The position numbers and the translations under genes are program-made. Source: a virus (taxonomy: Duplodnaviria; Caudoviricetes). Taken from it: a stretch of 64,000 nt of DNA. A model generated the notes under the pieces. That model made no database searches. It saw nothing but the letters and a program-made list of their open reading frames with translations, and was not told where the DNA came from. Numbering within the stretch: position 1 is the stretch's first letter; each line of letters starts with the position of its first letter. The stretch is from the IMG/VR virus record IMGVR_UViG_3300028886_000004, positions 1-64,000 of that record, one strand, 5' to 3'. Of this stretch, positions 1 through 64,000 are shown in pieces.

Positions 1-1
1 T

Positions 2-1966
2 CGCCCGGAGCAGCAAATTGTGGCAGGCTCCCTCGCTTGGCGTGCCAACGGCAAGTATCGCGCGATTGGCTTTAAGTGGGACAAGGATTGTCCTCAACTC
101 ATTGATGCTTGGCACGAACTTTATAAGCCGGGGAGTCCCGTTGGCCTTGTGGCGCATAAGGCGGACTTTGAAACCTGCTGGACGCATTTCAAGGCGGGCC
201 TCGGCGGCACCGTTACCGATTGGCCGACCAACTGGTCTTGGGACACCTGCATTGGCGCCCACGTTCTCAATAACAACCAAAAGGTTGGCTTGAAATTCCA
301 CACCTACACGGAACTTGGCATCATCGGGTATGATACCGATGCCGACCCGTATCTGTCGCAGACAATGCCGGGCGAGGACAGCGAATCGTGCTATTCCTTG
401 AATAGGCTGGCAGGTGGCGAAAGAGTCCCTTGGATGCGCATTGACAATTACTGCGGGCAGGACTCCTTGTACACCATTATGCTTACGGACATTCAGAAAA
501 AGCAAATGGTTGGCAAGGAATTGGAATTCTTCAAATTCTTCCTCCGCGGGATGGTTACGCTTTCCAAGGTTCAAAGCGGCGGCCTTCCGATTGATATGAA
601 GCTTGTGGAAAAGGCAAAAGGCGAGGTTGAAGAAAAGCGTCAGGCGGCGCTTCACGCCGTGCTGTATTCCCCGGAAGCGGAAGCATTCAAGCAAAAATAT
701 GCCACAATCCTCAATCCAAACTCCGTCCCGGATTTGAAGCGCTTGTTCCTGCTTACCGGGGATATTAAGGAAAGCGAGGCCGAAGGCCTTTCAACGAACG
801 TGGAGTTCCTCGAAAAGCTCAACACTCCGCTCGCCAACAATATCCTTGAAATGCGCAAGTATGCAAAGATCGGGAAGACCTTTATCAAAGGCTACGCGCG
901 TGAGGCAATGTGGGACGAGCCTACCCAAACCCATTTGATTCGCCCGTTCTTTAACTTGTCCACGGGTGCCGGAAGTGAATCCGGCGGACCTGTTACTTAT
1001 CGTTCCAGCTCCGACTCGCCTAACTTCCAAAACATTCCGAAGCGCGATAAAGTGATGAAGCATATTCTCCGCTCGATGTTTATTGCGCCGCCCGGTTACA
1101 AGTATATGGAAGCGGACTACAAGTCCCTGGAAGTTATGGTGTCCGCAAGCTACCACCACGACCCGAGCATGTTGAAATATCTTCAGGACCCCTCTTCCGA
1201 TATGCACCGCGATACTGCGGCGGACATGTATATGAGGCGCCCGGAGGATGTAACAAAGCTGGAGCGTCAATCGATCAAGATGGGCTATGTTTTCAGCTCG
1301 TTCTACGGCGCCAGCTATAAGCATTGTGCGGAGCGAATGTGGGCAAAGATGCCGGATACCGCGAAGGACAATTTGCGGGCGCACGGCGTTGCCACCTACG
1401 ATCAATTCCTCGAACACGTCAAAACCGCCGACTCGATCTTTTGGAACGAGCGCTTCAAGGTCTACAACGAATGGCGTAATGCCGAATGGGACCGCTACCA
1501 AAAGAACGGCTATGTGGAAGGCTATATGGGATGCCGCTGCTACGGCCCTATGTCCTTCACCGAATGTGCCAACCGCTGCATTCAAGGTTCCGGCTTCCAC
1601 ACGCTGCTCCAGGCGCTTGGAGATGACGTTGCCGACTTCGAAAGGCTGGGCTTGAAGAGCCGCATAATCGGACAGATTCACGATGCTATTGTCTTGCTGG
1701 TCAAGACGGAAGAGCAGGAACTTGTGGAGGACATCCTTTACAAGAACGGCGTGGTCAAGGTGATGCACAACTTCAAGTGGATTGCGGTGCCGCTGGTTAT
1801 TGAAGCCGAAGTTTCCGAGGATGGCGGATGCTGGGCGGAAATGAGCAACGAGCACGCGCTTGCCTTCTCGGCGAACGCCGGCACGAATGGCTGCTTTGCC
1901 CCGGGCGAGGAGAATTGGCTTGAAATCGACAAGCACATCTGCGACGAAGTCCGCATGCGCCAGTAA
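2..1966 (+). CDS. polA: DNA polymerase, family A (3'-5' exonuclease + polymerase), 5'-truncated by window edge
   Basis: Frame open from base 2; Exo II-like AHKADFE and Exo III YCGQD; motif A EADYKSLE, motif B RQSIKMGYVFSSFYG, motif C QIHDAIV; YRSSSDSPNFQNIPKR. Confidence 0.95.
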   Translation, partial: RPEQQIVAGSLAWRANGKYRAIGFKWDKDCPQLIDAWHELYKPGSPVGLVAHKADFETCWTHFKAGLGGTVTDWPTNWSWDTCIGAHVLNNNQKVGLKFHTYTELGIIGYDTDADPYLSQTMPGEDSESCYSLNRLAGGERVPWMRIDNYCGQDSLYTIMLTDIQKKQMVGKELEFFKFFLRGMVTLSKVQSGGLPIDMKLVEKAKGEVEEKRQAALHAVLYSPEAEAFKQKYATILNPNSVPDLKRLFLLTGDIKESEAEGLSTNVEFLEKLNTPLANNILEMRKYAKIGKTFIKGYAREAMWDEPTQTHLIRPFFNLSTGAGSESGGPVTYRSSSDSPNFQNIPKRDKVMKHILRSMFIAPPGYKYMEADYKSLEVMVSASYHHDPSMLKYLQDPSSDMHRDTAADMYMRRPEDVTKLERQSIKMGYVFSSFYGASYKHCAERMWAKMPDTAKDNLRAHGVATYDQFLEHVKTADSIFWNERFKVYNEWRNAEWDRYQKNGYVEGYMGCRCYGPMSFTECANRCIQGSGFHTLLQALGDDVADFERLGLKSRIIGQIHDAIVLLVKTEEQELVEDILYKNGVVKVMHNFKWIAVPLVIEAEVSEDGGCWAEMSNEHALAFSANAGTNGCFAPGEENWLEIDKHICDEVRMRQ

Positions 1967-2426
1967 GGTCCGCTTTGATGAGTGGCACACGACCTCTTGG
2001 GACAGCGCCTTGAAAAGGATCCGCCGTCTCGGAGGTCTTCATTCCTTCAAATCCGTCTTGTTCAAACAGTCCTTCGAACAGCCGCATTATCAATGCGAGT
2101 TTATGATTCTATCCGTCAAGGGGAAGCTGAAGGGCGCGATGACCTACTGGTTTGAGGAATGGAATGAAACCTACAAGGTTGGCCCTATTTGGCATATAGG
2201 GGATTTCGATACCGCGAAAGGGACAAGCGGAATGGGGCACACGATGTTGTCCCGCTTTATGGACCTATATGGCAAGACATTTTATTTGTGGTGCTGGGAT
2301 GAGGTTGCCGAAAAGTTTTGGCGTCATATGGCCCGGCGATACAAGCTGTCCGTGCATAAGATAGGGGTCACAAAGTGGGGCAGCTCTGTCCTTTTATTTT
2401 CTCCGCGACCGGACCCTACCATATAA
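1887..2426 (+). CDS. putative GNAT-fold acetyltransferase; start uncertain
   Basis: KGTSGMGHTMLSRF resembles the acetyl-CoA binding motif A, followed by AEKFWR; overlaps the polA 3' end. Confidence 0.45.
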   Translation: MAALPRARRIGLKSTSTSATKSACASKVRFDEWHTTSWDSALKRIRRLGGLHSFKSVLFKQSFEQPHYQCEFMILSVKGKLKGAMTYWFEEWNETYKVGPIWHIGDFDTAKGTSGMGHTMLSRFMDLYGKTFYLWCWDEVAEKFWRHMARRYKLSVHKIGVTKWGSSVLLFSPRPDPTI

Positions 2427-2608
2427 TCCAAGGCGGCGTAATTCGGCGTAGTAGGCATTTGCGGACAAACCGCATCCAGCCAGTGCGCCGTATATTGTAT
2501 TCGCTTCCCTATATGATTTGGACTGGCGGACAGCTTGTTCACGCCACATCCTTTTCATCTCATAAATAGTCATTGTTTCAAGGACTGAAAAAGGTTATAT
2601 TTATGGTC

Positions 2609-3355
2609 ATGACAGACTTAGAACTTTGGAAATTCCACGATATCCACTTTGACCCGGTTCCGCATAAATATACGGACTCCCTCGGGACAAATTTCACATC
2701 CGTAACCTCTTGGGTAAAGAATTTCGAATCCGTGCAGGATTGGGATGAAATTGCAAAGAAGTCGGCCGCAAAGAACGGCTGCACCCCGGAAGAACTTCGT
2801 GCAAGGTGGAAACGCGCCGGCGATTACTCTTGTGCCTTGGGCACGGAGGTTCACGCCTATATGGAAAACCTGATGCAGCACAAACGCTACATCCCGCATT
2901 TCGATCCGCAGTATCCTGAAATGGAAGGCGACTACAACTCTCGCATCCCCGTTTGCAATAATGCATACCGGATGATTACCCAAAAATACATCCCGGTGCG
3001 TGAGGAATTGATTGTCTATAACTCCAACTGGAAATTGTGCGGCACGATCGACCTGCTCGCCTACAATACCGAAACCGGCCAGTTCGCCATCCTTGACTAC
3101 AAGACCAACAAGGAAATCAAGAAGGACAATCCGTGGCAGAACATGACCGGCCCGTTTGCGAACTATCCGGACTCGAATTACTACCACTACAGCCTCCAGT
3201 TATCCACGTACAAGGCTATCATTGAAAACGCGACGAATTTGCGCATTGGCGATTTGATGCTCATTCACATTACCGCTCACGGCGCCGTGATGATTCCGTG
3301 TATCGACTTCTCGGGCGTGGTGCGTAATATGCTGGAGACGCAATATGGCCGTTAA
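2609..3355 (+). CDS. PD-(D/E)xK exonuclease (phage RecB/Cas4-like nuclease fold)
   Basis: SVTS, GTEVH, E-x9-GTIDLL...ILDYKT, YSLQLSTY motifs; ATG 7 nt after TATATT. Confidence 0.88.
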   Translation: MTDLELWKFHDIHFDPVPHKYTDSLGTNFTSVTSWVKNFESVQDWDEIAKKSAAKNGCTPEELRARWKRAGDYSCALGTEVHAYMENLMQHKRYIPHFDPQYPEMEGDYNSRIPVCNNAYRMITQKYIPVREELIVYNSNWKLCGTIDLLAYNTETGQFAILDYKTNKEIKKDNPWQNMTGPFANYPDSNYYHYSLQLSTYKAIIENATNLRIGDLMLIHITAHGAVMIPCIDFSGVVRNMLETQYGR

Positions 3356-3620
3356 AAAGGACAGCTTCAACCGCACCGGTCCAAAGAACGGCGATAGATA
3401 TGTGCGCCTGCCCACTGGCAAGGTGGACGGCGCCATATTCCTCAAGCCCGGGGACAAAATCACCCTTGAGGATGTCAAGGAAGAGGACATCTTCCCGGAG
3501 TGCGAGCAGCCGGTAGTATTCGACCCCAATGCCGAAGGGTCCGAAAATCTTGTCAAGGACCCGGCGGTAGGGACCGCCAAGGCGCAAGATTACGGCGACG
3601 TGGTATTCGACCCAAATTAG
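3345..3620 (+). CDS. hypothetical protein (VVFDPN occurs twice)
   Basis: ORF overlaps upstream stop, GGAG RBS. Confidence 0.7.
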   Translation: MAVKKDSFNRTGPKNGDRYVRLPTGKVDGAIFLKPGDKITLEDVKEEDIFPECEQPVVFDPNAEGSENLVKDPAVGTAKAQDYGDVVFDPN

Positions 3621-3653
3621 TCCATTCATGTCAAAAGGTCCGTATATTTGAGT

Positions 3654-5300
3654 ATGTTTCAAATGAAAAGACCTTTGGGCTTTATGCCCACCGGAACCAC
3701 GATGCCGGACCCCGTTCCTATTGAAGGAATGACGTATACCTATGCGTTGAATAATCTCCGCATAGACCTTGAATGGCATAAGGATAACCCGCCTGAATGG
3801 CACCGGATCCTTGAAGCCATCAAGCTCATTCCGGGGCGCCGCTATACCGCTTCCACCAAGAAGTGGTCCGTTCCAAATACCAAAGAAATGCGCGAGTGGC
3901 TGCGTGCCTCGGGCTGGAATATCCCGGAGCCCGAAGTTATCCAGCGTCCCGCTCCTCCCTATAAGCCGGAAAGGGTGCTCCCTGGTCTTTACCCGTATCA
4001 GGAAGATTTCCTCAAATTCTCCTTGGTTCGTCCTCGCCTTGCGTTGTTCGATGAACAGGGAACCGGCAAAACTGTTCAGGCGCTTGCTTGGCTGCGTTAT
4101 CACGGCCTCCTCCCTGCCTTGATCGTTGTAACCTCGTCCACCAAAACGCAGTGGGCGGCAAACTACAAATCGTGGCTTGGGCGCGATGATATTGAGGTCC
4201 TTTCCGGCGAGCGTCCGTGCGAGCTGGAACCGGGCAAGTCCTATGTTATCAACTGGGACATTCTCTACAAGTGGGAGCGCTCCCCGCTGAAGCATAACCT
4301 CTACGCGCAGGGCTTCAAGGCCTTGATCGGCGATGAGGTCCAGGCAATCGGCAACCGCACTTCCCAAAGAACGCGGGCATTTATGCGCCTCGCCGCAAGA
4401 ATCCCGTGCCTGCTTGCAATGTCGGGCACGCCTGCTAGAAGCCGCCCCGTTCAGCTGTGGCCTACGCTTCATTGTATCGATGCGCAGACCTTCCCGGATT
4501 TCTATGCGTATGCTAACCGCTATTGCAATCCGAAGGAAACCCCGTATGGGACGAAATATGAAGGCATCACGAATGCGCCGGAACTCCACGCGCTTCTGTC
4601 TACAAGAACGCTTCGCCGTACCAAGGCGGAGGTGATGTCCTTCTTGCCGCCGAAAATCATCACCACGGTTCCGTGCTCCGTTGATAAGGGCAAGATGGAG
4701 GCATATAAGGAGCAGGCGAAGAAGGCACGCGAGGCAACCGAATTTGAAAGATCCGCCGCCATCGCCGGCCTATTCCAAAGCGCCTATGAATTGAAGGCGG
4801 ATGCCTGCAAGCAATGGATTATGGATTTCTTGTCCACCGATGAGAAACTGTTGGTCTTTGCTTGGCATCACGCGGTGGTAAATGACATTGCAAACTTCTT
4901 GGCATCCAAGGAAATAGGCGTGCGCATCCTTACCGGCGAAACCAGCTCGGCGCAGCGTGAACGCATCAAGACGGAATTCATCACGGATGAAAATGTCCGC
5001 GTGATTGTGGCGAACATCCAGTCGGCGGGTGTCGGCATTGACGGCTTACAGAAGGCTTGCTCTAATTGCTGCTTTGTGGAGTTCACGGCGGCGCCTACGG
5101 ACCACTGGCAGGCGGAGGACCGACTCCATCGCGGCGGGCAGGAAGTCCCGGTCAATGTTTACTACCTTGTGGCGCCTAGGACGATTGACGTTACGATGGC
5201 ATACCAGCTTGACACGAAGGCTGTGGCGCTTGCCTCCGTCTTGGATGGTACGGACTCCGGAATCGTGAAGATTTCGGATATGCTCAAAAAGAAGAAATAA
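3654..5300 (+). CDS. SNF2-family helicase/ATPase with N-terminal HARP-like domain
   Basis: LYPYQ, DEQGTGKT, DEVQ, SGTP, RRTK, GVGIDGL, QAEDRLHRGGQ; GRRY..TKKWSVP N-terminal module. Confidence 0.92.
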   Translation: MFQMKRPLGFMPTGTTMPDPVPIEGMTYTYALNNLRIDLEWHKDNPPEWHRILEAIKLIPGRRYTASTKKWSVPNTKEMREWLRASGWNIPEPEVIQRPAPPYKPERVLPGLYPYQEDFLKFSLVRPRLALFDEQGTGKTVQALAWLRYHGLLPALIVVTSSTKTQWAANYKSWLGRDDIEVLSGERPCELEPGKSYVINWDILYKWERSPLKHNLYAQGFKALIGDEVQAIGNRTSQRTRAFMRLAARIPCLLAMSGTPARSRPVQLWPTLHCIDAQTFPDFYAYANRYCNPKETPYGTKYEGITNAPELHALLSTRTLRRTKAEVMSFLPPKIITTVPCSVDKGKMEAYKEQAKKAREATEFERSAAIAGLFQSAYELKADACKQWIMDFLSTDEKLLVFAWHHAVVNDIANFLASKEIGVRILTGETSSAQRERIKTEFITDENVRVIVANIQSAGVGIDGLQKACSNCCFVEFTAAPTDHWQAEDRLHRGGQEVPVNVYYLVAPRTIDVTMAYQLDTKAVALASVLDGTDSGIVKISDMLKKKK

Positions 5301-5377
5301 CGCGCGTTTAAGGCGCGAAAATAAATAGGCAGGTATTTACCTGCCTTCTTTGTTTTATGCGCTTATAGGCGCCTTTA
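5301..5377. terminator. bidirectional terminator / dispersed palindromic element, copy 1
   Basis: AGGCAGGTATTTACCTGCCT hairpin (5327-5346) between convergent genes; near-identical copy at 39790. Confidence 0.75.
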
Positions 5378-5722
5378 TGTCTCAGGAACGCCGGGGTTTG
5401 TTACTTCCAGCTTGCCAAATGTAAAACCAAGGCGGGCGGTGAAGCCTTTGTCGCCGATTGGGGAGGTTACGGCAATGCTTACGATCTCTTCCGGGCGAAC
5501 GACCATAGAAGTAATCAGGATTTCGCGGATGGCGCCTTCAAGCGCAATGTGACCATTTTCATCCGTATAATCGCCGATGGCGCGTTGGATGTTAGGGACA
5601 ACCGGATCGGTGTAGCCCATATCCCCGAAAGAGAGGATGGCTGCCTTCACCTGCTGGAGGCGCTGTGCGTTTCCGGACAAGAGAAATTCATTGTCCCCGT
5701 TGTAATCGTGGTTAAAATCCAT
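5375..5722 (-). CDS. putative baseplate wedge protein (gp25/GPW-like)
   Basis: 115 aa; size and alpha/beta pattern like gp25; leaderless TATATT-N6-ATG. Confidence 0.45.
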   Translation of the reverse strand: MDFNHDYNGDNEFLLSGNAQRLQQVKAAILSFGDMGYTDPVVPNIQRAIGDYTDENGHIALEGAIREILITSMVVRPEEIVSIAVTSPIGDKGFTARLGFTFGKLEVTNPGVPET

Positions 5723-5801
5723 AACTACAATATACCTTAATGTTTGCCCGGTTGGCGCCCCGGGGCGTATTTATGTATTTTTCCCAATAAGGAGATTCAA
5801 T

Positions 5802-6353
5802 ATGCACGTCAAGAAACGTTACGAAAATGCCGGGGCAACCAAGCTCGCCCTTCAACATGCCCAGTCCGTCGCCGATAAGGTGGCAGCCGCCGTCAAGGAA
5901 AAGACCGGAATTGAACCGACCATCGGCTTGAACGGCTCCCGCATCGACAGTCAAGGCGGCCTTGCGGATGCTATGATCAATGTCCGCATCGGAAATGTCG
6001 GCACCTTCAATCCCTATGAGATTGACCCCAATACGATTGACCCGACGCTGGTCAATATCAGCCCGAACAAGGACGGCGCGTTTGACATCACCGTGGATGT
6101 GACCGCCATTTCCGAAAACAAGACGGAGGCCACCGATATTGCGAATGCACGCAAAATCCAGGCGGGTCTTGTTGAAATGGAAGAGATGCTGGCAGCCGTG
6201 GGCCACAATGTGTCCTTCAAATATGACGCGGAAAATGACATTGTCGAAATCTCGGTAAACAACCGCCCAATCGTGAAAAAGTCCGTGGAAGGCGATTCCG
6301 CAGTTACGGCAATGAACGATGTGTGGGCCTCCACATATCGCCATTTGATTTAA
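5802..6353 (+). CDS. hypothetical protein
   Basis: AAGGAG RBS, 183 aa. Confidence 0.8.
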   Translation: MHVKKRYENAGATKLALQHAQSVADKVAAAVKEKTGIEPTIGLNGSRIDSQGGLADAMINVRIGNVGTFNPYEIDPNTIDPTLVNISPNKDGAFDITVDVTAISENKTEATDIANARKIQAGLVEMEEMLAAVGHNVSFKYDAENDIVEISVNNRPIVKKSVEGDSAVTAMNDVWASTYRHLI

Positions 6354-6383
6354 AAAACCGGAATGTGCGGCGTATATTAAGGC

Positions 6384-6716
6384 ATGAGTTATTACATCAA
6401 AGATTCATTCGATATGCCGCACAATGTCGGTGCCACGGCGAAAGTCACTCGTCTTGAACAGGTTGTGCTGGAGAAAAATCTTTTTGGCGGATACGATGCG
6501 TTCCTATTCGCGGACGATTCCGACAACCCGTCGGAAACCTTCCCGAATATTCGCGTAGGGGTTGAAGATCCTGCTGTCCGCTCGAAATTGGGTTTGGAGA
6601 AGTGGTCGCCGTGCTATCCAAACGTGGACGATACTCTTATCGTCTGCCAACAATCCGGCGGTGTTCTTTACTGGTATAGGGTTTCATATGCGTTCGACAA
6701 TAAAACAAACGAATAA
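6384..6716 (+). CDS. hypothetical protein
   Basis: leaderless TATATT-N5-ATG. Confidence 0.75.
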   Translation: MSYYIKDSFDMPHNVGATAKVTRLEQVVLEKNLFGGYDAFLFADDSDNPSETFPNIRVGVEDPAVRSKLGLEKWSPCYPNVDDTLIVCQQSGGVLYWYRVSYAFDNKTNE

Positions 6717-6981
6717 TGCCATCAAGGCAGTCCGCAAGGAATCGCTGAAGGCGTTTGAACGCGCCGCAAACAAAGTCCTTGCCATCTATCCTCAGGCGGA
6801 GAGCGACCCGGAAACGGCCCGCCTCGTATTCAATATTATTGGATCGCAGGCGCACGAATCCTTGGATTTGTTCCTTCGCCAGTTCGCCCAAGGCCTTGAC
6901 GCCTCGTTGGGTGATGCTTGGCTAAAAAAGGCCGAAGCGGAAATCAACTCGGTTATTGCCGAAATGGAGGTCAGCGCATGA
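6688..6981 (+). CDS. hypothetical protein
   Basis: coupled ORF within operon. Confidence 0.65.
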   Translation: MRSTIKQTNNAIKAVRKESLKAFERAANKVLAIYPQAESDPETARLVFNIIGSQAHESLDLFLRQFAQGLDASLGDAWLKKAEAEINSVIAEMEVSA

Positions 6982-7124
6982 ACACCTGGATGATTATTGC
7001 GATTATCGCTATCCTGCTTTGCATCTATTTGGCGGTGCGCGTATATCGCCTCCGTAAAGGACTCACGGCAGTCCTCATTCGCCTTGATCAAATTGAACGC
7101 AAGGTCCCCGTCCTGAAACCTTAG
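6978..7124 (+). CDS. small single-pass membrane protein
   Basis: GGAGG RBS, ATGA overlap, hydrophobic WMIIAIIAILLCIYLAV. Confidence 0.7.
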   Translation: MNTWMIIAIIAILLCIYLAVRVYRLRKGLTAVLIRLDQIERKVPVLKP

Positions 7125-7134
7125 GAAAAAACAA

Positions 7135-7662
7135 ATGAATAAAATTATCTCCATATCCGGCGCCCAGGGCGTTGGGAAGACTTCAATCATTACAGCACTT
7201 TTCGCAGATGGCGGAACGGTGGTTACCCCGTCCGCTTCCAACATTGCGGCCTCGATGCGTTTTCCTTCCACAATTGACAAGCAAGAATACATTGTGTCCA
7301 CGATGGAATCGCAGCTGGATCAGGCAAGCACGGTGGATGGCATCGTTTATTTGGACCGCTCGGCGCTCGATTGTTTTTCATATATGGCGCTCGATCCGAG
7401 CCTTTCCGCCGACGCGAAGGCAAAATTTGGCCAGCGCCTTCGCAAGATGGCCGCCCGCATTGACTACGCATTCATCCCCAAGCCCGGGGAATTTGCCATT
7501 CAGGCAAATGGCGTCCGTTCCACGGATGCGGACTACCAAAAGAAGTGGCACGAAGCCTTGATTGCATTTGCAAAAGAATGTAATGTTCCTTATAAGGAAC
7601 TCACGGGCACGGTTGCCGAGCGCGTGAAAACAATTAAAACCACCCTTTCAAAGGAGTTGTAA
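7135..7662 (+). CDS. P-loop nucleotide kinase (NadR/AAA_28-like)
   Basis: ISGAQGVGKT Walker A, LDRSALD, NGVRS, GTVAERV. Confidence 0.8.
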   Translation: MNKIISISGAQGVGKTSIITALFADGGTVVTPSASNIAASMRFPSTIDKQEYIVSTMESQLDQASTVDGIVYLDRSALDCFSYMALDPSLSADAKAKFGQRLRKMAARIDYAFIPKPGEFAIQANGVRSTDADYQKKWHEALIAFAKECNVPYKELTGTVAERVKTIKTTLSKEL

Positions 7663-7664
7663 AA

Positions 7665-8048
7665 ATGAAATACGCCGCATTCCAAGAACTCATCAACCGC
7701 AAGAAGGCTGCCAAGGAAGCAGCCAAGCGCAAGAAGCGCAAGAAGCCTGCCGACATCAAGAATGAACCGAAGGCAGCGGAAACCCCGGCGGCTGAAGAAA
7801 CCAAGCAGCCGGAAGTTCCCGAAACCCCGACTGAAGTTCCTGAAACACCCGCCCCGGAAACCCCGGCTGAAGAAACGGCGGAAGCACCTGCTGCCGAACC
7901 GGTTGAAGAAGCTCCGGTTGAAGCACCCGCTGCACCGGTTGAAGAATCTCCGGTTGAAGAAGAAGTCCCGGAAGAAGAAACGACCCCGAAGAAGAAGCAG
8001 TATAAGAAAAAGAAGAAGGCTGCTGCGGAGGAAAATGCTGTCGACTAG
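7665..8048 (+). CDS. low-complexity protein: basic ends, Pro/Glu/Ala-rich acidic core
   Basis: AAGGAG RBS; PETP/PAEE/PVEE repeats. Confidence 0.75.
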   Translation: MKYAAFQELINRKKAAKEAAKRKKRKKPADIKNEPKAAETPAAEETKQPEVPETPTEVPETPAPETPAEETAEAPAAEPVEEAPVEAPAAPVEESPVEEEVPEEETTPKKKQYKKKKKAAAEENAVD

Positions 8049-8271
8049 TGTTCTCTTCGCCGTATGGGGCGTGAACGTCGTCCTTTTGATTTTCATTCTT
8101 GTGAAGCTCAATCGCGTCACGCGCTATTTTTATACCCCGGAACAGCGTAAAGGACCGGGCACCAAATACCCGCCTATCCCTAAGGATTGGCGTCCTGCCC
8201 ACGCTGCGCCGCCAATTCCGAAAAGCCATAAACCGCACCATCGTCGGAGAAGTTATGGCAGACACGAATGA
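8035..8271 (+). CDS. small membrane protein
   Basis: GGAGG RBS; hydrophobic N-terminus. Confidence 0.6.
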   Translation: MLSTSVLFAVWGVNVVLLIFILVKLNRVTRYFYTPEQRKGPGTKYPPIPKDWRPAHAAPPIPKSHKPHHRRRSYGRHE

Positions 8272-9181
8272 AATTGACATTGTCCTGCCCTACGTGGATT
8301 CTTCCGTCCGCGAATGGCAGGACACTTTTCTTGCGGCCAAGCACAAGAAGTTTGTGACCGAACGCGCCCGCGGTCTTTTCCTTAAACTGTTTTCCAATCG
8401 TTACGCCTCCTATGGAATGTTCCGTTATTGGTGGCGTGGCTACGAAAAGTTCGGCCCGCCGGGCAAGGTTCACCTCCTGCTTCAGGCGCCGTCGCAGGCA
8501 CCTGAATGGCTGGACAAGAACAATCCCCGCATTGTAATTCATTATCACGATGAATTCATGCCGAAAAATATCCTTCCAAACTATAACAGCTCCTGCATTG
8601 AACTTTGCTTCCTCAATAAGCACGCAAAGGATCTTACGCCGTTCTTCCTGATGATGAATGACGACTTCTATTTCAATGCGCCGTGCTCCATCGATGACTT
8701 CGTTGAAGGCGAACAGCCGATGACTTGGAAGGAAGTCCGCGCGTCAAAGTTCCAGCCGACGTGCCTTTTCCGGTCCATTGTTTGCAATGACCTTGAATTG
8801 GTATCGAAGATGTCCGGGAAGCCGTGCCCGCATTACACGCACAATCATTTGGCGGTATGCTACAAGCGCGATACCACGGTTGCATTCCTTGATAAGGTAT
8901 GGCCCACGGTGTCCAAGACAATGACGCAATTCCGCGATCCGAAAAACTTCAATCACTGGATTATCCGTTATTGGCAGGACCACACGGGCATCGCGCTGCA
9001 TTCCCCTAAATACCCGCACAAGGGGTATATCGAGATGCCGGATGCTTCCAAGGAACGCGTGGCGGAATTGGAAAAATCTAAGGTGGTATGCTTCAACGAC
9101 ACCAACGGGCATTTTGCGCCAGCCGTGAAGAAATACCTAGAACAACACTTTTCAGAGAGGTCCTCATTTGAGTTGGGGTGA
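8255..9181 (+). CDS. Stealth-family hexose-1-phosphoryl transferase
   Basis: CR1 IDIVLPYVD..W; CR2 P.WL....RIVIHYHDEFMP...LPNYNSSCIE..FLMMNDDFYF; C-terminal CFND. Confidence 0.88.
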   Translation: MADTNEIDIVLPYVDSSVREWQDTFLAAKHKKFVTERARGLFLKLFSNRYASYGMFRYWWRGYEKFGPPGKVHLLLQAPSQAPEWLDKNNPRIVIHYHDEFMPKNILPNYNSSCIELCFLNKHAKDLTPFFLMMNDDFYFNAPCSIDDFVEGEQPMTWKEVRASKFQPTCLFRSIVCNDLELVSKMSGKPCPHYTHNHLAVCYKRDTTVAFLDKVWPTVSKTMTQFRDPKNFNHWIIRYWQDHTGIALHSPKYPHKGYIEMPDASKERVAELEKSKVVCFNDTNGHFAPAVKKYLEQHFSERSSFELG

Positions 9182-9356
9182 GGAAGTATCATTGGTTCCG
9201 GCCGTTCCGAGGGGAACTTCGGAAGTCCCCCGGAAGCCAGCGCCTAAATGTATTATATGTAAGGAACGTACAACCTACCGCTCGTTTTTCGGCCACTACA
9301 TTTGCAGCTACTGCGAGGCCGAGGGAAAGGCGGATAAGTATAAAAGGAGGTGGTAA
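9168..9356 (+). CDS. small Cys4 zinc-finger protein; start uncertain
   Basis: CIIC...CSYC. Confidence 0.5.
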   Translation: MSWGEEVSLVPAVPRGTSEVPRKPAPKCIICKERTTYRSFFGHYICSYCEAEGKADKYKRRW

Positions 9357-9357
9357 C

Positions 9358-9645
9358 ATGCCTGTTATATTTGCTCCGAAAGATCGTATATATTTTCGTG
9401 ATAACCCGAAGGACCACAAGGAACTTCAATGGGCGAAGCAACTGACAAGCCGCACCCAATGGCAGCACGCTTATACGTGTTCGGACCCGATCCTTGGCCT
9501 TGAGGTGGATGATGCCACGGGACACGCCATCATCATAACGCACAAAGGTTCCCACCGTGATTACTTCATTAGCTCCGGGGCGCGTGCCTTTAACCGAATC
9601 GCGTTGCCGAGCGGAAACCGCATCGTTCTTGCGTATAAATTTTAG
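9358..9645 (+). CDS. hypothetical protein
   Basis: AGGAGG RBS. Confidence 0.7.
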   Translation: MPVIFAPKDRIYFRDNPKDHKELQWAKQLTSRTQWQHAYTCSDPILGLEVDDATGHAIIITHKGSHRDYFISSGARAFNRIALPSGNRIVLAYKF

Positions 9646-9647
9646 CT

Positions 9648-10424
9648 ATGGCAAATACACCAATGATCTCGCACGAGGTTCCTCGTGCCCTTCTAAAGCA
9701 GTCTCGAGCCTTTAATGACTACGACTATGCTTTTGCTCATCTCTACCGCGATGCCGACTTCCATCGCTTCTACAAGGAAAGCGTTGCCCTCGGCCGCAAG
9801 GTTCTCCTCGATAACAGCGCCTTTGAACTTGGCGCCGGAATCTTCGATTCCTTCGGGGACATCATCACCGATTTGAAACCGACGTGGTATGTTGTGCCGG
9901 ATGTCCGCCACGATGGACCTGCCACAATCGAATCCTATGAACGATTCGTCAAAACCTTCCCGGATCTTCCCGGCATCGCAATGTGCGCCATTCAGGGCGA
10001 CACCTTTGAAGCGCTCGCCGATTGCTACAAGTTCATGATTGAGAAGACGCAGAAGATCGCCATCCCATTTGATTCCAAGGGATACGACCAGACCTTGAAG
10101 CCGTGGGAGCGCCGGCCTGCTTTCCTCGAAAAACTTTCGAAGATGCCGTTTTGGAAGGAAAACCCGATGCACCTGTTCGGGACCTACGCGGCAAAGGAAT
10201 TCCTTTCCCCGGTCTATCGTTCCGTCAAATTCGAAACGGTGGACACTTCCAATCCGGTCACGGCAGCCGCCGAAGGCTGGCGCTACGGCGAGGATGGCAT
10301 TGAACGCAAGAGCAATATCCGCCTGATGATGGATAATGTCCCGCGCATCAATCCGGAATTGCTTGAATACAATATTCGTGCTTTCCGCCGCATCGTGGAC
10401 CTTAACTGCACGGCGGGAGAATAA
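9648..10424 (+). CDS. tRNA-guanine transglycosylase-fold protein (DpdA/TGT-like)
   Basis: LLDNSAFELG, VVPDV, AIQG, MHLFG, VDTS follow the TGT TIM-barrel D-S-G / D / Q-G / H-x-x-G / D-S/T pattern. Confidence 0.65.
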   Translation: MANTPMISHEVPRALLKQSRAFNDYDYAFAHLYRDADFHRFYKESVALGRKVLLDNSAFELGAGIFDSFGDIITDLKPTWYVVPDVRHDGPATIESYERFVKTFPDLPGIAMCAIQGDTFEALADCYKFMIEKTQKIAIPFDSKGYDQTLKPWERRPAFLEKLSKMPFWKENPMHLFGTYAAKEFLSPVYRSVKFETVDTSNPVTAAAEGWRYGEDGIERKSNIRLMMDNVPRINPELLEYNIRAFRRIVDLNCTAGE

Positions 10425-10425
10425 G

Positions 10426-10671
10426 GTGACCCGCCCGCCGTATAAATCTTTATCCGGGCTGGAACCGTTTGATGATACCGGCGCATTGGTCAAAGGCATT
10501 GACGAGCGCGACCGGTATATTTTCAAACTCGAATGGATCCTGAAGCGCGTCTCCACACTGGATGAACTTCGCGAAAAGGAAGAGGAGTTCAACCAGCTCC
10601 CGCCCCTTCCCAAATATGGCGAGGATGGCTACTATGATTGTGCGCCGGATCGCTGTGAATATGATGGTTAA
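10426..10671 (+). CDS. hypothetical protein
   Basis: GTG start after GGGAG. Confidence 0.6.
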   Translation: MTRPPYKSLSGLEPFDDTGALVKGIDERDRYIFKLEWILKRVSTLDELREKEEEFNQLPPLPKYGEDGYYDCAPDRCEYDG

Positions 10672-10686
10672 CAAAAGGATTTGATT

Positions 10687-10950
10687 ATGCCGATGACAAA
10701 CGCCGAAGTGAAAGTCAAGGAAGTAGCGGATGTGATCCGTGAAAAGATCGACAAGTGGAAGAATGAAGGCATTCCCCGCGAAGTCATTTTGGACCGCATT
10801 GATGCCTACCTTTCCGGCTTGAGTGATGGCATTGATTTCTGTGATGATATGCGCCGCTGCGAACAGAAGGCAGCCGACAGCGTCATTGCAAAAATCGACC
10901 AGCACGCGGCAAAGATGGACGCCCGCTTTGCACAGCCGGTTTCCCCGTAG
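10687..10950 (+). CDS. hypothetical protein
   Basis: AAGGA RBS. Confidence 0.7.
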   Translation: MPMTNAEVKVKEVADVIREKIDKWKNEGIPREVILDRIDAYLSGLSDGIDFCDDMRRCEQKAADSVIAKIDQHAAKMDARFAQPVSP

Positions 10951-10983
10951 AATTTCGTTTGACAACTATTCCCATGATATACC

Positions 10984-11010
10984 AGGCAGCCCGTAAAACG
11001 GCTGCCTTTT
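10984..11010 (+). terminator. rho-independent terminator
   Basis: AGGCAGCC..GGCTGCCTTTT. Confidence 0.75.
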
Positions 11011-11046
11011 GCGTATATATCAAGGCAACTATATAAGGAAACAAAT

Positions 11047-12042
11047 ATGCTTTATCAAGACCACCGCCCTAAAAAAATTGAAGAGATGCTTGGCAACGAA
11101 AAGGTCCTTGCCACCTTTGCAAAGCACTTCTCAAATGCAATGCACTCCCACGCCCACGTTATTACCGGACCCCGTGGCTGCGGAAAAACAACCCTCGCGC
11201 GTATTGCCGCAAAGGAATTTCTTGGCGCCGACGACCTTGGCATTATGGAAATAAACTGCGGCACCGAACGCGGCATCGCCGCTATGAAGGATGTGATTGA
11301 ATTGGCAACATACCGCCCGCCTACCGGAAAGGCACGCGTCTTCATCCTCGACGAGGCTCACTCCCTCTTGGCGCCGGGCAAGAAGGCACTTCTCAAGCCT
11401 ACGGAAGACTGCCAGGACTTCACCTACTATTTCTTTTGCACAACCGATCCGGATGCATTGTTCTCCGGGGATGCTGGCAAGGCATTGAAGTCGCGCTTGA
11501 CGCCGTGGTGCGTCCGTGCACTCAATCAGGAACAAATCGGCATTCTTATCGACAACGCGGCAGCAAAGTATAACATCCCGCTGGATGCGGAAACGCGCAA
11601 GGCGATCGTGCTCCAAAGCGATGGTTCCCCGCGTGAAGCATTGGTGAAGCTGGAACAGGTCATTGGCGGCGGTTCCCCGGTAACTGAAAAGTCCGACACC
11701 GTTGAAATCTTTGACTTCTGCAAATATCTTTACAGCGCATATGGCAAGCCGGAAATGTGGCTCGATGTTGGAAAGAGACTGCGTGCATTGAAGAATGCAG
11801 GCGTGGCAGCCGAAGGCATTCGCCACACGGCACTTGCGCTGGCATCCTCCACCTTGATGTCGCGCGTGGATCCGGCAGCGGTTGACATGATTGATATTAT
11901 GAGCTCCCCGCTCTATGATCAGGGTGAAGCGTTCCCGAAGCTGGTGGCTATGTCTTTCAAGATTTGCCACTGCACGCCCGCCGTGCCTGCGCCGAAGACT
12001 CCGGATACGCCGAACAATCCGTTCGCCCCGCCGCAAAAATAA
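11047..12042 (+). CDS. dnaX: clamp loader AAA+ subunit (DNA Pol III gamma/tau-like)
   Basis: YQDHRP, GPRGCGKTTLARI, VFILDEAH, ALLKPTE, KSR, DGSPREA. Confidence 0.9.
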   Translation: MLYQDHRPKKIEEMLGNEKVLATFAKHFSNAMHSHAHVITGPRGCGKTTLARIAAKEFLGADDLGIMEINCGTERGIAAMKDVIELATYRPPTGKARVFILDEAHSLLAPGKKALLKPTEDCQDFTYYFFCTTDPDALFSGDAGKALKSRLTPWCVRALNQEQIGILIDNAAAKYNIPLDAETRKAIVLQSDGSPREALVKLEQVIGGGSPVTEKSDTVEIFDFCKYLYSAYGKPEMWLDVGKRLRALKNAGVAAEGIRHTALALASSTLMSRVDPAAVDMIDIMSSPLYDQGEAFPKLVAMSFKICHCTPAVPAPKTPDTPNNPFAPPQK

Positions 12043-12088
12043 TGTATATTATGTAAGGCAATCATAAAAGCCAAACTCCGAAGAGGTT

Positions 12089-12122
12089 CCCCGAGGGTTC
12101 GCCATATACCCTCGGGGTTTTC
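12089..12122 (+). terminator. rho-independent terminator
   Basis: CCCCGAGGGT..ACCCTCGGGG followed by TTTT. Confidence 0.75.
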
Positions 12123-12155
12123 CGTATATTAAGGTAAATCTATTGGAGTAAACCT

Positions 12156-12569
12156 ATGATTATCGATCCCAAGAAAATTCTCGAAAATGAAGCAATCATT
12201 CCCGCCGCCGGGACAAAGTGTCAGCAGTGCGGCGTGGACGTTACCGTGAAGGAAAACGTCGTTGTGGAACCGCACGGCTTCAAGAATATTGAAATTGCCG
12301 AAAAGGTCCACGTCCCTGAAAACGCGGCCGGATTCCTTTTCGTGAGAAGCTCCCTTTCCCGCAAGGGCATTTTTATTTCGTCCGGCGTTTATGATCCGGG
12401 CTTCTGCGGCGCAGCAGGCTGCACTATCTACAATATGGGCAACGATCCTCTTTGCCTTGAAGCAGGCGACCGAATCGCACAGATGGTTTTCTTTGAATGC
12501 AATGCCGCTTCCCAATACAATGGCAAATATCAAGGCAGCACCAGCGGGGAATCGAAGGGATGGAAATAA
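12156..12569 (+). CDS. dcd: dCTP deaminase / trimeric dUTPase family
   Basis: GVDVT, RSSLSRKG, YDPGFCG, GDRIAQMVF, YNGKYQG. Confidence 0.85.
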   Translation: MIIDPKKILENEAIIPAAGTKCQQCGVDVTVKENVVVEPHGFKNIEIAEKVHVPENAAGFLFVRSSLSRKGIFISSGVYDPGFCGAAGCTIYNMGNDPLCLEAGDRIAQMVFFECNAASQYNGKYQGSTSGESKGWK

Positions 12570-14014
12570 CTCCGATTAACGCGCAGGTTGAAGGTGAGCG
12601 CCGCCTCATCGCCAACCTCATTATGTCAACAGACCTCCTGATGTATTGCACCGAAATGGGCAAGCCGGATCTGTTCACCGAAGGAGTGTGCCGCAACGTC
12701 GCCACTTGGCTTTGGGACTACTTTCAGGTCCGTCATTCCGCCCCGGGGCGTGCCATCGAGGACATCTACCTGCACAAGGCACAATTCCTGCGTGAAGCCG
12801 ATTCCGCCGAGGTCCGACTTTTCCTTTCAAATCTCAGCGACGATTGGGCGCCAACCAATCTTGATTTAATCAAGGAGCAGGCGCTCGATTTCTTCCGCCT
12901 AGCTGGCATCAAGAAATTGCGAGACGAACTCGATCGTGCCTTGCTTGTAAGGGATGCCTCCCGCGGCGAATCCATTGTCGCACAATATGTGGCGCCGGCG
13001 CCTATTCACAGCTCGACCGTTTCGTTGTTTTCCCCGCAATCCGCCCCCATTGTCAGGGACGCCTTCAACGAGGAATCCGAAGTGCTCTTGTCCTACGAAG
13101 GCGATGCGGGTCTTGTATTGGGGACTATGGCGCGAGAAGACTTCGTGGCATTTGGCGCCCCGCCGAAACGCGGTAAAACGTGGTGGCTCATCAAGACCGC
13201 CAGGGACTGCGCCAAGGTTGGTCTCCGCGTTCTTTTCCTATCGCTAGAAATGAAGCAGGCGCAGGTTTTAAGGCGTTTTTGGCAAAGCTTTACCGGATGC
13301 TCGCGCAAGGGCGAAGAAGCGCGTTATAGCGCATTTATGGAGAGTTCTCCGGGGCGTTTTACAATAGTGCCGGGGCAGCTCAAAACCAATACGCCAAATC
13401 TTGATGAAGGACAGATGGAAGAGGCGATGCGGAACATGGCCTTGTATTATCGTGGCGACCTCCGCATCCGCACCTATCCTTCCAACTCCTTGACGATCGC
13501 TAGATTGAAGGAGGACCTGGACTCGCTTGCCACCTACGAACATTTTGTCCCGGACGTGATTGTTGCCGACTATGCCGATATTTTTAAGCACTCCACCGCT
13601 GCCAAAGAAATGCGCGACCGCATCAATGATACTTGGGTATCGCTCCGCGGGCTCGCTTCCGAAAGGCACGCGCTTGTAGTCACCGCCACCCAAACCGGGC
13701 GTGCAACCGTTGGCGGACAAAAGGATGCCGAAGAAAGCGACGTGGCGGAAGACATCCGTAAAGTGGCACATGTCACCAAGATGATTATGATCAACCAAAA
13801 CGCAACCGAGCGTGAGCAAGGGCTGTATAGATTAGCGTGTAATACAACGCGCGATGAGCCCGTGGCGCCTTCGCAGCTTCTTTGCACTTCCTGCCTTGCA
13901 ATCGGCGAGCCTATGATGGATGCGCATATGGTTGCAAATATTGACTACCAGTCGGAGGACGATGGCGAAGAACCGAAGCGCAAGGCTCCGAGCAAAAGAG
14001 GATTCAAACTATGA
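12560..14014 (+). CDS. dnaB: replicative DNA helicase (DnaB/SF4)
   Basis: GAPPKRGKT, LSLEM, IVADYAD, TATQTGR, AEDIRK. Confidence 0.88.
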   Translation: MEITPINAQVEGERRLIANLIMSTDLLMYCTEMGKPDLFTEGVCRNVATWLWDYFQVRHSAPGRAIEDIYLHKAQFLREADSAEVRLFLSNLSDDWAPTNLDLIKEQALDFFRLAGIKKLRDELDRALLVRDASRGESIVAQYVAPAPIHSSTVSLFSPQSAPIVRDAFNEESEVLLSYEGDAGLVLGTMAREDFVAFGAPPKRGKTWWLIKTARDCAKVGLRVLFLSLEMKQAQVLRRFWQSFTGCSRKGEEARYSAFMESSPGRFTIVPGQLKTNTPNLDEGQMEEAMRNMALYYRGDLRIRTYPSNSLTIARLKEDLDSLATYEHFVPDVIVADYADIFKHSTAAKEMRDRINDTWVSLRGLASERHALVVTATQTGRATVGGQKDAEESDVAEDIRKVAHVTKMIMINQNATEREQGLYRLACNTTRDEPVAPSQLLCTSCLAIGEPMMDAHMVANIDYQSEDDGEEPKRKAPSKRGFKL

Positions 14015-15024
14015 AAATCAATGGAAAGTTCTTGAAGGCCGCCGTTGCCAAATGCGCAGCAGGCGTTGAAGCAGGCACCGGTCTCGCCCAAGCTGGCAAG
14101 GTTATTTTCGTTCCCGGTTTTATTATGGGCATCGGCACCAGCGTCAACGTGCGCGTCCCTTGCCCGGAGGTGGACTTTGCCTTTATGGTGGACAAAGGCT
14201 CCCTCGACAAGGTCCTTTCAAAGGCAACCGGGGACATTGATATTAGCCGCGATGGCGAACGGGTTGTTCTCAAATATGGCCGCTCAAGGCTGGCGTTGCC
14301 TTTTGCCGACTTGCCGCAAACGCTCGCGGAGTTCCCCGAGGAATGGGGCCCGGTTCCCGGCAATTTCATCGGGAAGCTCAAGGCGGTAACATTCCCCAAT
14401 AAGACGGGGTATGCAGGCGTTGCGTGGGATTGCGGCGCGTATGCGGGACTCATCAGCACGGACTCCATCCGCATTGTTACTGCGGATTGTCCGAACCTTC
14501 CCAAAGGCGCTTGGCTCCCGGATGCTGCCGTTTCCGCCCTTTCAAAGGCAGGCACGGAAGCGACCGGCATTGTGAACGATATGCCCTATATCCACGTCCA
14601 GTATGCGGATGGGACAGTTTGCTCCGTCTTGTATCGCGCGATTGGGGACTTCCCTATTCCTGCCCTTTGCCAATACATTGATTCGTTTGATGGCGGCGAA
14701 GTGGTAGCCGAAGGCGAATTGGGCGCCGATGCGCTGGAGGCAATCAAGAGTGCCGAAACGTTCACGGACGTATTTGACGCGCAGATGCCGGTCCACATTG
14801 CATTCGAGCCCGGCAAATTGTCTGTCCGTGCCGAAAACTCCGGCGGCGAATTTTATGGCGAGGCGGAATGGACTGGCGAATATACCGGACACTTTACGGT
14901 TGATGCAAGGCCGTTCAATGCAATGGGGGCAGGCGCCAAGGCAATCCTGAAGTCCATTGATGGCAACATCTCCCTTGAAATTTGCGGCGATGGCGTGCGC
15001 GTATTGCTCTCGCCGGACCCGTAA
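14011..15024 (+). CDS. putative sliding clamp (Pol III beta-like)
   Basis: 337 aa, beta-rich three-domain pattern with STDSIRI (cf. ATDGHRL); coupled to helicase, near clamp loader. Confidence 0.6.
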   Translation: MKINGKFLKAAVAKCAAGVEAGTGLAQAGKVIFVPGFIMGIGTSVNVRVPCPEVDFAFMVDKGSLDKVLSKATGDIDISRDGERVVLKYGRSRLALPFADLPQTLAEFPEEWGPVPGNFIGKLKAVTFPNKTGYAGVAWDCGAYAGLISTDSIRIVTADCPNLPKGAWLPDAAVSALSKAGTEATGIVNDMPYIHVQYADGTVCSVLYRAIGDFPIPALCQYIDSFDGGEVVAEGELGADALEAIKSAETFTDVFDAQMPVHIAFEPGKLSVRAENSGGEFYGEAEWTGEYTGHFTVDARPFNAMGAGAKAILKSIDGNISLEICGDGVRVLLSPDP

Positions 15025-15046
15025 GGGCGGTGGCGCTGCCCTTTCC
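15023..15046 (+). terminator. terminator-like hairpin
   Basis: AAGGGCGG..CTGCCCTTT. Confidence 0.6.
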
Positions 15047-15090
15047 ATTATGTATATTGAAGGTATGCTTTATACCTTCAAGGGGCTGCT

Positions 15091-16893
15091 ATGAAAACAA
15101 ATGAGAAGCAAAACATCAAAACCGATTGGGCGATCTCCGGCATTGTCAAGCCGGACCATATGAATTCGCTTACGCGGCATGTTCCCTATGATTACATAGT
15201 CACGGACACGATGCTGGAAGGGAAGTCCGGGTCGATTGATGTGGATTTGCTTCTCAACCCAGCCGACCCCGAAACCGGGGATGAAGGCGGCGGAATGATT
15301 CACGGGCGCACCGGGGAATACCACGTCCTCATCAATACGCCGGTTCCGGACGATATCATTTTGGAGTTCCCTGCTAGAAGCATAGGGGACGGCGAAGGTG
15401 AACTCAAGGTTCACGTTTACGCATTTGGTCCGTATAAGGCCCGCGTAAGTCCGGGCACGTCCGCCCCAAATCCCAACATCACGCATTATTTCCACACGGC
15501 TGGCGAGGAAAATGCAGTCACCTTTTACAGCCTTGCATACAATACCTACGTTGGATCTTTTGACGCCCCGTATGACATTGAACTCGGACAGCATCATACC
15601 TTCTATTATGAAAAGGCGCTTGGTCCCATTCCCCACCAGCCTCAGGCGAAAAATGCCATAATTGAGCGCAAGTCGTGGATGAGCAATGCCGTTGGCGGTG
15701 AAGGCGGCGGCGGATCTGTCCTCCGCATTTTTGACGTGGTTGCCAAAAACAATGTTGGCAAGCAGCATTTCAGTATGACGCTCGGCGACGAAGTTCTTGC
15801 CAAGTTTATGAACCAAAATTTGCTGACCGGCCCTCTTACCAATGTGGACCCCTACAACGATCACGAGAAGGTCCCCGGAATGACTCCGTGGAATGTGGCA
15901 TCGGATCCGCTTGATGTATCGAATGTTTCGGCGATTGAATGGCTTACGTGGCACGGCGCCGGCGTAATGTCTTATGCGTGCACCTATCAGGGCAGGTCCA
16001 TCAATTATTGGGATGTGTATAATCCCTACCGCTGCCTTACCCTTGATACCGGCAAGATGCCAATCGGAAAGATTCTCAAAATCCACATTGAGGTCGTAAA
16101 GTCCAACCACGATCCCGAAGTCCCCGTGGTGAATGTCCAAGAAGTAAGAAACGATTACAATTTTTACAATGCGAACTCCGGCATTCAAGGGGAGTTTGTG
16201 GTTAAAATGGATCGCCGGAATATGCCAACCGTAAGTGGCGCCTCCGGTTCACTTACTCTCCAGCTTGCTTCCGGATTCTACCCTGTGATACCTGCCGACG
16301 TTTCCGCGGATGATATCGTTTTTGTTTTGGAATATGGCGGAACACATGGCGTGGCGGTATTCTCCTCCACATCCGGGGAACGCCCCTTGGTTCCGTATGA
16401 TGGGGCCGCCACTACAATGCAATGCACTGTTACAACGGACGCCGACGGCTATATCACGGTCAAGTTCACTGCAACCAATCGAAACGGCGCCACCCGCAAC
16501 TACACGTGGAAGATTTCTTCCGAGGCGCTGACGGGCGTGAATATTACATCGAGTGAACGTGAAGTTAACTTCCGGCGCTATGAACCGCAGATTTCCGGGT
16601 CATCCGTTACTTACAATTGGGCGGATGACGCACATCCGTTCCGCATTTATGCGCCGCTTGCAGGTCCTCGCTTCTATTGGCCGTATTTGATGGCGCGTTC
16701 GGATGGCGGCGGCCACGGCGCCTCCGAGCTGGCGCTCCGTTTCCGCAAGATCCGCGATTACGCGACAAAGATCGATTACGGCGACGATTATGGTTCCGGT
16801 AATATTCAATATACCCCGGAAGAGCCGCATTATGAGAGCGTCGTGTATATGTGTCGTATAGATAACGACCACGTTCTTGTTCTCGGATACTAA
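15091..16893 (+). CDS. putative virion structural protein (beta-rich, Gly linker)
   Basis: 600 aa, GGEGGGGS linker, beta-sandwich-like composition. Confidence 0.5.
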   Translation: MKTNEKQNIKTDWAISGIVKPDHMNSLTRHVPYDYIVTDTMLEGKSGSIDVDLLLNPADPETGDEGGGMIHGRTGEYHVLINTPVPDDIILEFPARSIGDGEGELKVHVYAFGPYKARVSPGTSAPNPNITHYFHTAGEENAVTFYSLAYNTYVGSFDAPYDIELGQHHTFYYEKALGPIPHQPQAKNAIIERKSWMSNAVGGEGGGGSVLRIFDVVAKNNVGKQHFSMTLGDEVLAKFMNQNLLTGPLTNVDPYNDHEKVPGMTPWNVASDPLDVSNVSAIEWLTWHGAGVMSYACTYQGRSINYWDVYNPYRCLTLDTGKMPIGKILKIHIEVVKSNHDPEVPVVNVQEVRNDYNFYNANSGIQGEFVVKMDRRNMPTVSGASGSLTLQLASGFYPVIPADVSADDIVFVLEYGGTHGVAVFSSTSGERPLVPYDGAATTMQCTVTTDADGYITVKFTATNRNGATRNYTWKISSEALTGVNITSSEREVNFRRYEPQISGSSVTYNWADDAHPFRIYAPLAGPRFYWPYLMARSDGGGHGASELALRFRKIRDYATKIDYGDDYGSGNIQYTPEEPHYESVVYMCRIDNDHVLVLGY

Positions 16894-17681
16894 TGACCCC
16901 AGTTGCCATCGTAATCACGCGAAACCAAAATCCGGAAGATATGGTGGCAGCCTTGGCGCCACGTATGCCGGTAGTCATCTCGTATGACACCCCGACAAAG
17001 GATGAATGGGCGGCCGCCGAAAAGCTGGCAGCCCGTTTTCCATCTGTAGGCATAACGAGGTTTGACAGATCTGTCCCCGGATTCTTTGCCGGGGCAAATC
17101 GCAACACCGGGCTGAATGCCGCCCGGACTTTCCATCCGCAAGCCACCCATTATTTTTTCTTTGATGGAGATCGTGTCCCGGACCCCTTTGCCTATCAATA
17201 TCTCGATTACCTTCTTCGTGATTACAAAGCGGACTGCTGCCTTTTCACCTGCAAAGAAGGGGACACGCGCGCCATTCGCAGAACGGAGCGGATCCACGGC
17301 GTAGTCGATACCGGCTGTATGGTCAGCGCATTCTATTCTTGCGGCTTTGTATTGTCCCGCGCTGCCTGCGAGAAAGTAATGGCGGCAAACGACGGCGCAT
17401 TATTCCACCCGGCATTTAATGGTATATGGGGCGAGGAGGACAAATTCCTTGGCATCCAGCTTGACAATCTCGGATTCAAAACGATCTTCTGTGCCTCGCC
17501 GCGATTGGGCGGGAAGGCGTTGACGGACGCGGAGCAGGTGCCGAACTATGAAATATCGCTGCAGCGGCGCATAAATCTTATGCAAAAATATGGCTATCCG
17601 CTGCGTCCCTTTGATAAATATGTCCGGCTGGTCTATGAAAATGGCGCCCCGGTCTCCGTGTATATCGGCGAAATTCGCTAA
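16893..17681 (+). CDS. glycosyltransferase, GT-A fold (GT2/GT7C-like)
   Basis: GANRNTG, FFDGD (DxD), FNGIWGEED. Confidence 0.85.
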   Translation: MTPVAIVITRNQNPEDMVAALAPRMPVVISYDTPTKDEWAAAEKLAARFPSVGITRFDRSVPGFFAGANRNTGLNAARTFHPQATHYFFFDGDRVPDPFAYQYLDYLLRDYKADCCLFTCKEGDTRAIRRTERIHGVVDTGCMVSAFYSCGFVLSRAACEKVMAANDGALFHPAFNGIWGEEDKFLGIQLDNLGFKTIFCASPRLGGKALTDAEQVPNYEISLQRRINLMQKYGYPLRPFDKYVRLVYENGAPVSVYIGEIR

Positions 17682-17734
17682 AAATCGCCATTTTTAGAAA
17701 AAAAGTGAAAAAAGTGAGAATTTTTCTCAAAAAC

Positions 17735-17817
17735 GGGGTGTCTTTTTCAAAATATGTATCTATATTAAAGACATAAGGATGAGGCGATGTTGCCTCGCCA
17801 AACAAGGAAAGAAGATT
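17735..17817 (+). promoter_or_regulatory. conserved promoter cassette, copy 1
   Basis: GGGGTGTCTTTTTCA-N11-TATATT, leader hairpin, CAAGGAAAG RBS, AT-rich upstream tract. Confidence 0.85.
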
Positions 17818-18759
17818 ATGAAGAACAACACCCTCGCACTCACCACCACGCTCTCCGCCCGCGAAGCCACTTGGGATTCCATTGGTCACGCGCTGGACAC
17901 CAGCAAGTTCGATGAAGCCCTCGCTGCTTGCGGCCTCGACTTCACCGCCACGATGTCCCCGGCCCTCACCACGATGCCGGATGGCGTTGTCTCCCGCATT
18001 CCGAACACCAATGCCGTTGTCGGCACGGACAACAAGATTCACGGCGTGGTCAGCGATGCCTACCACATCATTCAGAACCGCGAGGCATTCGACTTCGCCC
18101 AGTACATCACGGAAGACCTCAAGTTCCTCCGTGGCGGCGAAACGGCTACCGGCTTGAACTACATGATCGCAGCCCTGCCGACCGTGAAGATCCTCGGCGA
18201 CGAAATCACCCCGCACCTGATTTTCCAAAACTCTTTCAACAAGAAGTACATTTGCAAGGTCGCAATCTTCCCGCTCCGCATCGTGTGCCAAAACCAGTTC
18301 AACGTGGCTTTCAAGCAGGCTGAAAACGCCGTGACCATCCGCCACAGCGCAACCGCCGCCGAAAAGCTGGAACAGGCAAAGATCACGATGTCCAACGCCT
18401 CCGCCTATATGGCCCAGTTCGCCCAGCTCGCCGAAAAGTTCGCAACGCTCCGCACCGGCGCCGACGCCTTGGATGCCTTCGTGGACTACATGTTCCCCAT
18501 CAAGTCCACCCTCAAGGACACCGAATTGGCCCGCCTTGAAGTCAAGCGCCAGGACTTCCGCAACTGCTACAATGCGGACGACAACGGCAACTTCCGCAAC
18601 AGCGCCTGGGGCTTGATCAACGCCTACGCGGACTTCGCCACGCACTACTCCGGCACGAACACCAAGAAGAGCGGCCGCATGTGCGAAAAGCGCTTCGAAC
18701 GCAGCCTCGCCACCCCGATGAACAAGATCCTCTCGTTCGCGGAAAGCCTCGCCGCCTAG
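17818..18759 (+). CDS. DUF932/DUF945-like phage/plasmid protein
   Basis: GVVSDAYHIIQNREAFDF, LRIVCQN, IRHS, SAWGLINAY..H. Confidence 0.88.
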   Translation: MKNNTLALTTTLSAREATWDSIGHALDTSKFDEALAACGLDFTATMSPALTTMPDGVVSRIPNTNAVVGTDNKIHGVVSDAYHIIQNREAFDFAQYITEDLKFLRGGETATGLNYMIAALPTVKILGDEITPHLIFQNSFNKKYICKVAIFPLRIVCQNQFNVAFKQAENAVTIRHSATAAEKLEQAKITMSNASAYMAQFAQLAEKFATLRTGADALDAFVDYMFPIKSTLKDTELARLEVKRQDFRNCYNADDNGNFRNSAWGLINAYADFATHYSGTNTKKSGRMCEKRFERSLATPMNKILSFAESLAA

Positions 18760-18764
18760 TCCAT

Positions 18765-18855
18765 TAACGCGCCGGAAACGGCGCTATAATCCTTTCAAAA
18801 TTGGCGCCCATGTATTTGGGCGCCTTTTCTATTTCAGCGCCTTATACGCGCATTA
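18765..18855. terminator. terminator / palindromic element
   Basis: GGCGCCCA-TGTATT-TGGGCGCC-TTTT with periodic GCG/TTA flanks. Confidence 0.7.
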
Positions 18856-18897
18856 TGGCAGGTGTATGCAAACGCGAAGTTTTATTATATTTGAAAC

Positions 18898-19497
18898 ATG
18901 GGCGTAACACTTAGAAAAGTATTGGACGAGGAGATGAACCTCGAAACAGAGGAACTCATTACGGACGAGTCCCTTGTCCGGCAGTACCGCAAAGCGGTCC
19001 ACTGGTATCGCAAATACCGGCTGTTCCCGCGTACTAATACCTGCAAATACAGCATCGAGACCGGGGAATATGTCCCGGACATCGATATGAATCAAAAGGT
19101 CACGTATCAAGGCAAGACCGTGAAATTGAAGGACCTCGTGAATACCGAAACGCGCGTATTCAACGGGACCGGAACCATCACGGTGACCATCGCCTTGACC
19201 GCAGACAATGCGTATTTGGCAGGCCTGCCCCACGAGCTGGAGAATTTGTTTGTCGCCTACTGCAAGCTGGCGATCGGACAAAAGCTGAAATTCAGTTCCT
19301 ATCAAAATCAGCCGTTCCAGCTTGACGGAGAAGCCATCTACGCCGAAGGCGAGGCAGGTCGCAAGGAATGGGAAGAATTTATCATGATCAACCGCGATGA
19401 GGACCCGCAAAACATTACGGACCTCCGCAAAGAACCATATAAGGGCGTGAGCGCCGGGAGCATTATGTTCCGCACCGGCGGCACTGTTCTTTGGTAA
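18898..19497 (+). CDS. putative neck/head-tail adaptor (T4 gp13-like)
   Basis: QLDGEAIYAEG..GRKEWEE resembles the gp13 C-terminal motif; leaderless. Confidence 0.55.
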   Translation: MGVTLRKVLDEEMNLETEELITDESLVRQYRKAVHWYRKYRLFPRTNTCKYSIETGEYVPDIDMNQKVTYQGKTVKLKDLVNTETRVFNGTGTITVTIALTADNAYLAGLPHELENLFVAYCKLAIGQKLKFSSYQNQPFQLDGEAIYAEGEAGRKEWEEFIMINRDEDPQNITDLRKEPYKGVSAGSIMFRTGGTVLW

Positions 19498-19507
19498 TGA
19501 GGGAATT

Positions 19508-20641
19508 ATGCGCAAGCAAGTGATAGAAACAGTTGAAACCGTTGCTGGCAACATTAGTGCGCCGGTGTATGCCTATATCGGCGAAAGCGGCTCCGGCAGG
19601 GATCGCCGCATTAAACTCGATGGCGCCACGCTCTTTGACAAGATGCTTGGTCTCTACAAGGCAGGCACCTATGTAAGCATTGGCCCTGCCGAAGGCTCCC
19701 CCGCATGGAATAAACTCGACAAGGAAGATCAAAGCGACTACCGCATTCTTCAGGCACGCGCAAAGAAGAGAACCACCTATAAACAGATGGGCGAATTTCT
19801 TGCCGACATTTGTTCCGCAAACGAATGTTTCCTCTTTGCCATCCGCCAAGGCGACGACGCCGTGTGGGTCAACCCCAAGGCATTGAAAGAATTGCTGGAC
19901 AACGAATGGCGTGGCACCGACAAGTATTGGGTTGAAGAGGCGTGCGGCGTTTGGGATTACCATCACAAGGAATTTCTCAAATGGCAAAAGCGCTTCGGAC
20001 AGAAGGAAGCGCTCCGGAAGAAAAACGAACGCGGAGGCGATTCCACATCGGATCTTGATGGTCCTGCCTGCCTGTGTGTTTCGGCAACTACCACTACATT
20101 TGATTGCTCCGTCGATGGCGATGATGTAATGGGAAACGTTGCCATCAGCCCCGCCGACATTGAAAAGGCTACGACCAAAATCATTGACCCCAAGCTGTGG
20201 GGCGCCGTAAAGCAGGGCTACGACTGGAAGCTCCTCAGGGAAACGATCAGCGACTTTGGGTTGGAAGTCGGCGCAGTCAGCGGCTATTCTTGGTATTCAC
20301 CTTCCCAGTACTTTGAGGATCCGGGCGACGGCGGCTACAACGTCACGCTCGATTTGGACAATGAACAGTTGAGCGAGGCGATTGACACCCTGCTTTACAC
20401 GTTCGGACAGCTGGTGCTGGATGAATTGACCGGGGAGCCGAAGTATATCGAATACGGCGACGATGCCAAGGCGCAGATGCTGGAAGAAGCCAAGAAGGAT
20501 GCGGAGATTCAGGCACGCCTTCAGGAATTGGGCTTGGATTTCAGCGCAATCGATACGCTCTTCAGCTTGAATAACTCGCAGGCCGCTCAGGATATTTACA
20601 ATCTCCTTTGGGCGCTCGATGGCTCCGAGGAATCAAACTAA
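19508..20641 (+). CDS. hypothetical multi-domain protein
   Basis: GAGG RBS; internal QKE/KKNE junction. Confidence 0.75.
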   Translation: MRKQVIETVETVAGNISAPVYAYIGESGSGRDRRIKLDGATLFDKMLGLYKAGTYVSIGPAEGSPAWNKLDKEDQSDYRILQARAKKRTTYKQMGEFLADICSANECFLFAIRQGDDAVWVNPKALKELLDNEWRGTDKYWVEEACGVWDYHHKEFLKWQKRFGQKEALRKKNERGGDSTSDLDGPACLCVSATTTTFDCSVDGDDVMGNVAISPADIEKATTKIIDPKLWGAVKQGYDWKLLRETISDFGLEVGAVSGYSWYSPSQYFEDPGDGGYNVTLDLDNEQLSEAIDTLLYTFGQLVLDELTGEPKYIEYGDDAKAQMLEEAKKDAEIQARLQELGLDFSAIDTLFSLNNSQAAQDIYNLLWALDGSEESN

Positions 20642-20657
20642 AAATAATCCGCAAGAC

Positions 20658-20714
20658 GGGGTGTCTTTTTCAATCCACGAATGTATATTTTAGGTATACA
20701 ACCAGGAGTAAGAT
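20658..20714 (+). promoter_or_regulatory. conserved promoter cassette, copy 2
   Basis: GGGGTGTCTTTTTCA-N11-TATATT. Confidence 0.85.
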
Positions 20715-21497
20715 ATGAGCGAAAGAATTATTAAGACCGGGCTGCCTAAGCGCTTCAAGGATATGCTGGCGGCCGTGATCGGCCAAATGTCCGACGGCTA
20801 TTGGGAAAACACCCCGATGATGCGTGGCTATTGGCCGTTCGTGGATGCAGCCGTGCAGGGCGATGAAGCAGTGCTGGAAGTAAGCGGTGATCGCTATTCG
20901 GGACAGCACAACGCCTACAACCGCTTCGCCGATATGACGGATGATGCCATCCGCAAATTCTTCGCCGAAAAAATCAAATTCCTCATCAAGGAAGAAGGGC
21001 TCGGCGACTGGAAGCGCGATAATGAAAAGGAAACCGATTACCTCTCTTACGACGATCCTTACCGCGTGAAGGATTGTTACTACGCTTACGAAGTCCTGAA
21101 AGGCCGTAATGTGTCCAAGCATCCGGAATACAGCGACGTGGGCAAAAGCACGAAGGAATCGGTAGCCACATCGGAAGCGGTGGAACGTGCTAGAAATGCA
21201 GTTGAAGAATTGTTTGCCCAAATGATTGCGGATGGCGCCGCCGGTATGCGCCTCCTCCCGGATGGCAAGGGCGTTGAATGCCACGACCAGTATGGGACGC
21301 ACATCCGCTACGCAAACGGCGTACTTGTATTTAAGTTTGGCAAGGATGATGCGGAAGACGATCTCCTCACCTTGGCGGAAGCAATTACGCGACACGCACT
21401 TGCACGTATCCGGCAGGACGACAACTTCATTTACATCTCCTGCCCCGTGACGCCGGAAGAAGGCGTGAAACTTCTTAATGCATATTTCAACGCCTAA
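20715..21497 (+). CDS. hypothetical two-domain protein
   Basis: AGGAG RBS; STKE/ATSE linker. Confidence 0.8.
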   Translation: MSERIIKTGLPKRFKDMLAAVIGQMSDGYWENTPMMRGYWPFVDAAVQGDEAVLEVSGDRYSGQHNAYNRFADMTDDAIRKFFAEKIKFLIKEEGLGDWKRDNEKETDYLSYDDPYRVKDCYYAYEVLKGRNVSKHPEYSDVGKSTKESVATSEAVERARNAVEELFAQMIADGAAGMRLLPDGKGVECHDQYGTHIRYANGVLVFKFGKDDAEDDLLTLAEAITRHALARIRQDDNFIYISCPVTPEEGVKLLNAYFNA

Positions 21498-21516
21498 TGT
21501 GGCAAAGGGAATAACT

Positions 21517-21849
21517 ATGGGAATCAAACTCATCAAGAAAACCAAGAAGGGCGAAGCCCTCCGCAACCTGCAAACCTTCAAAAAGGACCTGGTCTACGTC
21601 CCGGAGTTCACCAATGAAAAAGCGCTCACCGACCTCGTTTGGGACATTCACGCCCAGCACAAAAACGGTGAAGATGGCTGGGAAGGCGACGCTCAGAGCT
21701 TCTCTTCCGTTCCGCGTATAATGGAACTCACCGACTATCCGTATTTGATTGCGATTGGAGGCAGCCACACGCTGTTTGCCTTCCAGTCAAAGTCGGACCG
21801 CGACTGCATCCTTAGCGACTATCTCCGTGACCCGGACTTATTGGGGTAA
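21517..21849 (+). CDS. IKLIKK-leader protein 1
   Basis: MGIKLIKKTKKGE. Confidence 0.8.
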   Translation: MGIKLIKKTKKGEALRNLQTFKKDLVYVPEFTNEKALTDLVWDIHAQHKNGEDGWEGDAQSFSSVPRIMELTDYPYLIAIGGSHTLFAFQSKSDRDCILSDYLRDPDLLG

Positions 21850-21852
21850 ATT

Positions 21853-22275
21853 ATGGCAATTAAACTTATCAAGAAAGCCAACGAAGCCGACGTGAACAAA
21901 TTCGATGTGTCGGGCGTTATTGAAGACAGCAAGAAATTCGACTTCATCAACCTGCTCTCCCGCCTGAATCAATTCAAGAATTGGGCGGAGGAACTTCACG
22001 GGCTGGTCTACTTTACGATGCCGAAGATCCACGATGCGGCCAGCGGCTCCAGCGGCTACTCCTACCGCATCTCCAATGAAGACCGCTCCTCAACGGTTCA
22101 ATTCAGCCTCCACGCCGGAACCAATCCCGAACGCTACCCTAAGTTCGAGGGCTACATCTATGCCATCAGCCCGAAGGAAACCGGGAAGGACAAGCGCTTT
22201 GACATCAATTCCATTGATGACCTGACCGATGCCCTGCAAAAGGAAATTGTAGACATCTGTAAGGGGCGGACATAA
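21853..22275 (+). CDS. IKLIKK-leader protein 2
   Basis: MAIKLIKKANE. Confidence 0.8.
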   Translation: MAIKLIKKANEADVNKFDVSGVIEDSKKFDFINLLSRLNQFKNWAEELHGLVYFTMPKIHDAASGSSGYSYRISNEDRSSTVQFSLHAGTNPERYPKFEGYIYAISPKETGKDKRFDINSIDDLTDALQKEIVDICKGRT

Positions 22276-22371
22276 TTCGCATTTCTAGCGCGTTTACAGC
22301 CATATTTTAAGGCGGGTATGTATTTACCCGCCTTTTATATTTTCTCGCCTTAAAACGCGCTTTATGCGCAG
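22276..22371. terminator. bidirectional terminator / palindromic element
   Basis: AAGGCGGGTA-TGTATT-TACCCGCCTT between convergent genes. Confidence 0.75.
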
Positions 22372-24216
22372 CTAATACATCCCTCCGGCTATATGCTTGT
22401 CCGGATCTCCTTGGGCCATACCAAATATCAGGTCCTGGACATATTCCTGCCTGCCTCGCATGCTCAAATGCTGCGTCTCGCCGAGCTGGTCCACGATCGT
22501 TCCAGCCGAAAGGGATAGGGATGCAAGCAGCGCCTCGTGCTGGGATGCAGCCACGGCGTCCGCAATATCCTTGCTGCCTTTGACATAGCGCCCGTTGACC
22601 ATCACCTTATCGGGGTGGTCAATCTTCTTGTCCCGGTTTTCAAGGTGGCGGACCTCGAAATCAAGGATCGGGCTCTTCGGCACTTTCATAAGTCCGTGGT
22701 TGATGTTGGAGGCGAATTTCAGGTAGGGGTCCTTCGTGGTATCGACGGACACGTACTTGACATTGAAACCCATCTTATCCAGCATCTGTCTCATATCGGC
22801 GGATTGGAAGCCATCGGTGGAGACCTGCATAATGCAAATGCCTTTGTTGCGCAATTCAAGCAGGAACTGACGCACCTTCCACAAAGGGACTTCCGAACCG
22901 GGGCGGGCCTTGATGCCGAACGCAATCGGGGTAATGAGCGAGGGCGACAAGCGCAAGGTCTGTTCCCCGGTAACGAGGTTGCGCCCGGACACCGTCATTT
23001 GCTTTTCGATCGCGGACATTGCAAAGCCGAAGCGGTCACCTTTCAAGGCGCCGTCAAGGTGGACATAGTAATTGTATTTGGGAATTTCCTTGGTTACGAA
23101 ATCCATTATCTTGTCCGTGCCATCAATGGACAACGAAATTTCATCCTTTGAGATGGCATTGTCGAGGCATTGGACATTCACCCATTTCTCGACGTTATAG
23201 ATAAGGGACATCGAGGAGCGGTTGGCAACGCCAGCCAAGTCCATCAAGGCGCCGGGGAGGTTCTCCTCAAATTCCTCGCGGTAAACGTCCGGGACCTCGA
23301 TAATGTATCCGGCGTGCTCTTCCACTTCCTTTTCCGTGGTACATATCATCGGCTGCTGCGTATTCGTGCCGATGAAGACCGGGAATGTCTTGCCACTGTA
23401 AATTCCTTTTTCCTTTTGGACATCCCAAATGGCAGGCGCCAGCACAAGAACCTTCGGGTTATTCTTCACTGCCTCGATATGGGATTCAAGGAATGACGAA
23501 TCGCTATTGCGGGAGGAGACCAGCCAACGGCGGCAGGGAAGGGAGCCGTTCTTCAATTTGAAACGGGAGGACATACGGCGGGTGATGGTTTCATAGTTCT
23601 TAACCGCCTGATTGGCAACCGCTTCCTGAAAGTTTGCTTCATCAATGATGGCGCCGATGACTGCCTTACCCAAGTTATGACCGCCGCGGGATCCGAAGCC
23701 TACACCGACGTGGTGCGGGAACATATCCTCGTCCAGCTTCTCGCCCTTCTTCGGCATAAACCTTGAAGTAAAGAACGGGGAGGCCGCAATCACATCAAGC
23801 ATTTGGTTTGCCATAACGGCGGACGCCAAGTCCTTCGTGGCGGTGACCAGCGAGAAGAGGATACGGGTTGTCCTCAAGAGCTTGTATTTGCGTTGGGGCT
23901 CGCGCAGCAGGCACACGTGATAAAGGTCATACATTGCGCCCATAATGGCGAAGGACGTTTTACCGGCACCGATACATCCGGTCACGCAAATTTCCTCATA
24001 CGGGGAATAAAGGGGGTTCGGATAGATGCGGTGCAAGGCTTCGCGCCAGTATTCGTAAACGCCTTTTCCGTTGTCGTAGGTTTGCCCCAAATAGTAAGGG
24101 TCATTCAGGAACGTATCTATGTCCACGGGGACAGATTCATAACCTTCTGCCTTCGCGGTCAGTTCATAAAGCTCCCGCGTGGACAGTTTTGAATAGTCAG
24201 TAGTAGAAGTCTCCAT
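22372..24216 (-). CDS. terL: terminase large subunit
   Basis: Walker A GCIGAGKT, Walker B AIIDEA, nuclease VHLDG..GD, DGFQS, KDIADA; leaderless TATATT-N6-ATG. Confidence 0.9.
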   Translation of the reverse strand: METSTTDYSKLSTRELYELTAKAEGYESVPVDIDTFLNDPYYLGQTYDNGKGVYEYWREALHRIYPNPLYSPYEEICVTGCIGAGKTSFAIMGAMYDLYHVCLLREPQRKYKLLRTTRILFSLVTATKDLASAVMANQMLDVIAASPFFTSRFMPKKGEKLDEDMFPHHVGVGFGSRGGHNLGKAVIGAIIDEANFQEAVANQAVKNYETITRRMSSRFKLKNGSLPCRRWLVSSRNSDSSFLESHIEAVKNNPKVLVLAPAIWDVQKEKGIYSGKTFPVFIGTNTQQPMICTTEKEVEEHAGYIIEVPDVYREEFEENLPGALMDLAGVANRSSMSLIYNVEKWVNVQCLDNAISKDEISLSIDGTDKIMDFVTKEIPKYNYYVHLDGALKGDRFGFAMSAIEKQMTVSGRNLVTGEQTLRLSPSLITPIAFGIKARPGSEVPLWKVRQFLLELRNKGICIMQVSTDGFQSADMRQMLDKMGFNVKYVSVDTTKDPYLKFASNINHGLMKVPKSPILDFEVRHLENRDKKIDHPDKVMVNGRYVKGSKDIADAVAASQHEALLASLSLSAGTIVDQLGETQHLSMRGRQEYVQDLIFGMAQGDPDKHIAGGMY

Positions 24217-24306
24217 ACACCAAATATACGCCCATTGTGTCCTTTTAGGGTTTTCCGGGGTTGGCGCCTTGCGGGGAAATATGGTATATTTAATTCGAGG
24301 TTTTTT

Positions 24307-25386
24307 ATGGCAATTGAATTGAGCACCCCTTCTTTTAAGCCGCGTGAATACGAAGGCGAATACATTCGATACACCTTGTACGGACTGGATTCCGACGGGG
24401 ATGAATTGGACGATCTCATCACCTCCCCGAAAAAATCAACCGTGACCCATACCATCAAGGAGCTTCTCCCGGACTATGGCCGCGTTTACAATGGTATGCA
24501 CGTGGTTGCCATCCTTTATGACAAGAACGATCGTATGCTTAATTCGGAAGTCGTTTGGTCCACGGACCAAAGTGAATCGAATGGCGCCGACGAAACCATT
24601 GAATACGAAAAGGGACACAAAAATTCCCGCGGCGAAGATGCGCCGTGGGTTATCCGCGACCATAAGGGCGGAAAGGTCCTTGCATCGTTCCCGAGCGAAG
24701 ACGCAGCCAAGGCACATCTCGCCCGCATGAAGAATTATGCGAAAGCATCCAAGGACGAAAAACTTTTCAATGTGAAGGACCTGGAAGCGTATGCTATGAA
24801 CGGGTATAAGGCTGCTGTGAGTGCCGCTTGGTCCGGTGCCGGCGTGAAGAACTTCAAAATCGATATTCGCTCCTACGATGGGGAACCGCCTACGATTGAT
24901 GTCCTTCCCAAAACCTTGGATGGCAAGGACCTTGACGTGAACTGGCGCATCCTGCCGAAAATCTTTAAGATTGTGCAGTACTCGATCAGCCCGGTCGGCA
25001 ACAGCGACATTGAACGCGAAATGGATTACCGGACGGAAGATGATATTGAAAACATCTTCACGGACGAATTCAAAAACCTTGATGCCGTTATGGATGACGG
25101 CAAGCCTGCCAAGACTGAAACGGCTCCGGACGATTATGCAAGGGATAACTTCCTGAAAGGCGCCCTGGACTATGCCGAAATCGAGGATGATAAGGGAAAC
25201 GTTGTGCTTCTCAAAATCACCAAGCGCTATGCGAATGAGATTGGCGGGGATTTCTGCCTTCGTTCGTATGACGGCGAAACGGACAAGAGCCTTGCTATGG
25301 GCGGGATTCGTTACGTAGTCGACCGCTACGGGGAATTCATTGATATGGACCCCGCTGAAGCCATCATTAAAATTGCAAAGGAATAA
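24307..25386 (+). CDS. hypothetical modular protein (possible head-internal polyprotein)
   Basis: segments separated by GADE, SKDE, AKTE. Confidence 0.75.
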   Translation: MAIELSTPSFKPREYEGEYIRYTLYGLDSDGDELDDLITSPKKSTVTHTIKELLPDYGRVYNGMHVVAILYDKNDRMLNSEVVWSTDQSESNGADETIEYEKGHKNSRGEDAPWVIRDHKGGKVLASFPSEDAAKAHLARMKNYAKASKDEKLFNVKDLEAYAMNGYKAAVSAAWSGAGVKNFKIDIRSYDGEPPTIDVLPKTLDGKDLDVNWRILPKIFKIVQYSISPVGNSDIEREMDYRTEDDIENIFTDEFKNLDAVMDDGKPAKTETAPDDYARDNFLKGALDYAEIEDDKGNVVLLKITKRYANEIGGDFCLRSYDGETDKSLAMGGIRYVVDRYGEFIDMDPAEAIIKIAKE

Positions 25387-25391
25387 CGAAA

Positions 25392-25715
25392 ATGGGAATC
25401 AAACTTATCAAGAAAAAAGCGCCCGCCACCCTTTCGGAAAGTGGCCTGAACGCCCCCGCCAAAAATGAAGGGCGCGTAACGTCCTATTTCGTGGTCCGCA
25501 AAGACGCGGACGAAAAGGCAGTCGAAAAGATTGTTGCCACGCTGGAAGATGCGATTCTCAATAATCAAACGGTTGAAACCACCGCTAACCCGGACGGCAC
25601 CGTTTCGATTGATATCTATGGCAGGATGACCCCGGACGAGGTTGCCCGCGCACTCCAGCTTCCCGGACAACTTAGCACATCTTACGTCGATCTCGCAATC
25701 AATATCGAGGGCTAA
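25392..25715 (+). CDS. IKLIKK-leader protein 3
   Basis: MGIKLIKKKAPATLSE..AKNE. Confidence 0.8.
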   Translation: MGIKLIKKKAPATLSESGLNAPAKNEGRVTSYFVVRKDADEKAVEKIVATLEDAILNNQTVETTANPDGTVSIDIYGRMTPDEVARALQLPGQLSTSYVDLAINIEG

Positions 25716-25716
25716 A

Positions 25717-26169
25717 ATGAGCACAAACGATTTTCGCGGCTATTACTTGGATGTATGGATTGGGCTGACCAAGGACCACAAGTTGTCCTCCGCAGAAGCC
25801 GACCGCCTTTGTGACAAATACAAGCAAATCATTATCAATGGTTTCGAAGAAGGCGAAGGACCGGTTAAAATTTCCGACCAGCTTGCCACGCAAGACAAGC
25901 GCGAGGCACATGAACCGGGGACTAAGTGGTCCGCCGGAATCCGTGTTGCCTTCAATGGCGAAAACGACGCCAACGACAAATGGGTCAAGGATTATGAAGG
26001 CCAATCGGTTTGGAATTTCTTCGATGATCTTTCCGACACGCTTCCGCCCCGCGAGGCATTGAAATGTATTCCGGCCCGCTACAAGGATGCTTTCAAGGAT
26101 TACTGCATCTACTACGGGATGAAATGGCCGGAAGATAATTCTAACCAAGGAGATACCGCCAATGCCTAA
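25717..26169 (+). CDS. hypothetical protein
   Basis: GAGG RBS. Confidence 0.7.
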   Translation: MSTNDFRGYYLDVWIGLTKDHKLSSAEADRLCDKYKQIIINGFEEGEGPVKISDQLATQDKREAHEPGTKWSAGIRVAFNGENDANDKWVKDYEGQSVWNFFDDLSDTLPPREALKCIPARYKDAFKDYCIYYGMKWPEDNSNQGDTANA

Positions 26170-26797
26170 AATCAAAATGATTGAGGCGGCTCGCCCCGCC
26201 GAGGACATTGTCATCCGTGGTGGGAATCACCACATGAAGCCGGACAGCATCTATATCCGCATCCCCCGTAAAAAGCTCGTTGAACTGGGCTTTTTGAAGG
26301 ATGGCGAACTGCCGAACGACAGCACCGCAAGCGCCGTGCGCCGTGCCTTGAAATTCGATATCAAGGCGGTCCCGGATACGCGCTTTGGCGGGAATGACTA
26401 CTACCTGACCATTTCTATCGGGGACATCTCCGAGGAATACTACCTTGAAGAATACTGGTATACCCAGCAGGGTTCGTCCTTTGAAAATTGGCTGCGCAAT
26501 ACACATCTCACGATCCGTCCGGAAGAACCTTGGGAACGCAAGTCGGAAGCAGTGCTTAACCGCATTACGATGCACGACGCGCGTAAAAAGTGCGCCGCCC
26601 TCCAAAAGTCCGGGAAGCTGTCCAACTGCCTTCACGAAGTCACGGCGGCCATTGCGTTGGTCCAAAACGCCCTCGCAAACAGCAGCCCGGAAATCAAGGA
26701 CAACACCTTGAATTCCACGGAAAAGAAAATTGTCGCACGAGCTGTGTTGGCTGAGATTGTTTCCAATTTCAACTACCAGCCGGAAGATTTGAGGTAA
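26162..26797 (+). CDS. MPKIKM-leader protein 1
   Basis: MPKIKMIE; AAGGAG RBS. Confidence 0.8.
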   Translation: MPKIKMIEAARPAEDIVIRGGNHHMKPDSIYIRIPRKKLVELGFLKDGELPNDSTASAVRRALKFDIKAVPDTRFGGNDYYLTISIGDISEEYYLEEYWYTQQGSSFENWLRNTHLTIRPEEPWERKSEAVLNRITMHDARKKCAALQKSGKLSNCLHEVTAAIALVQNALANSSPEIKDNTLNSTEKKIVARAVLAEIVSNFNYQPEDLR

Positions 26798-26976
26798 CGA
26801 AGGGGACTCAGTCCTTTCGGGCATCGTCAGCGAAAATTAGGTTGGGTAGCCAAACAACCCGCATAGGTGCACGCTCTCGGCGACGGGGGCGTGTATATTA
26901 TTGTATACTTGGTTTTGGCAGAAAATAAACCTATATTTAAGAAAGGGCTACGCGCCCGCCAAAACCCGAGGGCACC

Positions 26977-28869
26977 GTGCAACAGTATTTTGACCATTTT
27001 GCTTTAGCCAACAAAACCATTCAGGAACGCTTGGGTGCGGCGCCTAATGCGCTCAACAAGCTGTCCGCGTTGTATGGTATGCAGGCACGCGGCTTTGTCC
27101 AAATGATGTCTTTCGGCGATGATATGATCACCGCCAGGGCCGCTTCCCACCTGCTTAATATGGACATCCTGAGGGCGAACGATGCCTACCTCCTCAAATT
27201 GGGAGAAGGTTTCCTCCTCAACTCCATTGAAAGTATCACCCCGCCGTTGATTCATGCGGGGAATGAATTTCTCTTCAAGTCCGTCCGCCAGTATGGTCTC
27301 TACGATTCCGTAGGCTCCGTGACGCTGCGCGATGGATCCGCCGCCAACCTGCTCCTCTACAAATTTGAGGCGCTCGATGAAACCACGGCGGACGGCGAAC
27401 AGAAGTATCAGGCATTGTATTGCGCCGGCCAGTATGTCACGCAAGACTTTACCACCGATGATATTGACCTGACGCCGGGAACCTTCCAGTCGATTTACGT
27501 GCCGGAAACATATAAGGCCGTTTGGACCCCTTCCGTGCGCGTGTTCCTCGATGGCATTGGAACGGATGGCAAGGCGAAAGAGGTCACGCCGATTTACTCG
27601 ATGGCGGAACTCCTCGCATACACGGACCGCGATTGGCTGGTTCTTTGCCAGCATACAGGTCGCGGCTTGACCATCACCTTGGGCGATGGCGAAGTGTATG
27701 GCGCCGGATACAACAACAAAAAGACCTTTGCAAACATCACCGCCGTGAAGGTTGCCTATATCAAGACGGACAGCCTTTCCGAAGCAGCCAACGAAACGCT
27801 GCAGTTCAACGACGATGTCACCCCGCTTTACGCGGACAAGCTCCCGGTTCTTGATAAGCCGAGCACCGGGGACACCACGGAAACATTCCGCTCCCGCGCA
27901 ATCGCCGAGATGTTTGCTTCCGGGAAGATTACCGACGAAAAGGACCTTGTCACGGAAATCAAGAAGATTCCGCTGATTCGTTCTTGCGCAGCGCATCGCG
28001 AACAAAACCGCCACTTCCCCGTAAGCGAATACAAGCCCGGCGTGATTTATCCGCACGGGTCTATGGTGGAGTTTGGAGGCGCCCTGCTTGTTGTTGTCAA
28101 GAAGGACAAAGGCACCGAGACGCTGCCTCCGGATGACCCCGAAAGTTCTTGGCAGGTGATTGTGCCTGCCGAAATCTATGCGGGTCTCAAGGCTATGGGC
28201 TTTGACGCCGAATCTGCGTTCCGCTATGACAATGCCACGATCGTGCTTTCCGGCCTGATGGTGGCTAACCGCCGTTACTGGTCGGAGAATCATACCTATG
28301 GTCCGGGGGACATTATCTATCATCCCGGCACCAATAAGCTGTATGTAGCTACCGCGAATGTGCGCGGGCTGGAACCGGGCGCCGACGTTGACCCCGAATC
28401 CGGCTATGCGGAGGATACGTGGGTTTCTCAGGAAGATGTTGAAACCAATTCCAAGTATTCCGCATACCGCATTGATGACTACGTGCCAATCACGCAGGCG
28501 GCCTACGAGCTGGAATTGAAAGGCTACTTCGGCATTGCATCCAAGCTCGGATTCACGTCCGTGGTGGTGGAGCCGTGCGTATCGGTCCCGGTTGAAATTT
28601 CTTACTCCTATGACGGCGCCCATCGCGAGAACGAGGAGATTACGCGCTTCATTCAGGAATACGCCTGCTACAATGTTGGCAAGACCTTGCTTGCCTCCGA
28701 ATTGCATTCCCTCCTGACCGAGAAATTCGGGCTGACCAAGGTGTACATTTCAATGGGACGTACGGGCGAAGGCGGCGCCAACACGAGTTTCGGTCCGCAG
28801 GTACAGCTGGCGACGCGGGAGTATATTTCAAAAAGCGATTTGGCGGTTACGCCGCGTGAGGTGCTCTAA
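26977..28869 (+). CDS. baseplate wedge subunit (T4 gp6/baseplate J-like) with CBM5/12-like insertions
   Basis: ITLGDGEVYG, ETFRSRA, KITDEKDL are gp6-like motifs; Y..G..V..G aromatic modules. Confidence 0.7.
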   Translation: MQQYFDHFALANKTIQERLGAAPNALNKLSALYGMQARGFVQMMSFGDDMITARAASHLLNMDILRANDAYLLKLGEGFLLNSIESITPPLIHAGNEFLFKSVRQYGLYDSVGSVTLRDGSAANLLLYKFEALDETTADGEQKYQALYCAGQYVTQDFTTDDIDLTPGTFQSIYVPETYKAVWTPSVRVFLDGIGTDGKAKEVTPIYSMAELLAYTDRDWLVLCQHTGRGLTITLGDGEVYGAGYNNKKTFANITAVKVAYIKTDSLSEAANETLQFNDDVTPLYADKLPVLDKPSTGDTTETFRSRAIAEMFASGKITDEKDLVTEIKKIPLIRSCAAHREQNRHFPVSEYKPGVIYPHGSMVEFGGALLVVVKKDKGTETLPPDDPESSWQVIVPAEIYAGLKAMGFDAESAFRYDNATIVLSGLMVANRRYWSENHTYGPGDIIYHPGTNKLYVATANVRGLEPGADVDPESGYAEDTWVSQEDVETNSKYSAYRIDDYVPITQAAYELELKGYFGIASKLGFTSVVVEPCVSVPVEISYSYDGAHRENEEITRFIQEYACYNVGKTLLASELHSLLTEKFGLTKVYISMGRTGEGGANTSFGPQVQLATREYISKSDLAVTPREVL

Positions 28870-29567
28870 TGGCAGAAAAGAAAATAATCTACGACTTTGA
28901 AACGGTCCTCAGCATCCTTGTGAAGTCTCAGGAAGATTTGATTGAGATTGTCACCAAGTGGAGCGCGATGTTGGACACCACCCCGCGTTATGTGGAGTTC
29001 AATTTGTCCGGCAGGGATCAGCCGCTCGTAGTGCCGAACATTCAAATGGTGGTTGATACCTTGAACGAACGCTCCGTCCCGAACGACCTCCGCGTTCATA
29101 GCGTGGTCACCTCCACGCTTGGCGGCGCTGGAGAGTTCAATGCAGGGCACGTCAAATTCGAAGGCTCGGGCGTCCGCACGACTTATGGCAACTACGGCAT
29201 TGAAGGCGCCGCGTGGCATGTCACCAACAGCATTGCGGCAACCCCCGGTTTGAAGACGTGGCCGCTGCCTCGCTATTGGGTGCACTCCGGCTCCGGGGAA
29301 AATATGGAATTGGATATCCACCTCGGCATCAATTCGCAGCTTCCCCGCTCAGGCACGTTCGCGGTTAGCGAGTTCTATGTTTTAATCGGCGACTCCCGCA
29401 AGATTATGAACATCTATGGCGTTGACCCCGCCGGAAGCCGCTATGCAAAACTTACGCTCACCACGGCCGGAAGAACCGGCGCCGTGATGTGGCACGTTAT
29501 CGCCGTGGCAAACAACCCCGAACGCGGCAACTCCTATCTCACGCTTTACGCAAACATTATGGAATAG
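28869..29567 (+). CDS. putative tail/baseplate appendage protein
   Basis: coupled to baseplate gene; shared N-terminal KW..LD module. Confidence 0.6.
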   Translation: MAEKKIIYDFETVLSILVKSQEDLIEIVTKWSAMLDTTPRYVEFNLSGRDQPLVVPNIQMVVDTLNERSVPNDLRVHSVVTSTLGGAGEFNAGHVKFEGSGVRTTYGNYGIEGAAWHVTNSIAATPGLKTWPLPRYWVHSGSGENMELDIHLGINSQLPRSGTFAVSEFYVLIGDSRKIMNIYGVDPAGSRYAKLTLTTAGRTGAVMWHVIAVANNPERGNSYLTLYANIME

Positions 29568-29571
29568 ACTT

Positions 29572-30693
29572 ATGGGAAAATCGGCAGACTTTAGCGAAGG
29601 AATCAAGCTCATCCGGGAAGCACACGCGGATGCGGTTGCCATTCTCGAAAAATGGCGAGAACTGATTGACGCTCCCGGTGAAATTACCCTTACTATTAAG
29701 GACGAAAACGGCGAGCCTCGCACCGTTACGCTCCCTTCCATCCGTGAAGCCATCAACCGCTATCTCGGCGGATCCTTTGAAAGAATTACATTGACCAACG
29801 GCACTTCCGTTGTCGTGATCGAGCTGGATGAGAACGGGCAGGTTGTTATCCGCAACGCGGATTCCTCGGTTACCAATTTCATCACGGCGAACCTTGCGGC
29901 ATCGCGCATCATTCCGAAAGGCGGCAGCGGCATCTCGATTTTGGGAAACACCGTTCTTTCCGGCGGCGTCATCCAAAACGCAAACATCCACGATCTTACC
30001 GCATACACCGGACAAATCTATGGCGCCGAATTCAAAGGCACCACAGCCATTTCCGGAGGCGCCCGTATCACCGGAAACGCCACCATCCGCAACGCCACCA
30101 TCAAAAAGCTCAATTCCGGCTTGGTCAAATACCGCAAGCAGGTTTTGAAGTGGGGCGTGGAGGCAATTGTTGACGAGCAGCTCATCACATCCGTGAATAA
30201 CGGCTTGTGGGTTGGCGACCCCGCCATTCTTGAAAGGGCTGGAATTTTCCCGGAGCCTACTTGGGCGGACTGCATTCACGTGCCGACGGCGTGGCCTACT
30301 TCGGGCCTTCAGCTGGAAGTTTGCTTGGGCGACCCGAATATGGGCGACACGGTCATTACGGACTCTTTCGCTACCTTCTCGCCGTGCTATGCAGCCATGT
30401 GGCCGTACAAAATGTATGAGGCGGTTGAAGGCGGCTATCGTATTCGCTGGCTTCCGTTGGATGATATGGAAGGCCGCGTTACCTATTATTGGACCGGCAA
30501 CGTGGCGCCGTCCGTGGGAAGTTCCACCGTGATGATGTGCGACGATCTTCGGGTCGTCAGTGCCTTGACCGGTATGGAAGCCGCCGTGGAAAGACGCTTT
30601 GCGCTTAGTTCCTATGCGTGCCGCCGTTTCGTGGCCGCTATGAAAACGGAATCAAACCCCGGGGCGTCCGTCACAGATAACCTTCTTTTTTAA
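29572..30693 (+). CDS. putative tail spike/fibre protein
   Basis: shared N-terminal module; Gly/Asn/Ile beta-helix-like repeats. Confidence 0.6.
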   Translation: MGKSADFSEGIKLIREAHADAVAILEKWRELIDAPGEITLTIKDENGEPRTVTLPSIREAINRYLGGSFERITLTNGTSVVVIELDENGQVVIRNADSSVTNFITANLAASRIIPKGGSGISILGNTVLSGGVIQNANIHDLTAYTGQIYGAEFKGTTAISGGARITGNATIRNATIKKLNSGLVKYRKQVLKWGVEAIVDEQLITSVNNGLWVGDPAILERAGIFPEPTWADCIHVPTAWPTSGLQLEVCLGDPNMGDTVITDSFATFSPCYAAMWPYKMYEAVEGGYRIRWLPLDDMEGRVTYYWTGNVAPSVGSSTVMMCDDLRVVSALTGMEAAVERRFALSSYACRRFVAAMKTESNPGASVTDNLLF

Positions 30694-30707
30694 CGGCGAG
30701 GTGTTGA

Positions 30708-31931
30708 ATGCTTTTGGATACCGAAACCGCAGTTAAAATCGCGCATGATATTATCCACGACGCCGAGGAGTTCTTTGATAAATGGCCGCGTCTTTTAGAC
30801 ACTAAGGAGGAGGCGCCCGAAGGCTATGTCGATTTTGAATTTTCCGATGGCAGCCTCATCCGCATGCCTTGCTCTTGGCAGGCGCTTTTGTTTGCGCAGG
30901 GCGCCGAAAGACAGAAACTCGAATTCAAACGCGGCGGCACAACCGTAACGTGGCAGCCCGGATCTGTAGTGGCTGCCCGCGGATCCATTGAAGGACTTGT
31001 CTCCGATGGTCCGGTTGCCGTGGACAACCTCATTACGGAATCTATCCTCGGAATCAGTAATGGGACAACTTCCAGTGTTGAAATTGTGAAGGGACAGTTT
31101 GATGCGATCACCGCGATGGCGATTATCATTGCGGCATCCGTGATTGAAAAGTTGACCGTGAATAACGATGCAACCATCACCGGCGGCAAGTTTGAGAACC
31201 TGCTGGCAGGCGGGGAAGGCTACATCGATGCGGATGTTGAAGAATGGGGCGGCGATTCGATTGAGGTGGAAGACCTTGTCACGTCCGGCGAGCAATACGT
31301 TGCGGTTGAAAAGATGAATGCTTGGACGCAAGGCTCCCCGCTCGCGCCGACCACCGATGCCAAATACACCGGGACCATTCCATTCCTCCCGCTCAACGAA
31401 AAAGCCCTGCCTATCAATGGCTTTGACAACCCGCTCGAATCCAACCCGTTCTTCCCGGACTGGTTCTATACATGCAACCAGGACGGCCCCTACAATCCGC
31501 ATTATGCTTGGGTGCCTTCGCTTACAAAGCCTTCGAAGCCTGCTTGGCGGGATTCGGACGGCATTTATTGGTATCAGGCAAAGGTGACGTGGGATGTCAG
31601 CATGTTCGGCACGGTGAATATGATTTATCCGCCGCGTTGCCGCACCGAGGATAACTACGACTATGTTCTCCCGCCGGTGCCTGCTGCGGCGGATGGGCTG
31701 GTCATTACGGTTCAGCAGCTGGACGATTCCTTTGTTCCGTATACTACCGGGGACCGCTACGAATACCGGAACGAGAACGAATGGTATTGGTATCCGGGTC
31801 GTGCCATTCAGGTGAGAGGGCCTGCCCTTACTCAGTTTGTCCTCAAGCGCGTGTTCACCGTTGTAAACGGCGCAATCACTGCGGTTGAATATCAACTCCT
31901 TCCGTTGGGGGATGTAAATGGGCGTACTTAA
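30708..31931 (+). CDS. putative tail spike/fibre protein
   Basis: shared N-terminal module; beta-helix-like middle region. Confidence 0.6.
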   Translation: MLLDTETAVKIAHDIIHDAEEFFDKWPRLLDTKEEAPEGYVDFEFSDGSLIRMPCSWQALLFAQGAERQKLEFKRGGTTVTWQPGSVVAARGSIEGLVSDGPVAVDNLITESILGISNGTTSSVEIVKGQFDAITAMAIIIAASVIEKLTVNNDATITGGKFENLLAGGEGYIDADVEEWGGDSIEVEDLVTSGEQYVAVEKMNAWTQGSPLAPTTDAKYTGTIPFLPLNEKALPINGFDNPLESNPFFPDWFYTCNQDGPYNPHYAWVPSLTKPSKPAWRDSDGIYWYQAKVTWDVSMFGTVNMIYPPRCRTEDNYDYVLPPVPAAADGLVITVQQLDDSFVPYTTGDRYEYRNENEWYWYPGRAIQVRGPALTQFVLKRVFTVVNGAITAVEYQLLPLGDVNGRT

Positions 31932-34797
31932 TACTTCGTATACCGCTTCGCAATATGCAGTTGTATCCAAGAACAGGGACTACATTGTCTTGCGCGTCTT
32001 GGATGATTCCTTGTATAGCACCTATTGGAAAGAATTTCTGTCCGCGAAAGTGAACGCGGGCCCGACTCCTCCCGGTCCGAAGGTGAAGCCGATGTATTTG
32101 CGCCTCGAGCAGGTGCCGCCGGAAACCACCCTTGTGGACCAGTATGCAAATTTCATACCGGAGCTTCCGCTCGTAACCATCGAGATGGATGGCGAGCGCA
32201 TCAACGTGACCGATCGTATCACGGCGAATACGCCCAATACGGAGGTTCCAGGGCTGTTTCGTATCGATTACCGCATAAATCTATCCCACGAGTTTTCATC
32301 GCCTATTTGGGCCGTTTATGTCTCAATACAACAGCGTCCGATTTTGCGAAAGGCCGCCGCGGGCTGGGTGCGCGATAGCTATGTGATTCAAACGCTCAAC
32401 CGCCTTGTGATGGAACCGCAGTTCTTGGAAGCACTCCACGCCGCGGGCGAACCGCTTTACGGCTTTATGGAGGCCAACCAGCATCCGTCCGTAAGGGCCT
32501 CGAATCTCTACAAATATGAAGGGCTGGAAGCGTGGGGAGCTGGCGGCGCGTTTAACGACCACTCCAACGGCATCTTCATCACCGGGCTGAAACTTCCGCA
32601 AGGCTCCATCGTCATCTATCAAAGACGGATGCTCCAGCTTCGCGAGCCCGTTTGGCCGGATCCGGTCGGCGCCTTCCATCATATGGATCCGCTGACCCAC
32701 GAGCGCACCCCGGATGCCTATTCCAAGGGTAGCGTCGTGCGCGATGGAGATTCCTGCTACATTTGTATCAACGAGGCCAATTCCGGTATTCCGATGAGCA
32801 ACGCGGACTACTGGCGCAAAGGCTATCTCTACAAATTCAATGTCCTTAACGGCGACGATGATTTCAGGTTGCCGCGTGGGCGCCTGCCAGTCGGCAAAGG
32901 CGGCGTGGAACATATTTGGATTACGGTGGACAACCAGGGCTATTCGTTTTGGGTGGACATCGCCAACCAAACGTCCATCGGCACATATCGCGGATACTAC
33001 GACCGCAAGCACTACGCCGACTACGGCACCGGGGATATGGTCACCTATATCTCCGAGGATGCCATCAAATTGTTCAAGCGCAAGGCCACGGACATTCAGG
33101 GGCAGGATACCTTGATCTACCCGCCGGGACATCATCTCAACCCCGCTTGGGATGAGGTCTTCGCCAAATTCCCCGAGGAGCACCAGCCGCTGTTCTCCGA
33201 TTACTTTATTGTCCCGCATACCAACGCGTCGAACGCTGTTCTTGCAAAAACGTGGACAGTGTCGGAAGAGATGTGCGAGGCCTACGGGAATATGATGGGT
33301 ATTCCTCCGCTGATCGTGAAGGAGTGCGGCGCCAAGTGGTCCGCATTGCTTTTCGCATTGCTGTCCCGCACACGCAACACCTTTGAAGGACTCCGCGTTT
33401 GCTTCCGGGCGGTTGGCTTGGATGTGGAGAATCTCCGCTTGTCCGATCCGTCCCTCAAATACCTGTGCAACCCCGATGGCGACGGGCTGGAAGAGGTTGA
33501 TGACGTTTACACGCAACACGAGAATCTCCGCAGGCTCATTGCGAACATTGATTCGCTGGCGCCTGAGGGCAAAGAAAAGGCGGAAGAGGGTTGCCTCCGC
33601 TATGTTACCGAAAATACAGAAGGCGCCGATTCGAAGGACATCAATGTTGCCATCCAGCAATATTCGGAAGCGGATGGCGGCTGGGTTACGCGCTATCGCT
33701 TTGAAAGGATTGAGCCGGCACAGAATTTCAATAACCGCTACTACAAAGGCGATTTGAATGTGCTGGCACGCCTCGCCGAGGATGCAGTTGCCGATTTGGG
33801 CGATGGACATACTTGGGTGAAGGAGTCCGCTTGGGCAGGCAACCCGTCGGCGCTCGTTGCCGAATGCCTTACCTATGAAATTCCTATCTACATTTTCCTC
33901 CGCCTCAAGATTTGGCTCTATGCGGAAAACCGCATTGAAATGCAGGGCTTCGTTTATTCCGGACTTTGCGATGGTCAACGCGGCGGCGCCAAGAATGTGA
34001 TTGAATTGTTCCCCTCGCGCTACTTCAGCCGCGTTGCCCACAACTTCGTTGATGTGGAAACCGGGGTGTTCATTAAGGAGAATGACGGCTGGACCGAAGT
34101 GCAGCCTACGCGCTACAATGAGGAACGCGGTTCCAAAATCTATGAATTCAATGGAATGGTGAATCCGCTCCGCATTATGGCGGTGGACCCGGACAATGTA
34201 TCGTTTGTCCGCTATTGGCAATCGACCCACACGTTCGGCCTGCTCGGGCTGGCGGATTCCACATCGACCGTTAACGAAGTCCCCTTCTTCAACGATGCGC
34301 ACTTCCATAACGTGACCGACCCGGACATTACGGACGAAACCGAATTGATGCTTATGAATGGCTATGTCGGGGTCACGGCATTGTATCGCCCGAAGGAATT
34401 GCACGCGCTCGCATCCGCCCGCCGCTGGATGTATGTTCTCGGCGAGGAGGACTCCGAGGAGAAGTGGGAATTGAGCAACGACGTTGCCTTCGCGGACTTT
34501 GCCGATATCGAGTCCACGGCCATCTATCCGTTTGAAGGGGATGCGGCTTCCTTGAAGGCTGCTCTCAACTACGTCACGGACGGGGAAGGCAATCGCCTTG
34601 ACTTTGAATGGGATGGCGATGAATTGGTCTTCCACGACATCTTCCCGGATGCCATCTACCTGAGGGACAGCGACGGGGTTATCCTTGGCGCCTACGCCTT
34701 GGTGGCCGGACAATACACATTGACGCAGACCGATTACGACCACTACCGCACGGAAACTCCCTGCACATCTGTCCGCATTGGTTTTTCCTACGAGTAG
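31918..34797 (+). CDS. large baseplate/tail protein with CBM5/12-like modules
   Basis: 959 aa; YSKGSVVRDGDSCYIC..YW module; RNTFEGLRVCFRAVG resembles wedge gp7/P2 I KGT..G motif. Confidence 0.6.
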   Translation: MGVLNTSYTASQYAVVSKNRDYIVLRVLDDSLYSTYWKEFLSAKVNAGPTPPGPKVKPMYLRLEQVPPETTLVDQYANFIPELPLVTIEMDGERINVTDRITANTPNTEVPGLFRIDYRINLSHEFSSPIWAVYVSIQQRPILRKAAAGWVRDSYVIQTLNRLVMEPQFLEALHAAGEPLYGFMEANQHPSVRASNLYKYEGLEAWGAGGAFNDHSNGIFITGLKLPQGSIVIYQRRMLQLREPVWPDPVGAFHHMDPLTHERTPDAYSKGSVVRDGDSCYICINEANSGIPMSNADYWRKGYLYKFNVLNGDDDFRLPRGRLPVGKGGVEHIWITVDNQGYSFWVDIANQTSIGTYRGYYDRKHYADYGTGDMVTYISEDAIKLFKRKATDIQGQDTLIYPPGHHLNPAWDEVFAKFPEEHQPLFSDYFIVPHTNASNAVLAKTWTVSEEMCEAYGNMMGIPPLIVKECGAKWSALLFALLSRTRNTFEGLRVCFRAVGLDVENLRLSDPSLKYLCNPDGDGLEEVDDVYTQHENLRRLIANIDSLAPEGKEKAEEGCLRYVTENTEGADSKDINVAIQQYSEADGGWVTRYRFERIEPAQNFNNRYYKGDLNVLARLAEDAVADLGDGHTWVKESAWAGNPSALVAECLTYEIPIYIFLRLKIWLYAENRIEMQGFVYSGLCDGQRGGAKNVIELFPSRYFSRVAHNFVDVETGVFIKENDGWTEVQPTRYNEERGSKIYEFNGMVNPLRIMAVDPDNVSFVRYWQSTHTFGLLGLADSTSTVNEVPFFNDAHFHNVTDPDITDETELMLMNGYVGVTALYRPKELHALASARRWMYVLGEEDSEEKWELSNDVAFADFADIESTAIYPFEGDAASLKAALNYVTDGEGNRLDFEWDGDELVFHDIFPDAIYLRDSDGVILGAYALVAGQYTLTQTDYDHYRTETPCTSVRIGFSYE

Positions 34798-34851
34798 TGC
34801 GCCTGCTTCTTCTGTTTATGTATATTTGAAGATGGATTAAATGGTAGAGCT

Positions 34852-35088
34852 ATGGGCATCAAACTTATAAAGAAAAAAACCGAGGCAAGCACTTCCGTAG
34901 GCGAGTTTCAGGCAATTCTTGATTCGCTGGCGGGGCTGTATGCCAATGACGTTCAATTCAAGTATGACGGCGACCAAAAGGTGGTGGCGGTAACTAAAGG
35001 GGACAAGACCATTGGAACTGTCCGTGCCGAAGGTGCCCTTCACACAATCATTTGGGCGACGCTGAGCCTTGCGGAGAAAGAAGCGTGA
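34852..35088 (+). CDS. IKLIKK-leader protein 4
   Basis: MGIKLIKKKTE. Confidence 0.8.
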   Translation: MGIKLIKKKTEASTSVGEFQAILDSLAGLYANDVQFKYDGDQKVVAVTKGDKTIGTVRAEGALHTIIWATLSLAEKEA

Positions 35089-35096
35089 TAGCGATT

Positions 35097-35939
35097 ATGA
35101 CAAATCAAGGCGCCCTTGAAGTCGGCCGCTCCCTTTCCGGGGGCAGTCGTTTTCTTGCTTGGGAAGCCGCTCTCCTCAAAGAGAACTTCGATGGCGAATC
35201 CGTCGATCAGGTGGCAAATATCACCTCCGACGATATAAGCCTCGGCGCCGGATTGATTCACGGCAAACAAATTGTCCATACATTTGAATGCACCGGTTCC
35301 CTGCCGGTTCAGGTCTCCTCCGAGGATGGCGGGACCGAAGTGAAGGCGATGGCGGTTGATTTCGATTTCAACGGCCAAGTCCCTATCGAAGAGGGATCCA
35401 GCTCCAGCAGCGGCAGCGGCGCCGGGAACACCTCCCTGGAATACTCCGCCGTTGTGGCTCTTGCCCGCCGCTACTCCAAATATCAAACGGTTGCCCCGGG
35501 GAGGACCTATAACGTAGGCGACCACGTTTGGCTTCCCTATGAAGCCGACCCCCAGCGCACGAAGGCGTATGTCTGCCTTACGGACGGATTCGTATACGCC
35601 GGCGTCCTGCCTAGCGAGGACACGGAGCATTGGATGGAAACATCCACTGAAACGTTGATTAACTATCCCGGCGAGCCCGACTTCTATTGCGACCCGAACA
35701 GCGACATCATTCCCTTCTTCGTTACCTCCTACGACGACCCCGTCACGATGGCAAATGGTATGGAATGGGAATACAAGGTCCGCGTCTTCTTGGACAATGT
35801 GGTTACGACCAAATTGTCCGAGCTCAAGTATTTCTCAAAAGGCGGGCTGGAAGTTAACGGCAGCCTGATGCTCACATTCCTTGCGAACACCGCCGAGATG
35901 TTCCGTGCCATCCGAGAAAAAGTTTCAACCGCTTCCTAG
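35097..35939 (+). CDS. putative tail-fibre attachment/collar protein with CBM5/12-like module
   Basis: MTNQG N-terminus typical of tail-collar domains; TYNVGDHVW..YVC..P....HW. Confidence 0.5.
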   Translation: MTNQGALEVGRSLSGGSRFLAWEAALLKENFDGESVDQVANITSDDISLGAGLIHGKQIVHTFECTGSLPVQVSSEDGGTEVKAMAVDFDFNGQVPIEEGSSSSSGSGAGNTSLEYSAVVALARRYSKYQTVAPGRTYNVGDHVWLPYEADPQRTKAYVCLTDGFVYAGVLPSEDTEHWMETSTETLINYPGEPDFYCDPNSDIIPFFVTSYDDPVTMANGMEWEYKVRVFLDNVVTTKLSELKYFSKGGLEVNGSLMLTFLANTAEMFRAIREKVSTAS

Positions 35940-35951
35940 CGAGGTTCTTTT

Positions 35952-36515
35952 ATGCCGAAAATCAAAATGCTTGAAAAGCTGTCCCCCTATAAGGTAACCT
36001 ACTTGGCGGACAGACCGGGCGAGATTGGCGCCAAGCTCTATGCGAAAAAAGTTTTTGCCGGCAACGACCGGGATGCCGTTATCACTTTCAACAACTGGTT
36101 TGATACCTGCAAGTCCTTCCCCGAAGGTTCCTCTTGCGACATTCAAAAGGTCGAATTGATTCAAGGCGAAAGCGCCAACAAGTCCTACACATTTACTTGG
36201 TGGGACAACGAGCCCACCGCCGACCGCCGCCCCACCACGAGGGCGGATTTGAAAAATTGCCTGCACAAGGAAATTTTCCTTGCCGTCGATGATGCGGAAG
36301 CGCTGAAGCTGGCGATGGAATATCTTTGCGATTACACCGGCGATGACCCCGAGGATGTTGCCGACACGCCGGAAAAGATTTGGGACCACTTCAACAGCGA
36401 TTGGGGCTCCGGCGATCCTATTCCGATGGTCCTCAAGCAGCGCAGCCGCGTTGTCAAGGATTCCGGCTTCAATCCAAATCGCGAAGACGACGAATCCAAG
36501 CACACCAAAAAGTAA
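35952..36515 (+). CDS. MPKIKM-leader protein 2
   Basis: MPKIKMLE; GAGG RBS. Confidence 0.8.
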   Translation: MPKIKMLEKLSPYKVTYLADRPGEIGAKLYAKKVFAGNDRDAVITFNNWFDTCKSFPEGSSCDIQKVELIQGESANKSYTFTWWDNEPTADRRPTTRADLKNCLHKEIFLAVDDAEALKLAMEYLCDYTGDDPEDVADTPEKIWDHFNSDWGSGDPIPMVLKQRSRVVKDSGFNPNREDDESKHTKK

Positions 36516-36528
36516 AGGACAGCATATT

Positions 36529-37794
36529 ATGGGAATCAAACTTATCAAGAAAACAAACGAGTCCTTTGAATCGGACTTGGAAAACATTGCGCAGACCAGC
36601 GGCGAAATCGAATACGATGACGCCTGGAAATTGAATCGCTCCGCCGCCAAGGATCCGGAACTCCGTAAAAAGGTCCGCAACCTGATTGGCGATTGGCGCA
36701 GCGCCGCCGAGGACGAGGACAACGATGAAATGACAAAGGCCGCCAAGGCGCTCAAGGCATTGGCGGATTCCCTGCCTAAGCAGGAGGCGCGTATGCACCT
36801 CGGCCGCTGCGTAAACTGCCACGGCGGATGGACCAAGACCAATTACGTCGATGAACTGGAACCGGACGTTCGCAAATACTTCAAGGGAATAGGCTTCGCG
36901 GATAACGACGACGTTTGCCCCAAGTGTGTTGCGGCGGTGAAAAAGCATCTCGCGCAGGGCAAGGCCGAAGGCGCCACCTATGACGAATATGTGGACGCGG
37001 TTGCAGCCAGCCTTGAAGATGACTTTGAATACAGCCCGATTACGGCGCTTGAATTTGCCCGCGATGATTTCAAGGACATCACAAAGGCCTTCTACAGCGC
37101 TACCAAGACCCCGAAAGAAGCCGCAAAGGAAATTGACGCCAAGTATATGGGCGAAGGCCGCAAAAAGGCCGAAGGTCACGAAGGCTGGGACGATTGGGAA
37201 GAAGTCGAAGGGCTGGAAGAATCCATTGAAGGAATTGAAAACCTCGCCTACGAATTGCGCCACTGCATTCGCGGCGCCAAGACCCATTGCAAGGATTGGA
37301 AGTCCCTCGCCCTTTACATCAAGGGACTTGCATCCAACCTTGACGATGCCGCCGAATTGATGGCATACAAAACGGACAGCGATGACGATGATGAATCCGC
37401 AAATGAATCGGACAATCCCGTAGGCGAACTCTTTGATGCCTTGAAGCAGGCGCTTGCCGGAAAGGGCTACAAGGTTTCGCAGTTCACCTCGGACAAGGAA
37501 TTTGTCGGACAGAAGAAGGCTTTCGACGGCATAAGCATCGAAAGTGAGGACCCCGACGCGTACCACAAAAATCCGTACCGCATTGTCCTTGATACGGATG
37601 ACAACCTCTTCCGCATCTTCTTCCCCGGGGTTCGCCGCAAATCCGTAACCGGACAGCCCGGCAGCATTTCGGGCATTGTCAAATTCATCTTGCGCGACCT
37701 CAATTTGGATGAATCCAAGAAGAAGAAAAACCCGAGCAAGGATTTTTCGTCCACTGTTGAAGAGGACGAAGATGGCAGAAAGAAATCTCACTAG
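36529..37794 (+). CDS. IKLIKK-leader polyprotein-like protein 5
   Basis: MGIKLIKKTNE; junctions PKQE, GKAE, KKAE, SANE; one CxxC..CxxC segment. Confidence 0.82.
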   Translation: MGIKLIKKTNESFESDLENIAQTSGEIEYDDAWKLNRSAAKDPELRKKVRNLIGDWRSAAEDEDNDEMTKAAKALKALADSLPKQEARMHLGRCVNCHGGWTKTNYVDELEPDVRKYFKGIGFADNDDVCPKCVAAVKKHLAQGKAEGATYDEYVDAVAASLEDDFEYSPITALEFARDDFKDITKAFYSATKTPKEAAKEIDAKYMGEGRKKAEGHEGWDDWEEVEGLEESIEGIENLAYELRHCIRGAKTHCKDWKSLALYIKGLASNLDDAAELMAYKTDSDDDDESANESDNPVGELFDALKQALAGKGYKVSQFTSDKEFVGQKKAFDGISIESEDPDAYHKNPYRIVLDTDDNLFRIFFPGVRRKSVTGQPGSISGIVKFILRDLNLDESKKKKNPSKDFSSTVEEDEDGRKKSH

Positions 37795-37802
37795 GAGTTT
37801 TT

Positions 37803-38141
37803 ATGCACATCAAACTTATTAAGAAAACAAGTGAAGCCGCCCGAGACCTGGAAGCAATTCGTGCCAAGTTTTGCGACAATCCGGATCTCGCCAAAATAGG
37901 GTGCCTCACCGAGCCTTATGAAGGCAACGCCATTTTTGGAACACAGACTTGGAGCGATGGCGTCCCGATTACAAAACACTGGCATCGGGATAACAAAAGC
38001 CAATGGGTGTCCCTTAAAAAGGGAACGCGCTGCATCGCATTGCTTGATCAGGACGGCGGGGAAGTTGAGGCCGTTTGGATTCCATACCGCAACGGATGGC
38101 TCCGTGTGGATGGCAGCGACATCGAAGTAAATTTTAACTAA
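37803..38141 (+). CDS. IKLIKK-leader protein 6
   Basis: MHIKLIKKTSE. Confidence 0.8.
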   Translation: MHIKLIKKTSEAARDLEAIRAKFCDNPDLAKIGCLTEPYEGNAIFGTQTWSDGVPITKHWHRDNKSQWVSLKKGTRCIALLDQDGGEVEAVWIPYRNGWLRVDGSDIEVNFN

Positions 38142-38157
38142 AACACCGAGGACTATT

Positions 38158-39693
38158 ATGGGAATCAAACTTATCAAGAAAACAAACGAGGCTGCCTACA
38201 CGGCGGTCAAGAATCCGAAGCAGGCCGCTTTCATCATTGATTGCGGTTCCCCGGAAAAGGCAAAGGAATTGAACGATGCCTTCTCGGTCTTAGCCGAAAA
38301 GGTGTTGGACCGCGATGACAAGGAAGCGGGAGACGCAATCGGGCGAAACGTTATTATGTTTTATGATGTCGGCCCCTTCTTCACCGCCTGCGTCGATCCT
38401 TGTGACAAGGCAGCCGCGTGGTGTGAAGAATGGCTCCGCAATTCCGGCGGCGCAGCACCTGCTATTCAGGGCAATTCCGCCGGGCTGGAAAGCAAGGCAA
38501 ACGAGGATGACGTAGGCGCCCGCCTCCGTGACATTCTCAACGGCAATGACGTTTGGTCCGAAGTGAGCGGCGGCGATAACGATTCGCTCGTGGACAACAT
38601 CCTTGACGGCGATTGGATTGGCTTGATGTGCGGACCGAACAGTGACGACGCTGCCGATTGGGATGCCTACATCAAGGACACCTTCGGTTCCTTCAAGCAG
38701 TATGTTGAAGCCGAATGGTTCTCCCCGGATGAAAATGACCCGAACTTCAAAACTGTCCACATCAAGTTCAAGCCGCGTTTCGCCCTTGGCGATAAGGAAA
38801 CGCAGACCAGCGTTCTCAGCCAGCTCGGCGACAAGATCGCGGATGGCTACTTCGCTATGGCGGAAAAGCGCCACGAGGCGCTGTCCCCGAAAATGCAGAA
38901 GCGTCTTAAATTGAAGGCGTGGCAGGACAACTCTGTGAAAATGAAAGGCTTCGATGAAGCCGGTTACTCGTTCCTCGATTTGTATGAGGACGGCAAGTGC
39001 GACACAATCGCCGTCCCTACCAAGGGCTATCAAACCGAAAAGGAAGCGCTCGACGCCGCAAAGAAAATCTTTGACGACTTTGACGAATACTTCGAAGTGA
39101 CCGCCCACTTCGATGAAGAAGGCGGACCGGATGGCGAAGCCGTGTGGTTCCCTGCCTACGGATTGAAGAAGACCTTTGTGGACCTCCCGGAAGGCGAAGG
39201 GCTGGAAGTTCTCTCGGAACTCTCCGATGTCCTCTATCGCCTGTATACAAAGGGCGAGTCCGCAAGCGAAGACCGCCGTGGCACGGACCGCTACGGACAC
39301 CACGTCAAGCGCTTCACTACAAAGGACCTGAAGGGCTTGGATGGCGATGGCGACGCGGCTGGCGACAATGGTGGCAACGGCGCCGATGCGGGAACGGGAG
39401 CGGATGACAAGTTTGGTCTTGCCTATATGGACACGACTTCGATTTCCGCGTTCTCCAACAACTTCAGCACCAGCGAGCGCGACAACTTCCTGCACGACCT
39501 CGCCCAAATGCCGGTGTCCAAGAAATCGATTGAGGACCTGCTCCGCAAGCACAAGCTCCACAAATACGGGCGTGAGGTTGGAGTCCGCGACTTCTTCCCG
39601 GACAACGGAATCGCCTACCTCGGAACATATGGCGATGACGGCCTCCCGTATAAGTCGCTGTACCTCAAGTGGGGTCCGGCGCTGAAGAAATAA
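38158..39693 (+). CDS. IKLIKK-leader polyprotein-like protein 7
   Basis: MGIKLIKKTNE; junctions KANE, KRHE, SASE. Confidence 0.82.
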   Translation: MGIKLIKKTNEAAYTAVKNPKQAAFIIDCGSPEKAKELNDAFSVLAEKVLDRDDKEAGDAIGRNVIMFYDVGPFFTACVDPCDKAAAWCEEWLRNSGGAAPAIQGNSAGLESKANEDDVGARLRDILNGNDVWSEVSGGDNDSLVDNILDGDWIGLMCGPNSDDAADWDAYIKDTFGSFKQYVEAEWFSPDENDPNFKTVHIKFKPRFALGDKETQTSVLSQLGDKIADGYFAMAEKRHEALSPKMQKRLKLKAWQDNSVKMKGFDEAGYSFLDLYEDGKCDTIAVPTKGYQTEKEALDAAKKIFDDFDEYFEVTAHFDEEGGPDGEAVWFPAYGLKKTFVDLPEGEGLEVLSELSDVLYRLYTKGESASEDRRGTDRYGHHVKRFTTKDLKGLDGDGDAAGDNGGNGADAGTGADDKFGLAYMDTTSISAFSNNFSTSERDNFLHDLAQMPVSKKSIEDLLRKHKLHKYGREVGVRDFFPDNGIAYLGTYGDDGLPYKSLYLKWGPALKK

Positions 39694-39718
39694 AAGTTCC
39701 TATCACTCAAATGGAGTA

Positions 39719-39747
39719 GGGCTCGCCAGCAATGGCGGGCCCTTTTT
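39719..39747 (+). terminator. rho-independent terminator
   Basis: GGGCTCGCCA..TGGCGGGCCC followed by TTTTT. Confidence 0.8.
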
Positions 39748-39750
39748 GTA

Positions 39751-39840
39751 AATGGCGCATAAATGCGTTTTACGGCGCTAAAATATGAAAGGCAGGTATT
39801 TGCCTGCCTTTTTATTTTCATGCGCTTATAGGCGCGTTTA
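39751..39840. repeat. dispersed palindromic element, near-identical to 5301-5377
   Basis: AGGCAGGTATTTGCCTGCCT plus ATGCGCTTATAGGCGC. Confidence 0.8.
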
Positions 39841-41862
39841 CGGCGCAGGGATTGCTATACCAGCCAGGGCGAGGTAGCGCTTCGCATTTGTACGGGCGTT
39901 CAATTCCTGCTCCGCTATCTTTCGCATAGCCGCACCATCTTCCGGCTTATACTTTAACAATTCCGCAACAAGCGCCCGAACAGTGTTGATTGGCGGGAGA
40001 CCACGCCCCGTAAAATTCGCGCGTGCGCAAGTATGCCAATTCTCGGCGGTGATATAGCCGCATCCGGTATACGGATTCAATTTGCGATTGTCCCAAGATA
40101 TACACGCTCTCCCGCACGCCATACCATCGTAAAGGGAGCGCCCGATTCCTACAACAATGTCCGCATCGTTTATCAAGTCTTCAACGTGCCACACGCGCTG
40201 CCCCACTTCTTTGGGGACGCTTTTGAAGGTCCAGCCTAATTCCTTGCAGGCGGCCTTCAACATAGAATCATCGCCTTGACAGATGGACAATACTCGCGGG
40301 CAAAGGGCTGCCGGGCGAGCAGGCCCACGCAGTGGGGACTTAGAGGCATAGCGCTCCAAATCTTCGCCGTTGCGCATAAGGATCGTTTCATAACCGCGTG
40401 CTTTCAAAAAGTCCTGAATCTCTTCGGATATGGACACATACGCCTTGGCGCCTTTAATTGGAAATTCTAGTGAGGTCCACTTGCTGTGGCAAGTTTGAAC
40501 AACGGGGCATTTACCGATGAATTCTTTTCCGGATTGCTGGTTCGCAAAGCAGGCCGCAAGCGGGGTGCCCCACTTGTACGGCTGAGCGCCTATTTCCTTG
40601 AGATACTTTTCGGTCACGCCGTTCCCGTCCATATCCGGCGCGTAGTAATAAACGGTATACCCTAAATCGATAAATGCCTTGCTCATTGCCCAATTAAAGG
40701 TATCGGTCCCGCCAATAAATTTATATGTCCCATTCGCAACACAAATATTGCGGCAATTAGGATCGTGAATGATTTGATGCCCTTTAACAATGGCAGCGGG
40801 ACCTTTGCAATATTCTGCATACATTGCCGGGTATATCTTATAAAGGTCGGAATACATCCCGACGGAATTGGTGCTGACATCCCCTAGCGCTGCTATTTTA
40901 CTCTTATCAAATAACATAGTCAGCATCCCTTCAACCATATAACGCATACTTTCGGTTTTATTGCGGGCGCTGGCTAATTTCAAATCAATGGCTGCCTTGC
41001 GCGATAAAAGGGCGCTCCCCTTATACGCTTGGAACGAGCCGGAGGCGTGATACGGGTGGACATTCCATCCAAGTCGGCGTGTCCAGTCCGGGTTTGCGTG
41101 GAGCAACCCGCATACCGCTGGCTTCGCTTCTGTTGGGGCAATAGTGAACAGTGCCCTATACATCAAATAGGACCAAAACGTTATTCCCTTAAAATTCCCG
41201 TAATCATAAAATACAGAAGACTTATTGCGCGTGCTTCCCGGCTTATGGCTGGTCCCTTTGAAATGCAAATAATACATGTCCGCGTCCGCCTTGGCGGCGC
41301 CTAGAAATTCATTGTAGGTGCCCCACTCCCAAGTATCGGAATTGACAACCCCTTTGATGTCCAGCCTTGCTTTCCCGCGACCAAGCGCCGTCTTCAATGC
41401 GTTGGACACATATGCAGGCACCTTGCCGTCGCCTGCTACGCGGATGTGAATTTCATCAAAGAAGTCCGCCGCGTCAAATGCCCACAGCATATTGAGGTGG
41501 AAAATTTCGATCGGCTGGAGTTCTCCGCCGCATGTCATCCAATGGATAAACGCAATGCGTTTGCCTTTCCAATGGGGCGCACATACATTTGATTTTGCAT
41601 AAACGGGGACGCCCCAAAGTTGAAGCAGGCTCTGTGTCTCCGCCGACGGCGTGTTGGCTTTTTCCGCCAAGTCCTTACGCTTAGACAGGGACTTGTCCAC
41701 CTTGTATTCAACGCCCGGTATTCCCGCAAGCCTGCCGTGGACAAAGCCTTCGGAGTGAAGGACAACTACCTTCTCCTTCTTCGCAAGCGCCCGCATTATC
41801 TTCGCCTGATTGAGCTGGATAACCGTTTCCGGCTCATACGCGTGGTCTACAATCTTAACCAT
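39838..41862 (-). CDS. multi-domain glycosyltransferase (YxHxKG-type domain + C-terminal GT-B/GT4-like domain)
   Basis: MYYLHFKGTSH; GGTDTF, ADIVVGIGRSLYDGMACGR. Confidence 0.8.
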   Translation of the reverse strand: MVKIVDHAYEPETVIQLNQAKIMRALAKKEKVVVLHSEGFVHGRLAGIPGVEYKVDKSLSKRKDLAEKANTPSAETQSLLQLWGVPVYAKSNVCAPHWKGKRIAFIHWMTCGGELQPIEIFHLNMLWAFDAADFFDEIHIRVAGDGKVPAYVSNALKTALGRGKARLDIKGVVNSDTWEWGTYNEFLGAAKADADMYYLHFKGTSHKPGSTRNKSSVFYDYGNFKGITFWSYLMYRALFTIAPTEAKPAVCGLLHANPDWTRRLGWNVHPYHASGSFQAYKGSALLSRKAAIDLKLASARNKTESMRYMVEGMLTMLFDKSKIAALGDVSTNSVGMYSDLYKIYPAMYAEYCKGPAAIVKGHQIIHDPNCRNICVANGTYKFIGGTDTFNWAMSKAFIDLGYTVYYYAPDMDGNGVTEKYLKEIGAQPYKWGTPLAACFANQQSGKEFIGKCPVVQTCHSKWTSLEFPIKGAKAYVSISEEIQDFLKARGYETILMRNGEDLERYASKSPLRGPARPAALCPRVLSICQGDDSMLKAACKELGWTFKSVPKEVGQRVWHVEDLINDADIVVGIGRSLYDGMACGRACISWDNRKLNPYTGCGYITAENWHTCARANFTGRGLPPINTVRALVAELLKYKPEDGAAMRKIAEQELNARTNAKRYLALAGIAIPAP

Positions 41863-42046
41863 TCAAATGTTTCCTGAAAATTTGAAGAAGCGCCCTTACC
41901 GGGTGCTTCCACTTGGTTTCCTCTATAAGCCGCCGCGTCATCTCACGCCGCCTGCCTGCCTTGAAATGGGATGGATGCATCGGATGACCCTCCCATTTCG
42001 CAATATCAAAATACTGCGGCCACAGCCCTTTGGGCACGCCTATCAT
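41855..42046 (-). CDS. hypothetical protein
   Basis: coupled small ORF. Confidence 0.55.
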   Translation of the reverse strand: MIGVPKGLWPQYFDIAKWEGHPMHPSHFKAGRRREMTRRLIEETKWKHPVRALLQIFRKHLNG

Positions 42047-42183
42047 TCGTCCCACTCCACCTTGCTAAGGTCAAAGCGGCGCTCCCGCTTGATCGCTTCC
42101 AGCTTCTTCTTCCCGTATGCCTGCTTCGCAAATGCCTTCGCAGCCTTGCCCCAGTCCTTTTTCTCAAATTCCTTTGTGTCCAT
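42043..42183 (-). CDS. small basic hypothetical protein (MDTKEFEKK...)
   Basis: GAGG RBS, ATGA coupling; below the ORF-track size cut-off. Confidence 0.55.
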   Translation of the reverse strand: MDTKEFEKKDWGKAAKAFAKQAYGKKKLEAIKRERRFDLSKVEWDE

Positions 42184-42185
42184 CT

Positions 42186-42407
42186 TTATACCTCATAGTC
42201 GTAGCGGACATTGTATTCCGGGTGCGCCGCCTGATACTTCTCCTTCATGCGGCATAAGCCCAAGCGCGAAAGCAGCCACACAAAAGGCGCAAACAGCCCG
42301 GTCTCAATTTCAACCGTTATCTTCGGCTTCGGTATCGCCGCCAGCTTTTCGTCCAGCGCCTTTTTCTCGGCCTCGCTCAATTCCGAATATGTCCGTTTCT
42401 TGCCCAT
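42186..42407 (-). CDS. hypothetical protein
   Basis: AGGAG RBS. Confidence 0.6.
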   Translation of the reverse strand: MGKKRTYSELSEAEKKALDEKLAAIPKPKITVEIETGLFAPFVWLLSRLGLCRMKEKYQAAHPEYNVRYDYEV

Positions 42408-42455
42408 TTGCCTGCTCCTAAAAATTTCGCGCATAAACGCACCTCTAAGGCGATT

Positions 42456-43244
42456 TTAACACCCGCCTTCACATTTACACTCCGTTTCATTTAAATCGCC
42501 TTTAAGCGCCGTTTCTTGCGCAGCATTCGCCTTCTCCGCCTGCTTCTTCTCCTCAAAGGTCAAAATCGCCTTCGATATCATCACAGCCGCATCCCAATCC
42601 GTGTCCGGGATGGCGCCGGGACCGAACTTCGCTATCGCGTCCACAAATGCCCTGTACTCAAAATTCGTGTCGCTAGGATCCGGGCAGTGGACACTCCTTA
42701 TGAGCAGGCGCCCAAAGTCCAAAACGTCCTCGTTCCGCTCATATTCGATTTTGGCTGCCTTGACCTCGTCCAATAAGCGGACCTGCTCCGCCAGCGCCTT
42801 CTTCAGGTCCTTCACCATCGCCGCGTAAACATTGAAGCGCTCCTTCTTCGAAACCATCTCCAATGCCGCCGGGTTGCTGCATACCTTCTCCACCCCATCT
42901 ATGAGCGCCGCAGTGTATGCCCATATCGCGTTACGGACAACCTCGAAGCCTTCCCCGTTCTTGAATGCAACACAGCGCAAAAACAACGCCGACCGCATCC
43001 AGTCCTGAGTAAACAGTCCCTTCCGCTGATTCAACTCGTGGAGACCTACACGGATCTCGTTTACCGCCTCCGTTAAGTTGTCCCCGTCCTTGTAGATTAA
43101 AGGTCCTTTGATTTTTCGCGGCTTCTCAATGCCCCAAGCCTTCAGGAATCCCCGCTGGAGATTGAAGTCAATGTATGCACGCTCCGCCGTGGTAGGCGGC
43201 TTGACATAAAAGGGATTAACCTTCCGTTTCTTTCTTCTTGTCAC
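42456..43244 (-). CDS. hypothetical alpha-helical protein
   Basis: 262 aa ORF. Confidence 0.75.
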   Translation of the reverse strand: MTRRKKRKVNPFYVKPPTTAERAYIDFNLQRGFLKAWGIEKPRKIKGPLIYKDGDNLTEAVNEIRVGLHELNQRKGLFTQDWMRSALFLRCVAFKNGEGFEVVRNAIWAYTAALIDGVEKVCSNPAALEMVSKKERFNVYAAMVKDLKKALAEQVRLLDEVKAAKIEYERNEDVLDFGRLLIRSVHCPDPSDTNFEYRAFVDAIAKFGPGAIPDTDWDAAVMISKAILTFEEKKQAEKANAAQETALKGDLNETECKCEGGC

Positions 43245-43605
43245 GGCGCAAAACCTCGTCCCTTAAAGCATCAGCCTTCTCTTCATCATATATCGGCGTC
43301 GAGTCCGCCTGAACCGGCACCTTCGAGATATTCACATCGTAGCCACTTAATGTTCTCAAAAAGTCCTGGCGCATCCGGAAACTGTCCCGGAGAAATGCAG
43401 TATACGCCATCAGCTCGTTGCGCGTCATTTTCGATGGATCAAACATCTTGTCCATCGCCAGCTCCACCTCGTCCAGCCTCTTGGACATGCGGTCCATAGA
43501 TTGAACGGTGCGGTCAATCATATTCACCATCGTCGTATTGACGCGCTGGCGCACCTCTTCCAATCCATCTTGCGTATACAGCAGCACTGGTTTACTTTCA
43601 CTCAT
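43216..43605 (-). CDS. hypothetical helical protein (possible terminase small subunit, weak)
   Basis: leaderless TATATT-N7-ATG; coiled-coil pattern; next to repeat-rich non-coding region. Confidence 0.6.
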   Translation of the reverse strand: MSESKPVLLYTQDGLEEVRQRVNTTMVNMIDRTVQSMDRMSKRLDEVELAMDKMFDPSKMTRNELMAYTAFLRDSFRMRQDFLRTLSGYDVNISKVPVQADSTPIYDEEKADALRDEVLRRDKKKETEG

Positions 43606-43624
43606 ATACCATAATATACGTTCT

Positions 43625-43995
43625 TTTTCCCTTTCGGACAACTTGTTACCTGTCCGTTATACGCAAGGTAGCGGTCCTCCGTCCATATAAAGTATTCGTC
43701 CGCCATACCCTACAAAGTAATATGTCCATCGTGCCAAAGTTGTCCGACGGACAGTCTCCTAATACATAGACTTGGTCCATCGGTATATTGGTATGGAGTA
43801 ATACGGAGTGGACAAAAACGGACATTTTGCTTCAGAAAAATTTGCGTTTTTTGTTAAATTTCAAAGATTTTGGGGGACAAGGGACAGTCTCCTAATTAAA
43901 GGGACAGATGGACCGGTTTTTTGCGTAAAACGGACAACTTGGTAGAAAAATGGACCGGTCCCTTCTTTTGCGGAACCGGTCCATTTGTCTAGGCG
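43625..43995. repeat. iteron-rich non-coding region, putative replication origin
   Basis: many GGAC/GTCC cores; direct repeats GGACAGTCTCCTAAT (43749, 43882), CGGACAACTTG (43635, 43931), ATGGACCGGT (43908, 43950, inverted near 43975); AT-rich tract at about 43830-43872. Confidence 0.6.
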
Positions 43996-44006
43996 TCAGG
44001 CGAAGA

Positions 44007-45128
44007 TCACTGCCCAAACTCCTTCCGTTTTCGATAGTAGTAAGGCTTCGAAATTGCGCCTGCCTCCCATAGCCTCTCCAGGTCGGTCAATGTCTCTATG
44101 ACCATTTTCGGCTTGCGCCCCGGCTTGTTCTTCCGTCCCCGTAGAAGCTGCTTCATCCGCCGCCGTTCCTTCGCGGTCTCATTGTGGCGGACATATATTT
44201 CCTTCTTCCGGGAACTGGTCAGCCCATCCCAATACGCCGGCCCCACCTTCCCCGTGCGGGGCGAGTATGCCACCAACGGCGGCGCCTTGAATCTGCTGTA
44301 GGCCGCATATAGATTCCCCCGGATAACCTCCGTCACCTCCTCCATCGGGACGCCTAATCGCATTATCTCCCTTTCTACCGCACGGACACAATCCTTGAAT
44401 TCAAATCGATTCGAGTTTAGTCCCCATCGTGTTTCCGTTGTCGTTTCGAAGAAGTTATACCACGCAAATGCGGCGGGGATGATTTTCTTCCAAATGAAGG
44501 CATAGCGTTCGCCTTTGTCAATTTTCCCCTTCCAAAAGTATTCGGCGGATGGCAGCATAACCTTCGTGTCTATCCCAAACAATTCCTTGGCGTCATAGCG
44601 GGATAGCGGCATCGGAATACGCATAGGGCCTAGTCCCTCTATATCCACCTTGCGATATGAGCCGGACATTCCCGGATCCGGGCGCCCGAAGGTCATTTGC
44701 CTTGGGGAGTCCATACAATGATCGTAGGCGATGGCGCCTAGCCCCGCCTCGATGGAGAATTGCATGAATGCGTTGCCGTATGCCTGCGCATACTCCCCAT
44801 AGGAGTATTCCTTTGAAAGGTTGTAGAAAATCTTTCTCCGGTTTTCCTTTCCGGGGACGGACAATACCGCCGATGGACTTTTTGCCACAAATGCATTGTC
44901 CGCACTATATTGGTCCAGCTTTGCGGCGTCCTCGGCGGACAATTCATCCAAATCAAAAACGACGGCATCGATAGGGGAATCGGGCATAAGGCGGAATGAT
45001 ACCCCGGACACATAGAGGTCGTATAGGGCCTTGGCGCCTTTCAATTCGACCGTGCCGGAACCGCGCCGATGCAGAATCGCCGCGTTCGCCTTGCCTCTAA
45101 ATCTGTATGGAAAAATTTCAAGTCTCAT
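44007..45128 (-). CDS. putative primase-polymerase/Rep-like origin-binding protein
   Basis: VVFDLDE, KSPS, RKIFY, DHCMDSPRQ (AEP-like order), KGERY, C-terminal HTH-like ISKPYYYR. Confidence 0.55.
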   Translation of the reverse strand: MRLEIFPYRFRGKANAAILHRRGSGTVELKGAKALYDLYVSGVSFRLMPDSPIDAVVFDLDELSAEDAAKLDQYSADNAFVAKSPSAVLSVPGKENRRKIFYNLSKEYSYGEYAQAYGNAFMQFSIEAGLGAIAYDHCMDSPRQMTFGRPDPGMSGSYRKVDIEGLGPMRIPMPLSRYDAKELFGIDTKVMLPSAEYFWKGKIDKGERYAFIWKKIIPAAFAWYNFFETTTETRWGLNSNRFEFKDCVRAVEREIMRLGVPMEEVTEVIRGNLYAAYSRFKAPPLVAYSPRTGKVGPAYWDGLTSSRKKEIYVRHNETAKERRRMKQLLRGRKNKPGRKPKMVIETLTDLERLWEAGAISKPYYYRKRKEFGQ

Positions 45129-45221
45129 TTCTAAGCGACCAAAAATATACGGATGGACAAAAGTTAAAGATGTCCCGTATAAGATAGTATCATTCACCTG
45201 TAATATGGCATAGGTAACAAA

Positions 45222-45464
45222 ATGAGAATAGAAGACGCGATGAAGCAGGACTTCGGCAAGATGACGCCGCAGCAACGTTCCCATTTAAGGAAGCGCATTC
45301 TTGCCGCCGGGCTCCCGGTGCCCCCGGAACTGGACCTGAAAAGGGGACAATCCGTAATTCCGGCAGTCGACTCAAAACCGGACAATAAGCCTTGGAAGTG
45401 CACGGTGGTGGCGGATGGCAGGGAAACTGTTTACACGATCGGAGGCGACAATGTTGAGGCCTAG
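45222..45464 (+). CDS. hypothetical protein
   Basis: first gene of + strand small-gene array. Confidence 0.65.
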   Translation: MRIEDAMKQDFGKMTPQQRSHLRKRILAAGLPVPPELDLKRGQSVIPAVDSKPDNKPWKCTVVADGRETVYTIGGDNVEA

Positions 45465-45816
45465 CAGGAAGCGCCCGCCCCGCAAGACGAAGATGTATGC
45501 GGAGGCAATAAGCATGAAGGAAAATATGAAGGGGACAGCGATCCTCGTAAACGGCAGGCGCATCAAGGCGGTTGACGGGGTATGGTATTTGGAAGGTCAT
45601 TGGATGATTGTGTGGGACGCGAACAGGGAACCCTACCTGAGGAAAGTGGTCTGCGTCCTCCCCAAGAACCTCGAAGTGATGTTCCCGGTATATGCGTTTA
45701 ACGAAACAGGTTCGTCGGCACATTGCTGCTGGCTTCACGCCGGCGAGATTCCGAAGGGACTGGATGTCAGCGGAATCGACGGGTGGTATGAAATGAAAAA
45801 GGATTTGAAACTATGA
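45451..45816 (+). CDS. hypothetical protein
   Basis: GGAGG RBS. Confidence 0.7.
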   Translation: MLRPSRKRPPRKTKMYAEAISMKENMKGTAILVNGRRIKAVDGVWYLEGHWMIVWDANREPYLRKVVCVLPKNLEVMFPVYAFNETGSSAHCCWLHAGEIPKGLDVSGIDGWYEMKKDLKL

Positions 45817-46175
45817 AGCTCGAAATCAAATATGGCGAATTGGAACTCGCATGCGGAATGGAATTGCAGGCCCACCCCAAGGGAACGCTTGTCCGCCGCT
45901 TTCATGTGGAATCGCACGATCCTGCCAGCCCGGAGGTTGGCTATTCGATCGGGGTCGGCGTTTACTTCCATCCGGACGGCAAGCGCTTTTTCCTTTTGCT
46001 GGAGGATGGGCTTGCGGACCGAATGCTGTGCTTCTCGTCGATGGCGCTGACGTTGATTGCGGGCTTCACCAAGTGGCTTTCGGACCACAAGGAAAAGGTC
46101 TATCCCACGCGGGAAGATTGGCTGCGCAAGCCGGAAACGTTCCCTAATTTTTTGGAGGCATCTAAAAATGCGTAA
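45813..46175 (+). CDS. hypothetical protein
   Basis: ATGA coupling. Confidence 0.7.
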   Translation: MKLEIKYGELELACGMELQAHPKGTLVRRFHVESHDPASPEVGYSIGVGVYFHPDGKRFFLLLEDGLADRMLCFSSMALTLIAGFTKWLSDHKEKVYPTREDWLRKPETFPNFLEASKNA

Positions 46176-46323
46176 GATTGTTGATTTCATTCAGTGGGCC
46201 GGTTTGGCCATCGTCAATGTCATTTCGTGGCCTATTGAAAAGGCCGCCGACATTTTAAGCCGTTGGCTGCTGGAGGACGAGGAAGAGGATGACGGGGACA
46301 ACTGGCCGTTTGGAGGATACTAA
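46168..46323 (+). CDS. small hypothetical protein
   Basis: GGAGG RBS. Confidence 0.65.
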   Translation: MRKIVDFIQWAGLAIVNVISWPIEKAADILSRWLLEDEEEDDGDNWPFGGY

Positions 46324-46569
46324 ATGGCGGAGTATCATGTCGGTTGCGGCTTGGCCGGAATTTATGCCGGAACGATATTGAAGCCCGGGGTATGGAAGAG
46401 CAAGAGCCCGGTGACCGAGGAGGCGCTCCGTGCGGCTGCCGAATATATGATGGGCAAGATCGAGAAGGACCACGAGGCCTATGAAATCAGCTGGACCAAC
46501 CGGACAACGGGAAAGAAGATTGTGCTCACCTGCCAGGTCATCGAACCGCCCAAGAAGGAGGCAAAATGA
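46324..46569 (+). CDS. hypothetical phage protein
   Basis: YHVGCGLAGIYAG; GGAGG RBS. Confidence 0.75.
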   Translation: MAEYHVGCGLAGIYAGTILKPGVWKSKSPVTEEALRAAAEYMMGKIEKDHEAYEISWTNRTTGKKIVLTCQVIEPPKKEAK

Positions 46570-46739
46570 ATTGCCACAAGCTCGAACGTAAGGCATTCCG
46601 CGATGAGTGCCGGGACATCGAACGCCGCATTCGGGAAGCAACCGGTCCGCTGAAGGACCATTTGAAAAAGCACTTGGCCGCGTTCAAGCGTTATCGCGGC
46701 CGCATCCCCGTCTCGATGGACGGATTCGTAGGAGGCTAG
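46566..46739 (+). CDS. small hypothetical protein
   Basis: AAGGAGG RBS, ATGA coupling. Confidence 0.65.
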   Translation: MNCHKLERKAFRDECRDIERRIREATGPLKDHLKKHLAAFKRYRGRIPVSMDGFVGG

Positions 46740-46741
46740 TT

Positions 46742-47140
46742 ATGGGGCTCTTTGATGGCATCTTCTCCCGGAACCAATACAAGCAGGATCTTGCGCAGTG
46801 GATTGTGGACCACAACAATCGTGCCTACCTTGGCATAGGTCCGTTGTCCACCCATAGCGTGGACTACTACTATTTTGATTGCACCGTGGGGGAGCTGGAA
46901 GGAAAGAAAGATCATATGGAGGAGATGCACCGGAAGTATGAATACGACAAGGCGCATCCGGAACCGAAGATCGGGGACACCTACACCGTTTACATTTGCG
47001 GCCGCCAGGTGGACACCTTGAGAAATGTCACCAACGTTTCGTATAATGATAGAGGTGTCTTTTTCACTATAACGTCGAAGGAAGGGAAAGTGTCCCTGAA
47101 GGAATACTTCGGCGGGAACATTAACTGGAGGAAAGGCTAG
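46742..47140 (+). CDS. hypothetical protein
   Basis: AGGAGG RBS. Confidence 0.7.
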   Translation: MGLFDGIFSRNQYKQDLAQWIVDHNNRAYLGIGPLSTHSVDYYYFDCTVGELEGKKDHMEEMHRKYEYDKAHPEPKIGDTYTVYICGRQVDTLRNVTNVSYNDRGVFFTITSKEGKVSLKEYFGGNINWRKG

Positions 47141-47141
47141 T

Positions 47142-47498
47142 ATGAGCGACATCACTGGATTTGCAAAGTTGAAGCCCGGCGCCTTCAAGGACAAATTGAA
47201 TGACCTGATGGCAAAAGGCAAGAAGAAGGACCTCCGCAAAATTGTCCTCAAGCTGAAGGAGGAGGTTCTCGACTACGTCACGACCAATGCGAAGCGCATG
47301 AGTGAAAAGTCCGTGGAATTTCGCATTGAAGGCGGGCAGGTAATGCCGCAGTATCGCGGCGAGACCCACGGGGTCAATCCCATATGCGGGGTTGACGTTT
47401 TGCCGGACATCAAGGAGAAATTCAAGGCTGAAGGGTTTACGCTGGAATGGGCGTATGACCGAGGCGAGTTGAACGGCAAGCTGATTTTCAGGTGGTAG
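47142..47498 (+). CDS. hypothetical protein
   Basis: coupled ORF. Confidence 0.7.
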   Translation: MSDITGFAKLKPGAFKDKLNDLMAKGKKKDLRKIVLKLKEEVLDYVTTNAKRMSEKSVEFRIEGGQVMPQYRGETHGVNPICGVDVLPDIKEKFKAEGFTLEWAYDRGELNGKLIFRW

Positions 47499-47502
47499 CG
47501 CG

Positions 47503-47925
47503 ATGACGACCAACTGGAAGAACAAGAAATTGCTGGAAGAAGGGAAACTTCCCCCGCTCCCCAAGAAGGCAAGTCCGGCGCCTCCCCCGCGAAAGGACTA
47601 TCCGCTGTTTACGCATGCGGATCACGCTCATCCTTATGCGCTGGCGGCAAAGCGGATCCACGAGCTGGAAGCGGCCAACAAAGAAAAGGACGCGGTGATC
47701 GCCCAATTGGAACGCGATGCGGTTGCCGCCGGGCGCTTGAACTTGTCCCTCCGCCTGCTGGCGATTCACGGACTCATCTATCGCCTGGACAGTTTGATCA
47801 AGGAGGAGATGGCGCAGCAGCATCCCAACGCAGGCAGGATACAGAGGTGGTCCGCCGAGGTCGGGCGCTTCCGCAGCAGCTATGAAACCCTCAAGGAAAG
47901 CAAGCTCAAAGGAGGCAAGGGATGA
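47503..47925 (+). CDS. hypothetical protein (EKD..IA.L module)
   Basis: coupled ORF. Confidence 0.7.
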   Translation: MTTNWKNKKLLEEGKLPPLPKKASPAPPPRKDYPLFTHADHAHPYALAAKRIHELEAANKEKDAVIAQLERDAVAAGRLNLSLRLLAIHGLIYRLDSLIKEEMAQQHPNAGRIQRWSAEVGRFRSSYETLKESKLKGGKG

Positions 47926-48203
47926 GGGAATTTACCGGAACCGAGAAATACTATGTCCTTATGCTAATTCCGTACGGCAGCAAGGACCACGGGTACGAGC
48001 CTCGCTATTGGGCGAAGGAAAAGGATTTCACATTGAAGGACCTTACGCATGCGACCCGGTTCGATTCCATTACGGCCGCGAAGGCCGTAATGACGAAGGC
48101 AAGAAAGAAATACCGGGAATGTCCCTGGTTTGGCATCACGGACAATGATGAAATGATCGTTGCGGAAGTCAACACAAAGGTCCCCGTAAAGGAGGTTGAA
48201 TAA
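47922..48203 (+). CDS. hypothetical protein, paralogue of 56555-56848
   Basis: DLTHATRF vs DLAQATHF; similar C-termini. Confidence 0.7.
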   Translation: MREFTGTEKYYVLMLIPYGSKDHGYEPRYWAKEKDFTLKDLTHATRFDSITAAKAVMTKARKKYRECPWFGITDNDEMIVAEVNTKVPVKEVE

Positions 48204-48475
48204 TGAAATTCGAGCGCGTGGAGGATTTGAAGGAATACCTCACCCAGCAGTGTTTTACGGACACCGTGGTTTTGGAAGGTCCGGACTATATAAGCGCCGT
48301 TATCGGAATAAGCACGGACGGCCAGCTCATTTACAGCCGTAACCTTATGGTAAAGCATTTGTGCGAGCAGGACGGAATGACCGAGTAGGAAGCGAATGAG
48401 TTTATTGATTTCAATACGGTGGGCGCTTTGCCTAATATGGGAGAGAAGGCGCCTATCATAATGGAGGATTTATGA
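48203..48475 (+). pseudogene. phage protein interrupted by in-frame TAG at 48386-48388
   Basis: DGMTE*EANEFIDFNTVGALPNMGEKAPIIMEDL reads on in frame to a TGA overlapping the next ATG. Confidence 0.7.
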
Positions 48476-48795
48476 TGTGCACGTTTGGTGAATTTTGGTG
48501 GATCTTTTTATTTGTAGCCGTCATAGCCGTATTCGTCATTATCTTGGCGCCTACGGAGGCAACAAAGGTGGGACTGATTTCGGGTGCAACATGCCTAGTG
48601 TGTATTGTGCTGCTGGTTATAGCAGGCGGCGCCAAGAATAATGTCCACTGCAAAGAATTGAAATATCAGTCCGTGGTCAATCAACGCGCTGAACTTGTCC
48701 GGGAATGTCCCGATAGGGAGAAACCTAGTTGTCAGGTTCAATGGATAAAATATCAGCAGGACTCGTTGTCCAAGTATCTTCGGGTGCTGCAATAA
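48472..48795 (+). CDS. membrane protein (2 TM)
   Basis: GGAGG RBS; two hydrophobic segments. Confidence 0.7.
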   Translation: MMCTFGEFWWIFLFVAVIAVFVIILAPTEATKVGLISGATCLVCIVLLVIAGGAKNNVHCKELKYQSVVNQRAELVRECPDREKPSCQVQWIKYQQDSLSKYLRVLQ

Positions 48796-48810
48796 TTCAA
48801 GGAGATCTAA

Positions 48811-49104
48811 ATGGATATTCAAAAGAACGATTGGCATCCTTACAAGGGATGCGGCGATGCGCCCAATGTGCAGGAATATCAAAAGGAAACCTACCTTTGT
48901 ATGGTCCAGCGCTATGCGAAGGAAACTGGCGAGGAAGTAGGCGCCGTGAGTTATCAGGTCCTGCTTTGCGATGACAACGGAATGTTTTGGGGACTGAAGA
49001 GCGATTCTTTGGTGGACTACAAGGTTATCGCGTGGAAGGAGATCACTGGGCGTGACTTTGAAGAAACTGCTTTGGCCTACCAGCGGCAGGGAACGGTGAA
49101 ATAA
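48811..49104 (+). CDS. hypothetical protein
   Basis: AAGGAG RBS; WHP...VIAWKEI. Confidence 0.7.
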   Translation: MDIQKNDWHPYKGCGDAPNVQEYQKETYLCMVQRYAKETGEEVGAVSYQVLLCDDNGMFWGLKSDSLVDYKVIAWKEITGRDFEETALAYQRQGTVK

Positions 49105-49126
49105 TCATATCGTATATTTGGATATC

Positions 49127-49459
49127 ATGAAAAACAGAAAAGAACGCAGACACGCCGTCAAGCAGGCGAACACGCTTGAAACATCCAAAAAAGCTTTACA
49201 GAAGGCGCTCATGGGCGCCCTTCATACCGGCGGATTCCTTTTCAGCAATAACGGAAAAGGCGTCATCACCCCGGTGGTCATCAATGCCACGATTCAACAG
49301 ATTATTGTGGCGATCCTTGCCTTTATTTTCTCCCGCACGAAGACGGCAGGAGAAACCACGGAACTTTACGACTACGTCATTTCGACGGCGGATCGTCTTT
49401 GCAAGATGCGCTTGAAGGATGTGCCGGCGCCGGATACGAGTTCCGAAGGAAAGAAATGA
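49127..49459 (+). CDS. hypothetical protein
   Basis: TATATT-N8-ATG. Confidence 0.7.
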   Translation: MKNRKERRHAVKQANTLETSKKALQKALMGALHTGGFLFSNNGKGVITPVVINATIQQIIVAILAFIFSRTKTAGETTELYDYVISTADRLCKMRLKDVPAPDTSSEGKK

Positions 49460-49596
49460 AAAAATTCCTGAGGCGCCTGCATAACATTTGGCTATGGTTC
49501 GTGGCAATCGTTTTCACGGTTGCCGGATTTGCTGCCTTCTGTGTTGTAGTGGGCCTCATTGTAATTGGCATTCGTAAACTTGTAACCGGAGCTTAA
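49456..49596 (+). CDS. small membrane protein
   Basis: hydrophobic segment; ATGA coupling. Confidence 0.6.
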   Translation: MKKFLRRLHNIWLWFVAIVFTVAGFAAFCVVVGLIVIGIRKLVTGA

Positions 49597-49600
49597 CCTC

Positions 49601-50371
49601 ATGTTGGAATTGACAACCTACACCGAGCTGGAGATCGCGCACCGCCTGCTGACCTCCTATGCGCAGAAATGCCGCCATCTCCACGGACATCGCTATGAAG
49701 TCGAAATCACCGTGGCGTCCCCTCGCGGCTTGAATAAGGACGGAATGATCGTGGACTTCAAGCAGTTGAAGGAAGTGGTCAAGGAAGTCCTCGACGATAA
49801 GTGGGACCACGGCGCCTGCTTCAATAAGGCGGACCGCATTTCTGAATTCATGTTGAAGGACGCGGAACGTGAACGCCTCCATCTCATCGACGACAACCCG
49901 ACCCTGGAATGGATGGTTGGCAGGTGGGTGGAAGACCTGAACGCCGCCTTCCGTGCAAAGGACATTGACTTGGTTGTCACCAAGCTGAAGGCAAGCGAAA
50001 CCGCCAAGAACACCGTTACTTGGACGCTTGATGAAAAGGTCCGTGTGTTTGCGGACAAGCCTGCACTTGAAGTTGCGGGCCTGCCGTCGCAGCGCGTGGA
50101 TGACACGAAGAAGCGCCTCGATGCCGCGTTGCGCCCCGCACCCACGCATGATTGGGCATCCCCGGATGCCAGTGTGAAAGTGGAAGAAGTCGATCCGGAC
50201 GCTGTCCCGTATTTGGTTTCCTTCTACAACAACCACACTATCGGCAGCACAGTTGTCCACTCTTCTTTGAAGGCTCAGGCGCTGTATGATTTTTGCACCG
50301 GTGCCGTTCAGCCGCTGGACAAGAACGAAGAAGCTGTTGTAGTTATTGGAATCAATCGTTTGCCGGGATAG
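49601..50371 (+). CDS. queD: 6-carboxy-5,6,7,8-tetrahydropterin synthase QueD with C-terminal extension
   Basis: AHRL, CRHLHGHRY, GMIVDF..LK, WDH, NPTLE, SET. Confidence 0.9.
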   Translation: MLELTTYTELEIAHRLLTSYAQKCRHLHGHRYEVEITVASPRGLNKDGMIVDFKQLKEVVKEVLDDKWDHGACFNKADRISEFMLKDAERERLHLIDDNPTLEWMVGRWVEDLNAAFRAKDIDLVVTKLKASETAKNTVTWTLDEKVRVFADKPALEVAGLPSQRVDDTKKRLDAALRPAPTHDWASPDASVKVEEVDPDAVPYLVSFYNNHTIGSTVVHSSLKAQALYDFCTGAVQPLDKNEEAVVVIGINRLPG

Positions 50372-50374
50372 GGT

Positions 50375-50671
50375 ATGTTACTTGAATCCTTCAAGGCAAG
50401 CAGCGATGCGGGATATGTAATTGTCCCGGGGATTGAGTCCCATACGGGGTATATATCCTATAACTACGCCGGGATGACGCCAGCCGAGGCGTCCGCCTGG
50501 AAAAATGTAATCACCATTCCTGAAGTGCGCAGGGCACGCCCCACAACCGGGGAAGACTATATGCGAGTGCTTCAGCAACTAGGCATACGATGTGCGGAAG
50601 CAGGCACGGAAGCCTGCCACGTGCTTCGCGCCGAATACCATTCAACCCCGTTATACCGGAGGATAAAATGA
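50375..50671 (+). CDS. hypothetical protein
   Basis: coupled ORF. Confidence 0.6.
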   Translation: MLLESFKASSDAGYVIVPGIESHTGYISYNYAGMTPAEASAWKNVITIPEVRRARPTTGEDYMRVLQQLGIRCAEAGTEACHVLRAEYHSTPLYRRIK

Positions 50672-50814
50672 GCAAAGATCCAAAGATGGCCGAACTTGGA
50701 AAGGCCGCTGACTATATGCGCAAGGCTGCCGACATCATCGATAAGATTTCGGGTGCCAAGGCAAGCGAAGGCGACGAAAACAAGCAGCCGAAGAAACGCC
50801 GCATCTGTGATTAA
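50668..50814 (+). CDS. small hypothetical protein
   Basis: GGAGG RBS. Confidence 0.6.
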   Translation: MSKDPKMAELGKAADYMRKAADIIDKISGAKASEGDENKQPKKRRICD

Positions 50815-50818
50815 ATCG

Positions 50819-51221
50819 TTTGGCACCGGGGAAGATTGTTAGGGTTCATCGTCTGGCGAAAAGCTCCCTTCAGTAGCCCACGCCTAACCGCCCCGGAGCC
50901 AAATGCTGTGTTTAAGAACAGGACAGTCATTCTTACGATTTCATAAAAGTCCTCAGAAAAAAGCATTGAAATCGCCCCCAATGGTTGGATGTTCTGTAAT
51001 GAGGCTCGCGTAAGTGCGCCAAGGGGAGAACACCCGCGGAGAGTTCCACGCCGAAGACGAAAGGTGGCGACGCGGGGTCCGAAATACCCGACGAGAGCCT
51101 GCCATCGCGCCAAGGCAGGATAGCTAACGAGAGGTGCGCAATCTCAAGGGCGCTGCGAGGATGGTTGACCGGGTGCGGGCCCCAAAGCCCAAGGAAAGCT
51201 CGAGGCCTCCCCTTGCGGCGC
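50819..51221 (+). ncRNA. unnamed structured RNA(s)
   Basis: about 430-nt gap in a tightly packed gene array; closing stems 50819-31/50891-903 and 51016-28/51207-21; many internal hairpins. Confidence 0.6.
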
Positions 51222-51248
51222 CCATACTAGTTTATAGGAGATTCCATT

Positions 51249-51590
51249 ATGGCAAAAGGATTGAGGCTGTCTTTTCTCGGCCAGCATCTAAACAAGGACG
51301 AACTGATTATGATGTCGTCCTGCCTCGGCTTCAATACATACCCGCATTTCAGCGGATGGGGCGGACCAAGCCATCGAAACTATCTCGCCTTTGATTCCGG
51401 GAAGTCATACGACGTTTGCATGTGCCTAGTCCAGCGCGGGCTGATGACTTGCGAAAAGGCATCAATCAATAATCATTTTACATATTTCCACGTGACCGAT
51501 ATCGGGAAGCGGATCTTCGATCTGTTCCGCCGACACCACAAGCACCCGCGTTTGGCACTTTGGAACGATCACCGGAGGAATAAGAAATGA
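51249..51590 (+). CDS. hypothetical protein (winged-helix-like, RNY...YFHVTDIG)
   Basis: AGGAG RBS. Confidence 0.7.
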   Translation: MAKGLRLSFLGQHLNKDELIMMSSCLGFNTYPHFSGWGGPSHRNYLAFDSGKSYDVCMCLVQRGLMTCEKASINNHFTYFHVTDIGKRIFDLFRRHHKHPRLALWNDHRRNKK

Positions 51591-51736
51591 ATTCAATTTT
51601 AGAAACGCTTAAAGCTGCAAGCGCAGCTATTCGTAAACACCGTTCTCTTCCGATTATTGGCGGCCCTCGCTTGGCTGCCTTTATGGAAAAGAATTGGGGG
51701 TATCGTGTAATTGATATGACGAGGAGCGGCAAATGA
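51587..51736 (+). CDS. small hypothetical protein
   Basis: GGAGG RBS, ATGA coupling at both ends. Confidence 0.6.
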   Translation: MNSILETLKAASAAIRKHRSLPIIGGPRLAAFMEKNWGYRVIDMTRSGK

Positions 51737-51966
51737 ATGCGTTGATTTTACTGGCATTCTTGGCGCTCTTTCTTTTTGCCGGAAAGAAGCTTTTTAATGT
51801 CCGCGATTGGGGCAAGCATCCAGCAAGGACCGGGCAAGCACCGGGCGAGCAGCCTCAATACAAGGGAAATCGTCCCGGCGGCATTGATATGAGCAGCACC
51901 ATCAAAATCTGTGAACGCATAATTGAAAAACTGCGGAGGACCAATGATTGCAACAAAGAAAGTTGA
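51733..51966 (+). CDS. small membrane-anchored protein
   Basis: hydrophobic N-terminus. Confidence 0.65.
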   Translation: MNALILLAFLALFLFAGKKLFNVRDWGKHPARTGQAPGEQPQYKGNRPGGIDMSSTIKICERIIEKLRRTNDCNKES

Positions 51967-52156
51967 ATGCCCCGGATGCGATATTGACATTGATGTCGAA
52001 ATCGAGGTGGACATCGACGTTAAAACAGCCGCCCACGAATTGATTTCCTATTACAAGGGAAAGGACGTGAGCGCGGGAGACGCAAATAAACTCGAGGATG
52101 CCATCCGGAAATGCCTGGTGGACGAATTGGGTGTATCAATCAGCAAGGTGGAATAA
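51944..52156 (+). CDS. hypothetical protein
   Basis: GGAGG RBS. Confidence 0.65.
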   Translation: MIATKKVECPGCDIDIDVEIEVDIDVKTAAHELISYYKGKDVSAGDANKLEDAIRKCLVDELGVSISKVE

Positions 52157-52157
52157 T

Positions 52158-52427
52158 ATGGCAGTACAAAAGAAAACTTGGGAAGAATTCCGCAATACCG
52201 GACTCTTCCATTTTGTCAACGCATTCCTGCATATCTTTGGATGGGTGATCGTTCTCGCCCTCAAGGATAACGGGGAGGTGGAAGAGGTGTATCCTGCCCG
52301 CACCGATTGGCGGGGATTCACCGAGGAAAGCAACACGAAGGCGTACAACAATGTAACCGCCTTTATGCAAAAGGAATTTGGGCTGGCAGTCCCGAAGGAG
52401 ATTAAAGATGAGCACAAGGATTCTTGA
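52158..52427 (+). CDS. hypothetical phage protein
   Basis: WEEFRNTGL..VN.FLH.FGW; YPAR..RGF. Confidence 0.75.
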   Translation: MAVQKKTWEEFRNTGLFHFVNAFLHIFGWVIVLALKDNGEVEEVYPARTDWRGFTEESNTKAYNNVTAFMQKEFGLAVPKEIKDEHKDS

Positions 52428-53007
52428 CGCCTATCTGTATGACAAGCCGGAAGAAGAATTGATGAAGGAACTCAATTCTATCCGCGACGCCTTCCACGAA
52501 TACTTGAAGGCGGACATCAAGAAGGACCCCAACAAGTGGATGCGATGGGGAAAGAGCATCGTGGACAAAGGGAAGGAAACCGGCGACGATTCCCTCACCC
52601 GTGCCATCCGCTACATCAAGGCTGGACTAGAAACGGTGGAGGTAGGAAACCCGCTCGATGTTGCCGCCAACTGCGTCGTGGTAAAGCATCGGAAGAAAAT
52701 CGTCCTTTGGTTCTTCCCCGGAATGAATTTCAAAATGTTCGCCAAGGAGAATGAAGTTCTCAAGCGCATCCACAAGAATGAATACTGGTGGCTGGATTCA
52801 GGGGACTGCGAATGGGATTCCAAGGAAGAGGAAAAAGCCTACAACAAGCGTGGCAAGTTTTGGGCATCCGCATTCGAGCACTTCCAAACATATGTGCCTT
52901 CGCGTATGGGGCTCTCGTATGAATTTTTCTCACGTGAAGACATTTTCCGCATGGGCGATTTTCTTCATATGGAATATGAATCCTATTTGAAAAGAGGTGG
53001 CAAATGA
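52408..53007 (+). CDS. hypothetical protein
   Basis: AAGGAG RBS. Confidence 0.75.
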   Translation: MSTRILDAYLYDKPEEELMKELNSIRDAFHEYLKADIKKDPNKWMRWGKSIVDKGKETGDDSLTRAIRYIKAGLETVEVGNPLDVAANCVVVKHRKKIVLWFFPGMNFKMFAKENEVLKRIHKNEYWWLDSGDCEWDSKEEEKAYNKRGKFWASAFEHFQTYVPSRMGLSYEFFSREDIFRMGDFLHMEYESYLKRGGK

Positions 53008-53705
53008 ACAAGCCGAATCCTGAATTACTGAAAAAGGTCCGTGATGGGCTGGCACGCTACAACGAAGCGCGTAAGGTCACGCATAGCGATTGGGGCAAGG
53101 AAGCCAAGATCGTTGACGAACTCAACCACACCTTGTGGAAAGCAATCCTCCCGGATGCCGTCAAGCATTTGGAGGATATGGTCGGCCACAAGATCCAGCA
53201 CGTCGAAAAGGACGGCGATGTTATCCTTTTGAGCGTCACGTCCCTCAAGTTTGAAAAGTGGGAAGTCAATCTTGTCGGTGAAGGCGTCCGCTATACCGAC
53301 CGCCACTCCTCCCCGCTTTCGAAATTGTCCTATGTGACCATCAAGTATGATTCCTTGAATGAAGTGCTTGGTATGATTAAGATCGCCGATACTGCCACGG
53401 TTGAAGATTTGGTCGCGCATGTTGAAAAGATGCGTGCGGCACAGCTGGAAGCGGCAACCAAGCAAATCAATGACAAGTATGATGGCGTGATCGCATCCAT
53501 CCGCAATATGAAGGAACCGAAGGAGGTGGTAAGCCTTGCCGACCGCTTCCATCCGGATCCGCTCCACGAAATTACGTATTTCCGCTGGAGTGACCTCGTC
53601 CGCGAGTTCGGCACCGAGGAAGACAAGAAGGCGCTTGAACCTGCCCCGGTTGATGTGGTGGAAGAAGACAACGATCCGGCGACGGCAGCAACATTGGAGG
53701 CATAA
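53004..53705 (+). CDS. hypothetical protein
   Basis: GAGG RBS, coupled. Confidence 0.75.
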   Translation: MNKPNPELLKKVRDGLARYNEARKVTHSDWGKEAKIVDELNHTLWKAILPDAVKHLEDMVGHKIQHVEKDGDVILLSVTSLKFEKWEVNLVGEGVRYTDRHSSPLSKLSYVTIKYDSLNEVLGMIKIADTATVEDLVAHVEKMRAAQLEAATKQINDKYDGVIASIRNMKEPKEVVSLADRFHPDPLHEITYFRWSDLVREFGTEEDKKALEPAPVDVVEEDNDPATAATLEA

Positions 53706-54157
53706 TGAGACAATACGCCATAGTCGATATTGACGGCACGATTTCCGATGCCAATGCCCGCGCAAAAACATACCTAGAAGGCGATAATCCGGATTGGGAT
53801 GGCTTCTATGCGGCGTGTGGCGAAGACGCGCCTATAACGCCGGTTATTCGCGTTATAGAGGCGCTTGCCGTGAGCTACAACATTGTGTTCTGTACCGGGC
53901 GCCGTGAATCGTGCGAAATCGCCACCCGCGAATGGCTGAACCGCCACGCGCCTGCCCTTGCCCATTGGCCTATCCTTTTCCGCAAGGATGGCGACGATCG
54001 CCACGATGTGATTGCGAAACCGGAAATGCTGGAAGCCTATGTGCATGCGCACCACAACATCAAGCCGTCGGTGATTTTTGAGGACCGCAATTCAATGGTC
54101 GAAAAGTGGCGCGAGCTCGGCTACACCGTGTTCCAGCCTGCCAACGGGGAATTTTAG
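53705..54157 (+). CDS. HAD phosphatase, polynucleotide kinase 3'-phosphatase-like (T4 PseT C-domain)
   Basis: VDIDGT, TGR, DVIAK, FEDR...WRELG..VFQ. Confidence 0.88.
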   Translation: MRQYAIVDIDGTISDANARAKTYLEGDNPDWDGFYAACGEDAPITPVIRVIEALAVSYNIVFCTGRRESCEIATREWLNRHAPALAHWPILFRKDGDDRHDVIAKPEMLEAYVHAHHNIKPSVIFEDRNSMVEKWRELGYTVFQPANGEF

Positions 54158-54165
54158 GAGGAACT

Positions 54166-54459
54166 ATGAAACAGCATGTTGGACTCGAAATGCCGATGGT
54201 GGGACTTGTTCTCAAGAACGGGAAGACGATTTGTGGCGTGCCTTGCGGGTTTGAATCCGAACACGTCGCTATGGACGATCCTTCAAAGAATGAGTACATC
54301 CAATATATTGTATTCCCGTGGACGAAGGTTTCCTGCAATGACATTGATGAGGTGCTTACCTATGACGAAGGCGGGGAACCGCATCGTTTAAAGGTGGATG
54401 CTGCGATTTCGGCGCACATCCACATTTGGTTCCTCAACAAGGAATTCAAGAAGGCGTAG
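54166..54459 (+). CDS. hypothetical protein
   Basis: AGGAGG RBS. Confidence 0.7.
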   Translation: MKQHVGLEMPMVGLVLKNGKTICGVPCGFESEHVAMDDPSKNEYIQYIVFPWTKVSCNDIDEVLTYDEGGEPHRLKVDAAISAHIHIWFLNKEFKKA

Positions 54460-54477
54460 CGGAACCTCGTATATAAA

Positions 54478-54690
54478 GACATCCGGAGGCACGCGTTGTT
54501 CTTGGTGCCTTAAAAGATGGAGCAAGAAGGAAAGTCGCTGCCTTGCGGCCCGTCGCGCGGGAACTGGCACGATGATTACGAAGGATGTGAGAGAGAAGGC
54601 GGGGCAAGTGCCCCAACGCCGGAATCCGGTGAGGGCGAAAGCTAACAAAGGGCCAATCCAACGCAGACGTGTAGAGGGTTGGCCCCTTTC
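54478..54690 (+). ncRNA. unnamed structured RNA A
   Basis: follows TATATA; ACATCC/GGATGT stem, several hairpins, terminal GGGCCAATCC/GGGTTGGCCC-CTTT. Confidence 0.5.
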
Positions 54691-54703
54691 GTATATTAAG
54701 GAC

Positions 54704-54819
54704 AGCTGGCAGGTCCATCCAAAAAGAGCCATCTAGCGAAGCAACCCAACGGTTGTCGCCTCATTGCTTCAAGGCGCTTCCCGCGGGGCTATTTGGCTGA
54801 TTTTGGGTGGACCACAGCT
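54704..54819 (+). ncRNA. unnamed structured RNA B (rod-like, about 116 nt)
   Basis: TATATT at 54692; AGCTG/CAGCT, GGTCCATCCAAAA/TTTTGGGTGGACC, AGCCA/TGGCT, GAAGCAA/TTGCTTC. Confidence 0.6.
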
Positions 54820-54830
54820 TCCAGTTCCTT

Positions 54831-55185
54831 GGGGATGCTTGGTATCGACAGGGATGCTGATGCATGAGTTGCACGTCGAGGTCTCAGCCGTGGGCACTCG
54901 TTAAAAAGGTTGAAAAAGAATAAATGCTGCACCTGTAGCAATGGCTGCCTAATTTTAGGGTAACCCTTGGATCCGCCTCCATTCCCGGAGGGGTGGCATC
55001 CGAGTCGCAAACCGGGATAGGGTTGAATCTTGGCAACGAGGAGAAGACCTGAAATTTGTCGTTGCTGGCCGAAGCATCGCCGCTTCCCTTTGGGCGTGGC
55101 AAGGCAAGAACAAATACAGGGAATAAGCGTGTAGTAGCAAATGAGTAGGTGTTTTTGGACGCGGGTTCGACTCCCGCCATCTCCA
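54831..55185 (+). ncRNA. ssrA: tmRNA
   Basis: GGGGATG/CATCTCC-A acceptor with G3-U, GGTATCGAC D-loop analogue, GCGGGTTCGACTCCCGC T-arm, tag ORF 54926-54952 encoding AAPVAMAA* after TAAAT. Confidence 0.95.
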
Positions 55186-55192
55186 CGAATAG

Positions 55193-55282
55193 ATACGTGC
55201 CCGTTGGCCCAATAGGCTGGCGGACACCCGGGAAGGTCCGTTGGAATTGCTCCGACTAGGGGCCGGGGAAACGGGCACGTAT
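55193..55282 (+). ncRNA. unnamed structured RNA C
   Basis: perfect 13-bp closing stem ATACGTGCCCGTT/AACGGGCACGTAT with internal hairpins. Confidence 0.55.
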
Positions 55283-55295
55283 TATTGAATTTTCC

Positions 55296-55386
55296 GGCCT
55301 GCTGCCGGTAGTACCGCCCTTCAGCACGGGGTAGAGCGCACGGATGGGGTTCGAGTGTTTTCCGGCGATGCGCAAAGGCAGCAGCC
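55296..55386 (+). ncRNA. unnamed structured RNA D
   Basis: CTGCTGCC/GGCAGCAG closing stem; internal hairpins, one with GGTTCGAG. Confidence 0.5.
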
Positions 55387-55389
55387 ACT

Positions 55390-55414
55390 AGGGTTCCAAA
55401 AGGAACCCTTTTTT
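55390..55414 (+). terminator. rho-independent terminator of the RNA cluster
   Basis: AGGGTTCC-AAAA-GGAACCCT-TTTTT. Confidence 0.85.
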
Positions 55415-55450
55415 GTTGAAAAGCAAGAAAATTATTTTTTTTTCTAGAAA

Positions 55451-55526
55451 GGGGTGTCTTTTTCAAATCAAGTAGTTATATTTAGGGTATGAGGCGCCGG
55501 GTAGGCGTCCAGCCAAGGAAAGACAT
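55451..55526 (+). promoter_or_regulatory. conserved promoter cassette, copy 3
   Basis: GGGGTGTCTTTTTCA-N11-TATATT, GGCGCC hairpin, CAAGGAAAG RBS. Confidence 0.85.
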
Positions 55527-55862
55527 ATGAAGAAGACTCGCGGAAACCTCTATTGGAATTTTCAATTCACCGGCCTTTTTGATGGCGCCGAAGATTGCTA
55601 CGCCAACGAAGAAGCCAACATCTCTGTGAGCAGCCACGATTTCGCCACGGCCTACGCTCAGGCTGAAGCAATGTATAACGCGCTGCTCAAACTTCATCCG
55701 GATCGTGTTTATTGTGCGCAGGTGTATCTCCGTGATGATGACACTGTCAAACCGAGCGCAAACCACCACATTTACGTCACCCACTATATCGATTCCGATA
55801 AGATCAATGCCTTCTTCGCTGTAGGCGCCGATAGATGCCTGCGCTTGACTTGGCGTGCCTAG
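55527..55862 (+). CDS. hypothetical (putative early) protein
   Basis: directly after promoter cassette. Confidence 0.75.
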   Translation: MKKTRGNLYWNFQFTGLFDGAEDCYANEEANISVSSHDFATAYAQAEAMYNALLKLHPDRVYCAQVYLRDDDTVKPSANHHIYVTHYIDSDKINAFFAVGADRCLRLTWRA

Positions 55863-55872
55863 GAGGTGCCTT

Positions 55873-56328
55873 ATGGAAGATAAAACGCGCTTGAAGTCCG
55901 AAACAGCATACTTTATGATGTTGCAGGAGGGCGAAGAAGCTAGGGTATATCTCAAGGACGATGTGGATGCCGTCCTCGCTGCGAAGGACGCCGAGATCGC
56001 CCGCTTGAAGGAACGCAAGTCCCCGGATATTGACGATGCGGTTGCCTTGGGCGTTTATTCCGGTAAATCTTTGCCGGATGAGCTGGTGTATCGTAAGGCC
56101 GCTGTGGATGCCCTGCTTTTAAAGCGTGGGATTATAGAGCGCCCTATCCCTGGCCCTGCCGTTGCGGAGTTGAAGGACCCTTACTTTACAACTTGCGTTA
56201 TTTGTAATAAGCCGTGGGGCGCTGGTGAATTGCACGCGATGCATAGTGTCTCCTTCCACGGCAGGCTTGTTACCAATCTTTTTGTTTGCTGCGATTGCAA
56301 TGCGAAAATTCGTCGCGGGGAGATTTAA
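55873..56328 (+). CDS. hypothetical protein (VY.K..VDA repeats + Zn finger)
   Basis: AGGAGG RBS; CVIC..CCDC. Confidence 0.75.
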   Translation: MEDKTRLKSETAYFMMLQEGEEARVYLKDDVDAVLAAKDAEIARLKERKSPDIDDAVALGVYSGKSLPDELVYRKAAVDALLLKRGIIERPIPGPAVAELKDPYFTTCVICNKPWGAGELHAMHSVSFHGRLVTNLFVCCDCNAKIRRGEI

Positions 56329-56342
56329 AAAGGAGGCGTAGT

Positions 56343-56558
56343 ATGAATGATTTGATTTTATATGTGGTCAGCGGCATTGCGGTAGTTTGTCTTTTCGTTA
56401 TGCTCTACTTTGAATTGAAGGCAGGCTACACGCTCCGCAAGGCTCTCAAGAACACCCTCGGTTTTGGGGCACGCCGCATCCTTCTCGGATTTGGGATTGC
56501 GCTTTTCCTTATTGCCTTGTATAAGCTGGTCGATTGGCTTTGGGAGGCGCTGCTATGA
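56343..56558 (+). CDS. membrane protein (2 TM)
   Basis: AGGAGG RBS; two hydrophobic segments. Confidence 0.7.
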   Translation: MNDLILYVVSGIAVVCLFVMLYFELKAGYTLRKALKNTLGFGARRILLGFGIALFLIALYKLVDWLWEALL

Positions 56559-56848
56559 GTTTTGAAAGCAAAGAACATTACTGGGTTATCGTTTTCGAGC
56601 CTAGCGAAGGGAATCGCAATTACAGCAGCGATACCCGCTTGTATTGGGGCTCCAAGAAAGGGCGTGCCGACTGGACCGAGGATTTGGCGCAAGCAACCCA
56701 TTTCAAAACGCCGGGTGCGGCCCGCAGCAAGATGGCTGACCGGAATACCAAGTATCGTCCTCCGGTATGGCATTATGTGGCCCCGAATGATAAGGTATAT
56801 GTTGGCGAGGTTGAAACCGTTGCCACTGTTAAGGAGGTAGTCAAATGA
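56555..56848 (+). CDS. hypothetical protein, paralogue of 47922-48203
   Basis: GGAGG RBS. Confidence 0.7.
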   Translation: MSFESKEHYWVIVFEPSEGNRNYSSDTRLYWGSKKGRADWTEDLAQATHFKTPGAARSKMADRNTKYRPPVWHYVAPNDKVYVGEVETVATVKEVVK

Positions 56849-57285
56849 ATGATCAGTTTGCCCAGTCCAATTTCTTGGCGCAGACAATTGCCGCCAAGCA
56901 GGAACAGTCAACCGCCCTTCTTATGGAGATAGCGGATATGCGCCATCGCTATATTCGGCAGGTCATTTCCGATGCCGCTGTCTTGGTAGGGAAGTGGATT
57001 GAATTGCCGGATGGCAACGGCCGCATCATCGTTCACGCACTGGGTTTTTCTCCCCGCCTGCTTATCCCGGAAAATGGCGACCGCGACTACAACATTAGTC
57101 TTGGCTCCGTTGACATAGAGTATGACTGCTGGATCGTGGTTTGCCGGGGCTACGTGAATGTTTGGGAGCGCCCCGAAAAGCATACTACCGGAATCAAGCC
57201 CGAGATTTTGCGTGGTGCCAAAGTTTTGCCGGATAGCGAAGCGGAGGCCCTGCTTTCCCGCGTGGTGCCGAAGGAGGTGGTATGA
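56845..57285 (+). CDS. hypothetical protein
   Basis: AAGGAGG RBS. Confidence 0.7.
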   Translation: MNDQFAQSNFLAQTIAAKQEQSTALLMEIADMRHRYIRQVISDAAVLVGKWIELPDGNGRIIVHALGFSPRLLIPENGDRDYNISLGSVDIEYDCWIVVCRGYVNVWERPEKHTTGIKPEILRGAKVLPDSEAEALLSRVVPKEVV

Positions 57286-57566
57286 AGAAGGCAATAAAGA
57301 TCCCCGCGTTCTATAAGGCGCTCGGTAAGGAGGCGTGCAACGCCTATCTCCGCCGCATCGAACGTAAGCGCTCCACCGCACACTGGCATTTGGATTTTGG
57401 CGGAATCCGCTTTTGGTTTTGGCGTATATGGGAAGACGAAAGCGGGCGCAAGTTTGATTCTAAGCTACGTGTTGCTGCACTTCTCCGCCTTGGCAAGGAA
57501 GACAATAACATCTCCCGCCACAATTTATGGTATCACTCTTTCAATAAGCCCGAGGCTGCCAAATGA
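57282..57566 (+). CDS. hypothetical protein
   Basis: AAGGAGG RBS. Confidence 0.7.
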   Translation: MKKAIKIPAFYKALGKEACNAYLRRIERKRSTAHWHLDFGGIRFWFWRIWEDESGRKFDSKLRVAALLRLGKEDNNISRHNLWYHSFNKPEAAK

Positions 57567-57832
57567 GAACCGAATTCGTTGAACTTCTGCAAAACAAGTT
57601 AGAGGATTTCGTTGGCGAAATTCTTAACGACAAGCAAAAGCGAGGCGATGACGATGTTATTGGGTTTGAAAACGTCCAGCTTAAATACCTAAAAGGATTC
57701 CTAGATGGAATGTGCACGGCGCTTAATTGCAATTACCAAAAAGAAGGAGATTATTGGGTGATCCGTGACGGCAGGAAAAAAGTTATTGTGCGCGAAAAAG
57801 AAGCGTATGATGATGAGGAGGCAACCAAATGA
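57563..57832 (+). CDS. hypothetical protein
   Basis: coupled ORF. Confidence 0.7.
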   Translation: MRTEFVELLQNKLEDFVGEILNDKQKRGDDDVIGFENVQLKYLKGFLDGMCTALNCNYQKEGDYWVIRDGRKKVIVREKEAYDDEEATK

Positions 57833-58944
57833 ACGAGAATTTGAAAAGACATAGACCCGATATTAAGGTGCTAGGCGCAGGGAAGGCTATTGCCTTCATG
57901 CCGGAAGATCCGATGGGCGTGTGGGTTCATATTCAGGAAGTGCGCGACCTGCTTGACGTGAAGGACCGCACAATCCGCGATTACGAGGACAACTACCTTC
58001 CCCGCCCGAAGACTATGGCGTTGCAGACCTGGATGATTGGCAGCCCGGAGACCGGCGAACGGTGGGTGTGTGATTCCGAAGACGTTGATAAGGTCATTGC
58101 GGAAAAGAATAAAGAAATTGAGGACCAGCGCAAAAGATTGGAAGAATTTGAAAATGGGGCCCTTTTTAATAGGGAGAACCCCGTGTCATTTGATGAATTT
58201 GCCAAAATTTGCGGCTTTCCCCTGGATTCCTTGGAGAATTGTCAAAAAGAAATTGAGGAGTTGAAAGCGAAGGCTGCCTCGTGCGAGGCGAAGGACAAGG
58301 AAATTGAGGACCTGAAAAAGAAGCTGGCGGAGTATGAAGACTGTGCCGCCAATGCCTGCGCCGAACGCGATGACAACCAAACCGCGATCGATGAACTCAA
58401 TGCCGAAAATGCGGCCTATGAAAAGAAGGTTAAATTCTTGGACGAGCAGGTAGCGACACGCGACAAAATTATTAAGGACCTCACCGACGAAAGAAGCACC
58501 CTTCGCAAGATCGCGTATGACCGAAAAGAGAATTATTTGGAAATGCAAACCAAGGCGGACCGCCTGGAAAGCAAGTGCCTCGCAAAGGATGGTACTATTG
58601 AGGAATTGAAAGCCTCCAATAGCAGGCTCGCAAAGCTGGTTGGCAAGCGTTCAAATGCAATGCTCTCGTTCCGCAAGGCTATGTGGAAGGCAATCGCTAA
58701 TTGGGCAAAGCTGGAAGCATTGCGTTGGCTGGAGCGTGAAAAGGCCTGCCCGCTTGGCAGCGACCGCGAAAGATTTTGTATGAAGCGCCGCCACCTGTGG
58801 GAGCGCGTTGGAGACAAAGGCGCCTACGAAGTTGCAGATTATGAAGCCCTGCGGGATCACCTGCTTACTAAGTATGCGGACGCCATCGCCTCCGGCAAAG
58901 GGATTGTGACCGCCGAACAACCAATGAGGATTATTGGAAAATGA
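57829..58944 (+). CDS. coiled-coil protein (EKDKEI repeats, MWKAIANWA module)
   Basis: GAGGAGG RBS; heptad repeats. Confidence 0.75.
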   Translation: MNENLKRHRPDIKVLGAGKAIAFMPEDPMGVWVHIQEVRDLLDVKDRTIRDYEDNYLPRPKTMALQTWMIGSPETGERWVCDSEDVDKVIAEKNKEIEDQRKRLEEFENGALFNRENPVSFDEFAKICGFPLDSLENCQKEIEELKAKAASCEAKDKEIEDLKKKLAEYEDCAANACAERDDNQTAIDELNAENAAYEKKVKFLDEQVATRDKIIKDLTDERSTLRKIAYDRKENYLEMQTKADRLESKCLAKDGTIEELKASNSRLAKLVGKRSNAMLSFRKAMWKAIANWAKLEALRWLEREKACPLGSDRERFCMKRRHLWERVGDKGAYEVADYEALRDHLLTKYADAIASGKGIVTAEQPMRIIGK

Positions 58945-59492
58945 AAAGCGAAGAACTCCTAGAAAAACTCCGTGCCGCCCAAATTGAATCCGAGATCGCC
59001 GGGCAGCCGATGCGCTGCGACGTGAAGATTCAGGACCTGCTGGATGCCTTCGCCGAGAAGGATGCGAAGATCGCCTCATTGAATGGCGAGATCGCCAAGA
59101 TGCAGCACAAGATGTGCGAGGATGTGTTTGAGGGCATTATGCCGTCGGAACACATTGTATGCCGCCCGCTCCAGCAGGCAGCCCAGCGCATCGCCGAACT
59201 CAAGCAGTCCGTTGCTTGTGATGCAAGCGTGACGAACTACCGCAAGAATTTGATAAAGGAGCTGGAATTCAAGGTTGACAGATTGACCGAAGAAAACCGG
59301 CGCCTTATCGATTGCAATGAAGGGATGAAGGTGTATATTCGTCGCCTGCTTCGCGGAATGTGGCACGCGATCGCGAATTGGGCCCGCGCCGAGCGCAAGC
59401 TGCTGGAAAACTGGGGCTATTGCGAAGAAGCGCAGAAGTGGCTGAATGTGGAGCGTAAAGGCCGTAAAAGGGTCAAGCAGTGCCGGGGGTAG
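58941..59492 (+). CDS. coiled-coil protein (MWHAIANWA module)
   Basis: paralogous to upstream gene. Confidence 0.75.
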   Translation: MKSEELLEKLRAAQIESEIAGQPMRCDVKIQDLLDAFAEKDAKIASLNGEIAKMQHKMCEDVFEGIMPSEHIVCRPLQQAAQRIAELKQSVACDASVTNYRKNLIKELEFKVDRLTEENRRLIDCNEGMKVYIRRLLRGMWHAIANWARAERKLLENWGYCEEAQKWLNVERKGRKRVKQCRG

Positions 59493-59493
59493 T

Positions 59494-59643
59494 ATGACTT
59501 TGCGAAAGAAAACTAAACGCGTGTCTCTTTCAGTTCCTAAAAACGTATGTATAGAATGTGGCAAGCCGGTCACGCCCGGAACAATGCAGGATGGGCATAT
59601 GTGTATGACCTGCTATGAAAAGCGGTGGTCGTTTTGCCGGTAA
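59494..59643 (+). CDS. small Zn-finger protein
   Basis: CIEC..CMTC. Confidence 0.55.
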   Translation: MTLRKKTKRVSLSVPKNVCIECGKPVTPGTMQDGHMCMTCYEKRWSFCR

Positions 59644-59663
59644 GTTAACAAAGGAGCATCCAT

Positions 59664-59903
59664 ATGAAAGTTAAAGATTTGAAGAAGCGTCTTGAAAACG
59701 TTGATGACGAACTGGATGTTGTCGGCTATCAGCACGGAATGGAACAGTCCGGTCTTTTGCCGGTGAGTGCTGGCAGTATGCGTGTTGTTGCCGGTGAAAT
59801 GGTCGAGCGCGAAACATGGGATCGCTTCGACGGGACCGATTATAAGTATAACGTTTTCGAAGAGAAAGAAGGCGGCAGCATTAAGGTATTCCAACTTTAT
59901 TAA
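59664..59903 (+). CDS. hypothetical protein
   Basis: AAGGAG RBS; MKVKDLKKRLE. Confidence 0.75.
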   Translation: MKVKDLKKRLENVDDELDVVGYQHGMEQSGLLPVSAGSMRVVAGEMVERETWDRFDGTDYKYNVFEEKEGGSIKVFQLY

Positions 59904-59917
59904 AAAGGAGCATCAAA

Positions 59918-60091
59918 ATGATTGTTTGCGATATTTGCAAAAAGAATCCCCGCCGTGAAATCAACGTCAAGGATATGCTTTACGACAAGCCTCGGAGCAA
60001 GGGCCAACGCTTTGACCTGTGCGAAAAGTGCTTCAAGGCAGTTTTCAAGGAAGTCCTTGAGAAGAAACAACAGCAGGCCGCTATCAAATGA
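59918..60091 (+). CDS. small Zn-finger protein (MIVCDIC...DLCEKC)
   Basis: AAGGAG RBS; below the ORF-track size cut-off. Confidence 0.7.
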   Translation: MIVCDICKKNPRREINVKDMLYDKPRSKGQRFDLCEKCFKAVFKEVLEKKQQQAAIK

Positions 60092-60306
60092 TTGAAAGCA
60101 CCAAGCTCAACTACAAGCCGCATCGAATCCGCGTTGAGGTTCCTGACAAATGCACGCGTCCCATTAAGGCAGGCATTTGCGGATCCACGCGCTTTCTAGT
60201 GTATGATGAACCGGTCCGACTTCGGGGCGTGGTCTGCCGCCACTACCGCTGCCAAGAATGCAAGGCGGACTATTACGTTGCGGATCTATCCGCTATTCAT
60301 TTGTAA
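60088..60306 (+). CDS. small Zn-ribbon protein
   Basis: C..CGS..CQEC. Confidence 0.65.
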   Translation: MIESTKLNYKPHRIRVEVPDKCTRPIKAGICGSTRFLVYDEPVRLRGVVCRHYRCQECKADYYVADLSAIHL

Positions 60307-60557
60307 TGCGCAAGTTCAGCTGGTATACCATCCCGGTCAAGCTCACCGACCTATCCACCGTGTATAAATATGCGGTGGACCGTTTTATTCCGCTTGAGGT
60401 GGACCGCCACGGGTTCGGCAGCTACATCCACGTAAAGGCTGGAACCTTTGTTACACACCACGACGGCGGATGGCAGCGCTACAAGCCCAATATGAAAGGC
60501 GGCCATCGCCATAACTGCCTCAAAAATGCCCTCAAACGGAAGATACCTAAGAAATAG
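60306..60557 (+). CDS. hypothetical protein
   Basis: TAATG coupling. Confidence 0.6.
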   Translation: MRKFSWYTIPVKLTDLSTVYKYAVDRFIPLEVDRHGFGSYIHVKAGTFVTHHDGGWQRYKPNMKGGHRHNCLKNALKRKIPKK

Positions 60558-60632
60558 GGTGTCTTTTTCAGTATACGAATGTATATTTAAGGTATACGGC
60601 GCCGGGTTGGCGCCTAACCAAGGAAAGGCAAT
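60557..60632 (+). promoter_or_regulatory. conserved promoter cassette, copy 4
   Basis: GGGTGTCTTTTTCA-N11-TATATT, GGCGCC hairpin, CAAGGAAAG. Confidence 0.85.
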
Positions 60633-61070
60633 ATGGCAGCAAAAATCAAAACCGAACCGGAACTCACCAAGCTGTTCAATGCCATCAGCGTGATTGAATT
60701 GATCGCGACCTGTATGGCGAAGAAGGCATTGTCCTACCATCTCTCCCGCGAGAAGTTTGCGGAGCTGGCGTTCGACACTACGCTCACCTCCAACGCGCAT
60801 CATTTCATTACGGTGCGCCTGACAACGAAATTCAAGTTCGAGGACAACCCCGGTCCTTGCAACTGGACTTTCGAATTTTCGTTCCTCACCAACGTGGTCA
60901 AGGCCGATGGCACAATCCGCGTATACCGCTCGGTTGGTCCCGACTTCCCGCCTGCTAACAACCTCACGACTGGCGGCTTCGTGGAAGGCCGTTGCAAATT
61001 TTCTCAGGAAAAGCTGGACGCCCTTGTTCGCTCATTGGCCGGGGATTCCCCGCTTGAGGCCGGTATGTAG
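60633..61070 (+). CDS. hypothetical (putative early) protein
   Basis: directly after promoter cassette. Confidence 0.75.
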   Translation: MAAKIKTEPELTKLFNAISVIELIATCMAKKALSYHLSREKFAELAFDTTLTSNAHHFITVRLTTKFKFEDNPGPCNWTFEFSFLTNVVKADGTIRVYRSVGPDFPPANNLTTGGFVEGRCKFSQEKLDALVRSLAGDSPLEAGM

Positions 61071-61079
61071 GAGGCACAA

Positions 61080-61481
61080 ATGTCAACGCATGATGATTTA
61101 CGGGCGCCAACGCATGATGATTTGATGGCCGCTGCCAACCGCCACCGCTGCCAGCGCTGCGGTAAACCGGGCGCTGTTTGGGCGGCTTGGTATGGCGCCT
61201 CCCTTTGTCCCGATTGCCGCCACGCTTATAGCATTTATCACGGCAAGAATCGGAAATTGGCGGAGGAGCTGGAACCGGGCGTGTGGCGCCAATTCAATCA
61301 GGTCCGCCCCAATAGGGCATCCGAATTCGGCTACTTGGTTGTCCTCCCGGAAACGCGCCAGCCGGTGCTCGCCCAATTCGACGAGGAATCCAAACGCTTT
61401 ATGGTGTTCTGTCCTCAAATAGGGAAGTCTATTCAGGTCCCCGTTACCAAGTGGTTTGCCATACCGGACCCAAATAAATAG
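61080..61481 (+). CDS. Zn-finger hypothetical protein with THDDL duplication
   Basis: AGGAGG RBS; CQRC..CPDC; direct repeat CAACGCATGATGATTT. Confidence 0.7.
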   Translation: MSTHDDLRAPTHDDLMAAANRHRCQRCGKPGAVWAAWYGASLCPDCRHAYSIYHGKNRKLAEELEPGVWRQFNQVRPNRASEFGYLVVLPETRQPVLAQFDEESKRFMVFCPQIGKSIQVPVTKWFAIPDPNK

Positions 61482-61489
61482 GACCCGGT

Positions 61490-61570
61490 TTATTTACGCA
61501 AAAACGGCGCTTTAAGGCGCCGTTTTGTTTTATCCGTGTAATTGCCTAGGCAGGCGTAAATCGCGCTTTA
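61490..61570. terminator. bidirectional terminator / palindromic element
   Basis: AAAACGGCGC-TTTAA-GGCGCCGTTTT between convergent genes. Confidence 0.75.
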
Positions 61571-62059
61571 AACGCCGCGTCTACGCGCCCATTCGGCGAT
61601 GAGGATGGCATCCGCATCCCCGTGCTTCTTGATCATTTCCGCGTGCATCGGGAACATGCGCAGGCCGATTTCCTTGCTGGCCTTTTTGAGGTTCGGGGCG
61701 CCTTTGACTCCCGCCGGGAGGAGCACCTTCTGCCAGTGGCCGGAATCGACATATTCGTAGCCGAAGCGCAAGGATTCCAATACGATGAGCGTGGCTTCCA
61801 GGGAACGGGCCGCCGAGATGGATGCTTGGAAGCGCATCACATTGATCATCGGTCTCTCTATCACCACGCGGGTCGTAAGTGGGTTATATTGTTCAAGCAG
61901 TTTTTTCAAGGCAGGCACATCAATGCGGTTGATGTGGCGCACCTTGGACTTTTGGTATCCGAGGGTTTCGAATACCGGGGTTTCAACGAAGATGGAGGTG
62001 TCGCCATCAAGGATTCCGATGGTCCCGGTGACTCCGTTGTCGATGCCGATGTAGGTCAT
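61568..62059 (-). CDS. ruvC: RuvC-like Holliday junction resolvase
   Basis: YIGIDNGVTG, VVIERP, WQK, DADAILIA. Confidence 0.85.
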   Translation of the reverse strand: MTYIGIDNGVTGTIGILDGDTSIFVETPVFETLGYQKSKVRHINRIDVPALKKLLEQYNPLTTRVVIERPMINVMRFQASISAARSLEATLIVLESLRFGYEYVDSGHWQKVLLPAGVKGAPNLKKASKEIGLRMFPMHAEMIKKHGDADAILIAEWARRRGV

Positions 62060-62071
62060 GTTGTTTGTTCC

Positions 62072-63064
62072 TTATCTAAAGATCCAATCGATTTGCCCGG
62101 GCAGCGCCTTTGCAATTTCGGTCAGCGTGCGAGCCATCCCGACTTTCTTGAGACATTTCCCGTAGTCATCCAAGAAACCGGGAATTTTTGCATTCGCGCG
62201 AATGATGTTCTGCGACGGAATATCCGGCAAATTCATATACTCGATTTGATGAAGGCGTGCCGCTTCCCTTGCGGCTGCCGTCATAGAGATTTCGCGGACA
62301 ACATCCTCGGTCAACTCTTCCGGGGACATTTGCTTCGGGGTTTTTACCGGAGGGACCGGCTTGTCAACCATCTTGATTCCTTTGAAGGCATCCGGCGAGG
62401 CAAACGGAAGGGTAGGCGCCCCGGTTAAAGGCTGCCCTTCCACATCCTCAATTGATTTCTCCGCGTCCTCCTTGGTAATGGCGTGCTCCGTCAATTTAAC
62501 GGGCGGGATTTCCGTGGAGGTGTCAATCACTGGCGGGAGGTTGTCTTCCTCGGCAGCCTTCTTTTCTTCCTCGGTTAGGAGCTCGGGGATATCGGCGGTT
62601 CCTTGGTCAATGTTGTCCGGATCGTTGCCATTGTCATCCATCCAGTCATCGGTGGCAGGCTGGACTTCAACCGGAACGTTGACCTCGTGAACTTCGTTTT
62701 TGGGCTGGACATCAATTTGAACTTGGTGTTCAACCGCCCCGGCGACGGCATCCACGATATCGTTGTGATTGTTTGTGTCGGCTGAGGGCAGGTCCTCAAC
62801 GTGAATGCAGCCGCCAAGATGGAAGCCGCTATCGTCCATAAGCGCCGAAAGGAATTCTTCCGCTTCGTAGTTGGAAAGGGGAGTAACATTCCCATCGTAT
62901 TCGAAGTAAACGAGCTCGTTTCCGCGTTCAATGTACTTGAATTTGCCGATTTGGCGGATTTTTCCTTCGGGTCCGCCCGTATATTTCTTGACGCAGGGCT
63001 GGTTGTAATCAACAGTCCCGCAAATATAGCGTAAACGCTTTGATTGTTGTTTTGTGATAATCAT
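62072..63064 (-). CDS. hypothetical protein with acidic disordered middle
   Basis: leaderless TATATT-N6-ATG. Confidence 0.75.
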   Translation of the reverse strand: MIITKQQSKRLRYICGTVDYNQPCVKKYTGGPEGKIRQIGKFKYIERGNELVYFEYDGNVTPLSNYEAEEFLSALMDDSGFHLGGCIHVEDLPSADTNNHNDIVDAVAGAVEHQVQIDVQPKNEVHEVNVPVEVQPATDDWMDDNGNDPDNIDQGTADIPELLTEEEKKAAEEDNLPPVIDTSTEIPPVKLTEHAITKEDAEKSIEDVEGQPLTGAPTLPFASPDAFKGIKMVDKPVPPVKTPKQMSPEELTEDVVREISMTAAAREAARLHQIEYMNLPDIPSQNIIRANAKIPGFLDDYGKCLKKVGMARTLTEIAKALPGQIDWIFR

Positions 63065-63087
63065 AGCATAAATATACGAGGTCAACG

Positions 63088-63357
63088 ATGGCAAAGGACA
63101 AAAAGGAATATAACCGCGAATACTATGCTGCTCATCCCGAGATTTGGCAAAAGAACTATGCGGAGAATGCCGATGCCCGGCGCGAGCGAGCCCGCACATA
63201 CGCCAATGAGCGGTGGGAGAATGACCCCGAATACCGGGCTGCCCACGCCAAAAGCACCATTGAACGCACTAGGCTGAACCGCCGGGTGCGGTCCTTGGCG
63301 ACCGTTGCCGAAAAAATCTGCAATGTTTTTCAAAAAATTTCCGAAAAATTCGAATAA
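63088..63357 (+). CDS. hypothetical basic helical protein
   Basis: GAGG RBS; REYY..HPE / R..W.NDPEYR repeats. Confidence 0.65.
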   Translation: MAKDKKEYNREYYAAHPEIWQKNYAENADARRERARTYANERWENDPEYRAAHAKSTIERTRLNRRVRSLATVAEKICNVFQKISEKFE

Positions 63358-63362
63358 TCCTA

Positions 63363-63437
63363 GTGTCTTTTTCAAACGACGATACTATATTTAAGGTATA
63401 CCGGCGCAGGTAGCGCCGAAACCCAAGGAAAGAAAAT
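63363..63437 (+). promoter_or_regulatory. conserved promoter cassette, copy 5
   Basis: GTGTCTTTTTCA-N11-TATATT, CGGCGC/GCGCCG hairpin, CAAGGAAAG. Confidence 0.85.
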
Positions 63438-64000
63438 ATGGTAACGGACTTACACCCAACTTCCGATCTTTATCGGGAAGATTATGAGAAATACAATGCC
63501 GCATTGGCGGCCGTCACCCCGGAAGTTTGGGCTCGCTGGGAAGCAAACAAGGAAGCATACTACAAGAAGTGCCAAAAGGTCATTGACTACGCCGTTTATT
63601 ATTATGGCTCGCGCTCTCCGATGGGCGCCGATGAAATTCGCGCACGCGCCAATTTGATTTTCTGCATTGCCTGCCTCCGCTGGGATCCGGAAGGCGATGC
63701 AGCGCTCCCCACCTACGTTGCCAAGCAGTTGATGCGTTTGAGCGGAACCGATATCCGCGTTGAATCCAAGCACAAAAATAATTTCTCCCAAGGCGCCTCC
63801 GCCGATGGCGAAGGCAAGGTTGATATCCTTACGCTTATCGGCAGGCCGGACGACCGCGACACTCTCCGCGAATATGTTGAAAAGGCTGGCAAAGATGCGG
63901 TCGCCCTCTATGACGCCTGCATCAGCGGCTGGTATGACCGCAAGTCCAACACCGGCGCCCGCCGCCCGATCACCCCGCGTGGTCTTTTCCTCGCCCGCGC
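63438..64000 (+). CDS. sigma70 region-2-like protein (phage sigma factor?), 3'-truncated
   Basis: ADEIRARANLIFCIACLRWDPEGDAALPTY resembles D.L.QE..IG...A..FDP..G..FSTY; frame open to window end. Confidence 0.5.
   Translation, partial: MVTDLHPTSDLYREDYEKYNAALAAVTPEVWARWEANKEAYYKKCQKVIDYAVYYYGSRSPMGADEIRARANLIFCIACLRWDPEGDAALPTYVAKQLMRLSGTDIRVESKHKNNFSQGASADGEGKVDILTLIGRPDDRDTLREYVEKAGKDAVALYDACISGWYDRKSNTGARRPITPRGLFLAR

Follow-up and report, generated by a model that had tools for sequence, protein, structure and literature searches.

In bacteriophage T4, a capsid-targeting sequence (CTS) is present on the internal proteins IPI to IPIII, on Alt and on gp24. Internal proteins that bear it are drawn into the scaffolding core, after which the prohead protease gp21 cleaves the CTS off (PMC3012670, PMC5694885). 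The characterised enzymes of the gp21 family all cut C-terminal to glutamate (PMC5694885). The gp21 homologues of the giant phages phiKZ, 201phi2-1 and SPN3US cut propeptides at S/A/G/T-x-E (PMC5694885, PMC7411985). The host protease Prp cleaves L27-mimic leaders on the scaffold and capsid proteins of staphylococcal phage 80alpha (PMC5744158).

We analysed a window of 64,000 nucleotides from a complete but uncultivated phage genome of 134,991 bp, all six frames of which were scanned for leader motifs. A first-pass annotation of this DNA had listed nine genes with a common N-terminal leader and had interpreted the leader as a capsid-sorting signal. It had proposed looking for a Glu-specific prohead protease gene, for the leader on the scaffold protein and for leaders on nonstructural genes. 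All nine ORFs are present with their leaders at the expected starts on the + strand (Table 1); seven open with M-[G/A/H]-IKLIKK and two (class 2) with MPKIKM-[I/L]-E. Genome-wide, the pattern M-x-IK-[LMIV]-I-[KE] had 7 matches and M-x-KIK-[ML]-[ILV]-E had 2, each at an ORF start. Since the matches fall only at these nine starts, a chance origin of the motifs is excluded. The count of nine stood for the window but not for the family as a whole. The core pattern alone matched one further ORF in the genome, 86925, and looser scans brought the leader ORFs beyond the window to four (86925, 80701, 100845, and 101394), of which the last three named each have a ribosome-binding site. A Shine-Dalgarno-like box precedes 8 of 10 leader starts (the nine in the window plus 86925), and public gene calls for homologues of 38158 begin at the same methionine in 34 of 38 cases. 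The same whole-genome scans did not find the leader in the replication modules. As for the genes among which the leader ORFs were said to be interspersed, tblastn supported the large terminase, whereas the labels "neck" and "baseplate" received no PHROG or Pfam support. No relevant publication turned up when the literature was searched for the leader string.

Table 1. Leader ORFs, neighbouring genes and promoter-like boxes in the window
Position	Strand	Feature	Remarks
20684..20689	+	TATATT box with upstream element GGTGTCTTTTTCAA (20660-20673)	Precedes run 20715, 21517, 21853
21517..21849	+	Leader ORF, 110 aa; M-G-IKLIKK..KGE, then A	In relatives' orthologues Glu is kept and linker length varies
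21853..22275	+	Leader ORF, 140 aa; M-A-IKLIKK-ANE, then A	Orthologues of 44-84% identity, all leader-bearing
22372..24216	-	Large terminase subunit, within the cluster on the opposite strand	tblastn, ~36% identity to phage TerL, E down to 1e-104
24285..24290	+	TATATT box, 22 nt upstream of 24307	Heads run 24307, 25392, 25717, 26162
24307..25386	+	Leaderless gene from a deletion fusion	Matches to relatives' proteins
25392..25715	+	Leader ORF, 107 aa; leader end ..TLSE, then S	Hypervariable slot
26162..26797	+	Class 2 leader ORF, 211 aa; MPKIKMIE, then A	92-100% identical in relatives; truncated variants occur
34821..34826	+	TATATT box	Heads run 34852 to 39693
34852..35088	+	Leader ORF, 78 aa; ..KKKTE, then A	TATATT box 31 nt upstream
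35952..36515	+	Class 2 leader ORF, 187 aa; MPKIKMLE, then K	
36529..37794	+	Leader ORF, 421 aa; ..KKTNE, then S; acidic, CxxC..CxxC module	
37803..38141	+	Leader ORF, 112 aa; M-H-IKLIKK-TSE, then A	L089 orthologue starts MGIKLIHKHNE, then A
38158..39693	+	Leader ORF, 511 aa; ..KKTNE, then A	

The leader consists of Met, one or two residues, Ile-Lys, two aliphatic residues and usually Lys-Lys, followed by a spacer of 0 to 8 residues and a Glu with Ala, Ser, or Gly after it. We collected 47 distinct leaders from 16 body families. In every one of them a Glu lies no more than 10 residues from the core, 43 have E-[A/S/G], and none has Asp before the Glu. The corresponding values are 5/12 for Glu and 1/12 for E-[A/S/G] in chance copies of the octapeptide on unrelated contigs, and 40% and 11% in background N termini. 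In three leaders (35952, 100845, and the L086 ORF) the Glu is followed by Lys or Asp. The residue at P3 is mostly Lys or Thr, and the leader is basic, with a charge of +2 to +5. Checked for a Prp-type site, no leader, including those of the scaffold homologues, contains a Phe-Ala pair. The leader Glu is maintained in all relatives despite indels, and the synonymous and conservative changes seen there reveal selection at the level of the peptide.

The synonymous variation of leader codons described previously was also found here, as were the 33 identical nucleotides that 36529 and 38158 have in common. However, the codon for lysine K4 is AAA in 10/10 leaders, compared with 29% genome-wide. The lysine codons being fixed within the genome, part of the identity between leaders reflects shared descent or recombination. 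As a control we inspected the T4 genome, in which ipII and ipIII have 30 identical nucleotides in common and the N terminus of the scaffold gp22 is CTS-like.

Behind the leaders, the nine bodies gave no pairwise BLASTP match at E<0.01, in line with the earlier remark that they lack visible similarity. Phages with flanks of 95-100% identity differ in their cargo slots, and near-identical relatives have exchanged, fused, and rearranged cargo genes. The slot of 25392, for example, encodes 107 aa here, whereas relatives have either 228 aa or 252+241 aa in this place. The zinc-finger module of 36529 recurs after leaders of both classes, which precede the same module in relatives P0097 and P0118, and in relative L017 it is fused to the body of 37803. 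This fusion ORF is the only link between 36529 and 37803; BLASTP found none within this genome, and homology of the two was rejected. In the leaderless 24307, residues 1-270 match the N-terminal part of a 599-aa protein of relatives, and the C-terminal module of a leader-bearing cargo protein of 252 aa is matched by residues 266-359; the junction reads AKTE and then TAP. The predicted mature proteins are mostly acidic, and so is the scaffold. None of the nine cargo proteins matched PHROGs or Pfam, nor did the neighbours at 15091-35939, and the ESM Atlas returned nothing for 38158 or 36529.

An AlphaFold model of 38158 (pLDDT 71) has a disordered leader (residues 1-20) and three predicted domains joined by two disordered linkers, which hold leader-like Glu sites near residues 117 and 367. 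Comparisons of this model with Foldseek PDB, BFVD, and VIA-align gave no informative fold match; for domain 1, nothing beyond a generic ferredoxin-like fold emerged (Z at most 7). Leader-like Glu sites inside cargo bodies are modestly enriched (z of about 2.4), and because this enrichment is weak we do not take a reading of the cargo genes as polyproteins to be established.

The phage encodes a prohead protease of the gp21/S77 type with catalytic His and Ser, at positions 85823-86854 of the genome. It was assigned via PHROGs, homologues, profiles, and fold rather than by direct Pfam search: the direct Pfam scan of the genome gave no match for S77, the protease itself included, and none for S78. 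The protein matches phrog_207 at 6e-17, its homologues carry PF03420, and the family profile matches 5JBL (T4 gp21) at 4.9e-7. Alignment with T4 gp21 by hhalign (96% probability) placed His88 and Ser142/143 on the T4 catalytic motifs, and these residues are invariant in 54 sequences. With the predicted fold, the best Foldseek match was again 5JBL (probability 1.0, TM 0.68-0.70), followed by herpesvirus proteases with far weaker scores. By family membership, the enzyme is expected to cut after Glu (PMC5694885).

Directly relevant to head assembly is the leader-bearing ORF 86925 (86925-87425), which encodes an acidic protein of 166 aa (pI 4.5). It lies between the genes for the protease and the major capsid protein (MCP, 87444-89144), and this gene order equals the T4 order 21-22-23, in which gene 22 encodes the scaffold. 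The only leader-bearing protein with a positional identity is thus a putative scaffold, that is, a head component. Its homologues keep the core and E-[ASG] in 49/49 cases, down to 45% identity and even where indels have shifted the Glu. The relatives used here were gathered by leader-pattern scans and look-ups of protease homologues; a scan of viral contigs with the MCP found no relatives, and the T4 portal family of Pfam had no hit when the genome was scanned directly.

A TATATT box of the type listed in Table 1 lies 38 nt upstream of 86925, so that boxes of this kind precede the scaffold gene as well as the cargo runs. Because the box and its upstream element also precede nonstructural and RNA genes, late timing is not established by this promoter class.

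Compared with the systems described above, the locus most resembles T4. In both phages, an N-terminal peptide of 10 to 20 residues ending in Glu plus a small residue stands on otherwise unrelated proteins. Both have a gp21-type protease and the order protease, scaffold, MCP; both have a scaffold N terminus that resembles the tag, a DNA-identical leader between paralogues and hypervariable cargo loci. The T4 leader is acidic, however, whereas the present one is basic, and the two have no residues in common in register. The leader is therefore an analogue of the T4 CTS and not a member of it by sequence. T4 prefers Leu or Ile at P3, in contrast to the Lys or Thr found here. About 12 proteins of up to 511 aa, mostly acidic, are tagged here, versus a handful in T4, and unlike in T4 their genes form several clusters and use two interchangeable leader classes. 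Overall, the phage resembles T4 only remotely, with an MCP and a protease that fall below Pfam thresholds.

The giant phages likewise have a gp21-family protease that cuts after Glu, and many of their head and ejection proteins are processed in this way, some in multisite propeptides; their paralogues gp53 and gp54 have identical N-terminal 15 residues. However, these propeptides are heterogeneous and mostly 80-160 residues long, and no single short leader is spread over many unrelated proteins. No counterpart of the scaffold is known in giant phages, whereas here the scaffold-position protein is tagged, and the residue preferred at P3 is S/A/G/T (PMC5694885) rather than mostly Lys or Thr. As is proposed for the present phage, the scaffold and other virion proteins of phage 80alpha have in common a short N-terminal leader that is cut off, and the likely host group, the Firmicutes, is the same. 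The 80alpha system differs in that Prp is a host enzyme with a Phe/Ala cut; here the Glu is conserved and a gp21-type protease is encoded by the phage itself.

Together, these observations suggest, with a probability of about 0.72, that the leader is a propeptide for capsid targeting, equivalent to the T4 CTS in its mode of action but different in sequence. Every computational check proposed for the capsid-sorting interpretation turned out in its favour: a gp21-type protease gene is present, the scaffold-position protein carries the leader, the replication modules lack it, and the Glu is kept. As judged from sequence, the tag most probably loads a set of about a dozen unrelated proteins, marked in common with the scaffold, into the capsid, as happens with the T4 internal proteins. 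According to our model, the basic, disordered leader would dock each protein onto the assembling core. Once the shell is closed, the protease would cut after the leader Glu and free a peptide of 8 to 16 residues, so that the mature proteins, most of them acidic, would stay behind in the head. Some of the large cargo proteins may undergo further cleavage at sites in their linkers. At infection, the proteins would exit the head with the DNA, and they might then serve in anti-defence or host takeover.

The same tag on scaffold and cargo would also be expected if the leader were a head-assembly tag that is not removed or is cut elsewhere. In that case the tagged proteins would count among the minor parts of the scaffold or core, to be degraded and expelled at maturation, and not among the cargo delivered to the host. 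Their acidity, like that of the scaffold, and the modest enrichment of internal Glu sites in disordered linkers fit such a role, which we nevertheless consider unlikely. The cargo is hypervariable and dispensable between near-identical phages, which would be unusual in assembly factors; the bodies are modelled as folded multidomain proteins, and internal sites are enriched only weakly.

We give still less credence to two other explanations, which we rate alike as very improbable. The leader may be a 5' coding segment without a sorting role, spread through duplication and recombination as an A-rich, unstructured translation initiation region or as a cassette linker. The fixed Lys codons and the 33-nt identity between 36529 and 38158 represent nucleotide conservation beyond the need of the peptide, and cassettes are exchanged and fused in frame at or near leaders. 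Yet scaffold orthologues and distant clades retain the peptide pattern with other codons and conservative replacements. An effect on mRNA would leave the invariant Glu plus small residue, the variable spacing and the absence of Asp unexplained, and chance octapeptide copies elsewhere lack the Glu pattern. Identity at the DNA level is also seen between ipII and ipIII, where the CTS is proven. Alternatively, the leader might direct proteins elsewhere, to the tail or baseplate, a membrane, a chaperone, or a modifying enzyme; the Prp-cleaved L27-mimic leaders of Firmicutes phages and radical-SAM recognition tags are precedents. The main cluster does lie among large unannotated genes, possibly of the tail or baseplate, and the likely hosts of the related phages are Clostridia, in which Prp exists. 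However, Prp cuts at Phe/Ala (PMC5744158), a pair found in no leader. The sole radical-SAM gene, at 111.3 kb, is near QueC/GTP-cyclohydrolase genes, with no leader ORF within 9 kb of it, and the one positionally identified leader protein belongs to the head.

The capsid-targeting reading may extend beyond this phage. Clades with proteases 68% and 48-49% identical to the present one have recurrent leaders of their own that end in E-[AS] and adjoin the protease. Tentatively, and with the odds against it, we suggest that a wide range of uncultivated myoviruses of 120-220 kb with gp21-type proteases, from rumen- or gut-type samples, possess clade-specific leader codes that coevolve with the protease. 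Such codes would load a dozen or more fast-exchanged proteins, some of them multidomain chains cut at linker Glu residues, to be injected with the DNA as effectors of host takeover or against host defence. In that case, the packaged effector sets of such phages could be read directly from sequence, and the related but distinct leaders with their diverged proteases would constitute a natural system for the coevolution of protease specificity and targeting signal.

If the tag works as proposed, it provides a listing, from sequence only, of the proteins inside the head of an uncultivated phage. The T4 CTS is already in use for loading foreign proteins into capsids, and the present leader with its matching protease would be a second, orthogonal tag for this purpose. 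The cargo set is larger and more modular than that of T4 and, as no fold or family could be recognised in it, represents a reservoir of unknown functions. Carried in the head, these proteins would be the first phage products in the host and prime candidates for counter-defence.

The first-pass annotation had proposed that nine genes share a short N-terminal leader, either M-[G/A/H]-IKLIKK (class 1: ORFs 21517, 21853, 25392, 34852, 36529, 37803, and 38158, named by start) or MPKIKM-[I/L]-E (class 2: 26162 and 35952). All nine were found as described. A pattern search of the six-frame translation of the whole genome recovered the class 1 motif seven times and the class 2 motif twice, each opening a plus-strand ORF. 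The synonymous differences among leader codons and the 33 identical nucleotides common to 36529 and 38158 were likewise correct, and the bodies behind the leaders, claimed to be dissimilar, gave no match to each other by direct BLASTP at E<0.01. Four further leader ORFs, all with a ribosome-binding site, came from looser start-codon scans and lie outside the window. One of these, 80701, belongs to three adjoining ORFs (80701 to 83748) upstream of the head module; it has a domain in common with 82228 (BLASTP, 1.7e-13), and 81835 and 82228 both start with M/V-[YF]-[VI]-KKKYE↓A, a possible further variant of the leader.

Features of the genome discussed in the text (arrows, inferred cut after Glu; "out," outside the window)
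Feature	Position	Strand	Remarks
Replication genes (DNA polymerase, helicases, clamp)	1-15 kb
GGTGTCTTTTTCAA copies	17737-17750, 20660-20673, 47054-47067, 55453-55466, 60558-60571, 63362-63375	+
Large terminase	22372-24216	-	~36% identity to TerL of Ralstonia, Thermus, and Rhizobium myoviruses
TATATT, examples	24285, 26932, 34821
QueC-like gene	74449-75147		out
Leader ORF	80701		MHINFVVQQNE↓A; 373 aa; out
GTP cyclohydrolase I-like gene	84820-85512		out
Head maturation protease	85823-86854		PHROG "head maturation protease" match, 6e-17; out
Leader ORF	86925		MSIKILKK..KSE↓S; 166 aa; out
Major capsid protein	87444-89144		weak matches to major head protein families; out
Tail sheath	92683-94926		out
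Leader ORF	100845		MPKIKLIRANE↓D; 179 aa; out
Leader ORF	101394		MAIRMIHKNE↓A; 158 aa; out
Radical-SAM gene	111301-112020		out

A Glu-specific prohead protease gene was among the checks suggested by the annotation, and the head module carries a candidate. A direct scan of the genome for Pfam S77 gave no match. About two dozen listed homologues of the protease, mostly at ≤49% identity, carry PF03420; a profile of 54 family members matches the T4 gp21 structure 5JBL at 4.9e-7; and an hhalign comparison with gp21, as encoded by the T4 genome, reaches 96% probability and sets the invariant His88 and Ser142/143 against the His and Ser-Ser-Arg-Gly motifs of T4. The AlphaFold model (pLDDT 81) has 5JBL as its best Foldseek match (probability 1.0; TM 0.68 to 0.70), followed by herpesvirus assemblins with much weaker scores. 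Together, these homology and model comparisons place the predicted protease in the gp21 family despite the negative S77 scan. Characterized enzymes of this family all cleave C-terminal to Glu (PMC5694885). C-terminal self-processing is also known for them (PMC5694885) and would suit the position of Glu188-Ser189, a pair invariant or nearly so in the family alignment and located in a low-confidence linker directly after the catalytic domain. Between protease and major capsid protein, the position of T4 gene 22, sits ORF 86925; scaffold propeptides were to be searched for the leader, and this ORF has one. Its acidic product (pI 4.5) contains much Ala, Lys, and Glu; we call it the putative scaffold by position and composition only.

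To survey leaders, viral and metagenome contigs were searched with degenerate patterns, and a contig was counted as a relative only if matched in tblastn by leader-trimmed proteins of this genome. The yield was 62 leader ORFs, with leaders of 47 distinct sequences and bodies that fall into 16 families. In all 47, a Glu lies no more than 10 residues from the core, and 43 have E-[A/S/G], versus 5 and 1 of 12 chance octapeptide copies in unrelated contigs and 40% and 11% of the other N-termini of this genome. The Glu lies at residue 8 to 16, and no leader has Asp ahead of it. The core and E-[A/S/G] are retained in 49 of 49 homologues of the putative scaffold, the most divergent being 45% identical, even where indels shift the Glu. 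In a clade with a 68%-identical protease, leaders of the MAKIKLVKNE↓A and MKINLVSKTNE↓A types adjoin the protease gene. In a 214-kb phage (protease 48% identical), 6 of the 19 gene calls that were translated near the protease start with M-x-K-(M)-x-I-[KRS]-[VL]-[HK]-E and then Ala/Ser, a type also found in a 191-kb relative. Distant relatives of 190 to 214 kb (L061, L062, and L135) have IS605 OrfB/TnpB (Cas12f-like), Y1 transposase, and reverse-transcriptase-like genes interspersed with head and fiber genes.

The slots holding the leader-bearing proteins other than the scaffold (cargo) vary between phages whose flanking genes are 95 to 100% identical. Gene 20715 is followed by two or three leader genes, some with bodies missing here; 24307, by a gene of 107 aa in this phage, by one of 228 aa in one relative, and by a pair of 252 and 241 aa in others; and 35097, in one relative, by an additional 187-aa gene. 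In two cases the leader was lost through in-frame fusion: 24307 itself consists of the N-part of a 599-aa protein followed by a leader-bearing cargo's C-terminal module, with an ..AKTE↓T.. site at the junction, and in relative L017 a 36529-like part and the 37803 body are fused in a 396-aa ORF. This variability matches the T-even internal proteins, which are diverse and have only the capsid targeting sequence in common (PMC3012670). The inferred mature cargo proteins are mostly acidic; fold and family searches assigned them no function. The model of 38158 has a disordered leader and three domains, with leader-like sites in two disordered linkers. Such sites are modestly more frequent than expected in cargo bodies and in head proteins (z about 2) but not in neighbors or replication proteins, so internal cutting is possible.

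The viral record is complete (134,991 bp, direct terminal repeats; the window is its first 64 kb). Judging from its terminase, tail sheath, replication genes, and UvsX-like and UvsY-like genes (both outside the window), the phage is a myovirus that is very divergent and has some modules of T4 type. The terminase frame of relative L035 (10553-13843) is 1,096 aa versus 614 aa here, which suggests an insertion, e.g., an intein or fused gene. The QueC-like and GTP cyclohydrolase I-like genes, called from Pfam matches of relatives' orthologues, and the radical-SAM gene, taken to be QueE-like by its N terminus, together suggest DNA modification through a 7-deazaguanine pathway. The 14-nt element GGTGTCTTTTTCAA occurs six times in the window with ≤1 mismatch (0.03 expected), at least five copies lying ~10 to 12 nt upstream of a TATATT box, and again near 102040 and 105510; the two together resemble a bipartite class of phage promoters. 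Genome-wide, TATATT occurs 59 times on the plus strand, where about 22 copies would be expected, and 19 times on the minus strand, frequently 20 to 45 nt ahead of start codons. Because many copies have no upstream element, TATATT alone may be a -10-only promoter class.

Could leader conservation be purely an mRNA or recombination effect? In this genome, all 10 leader copies use AAA for the first Lys, against an AAA use of 29% genome-wide. DNA conservation within the genome thus exceeds what the peptide needs, so the leaders have spread through duplication or recombination; the proven T4 capsid targeting sequence is similar in this respect, ipII and ipIII having 30 identical nucleotides in common, as 36529 and 38158 have 33. 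A purely mRNA or recombination effect would leave both the Glu rule and the codon-divergent scaffold leaders unexplained. In relatives, leader codons differ synonymously and leader residues are replaced conservatively (Ile to Val; Leu to Ile/Phe; Lys to Arg/His/Asn), and the same zinc-finger module carries a class 1 leader in one relative and a class 2 leader in another. A Prp/L27-type leader, for which the criterion is a Phe-Ala pair (PMC5744158), is ruled out, as neither these leaders nor those of scaffold homologues contain one; a radical-SAM recognition tag is ruled out by gene distance. Less probably than being cargo, the leader proteins may be expendable core components.

The leader system is real and well supported as an analogue of capsid targeting in T4, with putative packaging, cleavage, and ejection. 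Capsid targeting is already known from T4; the system here has a new leader sequence and a large cargo set.

Follow-up and report, generated by a model that had tools for sequence, protein, structure and literature searches.

Leader-bearing phage proteins as shuffled chains of small modules joined at putative head-protease sites

Genes and modules at the locus

Two genes of the window (the whole 64,000-nt stretch analysed), named here by their first nucleotide, encode chains of segments of 61-140 aa. The proteins of 36529 (P0001, 421 aa) and 38158 (P0002, 511 aa) begin with the same 11-residue leader, MGIKLIKKTNE, which is basic and amphipathic. Their features, and those of the gene between them, are as follows.

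36529-36561, + strand: leader MGIKLIKKTNE of P0001, a proposed capsid-targeting peptide ending in a putative protease site
36562-36786, + strand: module 1A, aa 12-86, helical, ends PKQE; exactly deleted in P0013, where the leader runs directly onto ARMH
36787-36969, + strand: module 1B, aa 87-147, CxxC...CxxC, zinc-ribbon-like, ends GKAE; directly behind the leader in P0013, P0053, P0024 and G001
36970-37173, + strand: module 1C, aa 148-215, helical, ends KKAE; elsewhere preceded by ELIQSE, AKAFHE or SRKKAE
37174-37407, + strand: module 1D, aa 216-293, helical, ends SANE; the most highly conserved of all modules
37408-37707, + strand: module 1E, aa 294-393, alpha/beta; missing in P0015 and P0023, with module Y in its place in P0019 and P0038
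37708-37794, + strand: conserved C-terminal tail DESKKKKNPSKDFSSTVEEDEDGRKKSH and stop codon; closes many variants regardless of the preceding module
37803-38141, + strand: leader (MHIKLIKKTSE) and module Y, stand-alone, 112 aa; joined in frame behind 1D in P0019, P0038, P0052 and L001
38158-38190, + strand: leader MGIKLIKKTNE of P0002
38191-38505, + strand: module 2A, aa 12-116, alpha/beta sandwich, ends SKANE; stand-alone in P0067, with 1B in its place in P0053 and L010
38506-38877, + strand: module 2B, aa 117-240, ends KRHE; missing from L012
38878-39270, + strand: module 2C, aa 241-371, ends SASE; alone behind its own leader in P0070 (MSLKIKMIHKKQE followed by GLSPKM) and P0062
39271-39693, + strand: module 2D, aa 372-511 (G/D-rich linker and folded core 416-511), and stop codon; directly after 2A in P0057

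Every site at which the sequence-only reading had divided these proteins is present in the translations: Glu 11 (KKTNE), 86 (PKQE), 147 (GKAE), 215 (KKAE) and 293 (SANE) of P0001, and Glu 11 (KKTNE), 116 (SKANE), 240 (KRHE) and 371 (SASE) of P0002. The segment in which it saw a CxxC..CxxC zinc finger corresponds to aa 87-147 of P0001, and the cysteines are kept in the homologue consensus. The 28-aa tail of P0001, from residue 394, begins at a breakpoint that was absent from that list of sites. A longer open reading frame from 36343 was rejected as the gene start because homologues begin at the methionine of 36529. The folded core of module 2D is stand-alone in P0068, P0088 and P0093-95.

Further genes of the window belong to the same picture:

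20715-21497, + strand: 260-aa protein; relatives have its N-domain (aa 1-148) fused 5' of a complete internal leader and P0001-type modules
21517-21849 and 21853-22275, + strand: two more leader-bearing genes
24307-25386, + strand: 359-aa modular protein lacking the standard leader, with joints E96, E151 and E271; relatives carry extra modules at the joints, with Glu before each
25392-25715, + strand: 107-aa leader-bearing protein, joint AKNE26; L016 has ~88 aa extra between leader and module
26162-26797, + strand: 211-aa protein with a second leader type, MPKIKMIE
34852-35088, + strand: 78-aa leader-bearing protein (MGIKLIKKKTE); position constant in all relatives
35952-36515, + strand: 187-aa protein; its leader is of the second type, MPKIKMLE, and its two modules meet at ELIQGE72

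Similar junctions had been suggested for four of the window's other genes. Relatives support those of 24307 (E96, E151 and E271), 20715 (E148/E154) and 25392 (E26), and the related-loci search found no relatives of gene 19508. An internal leader, CKMGIKFIKKNE followed by SFES, lies within P0032 and P0034; such complete leaders inside fused proteins indicate that joints can originate from leaders. The two modules of the 35952 protein (1-75 and 74-186) are found apart, in different proteins.

Leader peptides

Translations of the whole window contained seven genes that open with M(G/A/H)IKLIKK..E and are otherwise unrelated to each other, and no M[GAH]IKLIKK start was found in the rest of the 135-kb genome. 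A related start, MSIKILKK, opens a scaffold-like gene. Synonymous codon differences occur along the leader, including GAA or GAG for the terminal Glu, so that it is kept as protein while its codons vary. In relatives at ~45% identity the leaders have diverged, yet they end in K-x-E↓[GAS] (the arrow marks the putative cut); in distant relatives of the 34852 protein the leader reads MSIRLVHKKAE or MHIQLVHTQAE.

Exchange of modules among relatives

The chains are modular and their modules are shuffled. Metagenomic homologues are mosaics in which modules have been lost, gained, traded between the 36529 and 38158 types or set singly behind a leader of their own; these mosaics break at the Glu sites noted above. 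Recombinants were resolved to the residue: the leader passes directly into 1B in P0013, 2A passes into 2D in P0057, and P0053 and L010 have the order leader-1B-2B-2C-2D. Module Y, stand-alone in this genome, is fused in other genomes. Among close relatives the module set is hypervariable. When the segments were searched one by one, they were found alone, reordered and swapped between genes in related phages, as had been expected from the sequence; collinear homologues retain the Glu residues, the reverse of the pattern named beforehand as contrary evidence.

Glu occupies P1 of the module start in 107 of 128 distinct upstream contexts among metagenomic homologues, against a background of 9%, and lies within one residue of that position in 122 of the 128. 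It is seen at P1 also where the upstream sequence is non-homologous, and Asp almost never takes this position. The joint consensus, [K/S/G]-[K/A]-[N/A/S/H]-E↓[G/A/S/D], is that of the leader's end, which the internal junctions had been proposed to mimic. Homology breakpoints fell within 5 aa of a Glu site in 28 of 70 cases for 36529 (8 expected) and in 10 of 23 for 38158 (1.6 expected). Motif matches numbered 6 and 4, respectively, against 0.5-0.7 in shuffled proteins, a weak test because the regular expression was derived after the fact.

No significant sequence similarity was detected between modules, which led us to reject tandem repetition of a single domain as an explanation of the chains. 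DNA microhomology was rejected as the sole source of the joints because their codons and neighbouring residues vary while the Glu persists. Near-invariance of Glu and of a small P1' residue across contexts with variable codons points to selection on the residues of a cleavage site, not on a linker.

Predicted structures and database searches

AlphaFold predicted independent small folds in both proteins, with low pTM (0.29 and 0.42), in agreement with the arrangement foreseen from the sequence except at the E240 joint. Low-pLDDT linkers were located at the leader and at E147, E215 and E293 of P0001, with a dip at E86, and at E116 and E371 of P0002. E240 of P0002 lies between two well-predicted helices; it is not disordered and may be inaccessible. 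Together, the mosaic homologues and the separate predicted folds give good support to the idea, put forward in the sequence-only reading, that any payload encoded here is modular and shufflable. The modules are mostly acidic, and the predicted pieces measure 7-15 kDa.

Searches for known relatives of the modules returned little. Foldseek against the PDB gave no match at E <= 0.001 for either model, and the ESM Atlas gave no usable match for module 2D. A VIA wide search with the P0002 model retrieved generic alpha/beta-sandwich matches (Z <= 7.2), each within one module. Ten candidate cargo proteins had no family match in Pfam and PHROGs, and Pfam gave nothing useful for the conserved block at 26977-35939 and its flanking genes. 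Megablast and tblastn against cultured phages found no relatives of the candidate cargo genes or of a 959-aa neighbour.

Head protease, capsid protein and scaffold-like protein

Judged from homologues and profiles, the genome encodes a protease of the T4 gp21 family with a conserved catalytic His and Ser:

85823-86854 of G000: T4 gp21-family head protease, assigned to the PHROG head maturation protease

A direct search of PF03420 against the genome and the protease gave no match, and family membership is therefore shown through homologues and profiles. Homologues at ~49% identity carry PF03420. The protease profile aligned with T4 gp21 at 94.9% probability (E 4e-8, hhalign) and retrieved 5JBL from the PDB at E 1.4e-5 (hmmsearch); a single-sequence search of the protease against the PDB gave no match. 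H88 and S142, invariant across 22 homologues, align with the two positions of 5JBL that read Ala (NAPP, GVASRG) and are His and Ser in wild-type gp21. A putative motif-like site, SKNE268, in the C-terminal part of the protease is conserved among relatives. A second candidate there, PKHE335, was dropped as it is not conserved.

The capsid protein, a candidate of the Gp23 type, scored 21 bits against PF07068, below the cut-off of 24.4, and most of its homologues at 50-57% identity carry this domain. Compared with T4 gp23 alone, it aligned weakly (8% probability, hhalign), too weakly for the known gp23 cut site to be transferred. Its K63-x-Y65-E66 is invariant; AKSE41, considered as a capsid site, is not conserved and was dropped in favour of K-x-Y-E66. 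The related-loci search found no relatives of the capsid protein. The scaffold-like protein is encoded between the protease and capsid genes, and it has a putative motif-like site at its N-terminus that is conserved among relatives; its related leader is kept in distant relatives. The candidate cargo genes lie 45-65 kb away from this head gene cluster, a distance that speaks against the cargo reading proposed below, and adjoin the conserved block.

Proposed function and comparison with known systems

We propose, with a probability of about 0.6, that these are head-internal cargo proteins in which the T4 internal-protein plan is extended to chains of modules processed by the head protease. The 11-residue leader, M-x-I-K-L-I-K-K-x-x-E, probably directs the precursor to the prohead scaffolding core, and the gp21-family protease probably cleaves after the Glu that closes the leader and, with the consensus given above, at each internal joint. 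The released modules, folded and mostly acidic, would remain in the head and could exit with the DNA at infection. Recombination between joints would give functional new chains, in frame because every module starts just past a joint, and would account for the cassette-like differences between related phages. We infer capsid targeting, head-protease cleavage and delivery of the modules to the host from analogy with the T4 capsid-targeting sequence (CTS) and from the gp21-family protease in the genome, and likewise their retention in the head, their ejection and their activities. The putative cleavage specificity is partly circular, having been read off the joints themselves.

Proteases of the gp21 type cut after Glu in T4, phiKZ and SPN3US, with several cuts per precursor (PMC10052503; PMC9026906). 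In T4, Asp at CTS position 10 stops processing and not targeting, an effect that the near-absence of Asp at the joints parallels (PMC9026906). The proteins described here resemble T4 IPI, IPII, IPIII and Alt in that several unrelated proteins share an N-terminal peptide of ~10 residues whose final Glu precedes a small residue; a gp21-family protease is present, and the gene set differs between relatives in both cases. T4 internal proteins are small, of a size comparable to the predicted module products. Unlike in T4, one leader heads chains of 2-6 modules with repeated copies of the site, P3 is mostly Lys or Ala instead of Leu or Ile, and the modules are acidic; T4 IPII and IPIII are basic. 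To our knowledge, the basic leader M-G-I-K-L-I-K-K has no sequence relation to the T4 CTS. This phage is only remotely T4-like, its protease and capsid protein being detectable as such by profiles only.

Polyvalent proteins (Iyer et al. 2017, PMC5512222) are likewise mosaic chains of unrelated domains with predicted co-delivery with DNA and fast domain shuffling. However, they are large, have recognisable enzyme domains and a proposed processing by their own metallopeptidase domain, and lack a common leader and a head-protease site at every joint (PMC5512222). In Pfam, P0001, P0002 and the neighbouring proteins matched no domain, conflict-related enzyme and metallopeptidase domains included, and no fold match was significant. 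It is nevertheless conceivable, if unlikely, that the present chains act whole, as uncleaved multidomain head or ejection proteins of this style from which at most the leader is removed. The joints would then be flexible linkers that began as leader ends when neighbouring leader-bearing genes fused into chains. The packaging of polyvalent mosaics as whole proteins is known (PMC5512222), the E240 joint appears structured, and whole leaders persist in fused proteins (P0032 and P0034, as above, and HNMRIKFIKKNE in P0036), all in keeping with uncleaved chains; at most internal joints, however, the leader's targeting portion is degenerate, whereas Glu and a small P1' are nearly invariant, and Asp almost never stands in for Glu, which favours cleavage.

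Processing in phiKZ, 201phi2-1 and SPN3US offers a second comparison. Their gp21-like proteases (gp175 / gp245; S/A/G-X-E or A-X-E) also cleave behind Glu and take a small or polar residue at P3; one precursor is cut several times, and the variable ejection proteins form paralogous families. The multiple cuts there remove long propeptides, which are mostly discarded to leave one mature fragment; here, in contrast, all the pieces between sites are separate modules that fold and can be exchanged, and the leader, as in T4, is short. With P3 mostly Lys or Ala at our joints, compared with Leu/Ile in T4 and Ser/Ala/Gly in phiKZ and SPN3US, the cutting rule of neither is simply transferable. We consider it quite improbable that the proteins serve as accessory components of the scaffold or core, with cuts at the Glu sites allowing their clearance before DNA packaging as for T4 gp22, gp67 and gp68, and not as cargo. 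They are acidic and partly helical, the scaffold-like protein has a similar leader and similar sites, and core proteins and propeptides of T4 and phiKZ are cut many times and then leave the head, as clearance would have it; yet the pieces are folded domains of 7-15 kDa, one of them Cys4 zinc-ribbon-like, not short peptides, and hypervariability of the set between close relatives, typical of cargo involved in conflicts, is unusual for parts of an assembly.

Picornavirus and potyvirus polyproteins also combine a single chain, repeated short sites at domain borders and the virus's own protease, but the chain here would be virion cargo cut in the procapsid, not a set of replication proteins, and the biology is unrelated. 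Least probable of all, the leader would be unrelated to the capsid, serving instead as a conserved translation start region or to mark proteins for a different assembly or export pathway, with the joints a domain-linker convention of the gene family: the distance of these genes from the head genes would suit this, but the leader's length, position, Glu end and use in several genes match the T4 CTS, the protein encoded between protease and capsid has a leader related to it, and its amino-acid sequence is kept although the codons differ.

Implications

Literature searches yielded no paper describing an architecture of a leader followed by protease-jointed module chains. Somewhat short of even odds, in our estimate, is the broader reading in which a leader and a protease site form a general grammar in phages with gp21-type proteases, by which any small protein could be loaded, chained and, through recombination at the joints, reshuffled in frame. 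This uncultured clade, which going by record names only may come from the rumen or gut, would then combine a diverged Lys/Ala-x-Glu specificity and modules without known folds, in a combinatorial delivery of pre-made effectors, perhaps against host defences.

For annotation, long open reading frames such as 36529 and 38158 should be read as several products if they are cut as proposed. The natural recombinants fix module borders to the residue and are ready-made test constructs, and the modules supply about twenty new small protein families for anti-defence screening. A second pair of leader and site is also potentially usable to pack foreign proteins into capsids. If the proteins are packaged and cut as proposed, the internal-protein principle of T4 would be an extensible system and not a T4 curiosity: with a short tag and a single cut site used repeatedly, phages could load, combine and trade many small proteins, and this cargo would act at DNA entry, where anti-restriction and counter-defence proteins matter most.

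Modular architecture of the chain proteins

The chain proteins of this phage form a modular mosaic with Glu joints, a reading to which we assign a probability of about 95%. Every Glu site that the sequence-only reading had listed for the two main chains was found in their translations.

36529, + strand: P0001, 421 aa, modules 1A-1E and tail; Glu sites E11, E86, E147, E215, E293
38158, + strand: P0002, 511 aa, modules 2A-2D; Glu sites E11, E116, E240, E371

P0001 had 53 metagenomic homologues with coverage of 17%-100% and high identity over the covered part, and a search without length limit retrieved 40 homologues of P0002. Homology breakpoints lay within five residues (≤5) of a Glu site in 28 of 70 cases for P0001, where 8 were expected and 2000 random draws gave 17 at most, and in 10/23 for P0002, against 1.6 expected. 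An additional hotspot in P0001 was residue 394, where a conserved 28-residue C-terminal tail begins. This tail, DESKKKKNPSKDFSSTVEEDEDGRKKSH (window 37708-37791, aa 394-421), ends dozens of mosaic variants after any preceding module; its start resembles a pre-joint linker (DESANE, DESKRNE), and the tail may represent a joint that has decayed or else serve as a C-terminal signal.

The segments had been proposed to be separate units, and the homologues bear this out, with modules deleted, exchanged or standing alone and borders at the Glu sites. Module 1A is lost exactly between two Glu sites in P0013 (MGIKLIKKNE followed by ARMH), module 2A is joined directly to 2D in P0057 and to 2C in P0061, and P0053 (leader-1B-2B-2C-2D) is a hybrid of both genes. 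Single-module proteins include P0067, P0070, P0062, P0068 and others, some with their own leader (MSLKIKMIHKKQE followed by GLSPKM). Module Y, which stands alone behind its leader in gene 37803, follows 1D as an in-frame fusion in P0019, P0038 and P0052. The cassette is directly visible in syntenic loci of relatives (L001, L010, L012).

Architecture of the cassette (L, leader; X1-X2, two-module 187-aa protein at 35952)
Window: [X1-X2] [L-1A-1B-1C-1D-1E-tail] [L-Y] [L-2A-2B-2C-2D]
L001: [X1-X2] [L-1A-1B-1C-1D-Y] [L-2A'-2B-2C-2D]
L010: [X1-X2] [L-1B-2B-2C-2D]
L012: another mix, which includes the 20715-family N-domain

Similar junctions had been suggested in other proteins. In 24307, E96, E151 and E271 bound modules, and relatives carry additional modules inserted at these joints; the N-domain of 20715 ends at E148/E154, and E26 of 25392 is a joint. 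A search for relatives of 19508 found none. In the relative genome G001 (114982-115302, - strand), a match to module 2A crosses one in-frame TAG, and a leader-bearing ORF (MARIKLQRRE...) begins just past a reading frame that lies upstream; the chain here may be split or may have broken recently.

The joint motif

Joint contexts were taken as the eight residues before the module start in all homologues where a module begins, counting distinct contexts only (n=128). Glu occupied P1, the residue before the proposed cut, in 107 of them and lay within one residue of register in 122/128, against a background of 9%; Asp almost never replaced it. The consensus, [K/S/G]-[K/A]-[N/A/S/H]-E followed by [G/A/S/D], is the same as the leader end (K-[T/A/K]-[N/S/T]-E followed by [S/A]) and persists behind unrelated upstream sequence, variously AQGKAE, ELIQSE, AKAFHE or SRKKAE before module 1C and ESKASE, KKFRSE or AKQRSE before 2D. 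A DNA recombination signal was rejected as its cause because the Glu codon and its neighbours vary, which places the conservation at the protein level.

Some relatives carry a complete leader inside longer proteins (CKMGIKFIKKNE followed by SFES), so chains can arise through fusion of leader-bearing genes; most joints keep the site residues only. The leaderless protein at 20715-21497 has an N-domain (aa 1-148) that in relatives (P0031-P0036, P0040) is fused before an internal MGIKFIKKNE leader and P0001-type modules. Leaders can thus be internal, and these are either cut in place or reflect two genes merged by gene calls. At E61 of the 36529 protein (RSAAE followed by DEDN, window 36709-36711), one more motif-like site falls within a helix of module 1A that the model predicts with confidence; homology does not break there, and the site is thus probably not a joint.

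Predicted structure of the modules

AlphaFold2 models were built with homologue alignments. Confidence in the P0001 model (mean pLDDT 66, pTM 0.29) was low at 1-10, 144-148, 208-229, 275-293 and 397-421 and dipped at 81-90; in that of P0002 (mean pLDDT 80, pTM 0.42) it was low at 1-12, 99-115 and 367-415. Both models thus show separate small folds with poorly ordered linkers at the Glu sites. The independent folds and disordered linkers anticipated from sequence were thus predicted at most joints, the exception being E240, which falls at the break from one confident helix to the next. Fold matches of P0002 were weak and generic, each within one module (10-99, 109-240, 244-366). Modules range from 7 to 15 kDa, and most are acidic (pI 4.2-4.6); they are mutually unrelated. 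Module 1B has a conserved Cys4 pattern, and no module matches any Pfam or PHROG family or solved fold. That the chains act as uncleaved multidomain cargo we consider unlikely; we lean towards the internal joints being cut.

Head protease and head genes

Complete genome, 85823-86854: head protease gene, matching PHROG head maturation protease
Downstream of it: a 166-aa acidic scaffold-like protein, a putative Gp23-type capsid protein, then the tail sheath gene

The protease also matches prohead core scaffold/protease annotations in several phages, and homologues at ~49% identity carry Pfam PF03420 (Peptidase S77). Its family profile matched T4 gp21 with 94.9% probability, the crystal structure 5JBL being retrieved at E 1.4e-5; the invariant H88 and S142 align to two positions that are Ala in the 5JBL chain and His and Ser in wild-type gp21. 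Motif-like sites that are conserved in relatives occur in the C-terminal part of the protease (SKNE268; FKNE and AKCE in relatives) and at the N-terminus of the scaffold-like protein; in the capsid protein, K63-x-Y65-E66 is invariant. These are candidate protease sites only. The modular chain proteins are probably head proteins; a role as disposable core proteins is quite improbable.

Just upstream of the protease, outside the window, lies a GTP cyclohydrolase I gene (complete genome, 84892-85512; Pfam E 4e-46), and the relative locus L011 has a PTPS-family gene (21342-21431), hints of a pathway to deazapurines or pterins that might serve DNA modification.

Leaders and genomic surroundings

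The source record is complete (134,991 bp, direct terminal repeats), the window being its first 64 kb. Two leaders were found in the window, the first, with Glu within a few residues, opening seven genes.

Starts 21517, 21853, 25392, 34852, 36529, 37803, 38158, + strand: M[GAH]IKLIKK leader genes
26162, 35952: two genes with the second leader, MPKIKM[IL]E

The 36529 gene starts at the leader Met, as in homologues; an upstream ATG (36343) was rejected on that ground. The M[GAH]IKLIKK leader is absent from all other genes of the whole genome, and a related one, MSIKILKKFTGKKSE, opens a small acidic protein encoded between the genes for the head protease and the capsid protein. That the leader is a tag unrelated to the capsid is very improbable. 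Two distant relatives, both complete (131.7 and 128 kb; cargo at ~45% identity), show the arrangement too, with diverged leaders (MAKIKLAKKNE, MANINLKKNE, MSIRLVHKKAE, MHIQLVHTQAE) that retain the end K-x-E followed by [GAS].

Immediately upstream of the variable cassette, six large genes (26977-34797 and 35097-35939; 630, 232, 373, 407, 959 and 280 aa) keep their order in all relatives, with no Pfam or PHROG match and no relative among cultured phages. The downstream boundary is a 674-aa gene (39838-41862, - strand) that appears fast-evolving, with 33-45% identity in relatives against 85-95% for neighbouring genes. A DUF932 protein (17779-18759; Pfam E 5e-29, PHROG 1221) adjoins replication genes (DnaB-like helicase, 12497-14014; processivity factor, 14011-15024).

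Comparison with known systems and proposed mechanism

In the T4 capsid targeting sequence (CTS), processing depends on positions 8 and 10 and is blocked when position 10 is Asp (PMC9026906). Protease homologues of phiKZ and SPN3US cut after S/A/G-X-E or A-X-E, often repeatedly per precursor (PMC10052503; PMC5694885). The chains would work in the manner of the T4 CTS/internal-protein system and of phiKZ/SPN3US head processing; polyvalent proteins (PMC5512222) share the mosaic logic. The chain proteins have no sequence relatives among T4, phiKZ/SPN3US or polyvalent cargo proteins. Three features set the system apart from published cases: a single short leader ahead of several folded modules that can be exchanged, with a site copy before each; a Lys/Ala-x-Glu motif; and a divergent clade of phages. 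A literature search found no description of protease-jointed cargo chains. The natural-recombinant evidence for Glu-jointed modules in this phage is unusually clean.

We propose that the leader would draw each precursor into the prohead core and that the gp21-type protease would take off the leader and cut every joint. The folded modules would be retained inside the head as internal proteins, from where they may pass into the host along with the DNA, and recombination at the joints would reshuffle the cargo in frame.

Follow-up and report, generated by a model that had tools for sequence, protein, structure and literature searches.

The window analysed here is the first 64 kb (64,000 nucleotides) of an IMG/VR phage record of 134,991 bp that carries direct terminal repeats. 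The phage is uncultured and comes from the rumen. We found no credible gene in positions 54460-55415, a stretch flanked by the stop of a 97-aa ORF (54459) and by the next gene (55527). Related phages show indels of 1, 3, 4, about 125 and about 100 nucleotides here, together with compensatory changes in helices, so that the ORFs lying over this stretch are not credible. It holds a tmRNA gene and four folded segments, A, B, C and D, that belong to no Rfam family. ARAGORN, Rfam, folding and the comparison with relatives all confirm the initial annotation on this point, which had described a noncoding stretch with a tmRNA among four structured RNAs. The features are as follows, with fold z-scores computed against dinucleotide shuffles.

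53705..54157, plus strand: HAD/PNKP-type polynucleotide 3'-phosphatase, 150 aa (PF25109, 3.2e-25; PHROG 415, 8.6e-33)
54166..54459, plus strand: 97-aa ORF, used as an anchor for relatives (eleven homologues, 79-90% identity)
54469..54477, plus strand: promoter-like box 1 (GTATATAAA), member of the GTATATWWW motif, before RNA A
54480..54697, plus strand: RNA A, about 210 nt, fold z = -4.4, conserved in relatives
54691..54699, plus strand: promoter-like box 2 (GTATATTAA), member of the GTATATWWW motif, predicted to serve the B-tmRNA-C-D unit
54700..54825, plus strand: RNA B, rod-like leader hairpin with a branched tip, fold z = -5.1, optional cassette
54831..55188, plus strand: one-piece tmRNA (ssrA), called by ARAGORN and Rfam RF00023
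55190..55287, plus strand: RNA C, stem-closed cassette, fold z = -4.4, consensus fold
55297..55386, plus strand: RNA D, four-way-junction RNA 3' of the tmRNA, covariance model R1
55390..55415, plus strand: intrinsic terminator, 8-bp GC-rich hairpin and T run

With a permissive threshold of E<=10, Rfam gave nothing meaningful in 54300-55600 besides the tmRNA, and blastn of 54400-55500 against 50,697 phage records matched only the T-arm region of the tmRNA, in four records. The phage genome contains neither a second copy of A, B, C or D nor an antisense match of 12 nucleotides or more to any of them. The proposal that these are novel phage ncRNAs is upheld: the segments are structured, conserved and noncoding, and the Rfam search suggested at the outset matches them to zero families even at this permissive threshold. 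Homologous loci of related phages also show covariation, with paired double changes in D, in A and in C', a cassette that takes the place of C in some relatives, and with one compensatory pair in C.

The tmRNA scores 143.8 bits against RF00023 (cut-off 47) over model positions 1-374, acceptor and T arm included; its end is placed at 55186 or 55188. ARAGORN places an 8-residue tag frame, AAPVAMAA*, at gene positions 96-122, and this tag is identical among all close relatives. The 3' end of the gene reads CUCCAC|GAA, so that CCA is not encoded, a trait common to all tmRNA genes linked to D; we assume that CCA is added post-transcriptionally to the phage tmRNA. Since no phage-encoded SmpB was found, the phage tmRNA must rely on host factors. 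A second or permuted tmRNA was considered and rejected: matches to the tmRNA_permuted model reach only 19-23 bits against a cut-off of 47, and they combine the real tmRNA's T arm with chance similarity, no coding piece coming after it.

How is this region transcribed? Both promoter-like boxes belong to a motif, GTATATWWW, of which the genome has 26 copies where its base composition predicts about 5.5. Start codons follow most copies at a distance of 20-70 nucleotides, and the motif often comes right after a terminator hairpin; the TATATT box noticed ahead of B in the initial annotation is real and part of this enriched set. Box 1 is kept in all relatives; box 2 overlaps the tail of the RNA A terminator. 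The single strong terminator reported after D is also there, at 55390-55409 (8 bp, 5 of them GC, followed by TTTTTTG), and in relatives its stem is conserved while its loop varies (AAAA, TTTT, AAAT). From these signals we read two stable-RNA transcription units, RNA A alone and B-tmRNA-C-D. RNA A would form a separate unit, outside the B-tmRNA-C-D precursor, because a box of its own precedes it and a covarying hairpin with a U-rich tail closes it, and a single precursor is the natural reading for B, tmRNA, C and D, as proposed initially, because one promoter-like box and one strong terminator bracket them. The likeness drawn there to a phage tRNA cluster is apt as well, other lineages keeping a tmRNA-D pair inside true tRNA arrays.

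In RNA A, the 5' 130 nucleotides are nearly invariant among eight aligned variants and include an invariant stretch of 43 nucleotides, purine-rich and largely unpaired. A motif in this purine-rich stretch, UACGAAGGAUGU, bears a resemblance to the CsrA binding consensus. The 3' hairpin (54650-54686) and the U-rich tail that follows it to 54697 constitute RNA A's own terminator, whose stem covaries; the tail reads CTTTTTTG in most relatives and a weaker CTTTCG in the window. Double changes affect seven pairs, mainly in the terminator hairpin and in a CCCG/CGGG hairpin. RNA A is confined to the window phage's own group, and other contexts lie upstream of the tmRNA in L026/L033 and in L069 (L and G numbers are our handles for contigs and records).

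Several identities were tried for RNA A and rejected. A 42-codon frame (54517-54645) has neither a Shine-Dalgarno sequence nor an excess of synonymous changes, and L015 and L023 carry a 4-nucleotide insertion that shifts it; a conserved peptide is excluded by indels (4, 3 and 1 nucleotides) and by the pattern of substitutions. A hammerhead core is suggested in L015 by CUGAUGAG...GAAA, whereas GGUGAG is found in the window and CUGAUAAG in L023, and Rfam gave no hammerhead match in the window or in L016. RNase P RNA, SRP RNA and 6S RNA were discarded for A and B alike, Rfam being empty at E<=10. HEARO (RF02033) gave no match at E<=10 in 54300-55600, while the same library scores 121.6 bits in L044. 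A 24-nucleotide match to RNA A in G002 falls in a low-complexity coding region.

The upstream genes and the tag-coding pattern served as anchors and led us to more than 20 related contigs in independent metagenomes, of the rumen and of other origin. The 97-aa ORF has no match in either Pfam or PHROG; a synteny search through the downstream 111-aa ORF found no relatives. Among phages whose tmRNAs are at least 95% identical, the modules are arranged in the following ways.

Window phage: A, then B-tmRNA-C-D
L032: A, then B-tmRNA-C'-D
L017-L021 and L025: A, then B-tmRNA (contig end)
L006, L015 and L034, and the partial contigs L035, L037 and L039: A, then tmRNA-C'-D
L016: A, then tmRNA-C-C'-D

B and C/C' thus assort independently: B occurs with C or with C', and B-less phages carry C' or both C and C'. 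This points to recombination among co-circulating phages. RNA B is present in the window phage, L017-L021, L025 and L032 and cleanly missing from L006, L015, L016, L023 and L034, where about 11 nucleotides separate the box from the tmRNA. Its presence varies even between near-identical phages. Only two variants of B are known, and they do not share the basal stem.

The C and C' cassettes (97 and 109 nucleotides) occur as alternatives or in tandem. In C, a closing stem of 13-14 bp (55192-55205 with 55271-55284), in agreement with the long stem first noted there, encloses three inner helices. C is also found in L016 and L046, and is replaced by C' in L006, L015, L032 and L034. Between L046 and the window, C is 92% identical, D 75% and the tmRNA 55%, which implies either lateral movement of C or an unusually strong constraint on it. 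In L044, closely related to L046, C is missing from the same junction (CACGAAT^TTATGTCC versus CACGAAT-[C]-GAATTTATGTCC). C ends in a 13-nucleotide inverted repeat and has GAAT on both flanks at the same junction in both phages; these GAAT flanks could equally represent an ambiguous recombination junction. Its variants show one compensatory pair and several G-U transitions. A diverged C' in L069 differs by double changes at five pairs and keeps a 16-nucleotide strand, CUAAAUACUGGCGGAU, invariant. C and C' do not form one family, as the C' model, R2, does not detect C, and they share only the string AAUA..CUGGCGGAYA. An R2 match in L051 (16 bits) was not convincing. We conclude from these comparisons that phages swap C and C' and that the two belong to separate families of conserved, structured RNA.

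RNA D consists, in order, of a closing stem of 9-10 bp, a mini hairpin GGUAGNACC, a 5-bp arm bearing an invariant 7-nucleotide loop (UCAGCAC), AGA, a long variable arm and RAA. Its junction linkers (0, 0, 3 and 3 nucleotides) are unlike those of tRNA. The invariant UCAGCAC, GGUAG and AGA exceed what the fold requires. Taken alone, D is not thermodynamically unusual (z = 0.0), and it is covariation that supports the structure: over 11 distinct sequences, pairing extends to 93.6% of cells, compared with 33-48% with slid partners, in an alignment fitted to the model and hence favouring the structure, and a MAFFT alignment points in the same direction. Compensatory double changes are seen in 10 of 23 pairs. 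The loop of the 5-bp arm might also kiss the apical loop of the long arm (GCAC with GUGU), an interaction whose register shifts across lineages and that we do not claim.

Seven phage lineages with differing tmRNAs carry D on the 3' side of the tmRNA, and the tags of these tmRNAs are AAPVAMAA, AAPVAQAA, ANDAFACRMAA, ADNAFAYAVAA and ANNAYACRMAA. L026 (139 kb) and L033 (a 407-kb contig) have tmRNAs 74.5% identical to that of the window, with D directly after. Scans with the covariance model R1 and a D core pattern produced four further large phage contigs with D 3' of the tmRNA.

L044: 224 kb, tag ANDAFACRMAA
L045: 75.5 kb, tag ADNAFAYAVAA
L046: 203 kb, tag ANNAYACRMAA
L069: 132 kb, tag AAPVAQAA

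In these four contigs D adjoins the tmRNA or is separated from it by one C/C' cassette, and the tmRNA-D pair lies in or beside tRNA genes, which form long arrays in L044-L046. When no cassette intervenes, D starts 6-10 nucleotides past the tmRNA discriminator. A looser D pattern has 27 matches in IMG/VR: five, namely four already known contigs and L069, have a D that matches R1, always beside a tmRNA, and the other 22 contigs, searched for both, showed neither a D match nor a tmRNA. The D core pattern has no occurrence in 185,579 prokaryote genomes (one per species), and D is missing downstream of bacterial tmRNAs with tags ending in AAPVAMAA. Our literature search found no published description of an element 3' of tmRNA. 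In seven diverged lineages, phage tmRNA genes are followed by D, which represents a so far uncatalogued family of structured RNA. The sequences CUCCACGAA and AAAUGCU are common to all D-linked tmRNAs, and a single ancestor may have given rise to the tmRNA-D pair; the linkage would then partly reflect inheritance and not repeated selection.

Is D, or C, a tRNA mimic, as had been suggested? ARAGORN calls no tRNA anywhere in the window, and the tRNA model of Rfam has no match at E<=10. The idea also fails because L033, L045 and L069 do not retain the T-loop-like GGUUCGAGU or the CCA that comes after D in the window. Nor does anything in the analysis point to decoys against RNA-targeting defences. 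Among the roles proposed at first for these RNAs, that of processing elements appears the most plausible.

The explanation we favour, with about as much confidence as doubt, is a stable-RNA operon cut by tRNA-processing enzymes of the host, in which D would be kept for a role linked to the tmRNA. B-tmRNA-C-D would be made as a single precursor. RNase P would cut the 5' end of the tmRNA, and RNase Z or exonucleases, together with the CCA-adding enzyme, would finish its CCA-less 3' end, while RNase III or RNase E could act at the long closing stems. Every module 3' of the tmRNA opens with a stable helix 4-10 nucleotides past the preceding module, and the modules can therefore be seen as punctuation, which would release the ends of the tmRNA and shield them. 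By analogy with T4 RNAC and RNAD, they may persist as small stable RNAs. The invariant loops of D and its strict linkage to the tmRNA suggest a further role in tmRNA maturation or use. D cannot simply set the tmRNA 3' end through cleavage at the 5' border of D, since cassettes of 100-200 nucleotides are tolerated between the two (in the window, L006, L016, L046 and L069), and RNase P or RNase Z need not recognise it, as its linkers are not those of a tRNA and neither ARAGORN nor Rfam calls one.

The alternative that survives best, which we nevertheless consider rather unlikely, is that B, C and C' are selfish or passively exchanged DNA cassettes with little or no function for the phage, either small non-autonomous mobile elements or products of recombination, in co-infecting phages, through the conserved tmRNA 3' end and the D core. 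It is compatible with the explanation favoured above for D. The independent assortment of B and C/C' in near-identical phages fits this idea well, as do the identity of C, far above that of its neighbours in L046, and its insertion in two phages at one junction with GAAT flanks and a 13-nucleotide inverted repeat. A mobile-element RNA has indeed landed at this locus in L044, where a HEARO RNA (RF02033, 121.6 bits) lies within the tmRNA 5' region. However, every cassette is single-copy in the phage genome, and for C, considered as a MITE-like element, no dispersed copies were seen. The core pattern of C has no occurrence in the collection of 185,579 prokaryote species genomes and was found in one other viral contig only. 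No transposase or homing-endonuclease gene was found nearby, and the compensatory changes and invariant strand of C' in L069 indicate selection on the RNA.

Alternatively, the RNAs may be effectors acting in trans: decoys or sponges for SmpB, for a tRNA/tmRNA nuclease, for an RNA-binding regulator or for a defence sensor, with A as a regulatory sRNA. The loop nucleotides of D, invariant beyond the needs of the fold, would be explained in this way, as would the near-invariance of the RNA A 5' domain while neighbouring sequence diverges, its presumed CsrA-like motif and the fact that these phages have no SmpB of their own. We regard such a role as unlikely. No target was found, the phage genome offering no antisense match of 12 nucleotides or more, and the gene context showed nothing related to defence or anti-defence. 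The complementarity between the D loop and the tmRNA (CAGCA with UGCUG) extends over 4-6 nucleotides without covariation, and pairing of this loop with the resume region or with a 5' segment was rejected, its register being inconsistent.

A further proposal, also unlikely in our view, makes D a dedicated partner of the phage tmRNA, whether a device acting in cis, possibly catalytic, to mature tmRNA precursors that lack CCA, or a cofactor or regulator acting in trans on hijacked trans-translation. If true, D would be a virus-specific, previously undescribed component of the tmRNA system, and C and C' would be exchangeable accessory RNAs of that system.

Could D, or a cassette adjacent to the tmRNA, be a self-cleaving ribozyme of a new type, with its own 5' edge as the cleavage site? 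The 2',3'-cyclic phosphate left on the tmRNA trailer would then be healed by a PNKP-type phosphatase before CCA addition. D is a compact junction RNA with its conserved nucleotides clustered at the junction and in the loops, it begins close behind the discriminator where no cassette intervenes, and the tmRNA genes lack CCA. In the window, moreover, the PNK-type phosphatase announced two genes upstream in the initial annotation is indeed encoded at 53705-54157, with a phosphatase domain only. Its linkage to the tmRNA, however, is not conserved among other D-bearing phages: in G001, 20 kb separate the PNKP gene from the tmRNA, and the partial records G002 and G003 yielded no such gene. Neither a tmRNA nor A, B, C or D occurs in more distant PNKP neighbourhoods (L007-L013). 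The ribozyme families of Rfam (hammerhead, HDV-like, twister, twister-sister, pistol, hatchet) gave no match in scans at E<=10, 1 or 5 of the window region, L044-L046, L069 and L016, the helices of D correspond to none of the known ribozyme topologies that could be tested, and many lineages have cassettes between D and the tmRNA. We judge self-cleavage very improbable.

That the flanking segments are functionless spacer with chance folds is barely credible, even though D alone has a z-score of 0.0 and the two variants of B do not keep their basal stem: for A, C, C' and D this is largely refuted by covariation (in D and C' and in RNA A hairpins) and by conservation (of D across tmRNAs that are 55% identical, and of the A 5' domain), and the z-scores of A, B and C range from -4.4 to -5.1.

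Phage tmRNA genes are widespread and their role is poorly understood, and T4 RNAC and RNAD, like other small RNAs encoded in phage tRNA regions, have gone for decades without an assigned function. D is a module that has stayed attached to the tmRNA gene although the tmRNAs have diverged to 55% identity, and it offers a concrete experimental handle on this problem. The phage gene at hand resembles other phage tmRNAs (e.g. in large actinophages) and bacterial ssrA in being a standard one-piece tmRNA with a tag frame. The bacterial genes with related tag ends (L028 and L030) differ from it in that they encode CCA, followed by a plain terminator (the two that are readable), whereas the phage genes are CCA-less and run into C, C' or D.

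The closest known parallel may be T4 RNAC and RNAD, small RNAs of the tRNA region that are expressed and of unknown function (PMC3014915, PMC9697503). In both cases small structured RNAs lie beside tRNA-type genes in a large phage whose head genes are of the T4 type; RNAC and RNAD are co-transcribed with these genes, as we infer from sequence to be the case here. The present locus differs in that the partner gene is a tmRNA to which D is tied across lineages, no such linkage being described in T4, and, the tmRNA T arm apart, blastn of 54400-55500 against the 50,697 phage records revealed neither similarity to a cultured phage nor homology to RNAC or RNAD. Plant mitochondrial t-elements and the C4 RNAs of P1/P7, which are processed by RNase P, are likewise stem-closed, cloverleaf-shaped modules at transcript borders, sites open to cleavage by nucleases of tRNA maturation, but the linkers and loops of D differ from those of tRNA, and cleavage here is only predicted. 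HEARO, or IscB-associated omega RNA, has a similar length to RNA A and takes its position in L044; RNA A, however, has no HEARO match and possesses its own promoter-like box and terminator. Finally, C recalls MITE/PATE-like elements by its inverted repeat, its GAAT flanks and its presence or absence at one site in two lineages, but differs from them in being single-copy, restricted to one specific site and subject to compensatory changes at the RNA level.

Exchangeable cassettes of this kind imply that entire modules are shuffled as stable-RNA operons of phages evolve, in the same way as in phage protein operons. RNA family libraries could gain at least three families (C, C' and D) and the putative sRNA A, and these additions could serve to annotate ORF-free stretches of large phage genomes.

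The promoter-like motif GTATATWWW, found ahead of both RNA A (the ~210-nt RNA upstream of the RNA B-tmRNA unit) and that unit itself, occurs 26 times in the whole phage genome, against about 5.5 copies expected. One subclass has GGGGTGTCTTTTTCA about 10 nucleotides upstream, and another lies directly after a terminator hairpin, forming terminator-promoter modules.

Window 6372, 12044, 12124, 20683, 24284, 26893, 54469, 54691, 60581, + strand: GTATATWWW copies
Window 2673, 43619, 45150, 63077, - strand: GTATATWWW copies

Two observations concern the tmRNA 5' side in L069 and L044, diverged phage contigs carrying the pair of tmRNA and four-way-junction RNA D. The promoter-like box of L069 lies 5' of a small Lys/Ala-rich ORF, whose stop codon is 8 nucleotides upstream of the tmRNA start; this tmRNA appears to be excised from an mRNA. 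In L044, a HEARO RNA sits immediately 5' of the tmRNA and is preceded by a degenerate duplicate of the tmRNA 5' end (GGTGAGATGTTTAGTTTCGACTGGGCATCGGACC vs the real GGGGGTGCTTGGTTTCGACTGGACATCTGACC). The tmRNA gene seems to have taken an insertion by a mobile element that supplied a substitute 5' part.

L069:1498-1716 (-): tmRNA start region behind the small Lys/Ala-rich ORF
L044:2737-2965, within 2693-3105: HEARO/IscB-omega-type RNA (RF02033, 121.6 bits)

At two loci with D near tRNAs, the interval from D to the next tRNA is helix-rich in appearance and holds only a few short overlapping ORFs (~80-136 amino acids). The first ~80 nucleotides are kept in the two phages (GACCUGAGGACCCAUC...), and these intervals are probably additional uncatalogued RNAs.

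L053:2060-3370 (~1.3 kb): D-to-tRNA interval without tRNA or tmRNA call
L051:2080-2920 (~0.8 kb): the same

RNA A variants of two close relatives resemble a hammerhead core at the string level (CUGAUGAG...CGAAA in L015, 5440-5500; CUGAUAAG in L023), where the window RNA A has GGUGAG.

Long tags such as AKTTGKAFNFGFANAAPVAMAA, with the phage's entire 8-residue tag as their C-terminal end, are encoded by four environmental, probably bacterial tmRNAs. The tag of the phage appears to be an abbreviated form of these, a likeness that may hint at the phage's host group.

L028:6149-6558; L030:8146-8552; L029; L022: environmental tmRNAs

Finally, a 7-deazaguanine modification pathway is suggested in the window phage because it carries a QueD-type gene.

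Window 49601-50371: 6-pyruvoyl-tetrahydropterin synthase (QueD-type) gene (Pfam PF01242, 6.5e-23)
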